Assembly: GCA_905178155.1 (NCBI GenBank)
Contig: CAJINV010000001.1
Coordinates: forward strand, 10,906,311-10,970,310
DNA from: Amoebophrya sp. A120
Taxonomy: Eukaryota > Protista > Dinoflagellata
Reading direction: 5' to 3'
DNA: 64,000 nucleotides
The first letter of the stretch is position 1; the number at the start of each line of letters is the position of its first letter. Of this stretch, positions 1 to 64,000 are shown piece by piece. Made by a program: the position numbers and the translations under genes. The notes beneath the pieces were generated by a model. It had not been told where the DNA came from. It saw only the letters and a list, made by a program, of their open reading frames with translations, and made no database searches.

Positions 1-357
1 GCGGATTTTTATAAATTGATGCGTCCTACTTCTCGCCTGGCGTTGCCCGTGTTGTTCTGGTCCCGGGAAGCCCTTAAACTCGCGGCCAAGTTTCATCGCG
101 GTTGTAGGTCTCTCAGTTTCCCAGAAATTTTTCTCCCACCTTGCCCGCCCTCAGTCGTGCTTCGCGGGTTTGTTGTCGAGACAAAACCCTTATCCAGCGG
201 GGTGCGGTCTGGCGACCTGCGTTCGCCAGCTAGGCCCGTTGTTGTTTCCGACGGATCAACTTATAAAATGTAGAACTACATAAACAGATTCGCACTCTGC
301 CACCTCCTACTTGGTCAGTGTGTTCATTCTTGGACTGCAGAAGGACTCCTCGACAAG

Positions 358-1686
358 GTGCAGAGCTACTTCGAGGACGAGAAGCGGGTCGCTCCGATTG
401 CTGCGCCCCGCCAACGCGCGACGGGCCCACGCCCCCCCGAAACGGCGCCAGATCTGGCGAAGAAGACCGGCCGCGCGCGCCAGCCCCCAGCCCACGCGAC
501 GCGTCCAAAGATGAAGCCGAGGCTGCGAGGAGCCTCGTTTATTCAAGAAAGCGTCGAAGTTGGCGATCGGATCGAAAACTACTTCGGAGTGACGGAAGAC
601 GCAGAGGTTGAAGGCTCCGCGCACCAAACAGCTGACCTGCTTTTGCCAGGTGGTCCGCTACACTACAATACCACGGCAGACATAGAGCGCGGAGCGTTCC
701 TACAGTTGTCACAGGAGCAGCATGTCGGGCGTTCATTTTTTCTTGCGGAAGAAACCGTAAAAAAAGTCACGGAATTTTTTAACGACGGCCGCAGTGTTCT
801 CGTAAAAACAATCACGTCGCTTTTTATGGGCTCTTTTGTCAGCAAGTTTGTGCCGACGACTGCCATCCTGGACCTCCTGCATGACATCGACGCGATGCTC
901 CGGCACTGTGCGGCCGAAGCGGCTGTTTCCTCAGTGATAACCGCGGTCGTTGAGCAGAGGGATGTGGATTTCAGTCCGCACGAGGTTGCGGCTCTCACGC
1001 ACGTCTTGTCACAAGAATTTCACGGCGATGCAGAATTCTGGAAACAGGCCCGCTGGTTCCGCTTGCCAGACGAACTCGTCAGTGACCAACTTCAGGGGAT
1101 TGAGGAAACAGTGGGTGCTGTTCTGCCGAGTCTGCACGAATTCATAACAATGAAGGACTTCAACGGGGAGGCCATCACGAAGGCCATCGAGGATGCCATC
1201 ACGAAGGGTGTTGAGGAAGTAGATAAATTGATCAAGCGCCTCAAGGACAAGATCGCCAGCCACGGGCACGGGAACGACAACCGAGCCAGCTATCTTGAGC
1301 TTCGCGACCAGGGCTCCCGTCCGAGTGCATTTGCGCAAGCAGCACCATCGCCGGATCGTGCTGCCAGGTACGCGAAAAAGGCGCTCCGAACACGGGCTTC
1401 CACGGCCATGCCAGCAGGGCCGGCGGCTGCGCTGAAGAGTTTGCCCGGCCACGACCTCGAGGTTGATTGGACCGGAGAGTTTTCCGACCCTACACCGTTC
1501 GAGGAGTACACGCACGAAGGGCACCTCGCGACAGCGTTGGCGAAGCAACTATGCGTCGCGAATATAAAGTCAGGGTCAGAGCAGGTAGCTAAAGCACAGA
1601 CATTGACAGTTCCGCTTGTGTGGGGAAGCAAGGTTCAACCACGCAGACAGACGCTATTAAGTAAGTTTTTGTTTGCGCCGCGATAG
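358..1686 (+). CDS. Hypothetical protein, probably the main exon of a multi-exon gene
   Basis: 442-aa ORF with natural composition and a helical/coiled-coil segment (EAITKAIEDAITKGVEEVDKLIKRLK). True start and end are uncertain; possible acceptor CTGCAG near 340 and donor CAG|GT near 1584. Confidence 0.6.
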   Translation: MQSYFEDEKRVAPIAAPRQRATGPRPPETAPDLAKKTGRARQPPAHATRPKMKPRLRGASFIQESVEVGDRIENYFGVTEDAEVEGSAHQTADLLLPGGPLHYNTTADIERGAFLQLSQEQHVGRSFFLAEETVKKVTEFFNDGRSVLVKTITSLFMGSFVSKFVPTTAILDLLHDIDAMLRHCAAEAAVSSVITAVVEQRDVDFSPHEVAALTHVLSQEFHGDAEFWKQARWFRLPDELVSDQLQGIEETVGAVLPSLHEFITMKDFNGEAITKAIEDAITKGVEEVDKLIKRLKDKIASHGHGNDNRASYLELRDQGSRPSAFAQAAPSPDRAARYAKKALRTRASTAMPAGPAAALKSLPGHDLEVDWTGEFSDPTPFEEYTHEGHLATALAKQLCVANIKSGSEQVAKAQTLTVPLVWGSKVQPRRQTLLSKFLFAPR

Positions 1687-4600
1687 CTAGACTCCAAAAT
1701 GATAGAAGGAGTGAGTCCTCGCACATGGACAGGCGAAGCGTTAGAGTCGAACAGATTCAACTCATCAGGTCGCACCATGAAAATTTCTGAAGTCGCAATT
1801 TATTACCAGCTTCCCGCACATTCGCGCCAGCAGACTTTTGAGGTCCATTACCGCTCCTCCTGTGTTGAACATGAGCCGCTTTCTGCCTGACGATGACGCC
1901 TCTTCGCAATGCATAGCAAGGCATCGAGTCGAGCCCCGAGCCTGAGAGTACGAGCCAACTCAGCGAATTACCTTCGCCGGACGAACCCGAAGCCCCCCCG
2001 CTTACAGAACACGCGGCGGACCGCCACGCCGGAAATCGCGAGCTTTCCCGAAGCGACGCTGAGTTGCCCGCGCGGATGCCAGACAAGGTTTCTGGGAGCC
2101 CGGATGCCGGCGCACGGAATCAGGAGAAAGCTGACGTCGAGACGGTCGAAACACCGGTGCCACAACCACAAAAATGATCGGTGGCGAAAATCTTTTTCCA
2201 CTGTAAGCTAAAGCTTGACACTCAGATATCATCTGACGAGAGGCCGGTGAAAACCGAAATGGCTTTTGTTTCCCAAGAAAGACACTCTGCACTTACAAGG
2301 ATATGACCTTATGGTGTTTCAGATATGATGTAGGTAGTTTGAAACAATCACGTTGATGAGTAGAACAGGGGCAGCCACTGGTTCACGCTTTAAAATCAAC
2401 CGATCACGATTTTTTTTTTTAATATTGATTTATTCTTGATTGATTGTAGTGAATTATCGTCAAGAACACGGGAAACGCAGTCTTCTGGTACTTAAAACCA
2501 GAGCGCTTTGCTCTCGGGGACCTGCCCTCCACCCAATCTGAATCAGTCGGCATACAGTACTACATGTGATCATTGGTCCTCAAAGAACCGCCGCCTTCCA
2601 AAGCAAAAGTCGCTTTCGACTTCCGAAGGGCGAGTGCAAAGCAACAGGAGCCACGAAGTTCGAGGCTGCCGAAGTCGCGGGCAATGGAGTGGCGCCGCGC
2701 GCGTGACAAAATCGGCGCCGTCCAGAGTTCCGCCACTTCGCCAGACGGGACGGAGCGCCCTGCTCCGTTTTTCGTTCTACAAGACCACTACAACGCGAAC
2801 GCTTCGCATTCACTCAAATCCCGCGCGCCCTTCTCGTGGGAGGCCCTTGTGTAGTCGGACCCTGTGGCGCATTGCCCAGAGGCGGCGGCCCATACCAACC
2901 GTCGAGGCGTCCTTGGCTCGAGGCCCCTCCCGTTCCTTGGTCCGGAGTTCTCTGCGCGACACCCTCACGTGGGGTTTTGGCAGTTTCTGAAAGTCAAATT
3001 TCCAAAAGGTACCCTACGGACCCGGTGCCGCACCCTGGGAGCCGGGTTGCCAGCACACATGTCCGACGCGCCTGGCCGTCCGACGCCAGGTCTGACCGCC
3101 TGCCCGCCGCCAGACTCTGGGGCGCCTAACCGCTCCCCCGGGCCACAGGCTGCCTGTTTCTCCGCAGTACTTGGTCCGGGGTGCCTGGTCTGTAAAGTAC
3201 CTGGCTTCAGGGCTCCCCCTGGTCCACACCTGTGCCAGTGGCGACTGCCTGTCCCTGCTTGCGTATGTTTTTGCTCTTGGGCTTGGGATTCGAACATCGC
3301 GAGCGCCCGCAGACCGATCGAAATGCTCGAACCAGACGAACCTCCGTGGATCGGTCGTTTTAGAAGGTTCGGCAAAATGGCCAGAGTCCCGATTTCTAAT
3401 GTTCTTCAAATTGTCCGCCGGAATTTGAGAATTCACAATGCAAGCGCGACGTCGAGTCCTAGCGGAAGAGAATTAGCTTAAAACTAGCAGGAAGGTTAGC
3501 AGGATAGTAGAATGAAAATTCAATTTAATTAGGAGCAGTCTTAGAAGGTAAAAGAACTAGAAGGAAGATGGGCTGCATTTTAAAGGGGTACACCAGACGA
3601 AGGAAAATCAAAAGTAGATTTTTTTTTCACAGTTAGAAAAAACACCAAATCCAGGGCGGACCAGATTACCAAGCCAACGGAATCTGTCTAGAGATTTAGC
3701 AAGCTCTTGGGCGAGGACACTGCCAGTACATGGGCACACTGGCTAATTCTACTTGCAGTACCAGCACCGAAGATTGAATCGCAGCAATGACTTTATTCTA
3801 CATCACGTGGCGGGCGAAACATCACATCAAGCACGAGTAATGTGTCTGTCCTCTTGGTGCTTTCATTCATATTTCGTCGTCGTTGTTGTTCATTTCGTCG
3901 CTGAGAACGGACGTTGCTTGAAATCCAAGCAAAAACCGTGGGGGCGAGGGCCTTGTGAGGGTCCCTGGGTGTTGCAGGTGGGCCATAGCGAGCCTAATAA
4001 CCCCTGTGAGCGCGCCTTTTCATGCCTCGCAATCATGATGGTGATGGAGTCGTGATCGGTCGTCTTGCGTTTGCAGCCTTACTTATGGACATTCCGATTT
4101 CGAATAGCAGTGAGAGTAAGCTGCAATCGTTTTCCGTCCGTCGAGTGATTTTCTGCGCCTTGAGAGGTAAATTTTTTCGAGCGTCGAGGCATCTCATAGG
4201 TCGAGGAACCAAAGTAGTAGCTTTCTCAGTCGGAAAAAATGGAAATTGTCTCGCAGGAATCGTGGTGCGAAGTTTAATATAATTGAGTGAGCCTGATCTG
4301 TGGAAGTGCAAACCGTTTTGCAGTATTATTTGCACATTCTCTGGTGATTACTCTTGTTTTGTCAGTGTCTACATGACCACGACCACGAGATTGGTAGAAA
4401 GGGAAATCAGAAGACGCCACTGGCTGACAAATTTGCGATCCAGTTGGTGTGTTGGTATTTGCATGGACGTGAGGGTTGGTATCGCCTTTGCCGCCACACA
4501 CCCAGGCTGACGCCGAAGAAGCCGAAGCTTTGAAGAGCGCGTGACTATAAGTATCGCAAAATGCCAGACGAACGGGATATCCTGCGACAGGCAGCGGGGA

Positions 4601-4741
4601 GTATTTATTTTTCCTTTAGTGCTGCTTTTGTTCTTTTTTCTTCCCGTGGGCTTACTTTGATATTAGGTCTGTGTCTCTGAAAGGCAAACGTCGCAAAAAC
4701 CCTTCATACTTACGGCTCGGATAACAGAGCGCGCCTTCCCG

Positions 4742-7700
4742 ATGCCGCGGTTGCTGCCGAGCAATGACGTAGTGATCGACTACCTCGCTCTGGAGTACAG
4801 TTTTGACCAGCCCAGTTTTGAGGTCGCGATGCGTGGTGGGATTGACTGCTTTCAAAAGAAGGACTACAGCAAGTGCACCGAGTATCTCGGGGTCGCCTAC
4901 GAAATCTCGCGGCGCATGTCCCAGCCCCATTTTCCGATGGTGCAGGGCGTTTTGGTACCAGGCTGCGTTTGCTTTCAGCCGCTTTCATCATGGTTCAAGT
5001 TTATTCGTCTGTGTGTTGTCCCCTTGTGGTTTTATTTCGTTGCTACTTGTCTTTGAAGAAAAGCTAAAATGTTGTAGTAGGTTACCAATATTCAAAATCG
5101 CGACATCTGCAGTTCATGCGGAGTGTCGCGAATTCACTGATGGGCAAAACGGTCGAAGCCTTGCACGACATCGAGGTTTCCCTGCAGGTACTATGTGCGA
5201 AAAGGAATTTTCTTCTTCAATGAATGTCATTGGTGGCCACTCATTGATGCCGAAATAACATATTTACTTCTTGCATCGTGAGTGTCTATAGACATAGTGT
5301 ACGCGACGTTAGTCATTCGTTTATGCCTCAAAAAATACAGGTCCTGCCGCACGCTGCCATCTCCCTCTACTGGCGTGGCTTCCTACTTCTGAAAACCGCG
5401 GAGAATTTATGATAGTAGACAATTATTCCCCCTCGCCCTCCCCCTCATTTGTGATGCAAGAGGCCAAATTCTTTCTGGGTGTCTCGGTCGTGTTCGCATG
5501 ACAAGTTAGTTTTTAAATCCCAAAGTGCACTACAATTCGCGGATGCGACATGCAAAACTGCACTTTGCAGGTTCTTTGTCTTGCTACACACGCCCTACCC
5601 CTTCAAAGGAGGGCACCGGGGGGATATTGTGCACTTTCATAGAGAATTGAAGTCGCGTATCGCGTGCTGCAGCAGCTGGTCGGGGCCAACCCGGAGTGGC
5701 GCAATTTCGTGGAACTGACCATCGCCTTCTTCCTGGGTTTTCATGGTTTCCAGGAGAAGGGGATCCTGATGTGCACGCGAGTCATGCGTCGAATGGAACA
5801 AGAGTTTGGCTCCCTGGACGAGGAATTTACGCGATTAGAGAAGCTAAACGAGGAGAAGTTCAAGGAAGGTCAAAAGTTCAAACCACAAGGGGGTGCACCC
5901 TCTGACGTACCTGGATCATCAACCAGGACGGAAAAGCACGTATCACTAGCTCGAGATGGCAACTCGAGTGTGAAGTTCCGAGGGGACGAGGGCGGTATAA
6001 TCGCAGGCTCCGAGCAAATCGGCGGGTCGCAATCGTCCTCTGCAGCGTACCGCAGCTACGCGACACCCGAACTGGAAAGGGAACGCAATAATGTCGATCT
6101 CGTCCGCGCTTTGGCGTAAAAATATTAAGTGCTTCTTAGGGTTAGGTTGTAGTTGTTTGTGACGCTAGCCTCGGATGAATATGGTTTTGCGTTTGAGGCA
6201 GCGGAGGGATCGTTACTTATTGAGAAACTAGTACTTACTGAGAAAATAGAAATCACATTCTAGTAAGCAACCCCGACGGATGGCATGATCCGCGCGAGCA
6301 CGTCATGCTTGCTCACGTACTCAATGAAGGTACTTTATTCGCGGAGAGTCGTACAAAGGGCACGCGCATGGCGCGTATTTTGCGCAGCAGGCTGCAGACG
6401 ACTTCTCCGTCGTGCTCGAGGTAGCTTCGGCTTCGCTGGGCAAGTGGCTGGGCAAAGGAATATCTCCGGACACGTTCGAGAACATCTTGCTAGACTGCAA
6501 AATCTTAGAACCGCACTTCCCCAAAGCGAATTCCCAAGACTACGCTTTCTTCAATCAGCAAATCGGGGGGAAACGGCCGTTTTCGGTACTGCTGCTGTCA
6601 TGTTATGATTCCAGGTATTTGAAGAGCAGGAAGATCTCTTTAAAGTATAGGATTGAAGATTTCGAATCCGAACTTGGGTTTCTTTTTCCGCTCACCTTGG
6701 GAAGCGCATTGCATTCCTTTTTGTTCATCACACTAGTCAAAATACAAACTCCAGTGTGTATCTGTGTGAGATCTTCATTTTCATCATCCACCTCAGATTT
6801 TCGGGCGTGTCGCGCTGATGGCCGTGAAGTTGAAGCACGCGCTATCACCGGGAAAGAAGATGATGCAGAACCAAGGCCGCGGAGGGCACGCAACAAGAAC
6901 GGTCGAAGTCACAAGTCCGGGCGGGACGAAAAGGACGAAACCGGCGCCGCCTCCGCCTCCCGGGGGTGCCGGAGCAGCAGGGAAAGCCGGTGGCGCGAAG
7001 TCGAGACTGCGACAGCAGGCCGATGAGCAGCGGGCGCTGCTCGCGCAGCGGCTCGGGCAAGTACCGGACGCCGCGAAGCCGTTTGAGATGTGGGGGCCGA
7101 TCGATGCGCGCAGCACGCACGTCACGCCCTACCGCAGGCAATGGGTGCAGCCCACGGGAGTGCGTCCGGGGATCGGTAGCAAGAGGGCCACCGCTTCGTC
7201 CGCAGATCGGGGGGATGCGACAGACGCGACAACCGCGGGTCCCGCATCAAAGGACACGGTGTATTCGAGATCGCAGTCGCCACCGCAGCTATCAAATGCA
7301 AAAATGTCTGGGTCTGGAAGAATGCAACTTGTAATGCGTATTTCAGAACACAGAAAAATCTCTCATGCATAGGTAGCAAAAGCTGCCCACTGTCTGTCAC
7401 CAAAGTGGGGGATTTGTCATGCGGATTCGGCATTCCGGAGGCTCTTCGAGACCTGTGATGCTAGAGCTTCCATGCCAGACCTTCTGTATCATGCAAAAAC
7501 AGCATGACTCTTCCAGACCCAGACATTTTTACATTTGATAGCAGCAAGGCTGGTACAAGAAAACGGACGAGGGGTTCGTGATTCCGACTCCGTACGAGCT
7601 GAAGTTTCAGAGCCGTAGTCCGTCTGTGGCCACGTCGCCGCAGAAACGCCGCGGGCGGAGCAGGTCGGCAACGAAGGGCAAGGCTGAGGAGAGCAGTCCG

Positions 7701-8713
7701 TCGAGGCCACGGGCGAAGGCTCCGCCCGAAACGGGCAAGAATCCGGAAATTCACATCGGCAATTGCGAGGGCAAAAGCGGCGGAAGCTTGGGGGGCGGCG
7801 GGGGAAAGAAAGGGTTGAACTATGGCGGCGGGGGTGGCTCTCGCGCAGGGTGGTCGCAGTCTCTCGTCAGTGTAGCCGGTAACGGCGTAATCACACTGGA
7901 GAGCGATGCCGTTGCCACCTCCGTTATTGAGATCCTCGGTACTTTCACATACGTTGTAGGAGGTTATCAGTGTAGAACTCAGAGTGGCGGCTTCACCTTC
8001 ATCTTGGGATATGTGTTTGTGAACGTTTGCTCTGCTGCTGTGAATTTTGTGAGCTTGCGGATATTATTGTCACGAAGAAGATAGTTGTAGAGAATCATGA
8101 TCATCACAATCAACACAGAAGCGTTTTCATTTTGGACCACCACGACACTCCTTCTTATTTTTAGGTCTCGGGCTCAGTGGTGGTGCTGGTGCAACAGACG
8201 ATATGGCAGAGGACACGAGAGGAAAACCACCTGAGCTTGAGGAGGCGACGGCAATCGTCGAGGACGGCGCAGGGACGGTTGCACTACAGGACGTCGTGGG
8301 GTCTGATACGCTTCGCGCCGCCTCGGAATTCGCGCAAATGGCCGACGCTGTAAGCGGCACCGCTGCCCCCGCTGCCGGAGAGGAGGTGCTTTAGCTGTCG
8401 AATCCTCTAGTCATTTTGAATTTTTATCTTCGGGTGACAAGTTCTTAGATGTGCGCTTCAAACTTGCTTCGCTCGCCGGCATTGGGAGAACGCGACGCCG
8501 GCCAAATCGAAACCTTAACCTATTTAATTTTGTCATCTGCTCAGGCGCCAGATGGAGAAGCTCCTGCACAATCCGGTAAAGCAGCGGACGTCACGCGTGG
8601 CGGAGAGGGTAGCTCCTCGTCAGCTTCAATATCAAAAGCTGCTACCGTGCCGGCTGCCGCAGCAGTCCCCAAGGTACCTGCGGCGGCTGCTCCGCCAAAG
8701 AAGGAACGGCCGA
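4742..8713 (+). CDS. Multi-exon TPR-repeat protein with a low-complexity C-terminal half (3' end uncertain)
   Basis: Exons join into TPR-like motifs: GIDCFQKKDYSKCTEYLGVA; SLYWRGFLLL...EVAYRVLQQLVGANPEW; ALAYFIRGESY...DDFSVVLE. The joins use GT-AG introns (6116-6329; about 6586-6796) and TIR elements at 5408 and 7290. Confidence 0.6.
5408..5641. mobile_element. TIR introner-like element, family G (degenerate)
   Basis: Left end TATGATAGTAGACAATTATTCCCCC; right-end reverse complement TATGAAAGTGCACAATATCCCCCC. Flanked by GAGAATT on both sides; internal ATTTGTGATGC. Confidence 0.75.
7290..7540. mobile_element. TIR introner, family A copy 1
   Basis: 32-bp TIR TATCAAATGYAAAAATGTCTGGGTCTGGAAGA and TSD GCAGC. 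Removal joins ORF 6818 to ORF 7578 in frame (SPPQQGWYKKTDEGFVIPTPYEL). Confidence 0.93.
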
Positions 8714-9833
8714 GTAAGTGCTCTACTTCTTTTGGTTCGGAAGGCTTGAGTCTCAAGACCTCATATCTCTGACTTCGTAGAGTGTGACTTTTCAAATGAA
8801 TTATGTAGAGAGTTCACCTCCTGTGAAGGCCGTCGCCTGAGGAGATCTCCCGGTCGTAACGTGGGGAGAAGCAGGCCGCATGCTTATCAGGGCAAGCGGT
8901 TAGTGGATCTGGTTGAAAGAGTGGCCCCAGTGAATGAGGGCCGCCGCCTCTCATGATGCCACCTCGTAGACCATATATACGCGCTGGCCTTGTTGTTCTA
9001 CGGAGAGCTAGCAGCAAGCAGCTCCTTGGCCCATGCGCTTGCGCTGCTGCGCAGGTTCGCAACAAAAAGGCACGCCGCCGCTGTGCTGTTTGTTGCCTGC
9101 CACCCGGGTGCCGCGGCTGCGCCTCGCGCGTCCACGGGACGCGACGGGGCAGCAAGCCGCGCGGCACCACCGATGAGCGCAGCTGCGCTACCGTTAGGGG
9201 AGCGCAGCCACCCAGATGGCTGGCCACCCCACCCTCCCGGATGCCGCCCCTTATCCGAGCTCGGCCAAGCCCATACCGAGAATTATAGCGCCGACCGTTG
9301 ATAGTGCGCGGCCACCCGGTTGGTCGGTACTATGAAGAGCGCGCCACGACAGGCGAGCCCTGTGGCACCACTGAATCGGCCACACAGCAACACATTGGCG
9401 GCGCACAACCGCCCACGAGTTGAGCGCCCCCAGACATGCAAATGCTTGCTGTAGCTACGCAGTGCAATACCAAATCGGACGAAAATCAACGGCAGTCGTG
9501 GGGAGGTGTTGGTGTTCGTGAGGCACTACGTCCGACGCGCCTCCGAGCCGTGAGGGCACTCGGAAGGGTAGGAGAGAGGGACCGAAAGTGCACCTACTCC
9601 GGGTGCGGGAGATCCTGGCGAGACAGATCCCACATACAATGCACTGAGACCCATCCGTCCCCTTGTACGTGCGATGTTTGTGCACAGTGGTCGGCATCAC
9701 CTGTGGCTTCGATAATAATAATATGTAGAGAGTTCGAGGAACCGGTAATAAATCATATCTAGCATAGGGATAAGTTACTTGAGCTAGGCGAATCAATGGA
9801 TGAACACGAACCATTTTCGCAGCCCCCACACAG

Positions 9834-10651
9834 TGTCTGTATCTGACCGCGGATCCAGCGGTGTTGGAGACATTCGGATTGCGCGACTTGCAAGGGGGCG
9901 AAATAGACGACGTCGTGAAGGCGCACAAGCGGCCGTTTAACAAAAAGCCCTCCGAAAAAGCGGTGCAGGCGGCGTTGTCACGTACAGTTCATTCTCAATA
10001 AATTTTGTTATAGTAAAAGGGTCACTTTATTAGCGTAAAAACAGCGGCGAAAAAAAATTGAATGCACATCGTGCGGTTTTCGTATAGGTTCCTCGTTCTC
10101 GCAATGGATTTCTTTATTCGTTGGAACTCTCTGGCCTCAGGTCCCTCCACTGACAAGCCGCTCCCGCCGCGCACCGTGTACGACGACTGGGGAGCGGAGG
10201 CGCTGCGTCGGGCGGAGTACTACTACCGGAAGGAGCTCGCCGAGCTCGGGGAACCGAGCCCCACGCACATGATCGGGGAGGAGCCCAAGCGCACCTACGA
10301 ACGCGACGACGTGTGCAAACACCTGCGAAACATCGCAACGTGGAAGAAGATATGCTGTGCAAAAGTATCGTACTCGTAGTAATCGCAGTCATGCATTACA
10401 AATCTCCTTCGTGACCTCAATCCGCATTACAAAAAATTTCATTTTTCATGCTGAGGGAATTTGTCATGCGATTTCTACTAGTGCGATGCTTTTGCATTTC
10501 ATAGAAGAAGGACGTCATCGATGCGGTGTACAACGGCGAGTTCGAGGACCTGGCAACCGACTACACTGCCCTGGACGACATTGAGGAGGTCAGCGACATG
10601 GCCACCTTGGATCGCAAAAGCTACTGCCGCCACTTTGTGGCCATCTCGTAG
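9834..10651 (+). CDS. Exons of a hypothetical protein gene (boundaries approximate; may continue to about 11780)
   Basis: GT-AG intron at about 9982-10140, and in-frame joining across the 10351 element (TWKKKDVIDAVYNGEFEDL). Confidence 0.5.
10351..10503. mobile_element. TIR introner, family F
   Basis: 37-bp imperfect TIR (30/37; TATGnnnTGCAAAAGYATCGYACT) and TSD GAAGA. Frame is restored on removal. Confidence 0.85.
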
Positions 10652-10846
10652 CACGGCCACGCTTGTTGTACGGGTGTTTGAGCTGCCGGTCTCGTCCTGT
10701 GTGGAGTCAAAAACAATGGTGCGCTCAGTTTACGAAAAAAGAAGTCTTCCGGCTTCGCATGCTTAACTAAGTATAGTGACTATCAAGAAAGTGGCATCCG
10801 CAAAAGGTATGCACCCTGGTGCGCGCTGCTTGTTTATTTTCGTCTT

Positions 10847-10888
10847 ACGCTTACGCAATAATGGTCAACGCTTACGCAATTATGGTCA
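10847..10888. repeat. 21-bp tandem duplication
   Basis: ACGCTTACGCAATAATGGTCA / ACGCTTACGCAATTATGGTCA. Confidence 0.8.
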
Positions 10889-12009
10889 AAGTTTTGCTTT
10901 CGGAGAAAGCTGCTGTTGACAGAAAAGAACGAAGAGACTTACGCGCAAAGAGAAAAGCACAGTGGCGGAGCGCTGCAGAATTGTGGACTGCGCTACGCGA
11001 GCAGCATCCTGCCTGCGTGTTCTGATCACACCGTCCTTGCCGTCTCTATGTATCTATTTGCTGCAGAAGCTTTGGTGGAGCGTTCGGGCCCTTGGAGTAG
11101 CAAGTAACGGAGGTTATTGTCGAGTCCAGCGAACACACATCCTAGTCGACGCGTTGCAGATACTTGTCGGAGCGACGTACAAGACTCAATTTATTGGCTG
11201 TGTGGGTGTCCTCTATGTATGTTGGTCGACAAAATTGGGCGTTTCAACGCAGTCAGTTCTCTATTTTTGAGGGAGCGCGTCTGTTCGTGGTATCGCTTGG
11301 ACCCCGTTCTTCGGCAAGAATGAAAAACAACGTACTTACAAATGTAGCCTGCGACTTTTGCTAGTAAAGCTCGCCAGTGCTGGGGCGCTGCCTGGGTGAG
11401 CCCAGCCGCTTGAGAAGATCTCCGAACAAGGCAAACGCAATGCACCGTTGAGAATACAGTAAGTAGTTTCATCCACTTGCAAATTTTGGTTTTTGATGTA
11501 CTTGCGGTGAGCGCGTGTCGGTGTGAAATTCACCTGGCGAGGACCCAGCAGTCGAGGATTATTACGGAGAAGACGAGAGGCTGCATGACATGATGGAAAC
11601 GTACCTTTCCGCAAAGTTTCGCCACGGGTCCCCGAGCGACAAGAATTTTCATATCGAGAAGGTGTCTTCTCCTTTCGAGTCAACCGTGAAGGCGGCAGAA
11701 CTGATTCCTCCCAGCGCCAATGACATCGAGTCGTCGATTAAGCGGGAGAAGCGCAGAGCAGCCAGGGAGGAGGAGGAGGTATAAGCAGCTGAGTGACCGG
11801 TAATTTTTCGACAGTTGCGTACTAACCTAAGACTACGTGATTGCTCTCGATGTTGTAAATCTTAATAAAGGGACGTAAAAATTGCTGAAAGACGAGACAA
11901 AACCAAAAGTCGACTGTTGCAGTACTATGTTGTGTCGACGTTTCTTGAAAGCCAAAGCGATGGAAGCACACGACCCGACGAGCGTACTTAGTCAACACGG
12001 TGGTCAAAC

Positions 12010-13572
12010 ATGCATAATACAACTCCGCAGGAGCGCCGCAAGGCGGGTGCACAACCTCTGGTTGCGAGAGAAGGTGGAGGTTTGCTGCAACACCAAGGCT
12101 TGAGTCGATCGCCAATCTATCCGGGCGACTACGCTCCAGCTCGGTTCGCAGGCGATGCGCAGCAACACGGTGAAGCTGCAGTACCACCTTCGCGGCAGGG
12201 CTCGAACCAAACGGCATCGTCTGAACGGGCGACCAGAATCGCGCACGATTTTTGCCATGCAAGTAGCCACCGAGGCGCTCCGTTTCTCTTCCTGCCTGGC
12301 GAGACGCTATCGGGGAAGACCAGCAAAGATTCCTTTGGACCGCAGCCTGTTGTAGTGGCACCGTCTGGAGGTACTATTAGCGTGTCTCCCGGGGGGCGGC
12401 ATTACCAAGTCGGCACAGAGGGTTTTCTGCAAATCTTGTCCGCTGCCCAAGTGCCAGCCACGTCGTCCAAGGAGATTCCACACGGTGGCCTCGAAGACGA
12501 ATTCCAGAACAATTACGTGGACGCTGCCACCAACACCTCCTTCGCACAGCAGATGTCGCAGAGTGCCGCCCTGACCTCCGAGCCCATCGTTTGGGATGTC
12601 GCGCGTGCGAATTCTTACGGAACGCGGGAGGACGTTTTTCAGAGAACAGAAGACCAGGAGGCTGGCAATATTCATCAGGTCCGGAAAAGCAGCCACTCAC
12701 CATCTCCTCGCAACAGTGCAGAGCGCGCGCACGCGTCCGCTGCCGCAGCAACGGCCCTCCTTGCGGAGCACCCGGACGGGAGACTGGCAGAACGGAGCAT
12801 AGAAAGTGGTAGACCTTGGAATAAACAGCAGTGCTCTAGTACAACTCGGCAACAGCGGAAGGACGCGTGTGGCGACTTCCTGACGACGCGGCAGAGGGAG
12901 GAGCGCGACGCCGACCTGCGGTTTCAGCCCGAGGTGAGTCCGAGCAAACGCCGCCTGTCGAGCTCGACGTCGCAGTACCTGGAGCAGCCAGTGTACGAGC
13001 GGCTGTACGGGCACAAGAGTTTAAGTTCCACCTACCATAAGGTCAGCTCTTCTTCGTCGTCAAAAGGAGCCGCAAAGGGCGGTGTGGGGAAGGTTTCTTC
13101 GCACCGGCCGTCGCAGAGGAGTAGCCGCGCGTCACTCGTCGTTCCTGCCTCCGCATCGACTGCACAGCCGAGAAAGGGTGCTGCCGCGTCGTCGTCGTCG
13201 TCGTCGAGAAAGGCACCGGGGTCGTACCTGATGCGTTCAACGGCCAAAGGCAGAGCGAAAGGTGCAGGAGTTAGTTCTCTCGGCATGGGCAACAATAATA
13301 CAGGCGGTAAAACCGGAACAAACGGGACGTGGGCACGAGCCCAGGCTGAGGTCTCGGCAAATGAGGAAACAAGCGAGGAACCACCCCGCCGAGAGCCGCA
13401 TAGCGAAGTTCTGGATTTTGCCCCTCCGCCCAGGGACGGAGAGGACTATGCCGTCCCTGGGGACTATGCCGGTTATGAGTCCTTCACCTCCCAGGACGAC
13501 GCACCAGGACCCTCTGGTGGAGCAGAAGAACAGCGCCTACCGGCTTCCGGGTATAGAAAGAGCGCTCTTTAG
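12010..13572 (+). CDS. Hypothetical Ser/Gly-rich low-complexity protein
   Basis: 520-aa ORF; contains the PVYERLY-type motif common in protist cytoskeletal proteins. Confidence 0.65.
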   Translation: MHNTTPQERRKAGAQPLVAREGGGLLQHQGLSRSPIYPGDYAPARFAGDAQQHGEAAVPPSRQGSNQTASSERATRIAHDFCHASSHRGAPFLFLPGETLSGKTSKDSFGPQPVVVAPSGGTISVSPGGRHYQVGTEGFLQILSAAQVPATSSKEIPHGGLEDEFQNNYVDAATNTSFAQQMSQSAALTSEPIVWDVARANSYGTREDVFQRTEDQEAGNIHQVRKSSHSPSPRNSAERAHASAAAATALLAEHPDGRLAERSIESGRPWNKQQCSSTTRQQRKDACGDFLTTRQREERDADLRFQPEVSPSKRRLSSSTSQYLEQPVYERLYGHKSLSSTYHKVSSSSSSKGAAKGGVGKVSSHRPSQRSSRASLVVPASASTAQPRKGAAASSSSSSRKAPGSYLMRSTAKGRAKGAGVSSLGMGNNNTGGKTGTNGTWARAQAEVSANEETSEEPPRREPHSEVLDFAPPPRDGEDYAVPGDYAGYESFTSQDDAPGPSGGAEEQRLPASGYRKSAL

Positions 13573-13728
13573 TATTATTTCGCGCATCAACATGAACATT
13601 ATAGCGATCTTGGAGATCATGCGCATGCGCAATGTCGAGCTCGACTCATGGCATTCGAGCTAGCTAGAACCACGCGTAGTTCATTCCTTTATCGTTGTCG
13701 GCTCGCCTCATCATACAGCAACGCCGCC

Positions 13729-15575
13729 ATGGCGGGACGTCCGCCGCAGCTACCACGCGGGGCTACAGCACCAGTCGGCGTCAACCAATCCCGCATCAAT
13801 GATCTACGGTCCGAAGTGCAGCGAGACTCACACGTGGACCTTCAGAAGGCACGACTGAGCAACCTGTTCCATGCGGTAGACAAGAAGAGAAACGCCGTGC
13901 AACCACGGTCCGCACCCGGGGCAGCTGCATCAAGGGTATTCTGCTAGCCTCCAATTTTGTAAATAGGCATTGCACTGCCACTGCCAACCGTGTCCTTCTT
14001 GCTCGGTAATGGTTGATTGCGCTTTACATATATAACGCAACTGCTCCCATCTGAAGTACTTCTAAGACTAGCGTATCATGATCCAGCACCGTAAGTAGAT
14101 ACGTGGACACTTCGAAGCTCTGACACTTCAATTTCCATAAGTGTCTGAGTCAAAAGTTGTCCTACAATAAGCAAGCTGCTGGGTGTCACGACATTCCGTT
14201 TCGTCTCGGTGTCGTGTCAATTGAAGTGGCACACAACTCGTTGATGTAACTCTAAGTTCAGTGAAAATAGACGAAAATGATGACTCCCTTGACCATAGAA
14301 TACTTGCACTGATCTTTCAGTGACGAGACTTCTACTCATGTACCACCAGTCTGATTTGGTTTAACTTTAACGTTGCCAGAACCCAGTGCGTCCAAATGGC
14401 TACTTGAGGTGCCGTCGCGACCGCGTCATGGGGCTTTCTGACTTCCCATGATGATTTGTTTTAACCATAGAATACTTGCACTGAAGAATACATAACATTC
14501 TGGGTGACGAGAATTCTATACATGCACCACCAGTCTGATACAGGGAAGCGAAAGAGTTCTAGTTCTAAATGGTGTCCTCGAGAGCAGACTACTGCGAATG
14601 CGTTGCCTCGCACAGTTTACGTAAGATACGGATTTCCAATCTCTCGAAGGTGTCCGCGGGCTCGAAGCGATCAACGATATCGGGCGATGCGGGGAACGGT
14701 ACTCCTCGCGGCACACTGTTTCCTGGTGGATGCGGTGTCGCGGAGGCTGTAGCGCGGTCGAAGAACAATCCGCGTGATCTCGATAGCAAATATTCGCCGA
14801 CGAAACGCACGAGCACGCGAGGCGGGGGTGGACGAAGCATGTCCTGGGCGACTCTAGTGTCACCGAGACCACTGCCGAGTGCGCACTATGGAAACGACAG
14901 CAATCCGTACTTGTTCGCGCGGCGCGTCTTCGAAAAGGTTCATGGCAGCGCCGTACCCGCCGCAGCGCCGAGTGCAGCGGAAATCTACCGCAAGATCCCG
15001 GAGAAATTGGTCAAAATATCGGACGAGCCGCAGCAGCCGCAGAGTGGCGGCAACGGCGCTCGCCGGGGTAGTAGTCCACACGCGCAGGGACGAGAGGTGC
15101 CCTCCTCCAGTGCAAACAAGGATCAAAGCAGCCTGCTGAACATGAGTGGATTCATATCCTGTGTAAAAACATCCCCACACCAGAGTCAGGATGGGGATTT
15201 TGCAACACAAACCTAGGAGTTTTGTGAGTCACGCATGACAAGTTGCACTCCGCAGTGTAGTGCAGGTTAGCAAGTGCAGCCGCATCACAGATTCATCTGC
15301 TCATCCTGTTCACAGCATCACAAATTCCAAAACACGATTGGAAATGGCTCTCATGGGGATGCGCATTACGAGTCTTCCTGTCTTTGCAAATCTGCATTAC
15401 AACTTCGGCGTGGGTACGTTTTTACTCAGGATAATGCAGCATGGATGCCTCGAAAGTGTCCGCGGTACCGATGCCGCGCTGGGCCGCGTCGCCGATTCTC
15501 AACAGCAGCCCTGCGCTCGAGCTGTCCCCGCCCACGCGGCAGCAAAGCACATCGCCTGCAAAGTATAGAGCTTGA
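13729..15575 (+). CDS. Hypothetical multi-exon protein; probable snoRNA host gene
   Basis: Exon MAGRPPQLPRG... ends at a donor near 13936. The next ORF (14569) continues in frame across the 15155 element (SGFSMDASKVSAVP...KYRA*). The first acceptor is not resolved. Confidence 0.5.
14273..14358 (+). ncRNA. Box C/D snoRNA, copy 1
   Basis: C box ATGATGA 14277-14283, D' CTGA 14309-14312, C' GTGACGA 14320-14326, D CTGA 14351-14354. Guide CATGTACCACCA lies before D and GAATACTTGC before D'. Confidence 0.8.
14441..14548 (+). ncRNA. Box C/D snoRNA, copy 2 (paralog)
   Basis: C ATGATGA 14447-14453, D' CTGA 14481-14484, C' GTGACGA 14504-14510, D CTGA 14535-14538, terminal stem CTTCCC/GGGAAG. Guide CATGCACCACCA is complementary to the conserved 18S TGGTGGTGCATG. 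Confidence 0.82.
15155..15433. mobile_element. TIR introner, family E copy 1
   Basis: 24-bp TIR, 21/24 (TATCCTGWGTAAAAACRTMCCCAC), and TSD ATTCA/ATGCA. An open frame is restored on removal. Confidence 0.85.
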
Positions 15576-15929
15576 ACTTGATGCACATGTAGTCGGTTGG
15601 ACAAAAACTCAGAGGGCCACTCTAGTAGAAAATTTGAGGGAAGATTACGTTTGTATTCGAAATCCAACTACAGATCGTAGCCCTTGAGGCAGGGAAAGTG
15701 CCTTGTTGTAATAGAGCAGGCGTGGCCAGGCGCTAGGTGGCATCTTCACAGCGGGTCAGACAAGTCAGTCGCAATTACTTGTATGCCACTGTAACTATAC
15801 TTTAAGAGAATGAGAATTATCGGTATGGTACTTACAAGCAGGCGAGTATGGAGATGCAATAATTCTATACTGGCATTGATTGTCATCGTTTCTACCAGGT
15901 CGAGCCTGTTCCAGCAGCGCGTGGTCCCC

Positions 15930-17445
15930 ATGGACGTTTCTGCGCACGTGCAGCGTGCCGGCGACGAGCGGCCAGGCAGTCCTCTCGCTGCGCGGCCGGG
16001 TCAGAGCAGCAGTAGCACCAGCGCTCCTCGACAGAAGATGACGACTACAAGCAACAACACACGTGCTGGAACTACCGTTCAGGGGGCGCGGTTTCTCACG
16101 TCCACTCGGTTTGCGCAGCTGGAGAAGAAGGAGCGCGAGGTATCCTGTGCCAAAACGTACCCTTCCCAAGATGCCCAAGATGAATATTATGATCGGCCGA
16201 CCGCTAGACAAATTTAGAAGCAGGTATGGGAGTTACGCACGAAATCGTGCAGCCTGAGTGGTTGTGATTATGTCTAGTTAGTCCAAGCGCATCACAGACC
16301 CAGTAGGGTATTCTTGGTAGAGCATAACATGTTCTTTTGTGTCTGACTTTGCTGTGCTTCTTTCATGGCCGGGACCATCCCCAGATAGAGGAAAACCCGC
16401 AAGCATGACAAATCCTACTGAAGAAATACTCGCGATGTTTTTCGCGGTTCTGACCCTAGATCTCCTGCGTCCGAAGCTGCTTGCGGCGACGGTGCAAAGG
16501 TTTTTGATGTGGTGCAGTCGGGTATGCGTGACAAATCCTACCACGGGCAGCCGAGTCGTGCGACACAATCAATGCTGGGCCGGCAGATTTGCATATAGAA
16601 GGAATATGGGAAGGGTAGTACTGCAACTTTACTCAGGATACGGGGAGCAGCTGAAGCAGGCGGCTGAGATCGCTGCGAAGGTCAGCGAGCGAGAGAGCAG
16701 ACTGGCAAACGCAGAGCAGGCGAAAAAGCGCGGCTGGTCGGCATTGTGCTACGAGGACCAGAACAAAAAGTGGGAAAAGCTGAAAAAAAAGTATCCCGAG
16801 AAGTTTCTTTCGGCGGAGGAGCAGGAGGAGCTGGAAGTGCAGAAGATCCAAGCGCAGTGGGCACAGCGACGGGCGGAGCACCGCCAGCGGAAGGAGCAGC
16901 TGGCTCGCGTGATGCAGCCCGCGTTTGCTGAGGAGTACAATTATGGAGATCATCCGGGCTCGCCCGACCAGGAGACGACACAGGAGCTGTTTTCCACGTC
17001 CGTAAACGCCCGCATAGATGTAGAGCAGCAACATGCGCGGGATCCGTTCTCGCCCACACACGAACTGCCGCGCGACAGCGATGCGCGGGGAGGTCATCTT
17101 CCCGGGGGTGGAGGTGGGGACAGCACGAGCTATCCCCTTCGGAACAACCGGTCCGCGTCCTCGAGGCTCTCCACAGCAGGGAACAACAGTTTTACTCCAA
17201 ATTTGTACGACGACGTGCCGTCGAAATTGCAGCTGCGCAACCCCGCACTGTACATGGACCAGCTGCAGATGGACCAGCGCAATCGAGAGCTGCAAAGCCT
17301 GCAGGCGGAACAGGACCGCGCGGAGAAGGAAATGGAACATTGCACGTTCGACCCCTTCGCGGCTGCTAGGGTCGGACCGGGGATGATTCACAATTCCGTC
17401 TTCAAGGGCAAGGAGCTCCCGAAATCGCGCTGTTTGCGCGGCTAG
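15930..17445 (+). CDS. Hypothetical coiled-coil protein (about 336 aa after removing the introner; 3' end may extend)
   Basis: ORFs 15810 and 16339 join in frame (LEKKEREEQLKQAAE); C-terminal EMEHCTFDP motif. Confidence 0.65.
16141..16640. mobile_element. TIR introner, family E-related, 500 bp
   Basis: Both ends read TATCCTG...TACCCTTCCCA; TSD CGAGG/CGGGG; internal GCATGACAAAT; frame restored. Confidence 0.82.
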
Positions 17446-18343
17446 AAGAGCACGCAGATTTAAGATCCAGGCTGGTATCCAAAAATGCAAAATTGATTCC
17501 GAGAGCAAAAGAGCGCATGTGCTCGCTCTGTCTCGTTCCACAAATAATGAACCTCTCAACGCAAAGTAAGAAATAAACTGCAGTGCTGCATGCACGAAAT
17601 GAACACCTAACGAGCATCTTGGAAGACGAAAGTGATCTTACAAATATGGAATCTTGCAGCGATAATATACGTCCCTACCGCCGCTTTCGAGCGAGCATTT
17701 GTAAACTTACTCTTTATGAGTATTTACCAAAAACTATCGAAATCGAAATCGAGTCACAGACTGTGTTTGGTCTTGCCGCTGACGCCGTTTTTCGTAGGCA
17801 TACAAGTCAGTCCTCGTCCACTTCACGCCTTATCGTTTTGACATCGTTCTCTTAATTGCCCTCGTTCTTAGCCAGTGTCATGGCTCACTCGTTTAGCTCA
17901 TTTGCAGATGCGTTGCGACTTCGTTTGCATCGCACCGATAACATATTATAAATATATGATCATGCACTTGCGTCTTTATTCAACCAATTGCATTGCTGAA
18001 TTTCCCAGTATGTCCTGGCTTGTAAACATGAACAGTCGTGCGCGTTGGATCCCAATCATCGCTGCGTCAAACTAGCCCTTCACGTTCTTTTCGGAGGATG
18101 GTCTCTTCTTCGTTTTTTTCGTTTGGTTGTTGCTTCGAAGCTTGTGCAGCCTCCACTTTATCATAGATGTCCCAGGTGGACGCTCTTCTTCAGTGTTTTC
18201 TTTTCGTGGTCTACCGGTATACGTTAGAGTTTGCAAGCGAGGAGGTACGTGCTGTTCAATTCGTACACCTATTTTGAACCAACAAGGCAAACTAGAACTA
18301 CACGCAGTACAAAAATAGATTCCTCTCTCCTGAGGGAGCTACT

Positions 18344-19012
18344 ATGGGGAATTTCTCGGGGAATGCGAGTTCAGGCACGACCCAACCTGCGGGTTCGGCT
18401 TCAGATCGTCCGCCTGCCACGACGCTGAGCAGCCGCGTTTCCTCTCCCCCCGGTCACGATCAAGATCCGGGCAGAAAGCGGTACTACAGCGGACAGCTGG
18501 GGCACCTGCCAGCCGTGGAGGAGCAGCAAGAAGACGATAATAGTTACAACAACGCAGCGTCGGTCTATTTCTATTCCCAGCAGCGGCGCGAGCGGTACGC
18601 GGCAGCTAGTACAACGAGTTCAGAACAAGCGCCAGCACGACCCACACCCAGCAATCCGCCACGACAGTCGCGTTTCTGCGACAGCGAGCCCTGTTTGGTG
18701 GACCAGGGAGAACTCGTCCTGACGGGGCCGCGAACCCCCGTGTACACTGATTCCCTCGACCTGTTTCGCAGTATCGCAGAGGATTCTGAGGAGGAGCTAC
18801 CGGTTCTCTGCTCCGCCCGCGGGTGGCCCAACACGTACCGGGGCACGGCGTGGTTCTATCACGAGAACGTGCGACTGCGCGTCCACCGGACGCAGCCGGA
18901 CATCGAGTGGGAGAGGCTGCAGAGGCAATTCTTTGCGCGTCAGCGGCTGCAGACCCGCCCTGCATCCTCCTCGTCCACAGCGTTGCTGCAAACCTGCGGG
19001 CTGGGCTTTTAA
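18344..19012 (+). CDS. Hypothetical protein
   Basis: 222-aa ORF starting MGNFSG; no recognised domain. Confidence 0.5.
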   Translation: MGNFSGNASSGTTQPAGSASDRPPATTLSSRVSSPPGHDQDPGRKRYYSGQLGHLPAVEEQQEDDNSYNNAASVYFYSQQRRERYAAASTTSSEQAPARPTPSNPPRQSRFCDSEPCLVDQGELVLTGPRTPVYTDSLDLFRSIAEDSEEELPVLCSARGWPNTYRGTAWFYHENVRLRVHRTQPDIEWERLQRQFFARQRLQTRPASSSSTALLQTCGLGF

Positions 19013-19659
19013 CTAAGGAGGTAGAAGTAGGAGCGGCTAGCAGCAACTGCTTCTCGTTGTGCTCCCCGGCTGCCGTGCCTCTCGGCTGTGTGGATTCATG
19101 TAAGCGCCGCTCTCCTCAGTGTTGTGTGTGTCTTTGATGAATTCATTGCGCCAGATTTGGTATGATCTTCTCCGCAAATACAACTTTAAACGGCGATGTC
19201 TGGTGCGGACGAGGTTCGCACACACGGACTTGATTTAGAGAATGCGAGTGTTCCTGAAGATGCGTTCAAATGACTGATGGGTCTCCGTTTTGGCGATCAC
19301 GATATGGAATGTTGACTCTGCAGCAGCAATGCACGAGCCTATTTTTTAAGGGTTTCGCCGGTCTTCACATTCACATCTACATGAAGGTAGCATTCCAAAT
19401 TTGCACGTAGATTTCGGATTCGTTTTGCTTTTGCGATCGTTATTTTCATTGATATGGTTTGGTTTCCCTTTCCCCTCTTTGTCGGCAAAGAATCCGTTTT
19501 GATGCACGTTCCAAAGTGGTACACGAAATCAAAAAGAGCGAAGATCTTCGAGGGGCTTATGAATCTGGAATAGCATGGAGAGGGAGACTGGCTAGAAGAA
19601 GAAGTGGAGTTCCCTGCTGTGCTGTTCGCCGTTCACGACACCAGAGGAATTGGAAAAAA

Positions 19660-22600
19660 ATGTTCACGACCGGAAGGAGGTACGGACCGCGAATAGCGAC
19701 GCGAACGCCTCCGCACCGTCGGCGGAGGCGGAGAGTAGGAGATTTGTTTTACTTACCGCGGAGGAAGAACAACTTCTTCGCGCGGTCGTTTCGGTTGCTC
19801 CCGTCGCGTGTCCGGGGTGGTATCGTACTCGCGGCTCTTCAAGTTATTTCGCTGGTGCGCGTGGCAACAACATTTCGAGACCCATTTTCATCCGAGGTTT
19901 CCACAGATGAGGGAGAAAATCGGGGTGAGCGCGTTGTACCCGTGACAACGGATCTGGTCGAGCCCGTGTACACTTGCCCCCGGTGGGAAAACCCCATGAC
20001 CGAAAACTACGAATTGTGTTGCTTCTTCGAAGAATCGCGGCACCGGAAGACCCTTGGGGTCGACACTGCCACTAATCAGACAGCGACCGCGATCCTGCGG
20101 CAGAAGGGGCTGCTGTATTACGACGAGAAGGTAGGTATTTTATTGCCTTTGTGTTGATAGATGTGTCGGTGTCGTCCATATGTTTTAGAGCCATGTACTT
20201 ACTGAATCTGAATGGACTTTGGATAGGAATTCGGTGGCGTGGAGAAGGGAACAGCTGGCGTTGCGAAGGTTGACTCGTACTTTGTGATGCAGCTCTGCTG
20301 TGTCTTTTATCCTGCCACTGCCATCGCGAATAACTGTATAAAGCTCGTTGTCCCACACACTACTACTCCGTGACTGAGCGTCGCTCCTGCACGAGAAAAT
20401 GAAAACTCAGGCACTGAGCTTCCCTCGGCGAGCCGGATCTTCTATACGAACACCTGCTACGATGAAGATTGTTGCAAAGCGCTGCGTCTGCGGCAGGAAA
20501 AGAGCAGCGCTCTTGTAAAAGCGGACTATTCTTGGAACGTCGCAGGTGGCGCTTTCACCAAACACACTGCGTACCAGTATCTTCTGCAGCTGTTTTCCTT
20601 GTTTGCCTTGGGGTTCCGGGACTCGTCAAACTGGGACTTTTTCGAGGCGGGGGTCGTCTTACCAGCCGTGCTCTCCTCCGCTTTGGAGGGGGAGAGGCAC
20701 CTCCAGGGGATCAAAAGCGAGAGGCACGTACTAGAGCCGAAAGGGCACGCAAAACCGGCCGACGCTCCTGACGTCTACCAACTCATCGATGTCGGGTGCT
20801 TTGCGGCGGGACTTTCTGACACCGCGATCAAGCTGTGGGAGAACTATCAAGACAGCAAACAGAAACGACCTCTGCTGAATGTGACGTGCGTGGAGCCGAG
20901 TTTTTTTCGGTACCGGGACTTGCAGGATGCGTACGCGAATAGGCGCAACGCGTCCTTGGCCCTGCGCCACCTCCACGTGGTGGCAACCGCGCGGCTCGAG
21001 GAGAACGACGAGGCGAGCGGGGTCGTGCAAGACGATTTTTCCTCGTGGAGCCTGGCTTTGCTGGACAGGGTGTGGGGACTAATTGGCACGGCGCGTTTCG
21101 ACCAATTGCTGCGCTTGAACACCGGAGAGAAGATGGAAATCGACGTTCAACATCCGGGTGAAATAAACACGGATCGCCTCGAACATGACCAGGCAGGCAT
21201 GACTGTTGACGATGCACGCGGCCATGTCGAGGACAAAACGACGAGTGTGCTGGTCGGCAGGGAGGAGGTGTTGCGGGTGCTTCGGACCAAATTGGACAGC
21301 GGCACGCGGCGCGGCATACTCACGCGCCGAACGAAAACGGTAGACAATCTGACCGGCTTCACGGTGGTACACTCAGCGTTAGGAAGTTCTCCGGGGAATG
21401 CCGTATTCACATGCAGTGGACAGCAAACCGGGAAGCTTGTGATGAGCACGAGAGTCGAGGACGAAGAACTACACGGTGCAGAGGAACATGAACTAGCCAC
21501 ACGCACCTCCGAATCTGCGCAGGCTTGCGACGAGCGTGCGAGCACGACGCACCGCGTAGGCATCCAGACGCTCGACGCGCTGTTTGGCTGGAAGACAGGA
21601 CCACGGGACTCGATTCTCTTTGTGAAAGTGGACGCGGAGGGCCACGACATGGACATTTTGAAAGGCGGCCGGAGACTCCTGCAACAGAAAATGGTTCGGT
21701 ACCTACTGTTCGAGGTGAATGTCTCCGGGGAAGAAGATTTCGTCACCTTCCTTCATTTCCTAGCCGCAGAAGTGCAGTACAAATTTTGCTACGCGGTAAT
21801 GCCCGACGCACTGTTCCCGCTAAACGAGCAGCTGTTCTACGATTCGTACGAGCAGGTGTTTTTGCAAGCACAACGCGAGGAAGTACATCTGGACGACCAC
21901 GCAGGTCCTGAGCATTTATTTCGGAGTGACGACCAGGAGAGACAGCAGCTGCCTTCGGTTTTGCGAGCCTACTTCTCGATGAAAGTTGCGCGTGCGTGGA
22001 ACGTGATCTGCACGTACAGCGCAACGCACGCACGGTTTCTGCACGCCAAACACACGCGAAACCAGCGGGCCTTTCTCTTTCTGTTCCGAAAGCCCTTCGG
22101 CGCCGAGACGAGCAGTTTCAAGAAAACTTCCGACTGGTGGCTGCGAACCGGGATAGGCATCGAGAGGGAAGAGCGCGCGCACTTCGCGGCCGTGTTCCCG
22201 CAGGCGAAAATTGGCAACCACGGACATGGCTTTGCCCGCCGCAGCACGCTCGCGTTCCTCCACGCCTTCACCAACCAGGCGGAACTCGACCAGCCGAGAA
22301 CTCCCTGGTGGAGGCAAACTGGAGACGGGGGAGAGAGTGCTTCGAACACGGACAGGGCTAGCGCCGCGACGCCGGGCGAAGAAGAGGACGAACTGATCCA
22401 GGGAGTGATCAAGCAGTCCGTGGTTGCCGGGCAGGAGGAGCACAAGGACCTCGTGGACATTGCGACGGCACAGATTCCGCTCAGCGATACCACGAATGTC
22501 GCACGGCAGCACTGGCACTTGTTTGAGGAGGGGAGATACGCGATCCGCAGTTTCCTGGATGTGGTCACGCAGCGCGTCCCGGGCAAGGGGTTGGCGAACC

Positions 22601-23664
22601 TCGCGGCGCGCCTCTGCGGATCGCGGTTCCAGCCGAATTACATTGTGGAGCCGCGGATCATGAAACTGGGCACGGTGCTGGACAGCAAGCACGTACAGGG
22701 TGCGTTGTTGCAGAAGCTGACCGCGGTGGATATCAGCACGAACCGGAACGGCGAAAACGATTTTTACCACGAGCTGGCCCGGTATCTGGAGCGTCGCGCG
22801 CACGAAGCGGGGTTTCTGGACTCGCTCTGGGTGCTTTGCGGCGCGGAGCTCTGGTATGTCGCTGCGTGGCGAAAGCGCGGGAGCGTGGGCAGCTTCCTCT
22901 CCTTGATGCAGCTGGGCTGGACGACGACGACAAGTGTGAATAGAAAAACGAGGAGTCCTGACTCGAGCGAAGATGGGGCTTCGGGTTCGACAAATCGCGA
23001 GACTTTTGGGGCCGGTTCGCGCACGCAAAAAACGGGCTCTTCTGCTGGGCTAACACACGACAGCGCCTGCCTGTTGCTGGATCGCATGGGAATCGTCGAC
23101 TTGCAGGACCTGTTTACGAAATACGTGTCGCCGCACGATTACGAGGAATGGAAAACATCTGCCGAAAAACGAGGTTCATTCGCTCGAAGAAGACAAGGTG
23201 GTCATGATCGCGAGAAGCCTGGTGCAGCTAGAACAAAGTTCTCGGATTTTTATGCGGATATGTGGCGCGACCCCGTTGCAATGCTGCAGGTGCACTACAA
23301 CCTGACACAGGCAGTGCACCATGTCAAAACTCCGAAAGATATTCTACCATATGCCGTTTCTGAAAAGGCACGGACGTTGGCGGACGAGGCCGTGAGCAGG
23401 GCGTATGGTTTTGACGCAGACAACGATGAGGGGACCTTTGACGATGCAGAAGTACGGTATCGCACCAACCATCTGCGATACCCCATGGCAGCTGCGCATC
23501 TAGCCGAGGAACCGAGAGAGGACACGGGACCGGAGGAGCTAGAAGAATCACACGCGGGGCGGATCTTCCTATGGGACTTTGTAGAGGATGCCATTCTGAA
23601 AACAGATTTGCGGGCCGTCTTTTGGAGTGCCTACTTTCATGGGTCACAGGAGGCGGCTGACTGA
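19660..23664 (+). CDS. FkbM-family SAM-dependent methyltransferase with an N-terminal membrane anchor (about 1181 aa, 2 exons)
   Basis: Motifs LIDVGC, CVEPS, SALG, TLDALF and ILFVKVDAEGHDMDILKGGRRLL...LLFEVN. In-frame GT-AG intron 20131-20589; hydrophobic GGIVLAALQVISLV follows an Arg-rich N-terminus. Confidence 0.8.
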
Positions 23665-24149
23665 GGAAGGTCGTCAGAAAAGCATACAAGGAGTTGACGA
23701 AAGCTATGTTCTTGAAAATCTTCCTTCTTGATGCTGGCCGAAGCACTTCGCCGAAAGACGGATATCCTGTACAAGGAAAGAGCTGATAGATAATGATTAC
23801 GATCTTCATGCTGTTCTTCAGTTGATAGAGAAGAAAAACGACCGTGCTAACAAGCAAATTTCAGCACGATAAGACAAAAATAGATGCTCGAGGTCGACGA
23901 AAGATGTAGACATGTGCGAAAAAGTCTACCAAAGAAACAAGATTGATATAGTTTTCCTTTCAGGCCGACTCACGTAGTCACGTTATCCATTCTGTAAAGT
24001 TTGCTTGGTGGAGGGGACGTAGACGCGGTGCACTCGTCACTTAGAAGCTTTGATTGCCAGCCGAAATACATTTTACAAATGCGCGATTGTGGTGGAGTTT
24101 TTCGACACACGTCTCGTACCACGCCCGTCTCTCTGTAGCAGCACAGAAG

Positions 24150-35926: not shown

Positions 35927-37236
35927 ATGGATGATCATGATCCAGCAGCGCTCACCAGCGGTGCTGTGGCTGGAGCTGCTGCTGTCGGAGTAGGGCAAGG
36001 AGGCCAGGTTCTGCCGCATCTCCCCGTAGCGTCTTCCTCGTTTGGGAATTCGACGCCGAGTGGTATCAAGATGAAAAATCCCCCCTCCCCATATCAAAAC
36101 GGAAATTTGTGATGCTGATTTGTGGCCACAAATCAGCTTTGTATTGCAGAGAGGCATGGCGGCCAGGTCCCCAGGCTAGGTAGGGGCGTATAGGTCTAGT
36201 TGTTCAGCATGGCAAACGGCTCCCCTTTAGGCCTAACAGCATGACAAATCGCTTCCACAATGGGGCGGAAGCTTCTGCCCTTGTCTTCTTGCAAGACAGA
36301 TGTGATTTGTGACCTCAAACCCGCAGCGCAAATTTTTGGAAACATACCTTTTCCAATATGGGGAGGGGGGATTTTTCCTCTCAATAAGTAGCGGCGGCAA
36401 GAAGATCTACTACATCACGGAGGAGGAGTTGCGGCGCATTCAAAACCCCGAGCTGGTCTCGCAAATCAGCCAAAAGCAGGAACAGTACAACCCGCGGGCG
36501 ATTTTGCAGGACCTTTTACACAAGCATCCTGAACTGAGCAACCGCAGTATTACAGTGAAAAGTGCCCCCCAACCCTAAATTGCAAAAATTTGTGATGCGA
36601 AGTTTCCAAATGAAAACTTTTTGTCATGCATGAAAGAAGTATGAATCTTTCTGATGCAGAATGTAGGCGTGTATCGCATCGCTTGCATGACAAGCGCCGC
36701 TCTTGCTGGGGACTTTTGCAATACAAAGCTTTGTTATTCACGATTGAAAGCCTGTGATGCTGATACATGCAAGAGGGCGAATGTTTCATTTGGAAAGGTT
36801 TGCAATACAAATGCTTTCAAGTTCGGGGGTGGGGGCATTTTTCACTGTAATACGCAGTGCGACGGATGTGGTAGACTTTGACGTTGCGGCCGATCCGTTG
36901 CGAAATTTAGTCGACTTATCAAATGTAAAAATGTCTGGGTCTGGAAGAATGCAACTTGTCATGCTAAATCTGAAACATGCAAGAATCTGTGTTGCATGAT
37001 TACCAAAAGTCGTCCAGTTTTGAGCAAGTCGGGAGGGAGTTTCTCATGCAGGATAGGCATGAGAGTGAGAGAGGTCGCACAGAATCTGTCATGCTAGGTC
37101 CTGCATTCCAGACCTCATGGGTCATGGAAAAGCTGCATGACAAATCGCTCATCCTTCCAGACCCAGACATTTTTACATTTGATACGACTTATCGGACGAC
37201 AATATCATGTGCGATCAAAGCGTCTCACGAGGATAA
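35927..37236 (+). CDS. Hypothetical protein split by three introners (132 aa if it ends at TAA 37234-37236)
   Basis: Removing the elements at 36064, 36548 and 36917 plus one TSD each leaves exactly 399 nt of open frame. Confidence 0.7.
36064..36386. mobile_element. TIR introner, family C copy 1
   Basis: TIR TAT...GAAAAATCCCCCCTCCCCATAT; TSD AGTGG/AGTAG; frame restored (STPSGGGKKIYY). Confidence 0.9.
36548..36852. mobile_element. TIR introner, family B copy 1
   Basis: TIR TATTACAGTGAAAARTGCCCCC; TSD CGCAG; frame restored (SNRSATDVVDF). Confidence 0.92.
36917..37184. mobile_element. TIR introner, family A copy 2
   Basis: 31-bp perfect TIR TATCAAATGTAAAAATGTCTGGGTCTGGAAG; TSD CGACT. Confidence 0.93.
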
Positions 37237-37242
37237 GAAAAG

Positions 37243-37540
37243 TGTTAGCAGTACCGATAACAATCCACGACGAGGAACACAAATAGAGCCTAAGTACAAG
37301 GAATCTAGATGGTATCACCACCGTGGTGGACTTTATTCAACCAGTACCAGAGGTACTTGACAGCCTGAAACAGCATGGGTAAGCATCATCATCATTCATG
37401 TTCATTCTGTGAATGTGCACAGAACCAGGGTGGTAGTACAGATGATCATGTCATTTGAGATCGCAGATTTACATGTCATTTCATCACGAGAGCATTGGGA
37501 ATTCGGATCGATCATCATTTACATTCTGATCTCACCTACA
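37243..37540 (-). repeat. 3' LTR
   Basis: Direct repeat of 43048-43345 with a single A/G difference (37438 vs 43243). Confidence 0.96.
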
Positions 37541-37551
37541 TTCCCCCCCTC
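37541..37551 (-). other. Polypurine tract (PPT)
   Basis: GAGGGGGGGAA on the - strand immediately before the 3' LTR. Confidence 0.85.
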
Positions 37552-37886
37552 GGAATCTTCTGACATGCCTGCGACTCGGCACACAACTCAAACAGAGTTT
37601 TTTCTTTCAAACACGCACCAAGACCGTGGGTGCGATTGGAACCATCCGAGTAGCATCGGATTTTACAGTAACAGTAGTAGTACACATAGTAAAGCTGCTT
37701 TAGACCATATAGTTGCCCTGAACTACATGCGTCTTTTCTTCTTCTCCTCTTCTTCTTCGGTTTCGGCCAGTGCTGCGGCGAACTGGTACCCTTTCGGAAC
37801 ATGGCTACGGTGCGTCTAGCCAATATGCAGGAGAAATTACGAGAAATTTTCTTTGTAAGTAGTTTTAGTGTCAATGCCCCCTAGCA

Positions 37887-40800
37887 TCATGCAAATGATT
37901 CAGATTCCGACCCGGAATCCGACCCCCCATCATCCTGTTGGGAAGGATGAAAGAACCTAAGATAGGCAGCCGAAGGAAGCGCCTTCGTCAATGGGTCAGC
38001 CTTATTGGCCGCAGTGGGAACCCAACACAGGTCACGAGAGTGATCCCGAACCACATGGAACCGAAGTTCTATGTGTTTCGACCGTTTCGTCACTAGTGAC
38101 GACTTGGCCAAATCCAGGGCGCTACGATTGTCCACAAACGTAAGAGGTAAACTCCTATCAACCAGGAACCAATCCAGATACCCTTGCCCCAAGGATAACT
38201 TGATCGTGTCAAAGGTTGCAACATACTCAGCCTCGCAGGTGCTGAGCGCCTTAACCGTCTGACGCTTGCAACTCCATGCAATCGGGACGCCTCTGTGATA
38301 GAGAATCGACCCACTGGTGCTGCGCAGTGTAGCAGTGCACCCCGCGAAGTCACTATCACTGAAAGCAACAGTGTCCGGCAACTCATGGCCACCGTTCTTC
38401 GCGATTTCAGCATAGGTCTCACGCCACTGGCGCTCGATCTCTGGAGAGTACTCAAGACCTTGGTCTTTCGTGCCCTTCAGATATGCCAAAATCCGTTTGC
38501 CTGCCTTTACCGCAGAAGTAGTCGGCGCTTCCTGACCCCTTGCCACGCGTTGGGTAGCGAAGACAATGTCAGGCCGCGTCTGGTGCGCGATGTATTGCAC
38601 ACCCCCGACCAACGACCGAAGTGGGAAGGACTCAGCCGAACCCCCTTCACGCAGATCGCCAGCCACACAGGGCGAAGGTGCAGGCTTGCAGTCATCCATA
38701 TTGAACTTCTTGAGCAATTTGCTCACAGCCTGTTCCATGGACATCTTCAGCCATCGCTTCGGCCTGTCATACTTGACGACCATACCGAGAACGTCTCGAG
38801 TCTCCACGTCTCCGTCCATTTCTGGAGCGATGATCGTACCGGGAAACAATTTCAGGACCTTTGACATCTCCTCGTCCAGAGTCTTGGGACACGGACCAGA
38901 CATCAAAGAATCATCCACGAAGATGGCCATCGTGATGGTTCCGCTAGGCAATTCCTTTCGGAACAACCCGGGCTCCCTGGGACACATCACCCAACCGAGC
39001 GACTTCAGACCCTTGGAAAAACGGTCATACCATTTCCGTGGGGCTATCCTCAAGCCATAGAGCGACTTGAGCAGCATCACCAAGTCTCCTTTCGGCGACT
39101 TGCTCCAGTGTGCTGGAAGCCGAACGATCACCCTCTCATCAGTCAACGCCGCCTGGATGAAGGCATTAGTGACGTCGAACTGACGCAGGTGATGTCCCTG
39201 GGCCGCCGCTTCTACGAGTAGAAACCTATTGGCCCCCCCTGAAATAGTGGGAGAGTAAACCTCATGCGAGAAAACTTGTTTCTGCCGGTTGCCCAGCGCC
39301 ACAAGTCTACACTTGTACCTACCACACCGCTTGCGGGAGTAGATGCAAACCGCAGGAATAACCTCGTCCGTGGCCGGATCGAATTCTCCCTCACGTAAAG
39401 GCCTCCAGCATTTCAGGGCCTCGAGTCGGGTGCGTTCAAGTGTATCAGCCTCGATCCACTTGGTCGCATCCGGACCGCTGAAAGCTGACTTCTTAGTGAC
39501 CATCACTTGAAACTCAATGGAAACCTCATCTAAGGCGGAGCAGTACGAAGCTGCTGCCTCCTGTAAATCAGGATCCTCCGCAGATACTGTAAGCACTGCA
39601 CCCTGCAAAGACGACGTCAATCCGGATTCATCCTCCGAGGGTGACTCTTTCCGTCTCTTTGCAGAAAATTCTTCTGCCCCCCCTGAAGCCTTGCGCGTTA
39701 GCTTAAGAGCTTCAGGTGAAGAATTCTTGAGCTTCACCTCAGCCAAAAGCATCTGCACCAAATCCGCACCAGCAGGCTGGCGCTTTGGAGCTGCTTTTGC
39801 CTTTGCCGCGACCTGTTTAGGTTTACGGCCTGGCTTGCGCCAGTGTGGCTGAGCCTTGGTCCCGGGCTTTCGTCCCCGTTTCTTCTTCACAACATTACCA
39901 GAATCCGCCTGAGGCGCTGCAGGTAAATCTTGACCGACAGGGGCCGGGTCGGCAGGTGGTTGATCGTCCTCAGCAGGAGCCTCAGGACCAGCCTGATTCT
40001 CCGCCTCAAGATCAACAGCCTCCGGCGCGACCTCGTCACCGATCAAATTTTCCTCCTGCTGCTCCTCTGGAGGAGTATCATCCAGCATGTCAGAAGTTTC
40101 GACTGTATTCTTACCCTCCGTCACGGAACCACCTCCCTCGGGAACATCAGAAGCACCAGCAGGCGAGGGATCAGACTCACCTGGGGCCACCTGACTCCTT
40201 TCCTCGAAAATGGAGTCACCGAGCGCGTCGGGCAGTGTATACGGGACAAAAGTGCCTTTACTGAACTTTTGCAAGTCCTCAATCTTCCCGATTGTAATTG
40301 ACTCATCAAATGCGCACGCCCGGCATTCGATCACGGAAAAACGAATTCCGTCCGCACACCTGTTGTCTTGCACCCAAGTGCCAACTAGGTAAGTGCTGTT
40401 CTCAGTTCCATAACCAAGAAACACACCGCGGACGTATTTAGCGTCCAGCTTTCCACCAGGGACATGCTGCTTAGCGTAGGCCAGGCATCCGAAACGACGG
40501 AAATGCTTGGTCGACGCTTCGCGGCCGTGCCTCTTGAAGTAGGGCGAACTTTTTGGACCCTTCCGTGACACGCGAGCAAACACGTACGCCACAAACCTGT
40601 AGGCATAGTCCCAACAGCGTAGGTCTACACCATGCAGAATGCAACGCACCGCGTTACACGAAGTTTGGTTCCAACGTTCCACCTTACCATTCTGCTGTGG
40701 AGTGTAGGGCGCAGAATAATCCACGATAGTGGGAGGCCGTTGCTCAGCCGCAACCTGTCTCCACTTCGTATTCTGCCCCTTGAACTCGGGAGCGTTGTCA

Positions 40801-42569
40801 GCCCGTACCCGCTTGGGCGGTTTCACCGTTTGGCAAAACAACTCAAGCTTGGACCCAGCTTCTCCCTTTTCCTTGCATGGGTAGCAAAAGGGCCAGGACG
40901 TCAATTCGTCCACCGCATTCAAAGACCACTTGTTTCCCGAAAAGGAAACAGGAAAAGGCCCAACAAAGTCCCAAGAGACTTCGTCAGCGAATTCCTTGGC
41001 CTTGAGATGCTCAGGCCGAGCACTCTGATGCCCAGGCACTCTGCCTTTCATCATTGCGCACGCATCGCAGTGCTTGCACTTGACGCCATGCACTGAGAGA
41101 TGTGCAAACCGCTCATGCCAGAGCTTAGTGTCCTCTGCGGAAAGTTTATCACAAACCGCAGCGGGCTCGCAATGAAGACCCTTTTCCGTGTCCTGGTCGA
41201 CACAAACTTTGACCACTGAAGAATTCTCGACGAACTCGACAGGGAGCACCGGGAGCCGATTGACCCGACCGAAGCCGACCCAATCCCCCGAGGCCTTGTC
41301 GAGCACGCCGCTCTTCGGGCCATCAAAAACTATCTTCCTGCCATCGTCCTCCAGTCTGCCAACCGAGATTAGCAGTCCGGCGATGTCAGGATGATACAAC
41401 CCCAACCGGAGTCCCACCGTGTTACCCTTGAAGATGCCGCGCCGTGCTTTGACATCCAAAACACGATCGGCGACCTTCATTGTAACTTCTTCATTCGAGA
41501 TTTCTTCGAAAGCACCGCGCTCCCCGCACGTGTGATCCGAAGCCCCCGAATCCAGAACCCCAGAGAGGGACAAAACCCCCCCAGAATCCCTAACCCCCTC
41601 ACTTTTCACCGTGAGAACACTAACACAGGCCGAAGCCGTGCCAGCCATTGCCATGCAAACCACAGCGCTAGGCGCTGCTACAGAGCTACTAGAACTACTT
41701 TCATGCAAAAGATGCAAACTCTTTTTCTCGTAATCTTTCTTGTCTTTTCCTTGCTTGCCGTTTCCCTTGTTGTTGTTGTTGCCACCGTTTTTGCGCTTGG
41801 GACAATCGGACTTTTTGTGATTGCCACCACAAGTCCAGCACTTGAGCTGGTTACCCTTTTCGTCCTGCTTGCGAACGTTCGGAAACTTCTTCGCAATCAT
41901 AGCAACTGCCTTGTCGACAATACGCTGTGCCTGCGCCTGCTCTTCCTTCTTGCTAGTCACCAAGACGTGCTCGGTAACCTGCTTCGGAGCAGCCTTGTCC
42001 TGCGCCTCCTGTTCGCGAAGAGTGCCCACGATTTGCAAAGTGGAAGCATTCATCGCCAAGAGCGGAGTAACCAACTTTTTGGATTTGTCATCCAAGCCGC
42101 CGACGATACCAAACAACAACAATTCGTTAGTCGTGATGGTACCACCCAGGTCGTTACGCAAGTAATTGGACTTACGAGCGTAGTACCCCTCCACACTTTC
42201 GTCCGTCTTCTTGCTGCTGGTGAGCAACTGAGTCAGGGCGGAAAAGCGGGAAGACGCGACCTGGCTCCGGTACTTGCCCACTAACACGCGCAAGATGTTC
42301 GGAAGGTCAGTGGCATGCTCAGTCGTAACCAACTGCAACGGTTCCCCGTCGAGTTTAGTCACAACGTGAGCAGCCAGCTGGTTCAACTTTTCAACCTGTT
42401 CCGCAGTCAGTTGAACATTGGTCGCAATGCCAAGAGCGGTGTTGTTCACGTACTCTACGACATCTTCCCCGTAGCAGTTCAGGATGAGACTCATCTTGTA
42501 CAACCACGAAGAAAACTGACCCGCATCCTTACCGTTGAAGGTAGGAAGCTCCATCTTAAACTGCGCCAT
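37887..42569 (-). CDS. Copia Gag-Pol polyprotein (1560 aa from the likely ATG)
   Basis: Zn knuckle CWTCGGNHKKSDC; protease LDSGASDH; integrase WHERFAH..CDAC, DFVGP, DNAPEF, NGKVER; RT FDVTNAF, SLYGL, FVDD; RNase H SDSDFAG, EAEY, DNRSA, ADPLTK. IN precedes RT, which is the copia order. Confidence 0.95.
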   Translation of the reverse strand: MAQFKMELPTFNGKDAGQFSSWLYKMSLILNCYGEDVVEYVNNTALGIATNVQLTAEQVEKLNQLAAHVVTKLDGEPLQLVTTEHATDLPNILRVLVGKYRSQVASSRFSALTQLLTSSKKTDESVEGYYARKSNYLRNDLGGTITTNELLLFGIVGGLDDKSKKLVTPLLAMNASTLQIVGTLREQEAQDKAAPKQVTEHVLVTSKKEEQAQAQRIVDKAVAMIAKKFPNVRKQDEKGNQLKCWTCGGNHKKSDCPKRKNGGNNNNKGNGKQGKDKKDYEKKSLHLLHESSSSSSVAAPSAVVCMAMAGTASACVSVLTVKSEGVRDSGGVLSLSGVLDSGASDHTCGERGAFEEISNEEVTMKVADRVLDVKARRGIFKGNTVGLRLGLYHPDIAGLLISVGRLEDDGRKIVFDGPKSGVLDKASGDWVGFGRVNRLPVLPVEFVENSSVVKVCVDQDTEKGLHCEPAAVCDKLSAEDTKLWHERFAHLSVHGVKCKHCDACAMMKGRVPGHQSARPEHLKAKEFADEVSWDFVGPFPVSFSGNKWSLNAVDELTSWPFCYPCKEKGEAGSKLELFCQTVKPPKRVRADNAPEFKGQNTKWRQVAAEQRPPTIVDYSAPYTPQQNGKVERWNQTSCNAVRCILHGVDLRCWDYAYRFVAYVFARVSRKGPKSSPYFKRHGREASTKHFRRFGCLAYAKQHVPGGKLDAKYVRGVFLGYGTENSTYLVGTWVQDNRCADGIRFSVIECRACAFDESITIGKIEDLQKFSKGTFVPYTLPDALGDSIFEERSQVAPGESDPSPAGASDVPEGGGSVTEGKNTVETSDMLDDTPPEEQQEENLIGDEVAPEAVDLEAENQAGPEAPAEDDQPPADPAPVGQDLPAAPQADSGNVVKKKRGRKPGTKAQPHWRKPGRKPKQVAAKAKAAPKRQPAGADLVQMLLAEVKLKNSSPEALKLTRKASGGAEEFSAKRRKESPSEDESGLTSSLQGAVLTVSAEDPDLQEAAASYCSALDEVSIEFQVMVTKKSAFSGPDATKWIEADTLERTRLEALKCWRPLREGEFDPATDEVIPAVCIYSRKRCGRYKCRLVALGNRQKQVFSHEVYSPTISGGANRFLLVEAAAQGHHLRQFDVTNAFIQAALTDERVIVRLPAHWSKSPKGDLVMLLKSLYGLRIAPRKWYDRFSKGLKSLGWVMCPREPGLFRKELPSGTITMAIFVDDSLMSGPCPKTLDEEMSKVLKLFPGTIIAPEMDGDVETRDVLGMVVKYDRPKRWLKMSMEQAVSKLLKKFNMDDCKPAPSPCVAGDLREGGSAESFPLRSLVGGVQYIAHQTRPDIVFATQRVARGQEAPTTSAVKAGKRILAYLKGTKDQGLEYSPEIERQWRETYAEIAKNGGHELPDTVAFSDSDFAGCTATLRSTSGSILYHRGVPIAWSCKRQTVKALSTCEAEYVATFDTIKLSLGQGYLDWFLVDRSLPLTFVDNRSALDLAKSSLVTKRSKHIELRFHVVRDHSRDLCWVPTAANKADPLTKALPSAAYLRFFHPSQQDDGGSDSGSESESFA

Positions 42570-43047
42570 CGTGGTGCGAGCGAGATTAAGATACAGCTGA
42601 ACCTTGGCAGGACCTAAAGTCGCAAAATTGAGACAAATGTGACACAATTTCTGATACAGGTTGTAAACCACCCGGCAATTTTTGGAAGAGTAGAACTCGT
42701 CCGTTACCAGCACAGTCTTATGACTGCCCGCGCGGTACAAAAGACGCGCGCCAAGATCGTACACGACCTCAGTAAAGGACCAGCCGTCCATTAGTTTTAA
42801 GGGGTAAATTTTAGGGGTTAAACCGCTAAAAATTTTCTTTAAAATTGTAAAAACCAGCAAAAAAATTGCCACTACTACTACCGTAAATCAATCAACCTAC
42901 AAGGCGCAAACTGTGAAAACAGTAAACCTAAAAGTTGAAAACTGTAAAGTTCCAAAAACACACAACACAACCCAGCGCGATGCTGTCCAGTTGCCCCGTT
43001 GTTCAGTGTTTTTCCCTTTGAGCTTTTGGCTTAAAGGATGTCAAGAT

Positions 43048-43345
43048 TGTTAGCAGTACCGATAACAATCCACGACGAGGAACACAAATAGAGCCTAAGT
43101 ACAAGGAATCTAGATGGTATCACCACCGTGGTGGACTTTATTCAACCAGTACCAGAGGTACTTGACAGCCTGAAACAGCATGGGTAAGCATCATCATCAT
43201 TCATGTTCATTCTGTGAATGTGCACAGAACCAGGGTGGTAGTGCAGATGATCATGTCATTTGAGATCGCAGATTTACATGTCATTTCATCACGAGAGCAT
43301 TGGGAATTCGGATCGATCATCATTTACATTCTGATCTCACCTACA
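43048..43345 (-). repeat. 5' LTR
   Basis: Direct repeat of 37243-37540; AATAAA on the - strand at 43137-43142. Confidence 0.96.
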
Positions 43346-43887
43346 AAAAGCTAAAATCTGTTTGCCTTGAGCGATTTCTAAAAAGTATTCTCTTGCACTT
43401 TTCTTTGATGTTTTTGCATCACCCAACTGCATCGAAATAAAAGCACAGAATCAGAAGTGAAGAAGTCCGTGGACAAGTGAGAACGTGTTTTCTGCGTGAT
43501 CTGCGTGGTCCGCTTCCGAAACACCTGCACGTCGTGCGGATGACTGGACGCCAGCGGGCATTGATGGCTCACCGGTATAAAAAAAGATTTTTGCTTTTTG
43601 TTCTCTTTCTCAGTGGCCACAGTTGCTGCAAGAAGTTTACTTTAAGTACTATCAATCCGGTGCGGCTGGAAAGAGACAATCATTTTCGCTTCCAGGCGGT
43701 CGTAGATTTTAGCGTGACCGACTCACCGTATTCTCCGGAGCATGCCAGGATCGCGCCACCGCGAAACTCACGAAATGCTGCTTCGCCGTCGAAAATTGGC
43801 GCTACTCCCAACCACACTCAATTTGGGCGGCAACTGCAACAGAGGTAATAGCACTCGCTGTAGTTTTTTTTCGTCGACGAGTGCAGA

Positions 43888-44170
43888 TTGATGCACATAC
43901 AGCTCCAGCACGTGGTCAAGCGGCTTCACGACCTCGCGTCGTGCAAACTTCTGTGCGAAATCGAAAAGAATGATGAGTGCAGTGGTGTAGTTGTTGTGCA
44001 AAAAACAATGCAAAGGTTGGACGATCTTCCCCCATGTCATTTGCAGCTTTCGGCGGAGGAGTACAGCGCGTTGTTGCAGGTACTGAGCAACGATAGCGTT
44101 TTGCAGCGGCACAGCGTCCTTTCTTCACTGCGGCGGACGCTCTCCAGTAGCTCAGCCGGCGGGCCTGCAG
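43888..44170 (+). CDS. Probable internal exon of an unresolved gene
   Basis: Open frame bounded by a CAG acceptor and a CAG|GTAGGT donor; no recognised domain. Confidence 0.3.
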
Positions 44171-45008
44171 GTAGGTATACATAGATCGGAACTCGTCTTA
44201 CGCATGGGTGCGCCACCTGGGGTCGAAAGTTTGTGCTATATTGATCGCTTGTTTTTTTACTTGTAAGTAGTTTTTGTTTTTGTCAAAGTTATCCTTGTCT
44301 CAACATGACCAGGTATAGCCTCTGACTTTGGCGGGGTTTCCGGCTGCGGGGTCGACAGCTCGCCCAGTGCTGCCTTCCTGGCCAACGGAGCTGCTGGCTT
44401 TTCCGCCAGCACCTCAAAACGGAACCGGGCCCAGGCCACCGGGGTGGTACCGCCGATCGCAAGCAGCTCGTCATCAGCTACAGGTACTGTTTTTCCGAAA
44501 CAAGTGCCAAGACCACAGGCATTATGTATGACAAAAAGATATGTATGAGTCGATCGTTTTTTCCATCTAATCGGCGAGGCCATTTTTTTTCATGATGGAG
44601 ACTGCTGGAAGTTGAAGTCCATTCCTTTCAGGGCGGCCGTCGATGTCACCCGCCGGAGGAAGCTCGAGTTTGGAGGACGTCCCCACTGAGCCCTCGCGGC
44701 CTTCAAGTAAAAATCTCACGGCGCCGTCGGCTGCGGCGGCTACCAAGCGGAGTGCCCCGCCACCGACAAATAGTCCCGAGAGCGAGACACCCGACCAGCT
44801 GGAAGTCTACGATCGAGTGGATCACGAACTGCGACTCAGGTAGGAACGTGGGAGCAGATCAAGAAATGGCATGAGATTGTTCTGCATTTGCTCACGCTCA
44901 TCTTCCATCAGCATCCGTAGTGGTTTTCGTCAGCCAAGACGAAGAATAATTGTCACCAGTTTACTGACTCTCGAAATAAATTCTTACATAATGTACTACA
45001 GAACCAGT

Positions 45009-45410
45009 ATGACGACTGCGTCCAACTTTTCGGAGCCAGTCTCACCGTCTCCCCAGCACGGCAGCTACAGTCCAGACCTTCGGCGGGGCTGCCATAGTCC
45101 GGGCGACCTGCGCAGCGGACTGCGACCTCCTGTGTCGTCAGTGGTGGAATATCGCAAGGAAAAAGTGTTACAGTTACACATTGTGTTGCAAGACCGGCAA
45201 CACAGACAACCTTTCTCATGCAAGAAATGCTTGGGAGCCTCGTTTCCTTCCTGTTTTCCCTTCTGGTCTTCGCATCACAAGTTTTCTCTGCCACACAGAG
45301 AAAATCTGTGATGCAGAAACTCCAACAAATGTGTGACTGTAACACTTTTTTCTCGTGATATGGAAGTGTCGCCCGCTAGTACAAAGGTACAGACTGTCCT
45401 CGTCAGCTAG
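45009..45410 (+). CDS. Short coding segment or terminal exon interrupted by the family H element
   Basis: After removal it reads ...PVSSVVEVSPASTKVQTVLVS*, identical to the peptide of the empty duplicate at 46256. Confidence 0.4.
45150..45360. mobile_element. TIR introner, family H
   Basis: 33-bp TIR TATCRCRAGRAAAAAGTGTTACAGTYACACATT; TSD TGGAA; empty site at 46305-46309. Confidence 0.93.
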
Positions 45411-45448
45411 TGTGCAAATCAATTCGACTACTAACTACTAAGTCGAAA

Positions 45449-46257
45449 TATGTCTGCAGCTAAAAAAGTCAAAATTTTGACACACTACTGAGCGAGGCTG
45501 TTGCTTGGGTGTTCTTTATCGTGCGCAATCGTATAGAACGAGCGAAATCTTGACGCCCGACATGCTGGCTGACTCTCTCAGGTTCTTGGGTGTGTGCCCC
45601 CCTGCACCTGTTGCGCGGAGGAACAGGCCGCCAACTCGCATTACACATTGCCGCTTTTTGCGCCCCGTCTTGGGTCAACTTTGTGGCCCGAATCACAAAT
45701 CTGAGCCCCTACATCAGCAGAATGCCGTGCTGTGAGGGTTCAGATTTGTGATGCAAAAGGTGGCTTTCCGGAAAACGTCTGCACCTCGGCCACTGAGGTC
45801 CCAAGTGGAGGTGCAGACGTTTTCCGGAAAAGGGGGGAAAAGTGGGCCTCATAGCCCGTGTTTGTCTGCGTTCCGGAAAACGTCTGCACCTCCGAAATTG
45901 GCCTCCAGATGAGGTGTCCTCGGACACCTTTTCGGAGTCGTCCCGAGTCTCGGACCTCCGGGGCGACAAATTGCGGCCGCCCTTTTCGCACGGCCCCGAA
46001 CTGTATCGGGCTCAATTTGCAGGCAAAAGCCTGCAATTTGAGCTCATCCCCGAGTTGGCCTCCTCCGAGGCCACTCTTTTTGGACTAAAATTGCACCTCG
46101 CGCGGGGTCGTCGAGCAAACGACGCAGGAATGGATCGCAACTCCTCGGCCAAGTTCTCCAGCACGGGGTCCACGGCGCTCGCAAGCGGGCTGCAGTCCGG
46201 GCGAGAAGAGAAGGACAGAAACTGCACTACCAAAAATTTTGTTTTTTTTTGCTGCAG
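45449..46257. repeat. Hairpin-rich (foldback-like) segment bounded by imperfect inverted repeats
   Basis: CTGCAGCTAAAAAAGTCAAAATTTTG (45454-45479) vs the reverse complement of 46231-46257. Internal inverted repeats at 45692-45752, 45765-45830 (23-bp perfect arms) and 46010-46043. Confidence 0.6.
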
Positions 46258-46379
46258 TCCGGGCGACCTGCGCAGCGGACTGCGACCGCCTGTGTCGTCA
46301 GTGGTGGAAGTGTCGCCCGCTAGTACAAAGGTACAGACTGTCCTCGTCAGCTAGTGTGAAAATAAATTCGACTACTAAC
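46256..46379 (+). repeat. About 124-bp duplicate of 45096-45435 lacking the family H element
   Basis: Near-identical flanks joined through a single TGGAA. Confidence 0.92.
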
Positions 46380-48189
46380 ACGAGCAGACTCATTTTTCGG
46401 TAGTAATTCTTGTATCAAAAAGAAATACTTGCAACAACTTCCAGTTCATCCAATTTTATATGATAGATTCATCCATCCACGACACACAACAGTGGTCGGG
46501 AAGCAGCGCAACACTGTTGAATTTTCCGGATCCGAAACTAGTGTCCGCGCTTTCCCATCTGGATTGCGGCATGCAGCCTCTGGGTGACATTGCGCCCTGC
46601 AGTACAGAAGTCACCTCGCCGGCGGACCCCGAGCAGTATGGCGCACGGTCGAACCCGGCACTTTTTCAAAAACCGTTAGGACTCATCAGGCCCTGTGAGC
46701 AAATCATTCCTGAAGAGTAGCGAATTTCATATCCCAAGACCGAAGACGCCTGCAAAACGCCCACCAACGACGTACAGTAAAATGTTTTTCTATTTCCATA
46801 GCTGTGTTTATGTTTGGAATTTCTGCAACCAAGGTCTCAATGTGTGTTTGTAGTATGTACTCGAAAAAAAAAAAAGGTTTCGTTCATCAAATGGTTGAGT
46901 AAAGGTTTCGATACTCCTCCTCTTATCAACAATAAAGGAGCTGCGCTTTGATAATTTACGATTGATAGGTGACACCCAATTCTAACCGAAGGCGCGTTTT
47001 TACATCTTATCGTGGCTGCAGGGCTTTAGCAAATCCTGACTTATTCCTTAGGCGGAAACACCCTTACATACAATTATGGCATGACGCGAGGTGGAAGGAG
47101 GTCGAGTCTCCCTTCTTCGTGAATTTTTCTGTTTTCAAGCTCAAATACTGTCATAGCACGTACTACGGAAAAGATATTCTGGATCAAGTTCGAGTCATCT
47201 CGTGGGAGGCTTTTTCCTCTTCTTGCTACTCGTGGCAAGAGCAAGCACGGAAGTTCCGGCAGGTGAAAGGAATACTCATTTATTAATCCACAGCGAAAAA
47301 GCTGGCAGTGTTAGTGTAGGCGTAGGGTCGTTGGCAAGGATAGAGATAGTTCTCAACTCATGCTTAGCTCTTTTGTGCCGCGAGCAAATGCAAAATGGTG
47401 GCATGCTGCTTTACTTTCGTAAAGAGATGACTAAGTACATCAAGTAGTTTCAGTTGCACGTCTTTTGTAGATCGGTTCGCATGATAAAAACTGAGACGGC
47501 ATTTTGCAACTGCATCGCAGGAAAGTTGTGAAGAAGACCAGAACAATCACAATGACGGCTCGCTCCAACGTGAGGCGAAGACGAAATAAAGCAAAGCAAC
47601 AAGAAAATAAAACGAAAAAGCTAGACAGGGTCATCAACGTCTTCTGCCCACCCAACTGGTACACAGCTCAGCTGTTGCTTTGTCCTGCTCCAGGTGCCAA
47701 CTGTTCTTGTAAATTGCATTTGAGTTGTTCTTGTTATTCTCTGTGCTGGGTACATCGTCACTATCGGTTGGGGGTGTAGTTGCAATCGCATTTCGGTTCC
47801 AAGAGATCAACATCTATCGTGTTTGTGCGCTCGTGGGGCTTCTGGTTGAAAAAAAGTATCTTCGCTCGGTGTAGTTTTGGGCCCGCACATACAGTCGCGA
47901 AGAAACTTTACTGATGTAATTCGTTTCGTGCGTAGGAATAAGAAAAAGTAGAAGAGTACCAGAAGTAGGCGGTGATGGTATCCGCGGCGGATGATCCTCC
48001 GTCGGAGTCAGTGGTGAAATAATTTTCTGAATTTTACTTCTGCTTATGATCTCTCTGCACCAAGTAGTTTATTTTATTTGCCGTGCGTTTTTTTCAAAAC
48101 CAAAGTACGACTATGATACGTAAGTAAAAAAAATATCATGTTTGGCTGAATGTAAAGTTTGAAGTTCTGTTGACAGTTTAAACAAGAAG

Positions 48190-51100
48190 ATGCCTGCCTC
48201 CGGTAATAGCCGGAGCGTCGGTCCAGGTTCCGACAAGGTGGGCCTGTACCGCAATAAAACGCCCGAGCGTGTGGGTGCGCGTGCCTTGACGCCTAGTCTC
48301 GCAGCGCCCGGCCTCCTGTCCTCCCGTCCACAGACCGCACCAGGCAGGAGTAAAGATAGTAAAGGGAAGAAGGCTTCGAAGTTCAGTCGGCTGCACCAGC
48401 CCGACGAGGTTGTCGAAGATGAGCATTTCAGTGTGATTACGAAGCGATTAGGCGACCGTCCGCCGGAGCTGCTCGGGGCCGCACGGGACGACGAAGACGG
48501 CCAGGTGAAGGCGCTGCCGTGGCTGCCCCACGACCCCTCGTCGAAGCTGGTCACGCAACTGGAGCCGGATTTTCTCTTTCGCGGCGAGGCGAGCACGCAC
48601 CTGATGAGCGATTTAAAGCTGTTTCTGGAGAAGGACAGCGACTGGCGGGAAAATTTGGTCAAGTTCACACACTTCTACATCACGGGCTCCTGGCACGCGA
48701 GTGCGGTCAGGCGGTACATCCAGGACGTCGAGCAGAATCGGCGCCCCTTGCCCGAAAACAAAAACCAGCTTCCAGTGCAGGTTCCCTTCGACGCGATTTC
48801 CCTAGCGAAGTTCAGCACCGCGAAGGAGAAAATCAAGGTGAAAGACAGTGACAGCACCTTGCTCAGCGGGTACTGCTGGGACCCGCAGGAGATTGTCACG
48901 CAGGACCTGGAAGAATTTGTCACGGGGCGATTTTTCACGCCACGGACCAGACAAGAATTGGAGAAAAAGCTCGGCGAGCACTACCGAGTGCCCGACGTGT
49001 TGACCGACGCTTCGGCTGTTTCTCTCCTCCAGGCGAAGAAGCCGAAAAACCTGAAAAGGGACCAAACGGTCGTGCTGGATTTACTCGCGACGCTGACCCT
49101 CGGGTGTCAAATCACGAAAGCGTTGACACTGCAAGGGTGCATGGAGATCGCGAACCCGTCGTGTCGGAGCGCAAACCTTCGCCGGTCTCTGCACGCGGCG
49201 CGGAAGAGCGTGTTCGAGCAGTTGCGAAAAATAATGGTGTTCACCTGTTCGCGCCGTGATTTCTCCGGTTTGAGCGAAGACCTGGACACACTTTTGTCCC
49301 AGCACCCGCTGCTGTGCTTCAATCCGGTGTTTACCCACCAGGGCGGGGGCTTTGTGCCGGACGGCTGTCTGGAAATGGAGATTGACAGCAGCTTGAAGCC
49401 GATGAACGTGGACGGTCTCCGCCCGGTCACCGGGCAAGCGCACGACAGTGCCGGCGTCTCGTATCAAATGTAAAAGTGTCTGGGTCTGGTTCTGGAAGAG
49501 TCATGCTGTTTCTGCATGACACAGAAGGTCTGGCATGGAAGCTCTAGCATCACAAGTTTCGAGAAGCCTCCGCAATGCCGAAAGAATCCGCATGACAAAC
49601 CCACCTTCCCTGCGTGACAGCCATCTGCGGCTGTTTGCACAGGGGGAGGCAAAGTGTGTCGCACTTCGGTTTAGCATGACAAATCCCTGCTTTTGGTAAC
49701 AGAAAGTGGGAACTTTTGCTGCCTATGCATGAGAGATTTTTCTGTGTTCTGAAATGCGCATCACAAGTTTGAAATCTTCCAGACCCAGACATTTTTACAT
49801 TTGATATCTCGGAGCTTCCGACAAATCTCACCGCAAAACAGGTGGTGCAGGAGCGGCGAGCCGGGCAGAAGCCGCCGACGTTCAGCCCGACCTCTCCGTT
49901 GAAGATGGTGAGTGCGGAACACGATGAGGTGCTGATCGGGCCGGGCGTCCAGTGGGACCACCGAGACGACGAAAAGTTTTACAACCTGACCAAACAAGCG
50001 GATACGAACCGGGAGGTCGTTTCCGCCGAGGCAGCGGCGTTGATTGCCACTGGTGGCCGGTCAACTAGTACCGAACCCGCACCAGTACCAGTAGGTGCTG
50101 CGGCTGCCGGAGCAGGCGCATCGGCCAGTGGTTCAGAGTCGGACGTCCGACTGAAAATTCCGCCAAAGCGGCCGCACGCCTACTACGACTACACTCCGGC
50201 CGAGGTACCGCTCCGGCCCGTCACATCCGCGAAAAACAAAGCTTTCATGGCAAAGACAGAATCCGGACTGGTCTCTGGTTCCGCGATGGAATTTTCCGCG
50301 ACGTCATCTGAAGACGAGAGCGCGAAGAGGATGAAAGCGAGCACCGAGAATGGCGGCCTATTTGGGTGGCTGGACCGAAAAGAAGCACCGCCCGAGTCCG
50401 AGGCTTCCGAGGAGCCGCTATCGCCCGAAGAGATTTTGCATCAATATGAAGAGCTCGCGCGGGAAACCAGGATGAAGCTGATCCGCGAAACGCTGTGCCG
50501 AACTGAGGAGCTGCTGGAAAACGGCACGTGCCCGGATTGCGGCTGTTTGATTCAAAAACCGAAGCGAAACGTCGACGAGGAGGAGTCCGACGCGGAGTCC
50601 GTGCACAACGACGCAGACGTCGCGAAAATCGCCAGTCTCGAGGAGCAGAAATTGAAGCAGAAGAACGAAATCGACAAATTGAGAGCGGACGTGCGGATCA
50701 AAAACGGGGAGCTGAAGGAGATGGAGGACCAAATTGTGCAGCAGAAAAATGAGATCGCGCGCCTGCAGAACGAGTGCGATAAGAAAGACATCCAATTGGT
50801 GGAGCTGGGGACGAGTCACTTGCAGGTGAGCGATCACCACGATTTCTTGGTGAAGTCCTTGTACAACTGCTTGGAAGTGTCGGGGAACGAAAAACACTTC
50901 AAAAAGCTGTGTGACATGGACAAGGACTTGCAGAGCGCGAAGGACCTAGACTTGATGCAACGAACGCAAGGGGAATTCCTGGTTTTCCTCGGCCTTCCGC
51001 CGGAAATCGGGGAGCGGCTCGAGGACGCGAAGGCGGCAAGCTGGGCCAACTTGGAGAAAGCGTTGCTGGAGGAGCTGGCGAATTGCTTCCCGAAAGTGCC

Positions 51101-54100
51101 GCAGGCAGGGCTGCAATTCAAAGTTGAGGTGAGAGCCGTCGACCATTTTCTACCTGCGCCGGCCAGTCGCGACGGGGTAGTGGCCAATTCCTTGGCGGAT
51201 TTCAACCGGAGGTGCGAGCGGTTCTTCAGCGTAGGAAAGGAATTTCATGCCGTGTCGATGTCTCTGAATCCGGCGGAACAATCCTCCTCCGGCGAGCAAC
51301 AGGACGAGAGTGAGGACATCAGTAACGAGAAGGGTGTTTCTCTAGGCGTGTTGTTCACACTGAAAGTGCCGGATGCGATGTCCTCGGTCCATTTGGAACC
51401 GCCGGAGCCGCCCGTGGATTTGTCCGCTCTCAACATGGAAGAAGGGGGTTCGGAAGAGGTGGCTGCGGTGCCGGCTTCGCAGCAGATTCCCGTCGGTTTG
51501 CCGGAAGGTTTTTACCCTGGGAAGGAGGTGGTCGGGAAATTGTCGTCTTCCACCTCCTTGTGGGCGCGCTTCGCTCCCGTTCTGGTGAAAAACACGAAGG
51601 ATATCCCGCTTCTTCCTTTGACGCCGGACGGCTCGCCCGACGACCAAGCGAACAACGCGCTGCTGCTGCCCGCGCACCTCGTCGACGAAGATGTCTTCGC
51701 CCAGTGTGGGCAAATGAAATTCGTGTCCGCGCAGGAAACAACATCGCGCGGAAATAGAGCAACCGCGCAAGTACAGCCGCGACTCTCCGGGCCGACGAGG
51801 TTGTTGAAAGCGTCTATGGGCGGGCGGGAAACCAACCCTTTTGCGATGCTGGACCCCTTGCTCCAGCCGGAGGCGCCGAACCGACCGACCATTCCACAGC
51901 GGGAACGCGGGATCTTGCTCGTGCCGGACGAGTTTTCCAAAGCGTTCAAAGCCTACACGACAAGCGTTGTGAACCGCGCCGGCTTCGATGAATTTCTCCG
52001 GTATCGGGTGTTGGCGAACCGCTTGACCTTTGACGCGCTGGTGCGGGAGTTTTCTGCGTTAACGCACCGGGTCCCCGAGGCCTGCGCCCTCGCGGGGAAG
52101 GAGAAGCAGATTATGGAAAGCCAGATGTACTCGCTGTTGAAAGCCTTGCGGGAACTGGAAGCAGAGCACTTGTACCTGCAGCAGCAATACGACGAGCTGG
52201 AGGTTTTCGCGGCGGGTCTCCGCGACGAGCTGGACCAGACCAAGGCGCAGCTGGCCGCGATGATGGAACAAAACGCGCAGCTGCAGGAGGAAAACGCGTC
52301 GTTGCAGGCCCAGTTGGCCAAGATCGAGGCGGAGGCGGGCGAATATGGCGTTCTCAAACGTTACATTCTCAACTGTTACATGATTTGTCATGCAAAATCA
52401 CAAGTAGAATTGATACGATCAAGCTGCTCCGCATGACAAATTCTCGAAGAGCCAAACAGGCTGAGAATCTGTGCCAAATCTGTCATGCTAGACGCGCAAC
52501 GTCACCTCTTTGACTTTTGCCATTCTTGCATCACAAATTCATGTAACAGTTGAGAATGTAACAGTTGAGAACGCCATAGCGAAGCGTTGACGCGTATCAA
52601 ACAGCTGGAGGAACTTCTGCGCGCCGCGGAGCAGGAGAAGGCGGAGCTGCTGTTGGCCATCGAGGAGCTGCGGTCCCGGATCGAGCAGCTCGAGCGCGAG
52701 GGTCCGAGTCGGGAGGTGCAGCAGGCGATGGCGCAGCACGGCTTGAGGTCGCAGGACTTGAGCCACACGCTGGGGGGCAGCAGCGACGACGATGGCAGCG
52801 GGTCCCCGAAGCGGCGGAAAAAGAAGGTGCGGGACCGGTCCGTGTTTGACCGGTTGTATCAGGACGCGCGCAACCGCCTGATTCGCCTGCAGGAGCTGCA
52901 GAGGCAGTTCAAGCTCGCGATGGAGGAGCAGCGGTTGAAAATTTTGAAGTGCGTGGAGGGGCACACCAGTCTGTTTCCCGATTTCCTCTTTATCGACGAA
53001 GACCTTTCGGACGTGGACAACCTGACTTCCTTCGTCCTCGAGCACTGCGGCGCCAGCGCCGTGCGGGACGGGCGGCAGGCGCACTGGATGGCACAGACCG
53101 GCGGACGGCCGTGGAGCAGTCCGGCGCGACAGCAAGAGGGTATGAACGCAGACCACGGCAACTACAACCGCACATCCTCCGCAGGCACGAAAAACGGTAG
53201 TGCGAAGAACCGGACGTCAATGGGCGGCTCTACGCGACCCGGTAGCGCAGCGGGTACGTGGAGCAGCCGGCCAATGTCCCGCGCCTCGTCCTCTTCCGGC
53301 GCGCCCACGAGCGCGGGAGGGCAGGCTCTATCCCGCGCGTCATCGCCCCCGAGCCGGATGGCCACCAAGAACAGGGTGTCTGGAACGTTGACGGTGAGTA
53401 ACAGGTACGAAAACGCGCGGAACAGTCGGAAGCGCTTCCTCTACGAGGATATCAGTGCAATGACGAACAGCAACAGCAAGTTACTGAAAGAGGAACTAAA
53501 GCCGTTGATTCCCGTCACCCCTCGCGCCGCAACCACGAACAACATGCAGGGAATGCTTGCTGCCGTCCCGAACGCCGAGAGGCACCAGAGTAGCAGAAAC
53601 GCATCGGCGTCCACGGCATCCGCGTTCGATCCACGGAACTCTGGTACCGTGGGGGGTGATGCGTCCTCCACATCAGAGCAGACGACGGCCACTGCTGAGG
53701 CGAAGAACCGCAGTAGGAGCACGCGGAACAGTGCGTCCGTCGCGGTGTACCAGCCACATCTTCCCGTTACTGCGGAGCAAGAAGAAATGGAGGTCGATGT
53801 TGGTCGTGAGGGTGCAGATCACACTGCTTCTTCCCCGGCTCGACCGGGTTCGGCCAATATCGCACGCTCGCCGTCGTCGGCGGCCGCGCAGCGGCTGCTG
53901 TTTTATCCCGACCGGGGGCCGGAGCTGTCGATTCATGATCTGGTGTTACATGCGCAGGGAATCCAGCCGAAATCGTTCCGGATGCAAACACAGGAGGAAA
54001 ATGAGAAAAAGCTGGACAACAGAAACGAAAAAACTAGCGATAGCCGACTGGGTCAGAACAGAAGCCCAAACAGAGTTGTGAGCAGGAGCAACGTCTCATC

Positions 54101-55001
54101 TACTTCGCCAAACAAAACGGCGGTGACAGAATTGCAACTAGAGTACCCAACAGCGAACGGATCGTCTTCTGCCGTGATGAGCAGTACAACGGGACAGTCG
54201 ACCGAAAACACGACCTCTGCAACTGGATCGCACAACAGGCGACCATCTTCCGGTGGCGCCGCGAATCTCCACCGCCGTTCACAGCTCGCCAAGCAACAAC
54301 TGCAACAGAGCGGCAACGGCGGGCAGTTTGGGATAAGGATCAGCCACTTCGATCGCGGCGGCAAAGATAACGCAGAGATGAATCTCCTCGAACCGCCAGA
54401 CTACGAGACAATAGCGAATCCGTTTACGCCCACGAACGAGAAGAGCGTCGGTGTAGAAGGTTTTCAGACGCCAAAGGAGGCGGTTCGCCCGTGGTCCTCC
54501 TCCTCCTCGAGCAGCAATTTGCTTCTGCACAGTGGCGGAAATAACTACAACTCCGCGGCGCAAGGGAAAACGGGGCTGTTGATGTCCTTGCGACGCCAGG
54601 ACAGTGCGCTGCGCATGCGGAACCAAATCAGTACCTCTGCTTCTGGTCGACAGCAGCGACAAAATAAGGCTATGGCCCCGTGTTCGCCAAACACGCAGGA
54701 TGGTGAGTCGATTACCGTGGAGCCGGATTTGCAGATATCCTCTTTGAGCCCGCAAAAAAGACCGGGCAATTCGAAGTGGCAAGCACCGAACCAGCCGCGC
54801 AAGGTGTATTCCGTGCCGGCAAATCGATCGAGCATTCCGCTGGATCGGGTTCTTGGTGCTCGCATTCACTCCGCACCTACCAACGCGGAATCCGCGCTTC
54901 CCGAGCTGCAACCCGGGGCGCGGCGCAGACCGCACACGGCTGGAGGGGCTTCGTCATCCGGCGGAGCAAGTGCGCAAGCAAGGCCGCCAAGACCGAAGTG
55001 A
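48190..55001 (+). CDS. Large coiled-coil protein (about 2073 aa), possibly cytoskeletal or centrosomal
   Basis: ORFs 48190, 49842 and 52587 fuse in frame after removing the elements at 49462 and 52344 (6222 nt remain). Heptad-rich segments and a SVFDRLYQDA motif. Confidence 0.8.
49462..49806. mobile_element. TIR introner, family A copy 3 (inverted relative to 7290)
   Basis: Same TIR (the left arm has a small TCTGGT-type duplication), TSD TCTCG, and an interior matching the reverse complement of copy 1. Frame restored (AGVSELPTNLTAKQVVQERR). Confidence 0.93.
52344..52578. mobile_element. TIR introner, family D copy 1
   Basis: About 40-bp TIR TATGGCGTTCTCAA..GTTACATTCTCAACTGTTACATGA; TSD GCGAA; frame restored (EAGEALTRIKQLEE). 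Confidence 0.93.
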
Positions 55002-55963
55002 AACAAGTTCAGAAACAAACCCAATGGCAATCCAAACCAATGTATGAAAATTTTGATCGTTCGTCGAATGCTGCATATGCATTACTTATCGGTAGGCTTT
55101 TTTCGTTGAAACTCAGAATCAGAAATGGAGGTTTTGGGCGGTCTCACCACCGCAACCCGTATTAATCGTTATCGTTGGTTTGTGTTTCATTTGTTGGTCT
55201 AAAGTTTTTCCTGTAGAATACTCCCTGACATTCAGCTTCAGAAGATGAGAACGAAGCACTTGTTTCTTGGACGTGGACCCGTAGCAATAGGCTATAAAAA
55301 TTTTCTGCTTCCGCGATGCACCTGCAGGCGATTCTCGCTGATGTTTTGTCCTGTCTCGTGTCTCTTGGTCTGGTGTCTGTTGACGGAGAAACTGGTACCC
55401 AGCAAAAAATCGTTCTTTTTGTGCTCATCATCGTATCGTGTGGAAAACGTACCAAAGATACAGCTCGACTTTCGTTCGAACGAGCGTGTAGAAGAGTTGT
55501 TTTCGTTCAGTCGGGTGGGTCGTTCACAGCATCAGAAGGAAAAGCAACAGATTGATGAGTGCTCGATTTAAATGTAGCTTTCTGCTGCGTCGCCCCTAAA
55601 GATAAACCCTTCTACAACGACACTGCTGTCGACGCAAAGCTGCAGCCGTTAATATCACGATTGTGCAAGAAGTATACTTGAAATTGCAAAAAGTTTGTAG
55701 CTTTTTTTTGTTTGACTAGAAGGGGTTGGGTGTAAGCTGTAGACTGTCTGTTTCTGCTTTCCGAAGTACTCATTGAACATTACAAACTGGGTGTTAAGTT
55801 TTGTTCTCATTTTTGTTCGATTTGCTGTCTGTGAAAAAACCTTCGCGTTCTTCAGACCTGTAAACTTTACAGTAGTACTTCTTCCTAGCTGTAGCTACAA
55901 CTCAGAAGATATTATCAAAGACTCGCGACCATCAGTTTCTAACGCAGAAAGAATCTAAATTAA

Positions 55964-57298
55964 ATGTCGGGATTTTTCGGCGTGACTTCGTTGGGCCCTG
56001 GGCAGCCGATCGGATGCAACTTGCTGTCGACGTTGGGCGTGACGAGTTTTGCGGATGAGGATTTCAAAAAGGCCTTTGACACACTTGCGAGTGCGGACGG
56101 AAGCATACCAAGAATTGACGTGTATCTTTTTTCATCTTATCGCATATGGACGCAGACGCTTAGTCAGCATACAGTATGAACATTAGATGAAGTAGAAATG
56201 CTTTGCAATGACCCTTTTGATCGGATGGTAACCCATCTCCCAAAAAATATAAAGGTACGAATGCTTGACGCGGACGTACGGCTTCGAACCAATGCCAGAA
56301 GAAATCAACATCTTCGTTTATTACAATGAAAAATACCCCCACCCCCGAACTTGAAAGCATTTGTATTGCAAATCTTTCCAAATGAAACATTCGCCCTCTT
56401 GCGTGTATCAGCATCACAGATTTCCGATCGTGAATAGCAAAAATTTCTATTGCAAAAGATCCCAGCAAAAGCGGTGCTTGTCATGCAAGCGATGCGAAAC
56501 ACGACTAGAATCTGCATCAGAAAGATTCGTACTCCTTTCATGCATGACAAAAAGCTTTCATTTGGAAACTTCGCATCACAAATTCCTGCAATCAGGGGTG
56601 GGTGGCATTTTTCACTGTGATATCGTTTCCACCATGAAGCTGCAAGAGGAAGGCAGTCTCACCTGGAGCGAGTTCCTGGAGGGGCTCTTTGTGATTCGGG
56701 AAAAAGTGAAAAAGATCAGCAAGAAGGCGACACAGTACAATTCTTCAATCTTTCATGCTTTTGGCTGTTCTGTTCCTTTTTGAAATGTTTGTTCACATAT
56801 GATCGAGGGGGTTGAGCAAAAGTCAGTGACTTTTTTCATTGGCGGAAAAATTACAAACAGCTACGACTCGTACCAAGATTCAATGGACGACAGAAGGAAG
56901 CATGCCCGCGTCAAGTACGGCCCAATGGAAATCTACAAGCGGCCCATGACCACGGCGCAAGCCGTTGGCTGGCATGAGGAAGAGGTACCTACAGCAAATT
57001 CCACGTTGTGGTCTCATCTCGTGTTAATCTGAACCTTAACCTTCATTTTCCTGCTTATAAAGAGCGTTTGCTTTTTCATCTTGTTGGAATTCGAATTTTC
57101 AGACGAGCGGTGCACGTTACCCATTCAAGACCGATCATGCACAGAATCTCTATACCTTTATTCTTGTTTCTTGAGCTTGTCTAAAAAGGGTGTGTGAATG
57201 AAAATACGCAGGTCTTCATTGACCGCTTCCCCAAGTCGTCCTGCGCCGAAACCAAGTATGCCGATGCGGTCATCAAGGCCGGGGTGCAGTTTGCTTAG
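55964..57298 (+). CDS. EF-hand-like protein (179 aa, 5 exons) with a C-terminal PxTxxQxxGW motif resembling ciliary microtubule inner proteins
   Basis: GT-AG introns 56122-56254, 56735-56860 and 56985-57211 plus the 56319 introner leave 540 nt. FKKAFDTLASADGSI and EEGSLTWSEFLE are EF-like helices; PMTTAQAVGW...CAETKYAD. Confidence 0.75.
56319..56622. mobile_element. TIR introner, family B copy 2 (inverted relative to 36548)
   Basis: TIR TATYACARTGAAAAATRCC; TSD TCGTT; frame restored (EEINIFVSTMKLQEE). Confidence 0.92.
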
Positions 57299-58150
57299 GC
57301 ATGTGTCGCGGACGAAATGACTACTTTTCCACGGAGCAAGTAACCAACGGGCAGCAGCGAGGCTGGGCTTTGGTGTGGATTAGTCACGACCCACGTTTAA
57401 AAATATCGTGTAGGTGTAACCATAAGAACCAACATAGTACTTACGTCATGAAATGACTACGATACTCAAGAAGATCATCGTGATCGTGCGCCGCGAGACA
57501 ATATGGTTGTACGTGATATTCCACCTGGACGACTCGAAGTCCATCACCGCAGTCTGTCTGGAGGGTTGCTTGCTCGCTGGCAAAAATCCTGGTTTGATTT
57601 CGCTTTGACGCTGAACTGCGGGAATCCGGAGCTTTTGAAAGAAGGGTGCTGAGCAGGTAGTCGCACTGTAAAATTAAGGGATTTAGCCTTTGTTCCGAGT
57701 TTTTCTTTGTTCTTCGGCGGTACTCCTGTAGGAGCCCCTCCGTCCTGGTACATAGCCTCAGGACGTGTCGAGTAGTTTATCACGTGCACAAACATGAAGA
57801 TCATGAGACCAGCGCGGGATTCTCACGCAGCTAGCGTCTCGTCCACAGGATAAAGGCCGAGATCGCAGAACGTTGCAGCGATCCAATGAGAGAAGTTATT
57901 CTTTTGACACCGAGCGTGAGCGGCTTCTAGTTTTTGCGTTGGTGGTCCGCCAGCACCGAGAGAGTGAACCGTAATTTTTTCTAGAGGAGCTGGAGATGAC
58001 CTTCACCTTTGCTTTAGCTTTATCGCACAATTAAGTACTGAATGCAAACCAAAGGCTTTTCGCTTCGATAGCGAAGATCATGGTGGTCAAGTGCCTTAAC
58101 CTTGACAACTTGCTGCAGCAGCAGTAGAACATCAAAGATTCATCAACACC

Positions 58151-61100
58151 ATGGGCGGAGGCGGAGAGGGGAGCAGTAACCAGAAGGCTCCGTTCTTCAA
58201 CATCACCCGTATTCGGGTACCCGGTTACATTGCGAAACAGCGCGCCCACCACGAGAGTACCAGTGGGCTCTTCTGCCTGTTGATTGAGGACAACAAGAAA
58301 GGCAAGGGGTTTTTCCGGAAGCACTTGTCGAAATGCACCCCTGCCGTAAGCGAAGGCATGCAGGCGCTCGGGCTGCGGAAGAAACGGCGGAAGCGGCGGG
58401 TGGAGGAGTATTGCAAGGAAAAATCCCCCCTCCCCATATTGAAAACATGTCCTTCCGAAAATTTGTGATGCAGATTTGTGACCACAAATCGAATCCTGTC
58501 TGTCTTGCCAGAAGACAAATCTAGAGAGTCCGCCGCGAGATGCAGGCGGTTTGTAATGCTGCAAGGCCTACATGGCAGACGTCTGCCATGCTAGGTTCCT
58601 ACACCAAAAAACACCCCCTCGCGCTTGCGATCTGCGTGCAGTGCTCTCCTGCAAGACAGGTGTGATTTGTGTACACGAATCCCGCATCACAGTTTCTGTT
58701 TTGATATGGGGAGGGGGGATTTTTCATTTTGATAAGGAGCACGCTGCCTTGGAAGCGAGCGGCGCGGTGACGATCCGCACCCGTGCGATCGAAGACACCA
58801 GCCACCCCACCTGGGAGGCGTATTCCTATCGGAACAAGGTGATCATTCCCCAGCCGCTGTTCCGCGTGAAGAACGGCATGAAGCTCCTGGTCGCGGTGTA
58901 CCGCGACCTGCGGGGGGAAGATACGCCGCTGACGGAGGCGAAGGCACGGATCACGCAGGAAGGCCGGATTCTGCTGCCCGGCTTTCCGTTTGACATCGAG
59001 GTCACGGTCACCGCGGCCTCGTTCCGGCCCTTTCGGATCGAGAACTGCAAGGACAACATCCCCTGGCGACCGAAAACGCGGGAAGAAATGGAACGGCTGT
59101 GGCAGCCGCTGGCGGAGGTGGCGCAGGTGGAGGACTACAATTTCCCCGTGGACATCACGGACATTATGGAGCGGCAGTTCGTGAACGACATCGTTTTGAT
59201 GTTCAACACCCTGTTCCCGACCAAAAAGGCCATCGCGGATCTGCTGTGGAACCAGGATCGCACCTTCTGGGAGAAGGCGCGGGTCAAGTACTCGCAGACG
59301 CTGGCCGGGAAGCTGTCCGCAAACGCAGGCGCAGCGTCCGTCCCGGTGCCGCCACCGAAGAATGCATCAATGTTGCCAGCAGCGGCCGCATTAATTGCAA
59401 ATCCAGCAACTCAACAACAGCAGGTATTGAGCAAGTCTGCGCTGCGAAACTTAAGCAGCTACACGGCAACCTCATCGATAAGTAACGCGAGTCAGATCGG
59501 GGTGGCTCTGGCTGGCTCCTCGCCCACCAGTTGTACAACCGGGAACGTGGCTGTGCAGAAGAAGGTTTCAGCTGCTGCTTCGATCGAAGGCTCGGCGAGC
59601 CGGACCCTGCTTGCCGTCGATGACGCGGAGCCAAATACTAAATCAGCGGGCATGAGTCTTTCTCCGAGCAAGAACGAAGGAACAAGATTACACGTCGAAA
59701 CCGCATCGTCGATTGTGAGCACGCCCGCGCACGGAAGTGCGCTCTCAAGTCCGACCAAGAGGGGCCACGCGTCTGACAACTTTGGTGCCTTGGCGTCGCG
59801 CAGGCGCGAAGTGGAGCAAAGCCTGGAAACGCTGCAGCTGAAGGTGATGTTCATGCGCAGACTGTTTCTGTGCATTGCAACGTGTGGCCTGTACACAACG
59901 GACGTGCCGAACTCCGCGACGAATCAACTGTGGCCTTTTCCCCTGGCAACGGTTTTTGGACACGGAAGTCGCGTCTTGTTCCAACTCGAAGGGGTGTCTC
60001 CCGTCGATTTTCTGCACTTCCTGTTCACGGGCAGCGTTCCCGAACCGGAGCAGCCGGCGTCCCCGAGCAAAAGTCCGGAGCGCCGCCGGTCCGTGCGGCT
60101 GCAGTTGGACGAGCAAGACCAGAGCAAGTTCGCGCTGCCCGACGAGAGCGTCGCTGTTCCGGCAGCGGACGAGATCCACCGCCCGGAGCCCGTTTCCGGC
60201 ATGATGAAGAGCACGTTCAGCATCGTCGCCTCCGCCAGTCCCGCCTCGATGCTGCAAAAACGCGCAGCGACCTCGTCCAAGCAATCCGCCGCGCCGGTCG
60301 ACGCCGGCGCCGACATCGGCGGGCGCTCGGTGAGTGTCCAGGCATTGAACGTGAATGCTGCGACGTCGGTGTCTACTTCCGTCTCCCCGTCCAAAACAGG
60401 AGGAGGCGCAGTAGTTGACCACACCTCGTTAACATCAAATAGTACGCATCAGCACCCGCCTTCCGCCACCGCGTCTTCTGCGATGCTGGTGTCCTCGCCC
60501 TCGCATGCGGCTCCGAACAAGGGGACAACGCCCGAGCGGCACGGACTTTTTACCGCGCATTCCCAGACGGACATCCGCGTGCTGCAAGTGCTGTCGAAGC
60601 TGCCCCTCGCAAAGCGGGCCGCGGCCACGCACAAGGTCGAACGACGCGGGGAGCACCACCTGGAAAGTGGGCTCGCCTTCACCGATGAGAATCTGCTGGC
60701 CGGGGCGCTGCTGGTCGAGCGCGTTTTGAAGCCGTGGCAGGCACTGAGCCAGGGCTACGAGATCCTCGTGGACGGCAAGCGCGGGAAGCACTGGGGCCTC
60801 GATCTTCCCGTCGGCGGCGCGGGAAACCCGAAGAAAGTGCACGACGGGAAAGCAGGTTCGTAGCTCTCCTGGTGAACAAACCTGCGTTCTTCTTTATGTA
60901 GCTCGATTCTTGTATACATGCTTTTTTTTTTGGTTTTGTCCTTTCGACAGTCCGTTGTTTTTCGATCGGAAGCAAGACGGTGGCACACAGTGATGAAATT
61001 TCACAAAAATTTCAGGTTTTGTGGGCTTCAACGGAGAGCTGTTCCAACTGCTGCCCTCCGCGACTTACGAGGGGCTGTCCATCGGGGCGCGGAGCCAAGG

Positions 61101-64000
61101 CTACCGTGGCGGCGCGGGGACGACCTTTACACTGCTGCGCGACGTGCTCGGGCGGTTGCCGCTGGTCAGCTGGGTACTCGGCAGCAGCGAGCTCGGTCCG
61201 GAGGACCCGAGCCGAAAGAAGAGCAACCACCCGGGCGCAAACAAGTACGCCACGGGAGCTGCAACGGGGGACGGGAAATCCGCGCGCCGAGACTTGACGG
61301 GCGCATCCGCAAGCGTCGTGGACGACACGGCATCGAGCACCGTGGGCTCGGCGCGCAGGCAGCTGCACCTGAGCGGTTCCGTGCGAGGGCTCATTGTCGA
61401 CGACGGGCTTGCCGGCCTGGCGAGCACGACGTCCAGTCTGCGTTCTATGCAAGATAACGGCGCTCCTGGAGGGGGTGGTCCCACGGGAGTCGAAAGCGTC
61501 GCCTCGTACGCGGCGCGCTCGACCAGCACGCAGCGCAAGCATCGCGGAGGGCCCAAGGCAAATCAGCAGCACGTGCTTCCTCGTGTCACCTTCAGCAACC
61601 GTGCCACTCTGTTCATGGAAAAGTCCAACTCGTTCGCCAACTTCAGCGGAAACATTCGGCGGCACCTTTCGGAACGAACCCGACACGGTGTCACGAAAGT
61701 CATGTCGCTGGGAGGTGGGTCTCGGAACTTGCTTCGGACAAAGGAGAAAAGCGCGGGCGGGCACCGCAGCAAGGTCGATGGTGGAACAGCGGAGAATCAT
61801 GTGTCACCAGGCAAAGGCAACACTACTGACGACCTCACCTCGGAAGCAAGCGAGTTTTCGGGCAATAGCAACGTCGACGACCAGAGCACTGTGGTACATA
61901 AACAAAGTAAATACTCCAAATCCTAGCTTTCTTAAGTGGTTTTAGACCGGTCACTGAAGTCTAAAAACTTCTTTGCTTTCTTTGAACTTCCTTATCCGTG
62001 AAAGTAGATAGGGCTAGGCAGACATCGCACTAATATTTATGTGCATGTTCTTGTTGAGGTCTCGATCTCGTCCACCTCTGCAGGAGCCCGTGCGCATGAT
62101 CCCAAAAAATTATTTGCCCTTACAACTACTACTACATCACTACCAGTTCACCTCTGCATCCGCGACCGGAGCGGACATTCACCGTTCCTCCACACCCCCG
62201 CAGAAGAAGAAATGGAAGCGATCCATTCGCGTGGTCGGAGGCGTGCAGAACGGCCACGTGTACCTTCGCGTGTATGGTGGTCTCAAACGTTGCATGGGTC
62301 GCTGACTGTGAAAAGGTGCCCTTTGTACGGAGTGCGTTCGTGTGTTCGGTCGGATTTGCGTCACGAAATCATGGCACAGCGATCAATGTAACGTTTGAGA
62401 ACCCCATAGCATGGACGAGGAGGTGGATGAGTTGCAGGTGGAACAGGAGACAGATCCGTCCGCCAGCGAGCGAAACCTTTCGACGTACGGGACGAACAAT
62501 AGGGGCAGTCTGGATGGCATTCACGCGGACCTTGCGCGCGCCGCGAACAACAGTGGGGTACTCGCGGCCCGGATTTCCGGGCTCACAGGCGACGGCGGCC
62601 GCACGCCCGGCGGGCCGTTGGAGGACGGCCGGCCGCTGCATGACTTGGTGAACCCGGCATCGCCGGGGGCGCCGGTTGCGGTACTGAACAAGAACCTACC
62701 GGGGCTCTCCGCGGTGCCCAGCTCTTCCAACTCGGGGACCAGTCTGAAGAGAAGCAGCGACCCCGCGGCGGAGCAAGCGTGGCGTGGCAAAATATACGGG
62801 ATCTGCGATCGCTTGTTGCATGAGGCGAACGGCTCCGCTGACGGAGGCTCTTCGTGCGGCGTCACCGAGAAAACGCTCGCCGCACCGCCCTCGATCGAGG
62901 TTTTGCGGCAGGTTCTTTCCAATCACTTTGGCGTCGCGCTCGAGCAGTTTGGCAAAGGGTCCGCGAAGTCACTCGAAGCTTTCTACGAGGAGCTGTGTAG
63001 CGGGGAGTCGGCGCTCGCGATTTGCATGAATTACGAACACCAGCAGAACGCCGCACGCTCGCATTCGGTGACCGACCAACTTGCTGGAACCGCGTTAACG
63101 CGCGACTCGTCGAAGGGCGCGGCGTCGTCGAAAACGAGGCTCGAGCACGACTTGAATGTCAAGTTGTCCGATGTTTTTTTGGAACAGCACGCCGACCAGC
63201 GATCCGCAGCGTCGACGCTAGAAGAGAACAAGTCCGCGCCTCTGTCACCGCGGTCCCTTGCCGACACGACAGGGGGCCGGCTGGGCGTGACTTCGAAGGA
63301 GATGGTTACCATTCGCGAGGATGCTGTCATGGCGCAGCTGCCGGAGGACGACAGTCGAATGACGAGCAAAAACGGTCCCCTGTCCTCGTCACTCCGGTCC
63401 CCGAACTACAGCAACGGTTTGGGAAGTCCGTCCAGTCCCGCGGACAGTGCGCCGTCTTCCGATCACACGAATTTGCTTGCCAGCGCCGTACTGGGGAAGC
63501 GGGCGAGGAGCAAAAACAGTGGTGAGCAGATGGACGGGTCGGTGTGCGGTATGGAACTACATCACAACGGAATGTTGAACAACTCGGCAACGCCGGCCAA
63601 TGGAACTTCTACGCAAGAAAAGCAGCAGGAAGACGATCTCCAGGAAGAAGTTTGCAGTTTGGCGAGCGAGAAGGTGGAGCCGCTGGAGTACCCGCCTATG
63701 GCCTTGGAGTGCGCGCTACAACTGGGTCGTGGCGAGGTTTCGATGTTTGCGGACGGCAATGGTAGCATGCCGGGCGCGAAGTCGCCGGTAACGCTCTCTT
63801 TGGTTCGGCGCGTGGCTCCGGTAATCGTGCTGATTCGGTCGCGGGGGAAGATTCTGGTGCGTACCTGTGAAATCAGCGAGGACGACCGGTTGGTGTCGAC
63901 CGCGCCGCTGTTACCGGGCGCGAAGCGTCGGCCCAGCGAGCCTTGGCGGGATTGCGTGTACCGGATGTTGGCGGACGATTTGCATTTGGACGCCGAGAAC
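58151..64000 (+). CDS. Large multidomain protein: C2-like, Ntox11-like and Nudix-like domains (runs off the window)
   Basis: C2-like RTRAIEDTSHPTW...LLVAVYRD; Ntox11-like GHGSRV, RAAATH, WGLDLPVGGAGN, NGHVYL; Nudix-like FGKGSAKSLEAFYEELCSGES...LPGAKRRPSEPWRDCVYRMLADDL. Introns are 60856-61015 (GT-AG), about 61894-62082, and two introners. Confidence 0.7.
58409..58734. mobile_element. TIR introner, family C copy 2 (inverted relative to 36064)
   Basis: Same TIR core GAAAAATCCCCCCTCCCCATAT; TSD AGGAG; frame restored (RRVEEHAALEAS). Confidence 0.92.
62273..62408. mobile_element. TIR introner, family D-related, 136 bp
   Basis: 32-bp imperfect TIR TATGGKGKTCTCAAACGTTRCAT; TSD GCGTG/GCATG. Frame restored (GHVYLRVDEEVDEL) into an ORF that appears open to 64000. 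Confidence 0.87.

What the first reader, a model, noticed from the sequence alone, without database searches (positions are those of the whole stretch)
5408..62408. Fifteen TAT...ATA inverted-repeat elements from about 8 families act as splice-site-independent introns inside exons
Seen: elements start at 5408, 7290, 10351, 15155, 16141, 25140, 36064, 36548, 36917, 45150, 49462, 52344, 56319, 58409 and 62273. All begin TAT and end ATA with 20-40 bp TIRs, and 14 have 5-bp TSDs of unrelated sequence. In every case deleting the element plus 5 nt joins the flanks into an open frame. No sliding position within TSDs such as CGACT, TCTCG or TCGTT gives GT-AG, although ordinary GT-AG introns occur in the same genes. 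Known: inverted/direct-repeat introner-type non-canonical introns have been described in Amoebophrya, and to my knowledge their removal machinery is unresolved. Inference: these are non-autonomous DNA transposons removed by a structure-guided RNA splicing (or DNA excision) system that reads the TIR stem rather than splice dinucleotides.
Basis: partly seen in the sequence, partly recalled or inferred. Interest (0 to 1): 0.9.

Follow-up and report, generated by a model that had tools for sequence, protein, structure and literature searches.

The report
Amoebophrya hairpin transposons spliced as introns
These are short jumping DNA elements, already described in the marine parasite Amoebophrya A120, that sit inside genes and are missing from the RNA copies; here the cuts fit a fixed spacing from the element's ends instead of the usual GT-AG signals, likely made by a modified spliceosome.

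Summary
The 15 elements are real (13 pass a strict scan, 0.3 expected by chance). The window is Amoebophrya sp. A120 (three proteins 100% identical). The elements match the published A120 introner elements (Farhat 2021: TAT, 7 nt, AAA; short direct repeats), so the class is known. Two rest on ORF continuity alone. One (36917) is not joined to its own flank: it opens a 6.6-kb composite intron holding a 16th, decayed element and a whole Copia retrotransposon. New here: all 6 junctions with mismatched repeats fit one register, 1 nt before TAT and 4 nt after ATA; only one of them fixes it exactly. The intron then starts N-T-A-T, like the local GTA donor, so it is not wholly splice-site independent. 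Keeping the left repeat copy argues against a reverse-transcriptase artefact. DNA-type contigs keep the elements. A U1-less spliceosome is the likeliest remover (inferred, untested); the transposase is unknown.

The parts
5408..5641 (.). TAT..ATA element, 234 bp; removed stretch 5407-5645; 7-bp flanking repeat; fixes the register exactly
   Evidence: X3 contig piece starts at 5646; P0003 fits only element+5 with 4 left bases kept
7290..7540 (.). TAT..ATA element, 251 bp, perfect 5-bp repeat; family with 36917 and 49462
   Evidence: contig length 1151 between pieces; P0003
10351..10503 (.). TAT..ATA element, 153 bp, perfect 5-bp repeat
15155..15433 (.). TAT..ATA element, 279 bp, repeat mismatch at position 3; left base kept
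   Evidence: X3 piece ends at 15152; 366 nt between pieces as predicted
16141..16640 (.). TAT..ATA element, 500 bp, short TIR, repeat mismatch at position 3; left base kept
   Evidence: X3 piece starts at 16644
25140..25418 (.). TAT..ATA element, 279 bp, repeat mismatch at position 4; left base kept
   Evidence: P0001 reproduced only with 4 or 5 left bases kept
36064..36386 (.). TAT..ATA element, 323 bp, repeat mismatch at position 4; left base kept; 74% like 58409 in opposite orientation
   Evidence: P0005
36548..36852 (.). TAT..ATA element, 305 bp; 90% identical to 56319 in opposite orientation
   Evidence: P0005
36917..37184 (.). TAT..ATA element, 268 bp, inserted at the 5' edge of an older element; front of the composite intron 36916-43505
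37190..43501 (.). 16th, decayed element (204 bp without the Copia; starts TAT, ends ATC); the exon resumes 4 nt after its end
   Evidence: gene model P0005; X3-X6 contig lengths fit
37243..43345 (-). Complete Copia-type LTR retrotransposon inside the decayed element; 298-bp LTRs differ at 1 site; 5-bp target duplication
   Evidence: RVT_2 3.5e-24, retroviral SH3 6.3e-10; integrase hit weak, below cut-off
45150..45360 (.). TAT..ATA element, 211 bp, perfect 5-bp repeat
   Evidence: joint 45144>45361 skips 216 in 4 of 4 runs; P0005
46256..46379 (+). 124-bp duplicate of the 45150 locus without the element: empty site with one copy of the 5-bp repeat
   Evidence: 121 of 124 identical
49462..49806 (.). 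TAT..ATA element, 345 bp; opposite orientation to 7290
   Evidence: ORF continuity only, 433 + >=500 codons; no joint listed, where cover was thin
52344..52578 (.). TAT..ATA element, 235 bp
   Evidence: joint 52338>52579 skips 240 in 2 of 4 runs
56319..56622 (.). TAT..ATA element, 304 bp, in a 179-codon gene that also has three GT-AG introns
   Evidence: joint 56313>56623 skips 309 in 4 of 4 runs
58409..58734 (.). TAT..ATA element, 326 bp
   Evidence: joint 58403>58735 skips 331 in 1 of 4 runs, depth 2.7
62273..62408 (.). TAT..ATA element, 136 bp, repeat mismatch at position 3
   Evidence: ORF continuity only, 85 + >=500 codons; no RNA cover; own protein not returned

Best explanation
These are the MITE-like introner elements of Amoebophrya A120: they sit in exons between 5-bp target repeats and are missing from RNA-type contigs as element+5 nt, with cuts that fit 1 nt before TAT and 4 nt after ATA, likely made on pre-mRNA by a modified, U1-less spliceosome. 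Shown: anatomy, organism, 5-bp duplication at an empty site, both orientations, loss of element+5, and the left repeat copy kept at positions 3 and 4. Inferred: (a) an unidentified DDE transposase inserts them, reading TAT-N7-AAA ends and perhaps the inner TGTNATGC repeats; (b) in pre-mRNA the two TIRs pair or are bound by protein, which brings the exons together; (c) the 5' cut uses N|UAU as a relaxed form of the local GUA donor; (d) the 3' cut is set by distance from the TIR, not by AG. Because 1+4 equals the 5-bp duplication and both ends carry the same signal, any insertion in either orientation and any phase restores the frame, which would explain spread through exons.
For: Organism and class; PMC7789003 section 11; AAA within positions 11-15 at 27 of 30 ends (counted by eye). 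Removal length: joints at 4 elements, contig lengths at 4, deposited proteins at 7. Register: 6 of 6 informative junctions allow 4 left bases and 5408 allows only that. Donor likeness: 18 of 19 GT-AG introns of the window start GTA; the nine commonest A120 non-canonical pairs all start N-T and the nine A25 pairs T-T (Table S4). Elements and GT-AG introns are removed in the same contigs. Nearly all spliceosomal proteins and U2, U4, U5, U6 were found in A120 but not U1, while a strain with GT-AG introns has U1. TIR-derived non-canonical introns of Fritillaria need the U2 spliceosome (passage). Predicted stems close at TAT/ATA in 15 of 15; z <= -3.5 in 13 of 15.
Against: Nothing here tests the enzyme. 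Only 5408 excludes the cut one base further right, and it is an atypical, decayed element. Eight of the nine top A120 pairs in Table S4 end A-N, which is what the mirror register (-4/+1) gives; in 7 large A120 families of PMC12130899 annotated ends are GT or AT in 45% and AG or AC in 47% of 1994 introns, which a single register with random targets does not predict; the cause may be annotation sliding or mixed registers. Farhat's Fig. 3 legend calls the sites variable. No G-U bias in the stems (10 v 10), and the decayed element has a poor stem, so a role for RNA structure is unproven. A stable stem would hide +2 onward from U6. All informative genes are on one strand. The RNA status of X3-X6 is the tool's guess (spliced joints and poly-A ends support it), they are one sample, and the deposited proteins are gene models that may not be independent of such data.
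Confidence: 0.55

Rival explanations
1. Same elements and same cuts, but removed by a dedicated non-spliceosomal machine (endonuclease plus ligase) that measures from the TIR ends, as suspected for euglenid nonconventional introns.
For: The last two intron bases are free in this register (AG in 3 of 15); +1 takes all four bases; stems are predicted in most; both orientations work. Euglenid TIR introns are released as circles by an unknown route (review section).
Against: +2/+3 match the spliceosomal donor in both strains; loss of detectable U1 tracks the presence of these introns; no such enzyme is known here; the shared T-A could also be plain transposon end sequence, so this point is not decisive.
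Confidence: 0.25
2. Spliceosomal or other RNA removal with a loose register that slides inside the direct repeat, as the 2021 paper's figure legend implies; the fixed register seen here is a small-sample effect.
For: Fig. 3 legend; N-T starts and A-N ends both common genome-wide; n is 6.
Against: 6 of 6 exclude keeping 0-2 left bases and 4 of 6 exclude 3; rough chance of one shared position under uniform cuts is about 0.01; at 5408 the junction ignores a 7-bp repeat.
Confidence: 0.12
3. The joins are reverse-transcriptase slips across a hairpin flanked by direct repeats, and the real mRNAs keep the elements.
For: Hairpin plus short direct repeats is the known substrate of such artefacts (PMC8240250 passages); all RNA evidence here is presumably cDNA-based.
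Against: The enzyme copies the right repeat first and should keep it, yet the left base is kept in 6 of 6 (inference). At 5408 the 7-bp repeat is not used and would give a stop. 10 of 15 elements would shift the frame if kept. An orthologue is colinear across 5408 and 7290. The same joints occur in up to 4 of 4 runs as the main contig.
Confidence: 0.04
4. The elements are cut from DNA in some stage or nucleus, like ciliate internal eliminated sequences.
For: TA-rich ends and inverted repeats recall such sequences (recalled, no call); one empty site exists in the window.
Against: X1 contigs run unbroken from unique flank into the TIR at 5 of 5 elements and through 5408; the register is asymmetric with respect to transcription; the empty site lies in a duplicate inside an intron. 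Limits: one genome-type run, contigs drop rare variants, and 202 joints were not shown.
Confidence: 0.04

Closest known systems
Amoebophrya A120 introner elements (Farhat et al. 2021, PMC7789003)
   Same: Same organism; IR begins TAT, seven variable bases, then As; 3-5 nt direct repeats at the borders; non-canonical ends; no transposase inside; 1954 families and 29,850 members reported.
   Different: The text, legends and tables read give no fixed cut register; they call the sites variable, though one sentence on four repeat bases upstream of the 5' end may describe the same thing. Not found in what was read: the inner TGTNATGC repeat, the nested composite intron, the left-copy argument. Figures 3, S19-S25 could not be seen.
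A120 introner families in Gozashti et al. 2025 (PMC12130899)
   Same: Most of the 22 of 58 A120 rows read are classed TIR DNA, superfamily unknown, about 150-350 bp, about half non-canonical ends; family 38 has TIRs and Copia/Gypsy-like ORFs.
   Different: Target duplication called 2-5 bp or not called; window elements were not matched to numbered families; no transposase tied to TAT ends.
Fritillaria borealis non-canonical introns
   Same: MITE-derived, TIR and target duplication, non-GT-AG ends, U2 spliceosome needed.
   Different: Mostly AG-AC or AG-AT ends; here +1 and both last bases vary.
Euglenid nonconventional introns
   Same: TIR stem joins the ends, target-like repeats at the borders, coexist with GT-AG introns.
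   Different: Pairing at +4..6 with -8..-6 there, from +2 with -5 here; circles shown there, untested here.
Micromonas and Aureococcus introners
   Same: Short non-autonomous TIR transposons that become introns.
   Different: They bring one canonical site and take the other from the duplication; here no slide gives GT-AG.

Membership tests
Amoebophrya A120 introner elements | Host is strain A120 | tested here: met
   P0001, P0003, P0005 100% identical, labelled A120 by the source
Amoebophrya A120 introner elements | IR starts TAT, seven variable bases, at least three As | tested here: met
   TAT at 30 of 30 ends (also the selection rule); AAA in positions 11-15 at 27 of 30
Amoebophrya A120 introner elements | 3-5 nt direct repeat over the exon-intron border | tested here: met
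   9 perfect, 5 with one mismatch, 1 atypical
Amoebophrya A120 introner elements | Removed from transcripts at non-canonical sites | tested here: met
   12 of 15 supported, 1 composite, 2 unchecked
Amoebophrya A120 introner elements | Repeated in families across the genome | tested here: met
   related copies in the window; many other copies laid on the elements in X1 (not a copy number)
MITE / non-autonomous TIR DNA transposon | TIRs, short, no coding capacity | tested here: met
   136-500 bp, stops in most frames
MITE / non-autonomous TIR DNA transposon | Target duplication proven by an empty site | tested here: met
   one case, 46256-46379
MITE / non-autonomous TIR DNA transposon | Insertion in both orientations | tested here: met
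   36548/56319, 7290/49462, 36064/58409
MITE / non-autonomous TIR DNA transposon | Cognate autonomous element or transposase (superfamily) | not testable with these tools
   no genome held; no transposase family among 17 window ORFs and proteins scanned
Canonical U2 (GT-AG) or U12 (AT-AC) intron | GT-AG, GC-AG or AT-AC ends | tested here: not met
   GT-AG 0 of 15 over all slides; in the -1/+4 register GT starts 6 of 15 and AG ends 3 of 15, never together
Spliceosomal substrate (works like) | Lariat, branch point, snRNP dependence | not testable with these tools
   contigs cannot show lariats
Euglenid nonconventional intron | CAG/CTG pairing at +4..6 and -8..-6 | tested here: not met
   stem starts at +2 and -5 with TAT/ATA
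Euglenid nonconventional intron | Released as full-length circles | not testable with these tools
   no suitable reads
Programmed DNA elimination | Empty allele common in DNA | tested here: inconclusive
   no break at 5 of 5 borders in one genome-type run; rare or stage-specific alleles not visible

The most novel reading that the evidence does not exclude
A120 has a ruler-type RNA excision system, separate from the ordinary spliceosome, that reads the TAT-N7-AAA motif at both transposon ends and cuts 1 nt before and 4 nt after them whatever the flanking bases, length (136 bp to 6.6 kb) or cargo; it would make any insertion of this transposon group silent, clear nested elements in two steps, and give retrotransposons a safe harbour inside exons.
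Probability: 0.22. Interest if true: 0.85.

Novelty: already known. Interest (0 to 1): 0.42.

Why it matters
How more than 60% of A120 introns are removed without GT-AG is still open in the papers read (2021 paper, 2024 reviews). The class is not new, but a fixed -1/+4 register turns the question into sharp tests: it names the base at which a lariat or circle must begin, predicts the base kept at every mismatched repeat in the genome, and shows the intron keeps the U-A of the normal donor. It also answers the obvious reverse-transcriptase objection and would correct thousands of annotated borders. A signal that removes itself exactly, in either orientation and any phase, would also be a useful scarless cassette if the machine were found.

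Tried and rejected
No whole genome is held, so no genome-wide register count or transposase search. Raw-read runs X10 and X11 did not cover the locus: 13 and 108 reads, nearly all running on unlike, so another strain or repeat hits; no use for retention or strand. Laying the genome-type run X1 swamped the joint table with other element copies (202 joints not shown), so the first five elements rest on piece borders and record lengths. No joint was listed for 49462, and 62273 had no cover; neither is evidence against. The representative search with the 58740-60854 exon returned 84 distant proteins, not the window's own, so 62273 stayed unchecked. My first exon choice for 6116-6796 (6359-6614) fitted the length but broke the frame; P0003 shows 6330-6585, of the same length. 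A full rebuild of P0003 failed at its first two exons; only junction peptides were matched. Two joints inside elements (45180>45307, 52398>52513) were read as other family copies and set aside. G-U bias test negative. TGTNATGC as a fixed branch site: rejected as a strict rule, since 6 of 15 3' ends have no match with at most one mismatch 30-58 nt from the end. Table S4 and the 2025 dataset were considered as genome-wide proof of the register and rejected as ambiguous. Earlier-findings look-ups gave nothing. One paper search gave no hits.
Full report
1. Observation. All 15 starts begin TAT and pair with an ATA end 136-500 bp away. A scan for TAT..ATA with at least 13/20 inverted match and at least 4/5 flanking repeat finds 13 sites, all among the 15, against a mean of 0.3 in 20 shuffles. 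The 5-bp repeat is perfect in 9, has one mismatch in 5, and 5408 has a 7-bp repeat. No slide in the repeat gives GT-AG (0 of 15). The elements fall into about 8 groups, and three related pairs lie in opposite orientations: 36548/56319 at 90%, 7290/49462 at 86-89% over two stretches, 36064/58409 at 74%.

2. Organism and class. Three exon searches each returned a protein 100% identical to the window and labelled Amoebophrya sp. A120. Farhat et al. 2021 (PMC7789003; sections 10, 11 and 16 read whole, other passages, supplement legends and Tables S4, S5, S7 as text; figures not seen) describe A120 introner elements with IRs that start TAT, seven variable bases and at least three As, 3-5 nt direct repeats, 1954 families and 29,850 members. 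AAA lies in positions 11-15 at 27 of 30 ends here (by eye). The class is therefore known.

3. They are DNA insertions. The locus of 45150 is duplicated at 46256-46379 (121 of 124 bases identical) without the element and with one copy of the repeat: a 5-bp target duplication. Both orientations occur, as expected for a TIR DNA transposon. The motif TGTNATGC occurs 42 times in 4149 element bases and 5 times in the other 59,851, often 41-45 nt from an end and across unrelated families; a transposase-binding repeat is my guess. No transposase family was found in 17 window ORFs and proteins. The 22 of 58 A120 rows read in the supplement of PMC12130899 class most families as TIR DNA of unknown superfamily.

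4. They are lost from RNA as element+5. In contigs of runs X3-X6 (RNA by the tool's guess; spliced GT-AG joints and poly-A loose ends agree; one sample) joints skip 216 at 45150 (4 of 4 runs), 240 at 52344 (2 of 4), 309 at 56319 (4 of 4) and 331 at 58409 (1 of 4, depth 2.7), each element+5. In X3, record lengths between pieces equal the prediction for 15155 plus 16141 (366) and 7290 plus 10351 (1151; one acceptor was chosen to fit and then confirmed by P0003). Deposited proteins fit element+5 at 25140 (whole protein reproduced), at 5408, 7290 and 10351 (junction peptides), and at 36064, 36548 and 45150 (whole protein reproduced). An orthologue is colinear across 5408 and 7290. So 12 of 15 are supported; 49462 and 62273 rest on ORF continuity; 36917 is special. 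In the genome-type run X1, contigs pass from unique flank into the TIR without a break at 5 of 5 elements, so no common empty allele shows in that run.

5. The register. A mismatched repeat shows which copy survives. The left base is kept at position 3 in 15155 and 16141 (contig piece borders 15152 and 16644) and at position 4 in 25140 and 36064. At 5408 the contig piece starts at 5646 and P0003 fits only four left bases plus the fifth right base; using its 7-bp repeat would give a stop. All fit one cut: 1 nt before TAT and 4 nt after ATA. The intron then starts N-T-A-T, while 18 of 19 GT-AG introns of the window start GTA; its last two bases are free. A reverse transcriptase slipping at a hairpin (PMC8240250 passages) copies the right repeat first and should keep it, the opposite of what is seen (inference). 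Against: only 5408 bounds the cut on the right. Table S4's nine top A120 pairs all start N-T but eight end A-N, the mark of the mirror register. Annotated ends in 7 large families (1994 introns) are GT/AT in 45% and AG/AC in 47%. Annotation sliding could explain this, and so could mixed registers.

6. A composite intron. P0005 does not join 36917 to its own flank; its exon resumes at 43506. After 36917 and its repeat a second TAT begins a decayed 204-bp element that ends ATC at 43501 and is split by a complete Copia (37243-43345; LTRs differ at 1 of 298). The junction is again 1 nt before TAT and 4 nt after the far end, with the left base kept at position 4. The X3-X6 contigs have 1353-1361 nt upstream of 46491, which fits this model with an 83-91 nt leader; starting at 43506 would account for only 919. 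This is indirect; the joint itself was outside the stretches laid. Removing 36917 in the same register would rebuild the older element's 5' end, so two-step removal is possible.

7. Mechanism. Shown: insertion anatomy, removal length, left-copy retention. Inferred: a modified spliceosome. The 2021 paper found nearly all spliceosomal proteins and U2, U4, U5, U6 but no U1 in A120; a strain with GT-AG introns has U1 (10.1101/2024.09.05.611473 passages); Fritillaria's TIR-derived introns need the U2 spliceosome (10.1101/2025.08.15.670264, one passage; its supplements are closed). Predicted stems close at TAT/ATA in all 15 (z <= -3.5 in 13, 15 shuffles each), but G-U and A-C mismatches are equal (10 v 10) and mismatches cluster in positions 4-10, so the signal may be the TAT-N7-AAA sequence more than the stem. 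The main rival is a separate endonuclease-ligase as suspected in euglenids (PMC11282704 section 6 read whole).

8. Novelty. Five paper searches found no study that resolves the removal machinery or states a fixed register; PMC11453091 passages repeat the 2021 account. The library lacks most subscription papers (Roy 2023 and Henriet 2019 were seen only as cited), and unseen figures of the 2021 paper may show the register. Verdict: known class, confirmed at this locus, with a testable refinement. Interest 0.42.

Noticed in passing
window 45451-46257: About 800-bp element inside a GT-AG intron, with CTGCAGC-A-run inverted ends and the same inner motif as the TAT elements; its right end abuts the 124-bp duplicate and lacks the last three TIR bases, suggesting an aberrant transposition that copied host DNA. 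Its 185-codon ORF has no Pfam match.
   Followed up: partly
window 37243-43345: Intact, young Copia-type retrotransposon (1560-codon ORF, LTRs 297/298 identical) lodged inside a decayed introner; it also makes a 5-bp target duplication, like the introners.
   Followed up: partly
window 5403-5407 and 5642-5648: The orthologue has R where A120 has N at this junction; the right repeat copy still encodes R. A 7-bp duplication with a compensating 2-bp loss on the left would explain it, if removal always takes element+5.
   Followed up: partly
all 15 repeats: Mismatches by repeat position are 0, 0, 4, 3, 1: positions 1-2 never differ. Unexplained; small numbers.
   Followed up: no
window 8900-9600: A repeat with about ten times single-copy depth and many variants inside the 1109-nt GT-AG intron 8714-9822; two ORFs there have no Pfam match.
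   Followed up: partly
window 14280-14520: Two near-identical tandem segments inside the intron 13936-14649 (seen).
   Followed up: no
window 24150-27862: Protein P0001 carries a TET-associated glycosyltransferase domain (PF20691, 1.2e-10), a family linked to base J-like DNA modification (recalled).
   Followed up: no
window 7509-7540: Run X10, which otherwise does not match the window, has 6 reads with this TIR end in other flanks: the same end family is present in that material.
   Followed up: no
whole window: Every host gene modelled lies on the + strand; several long genes (20374-23664, 28334-30292, 31258-34938 with a DnaJ domain) have long exons with no element.
   Followed up: no
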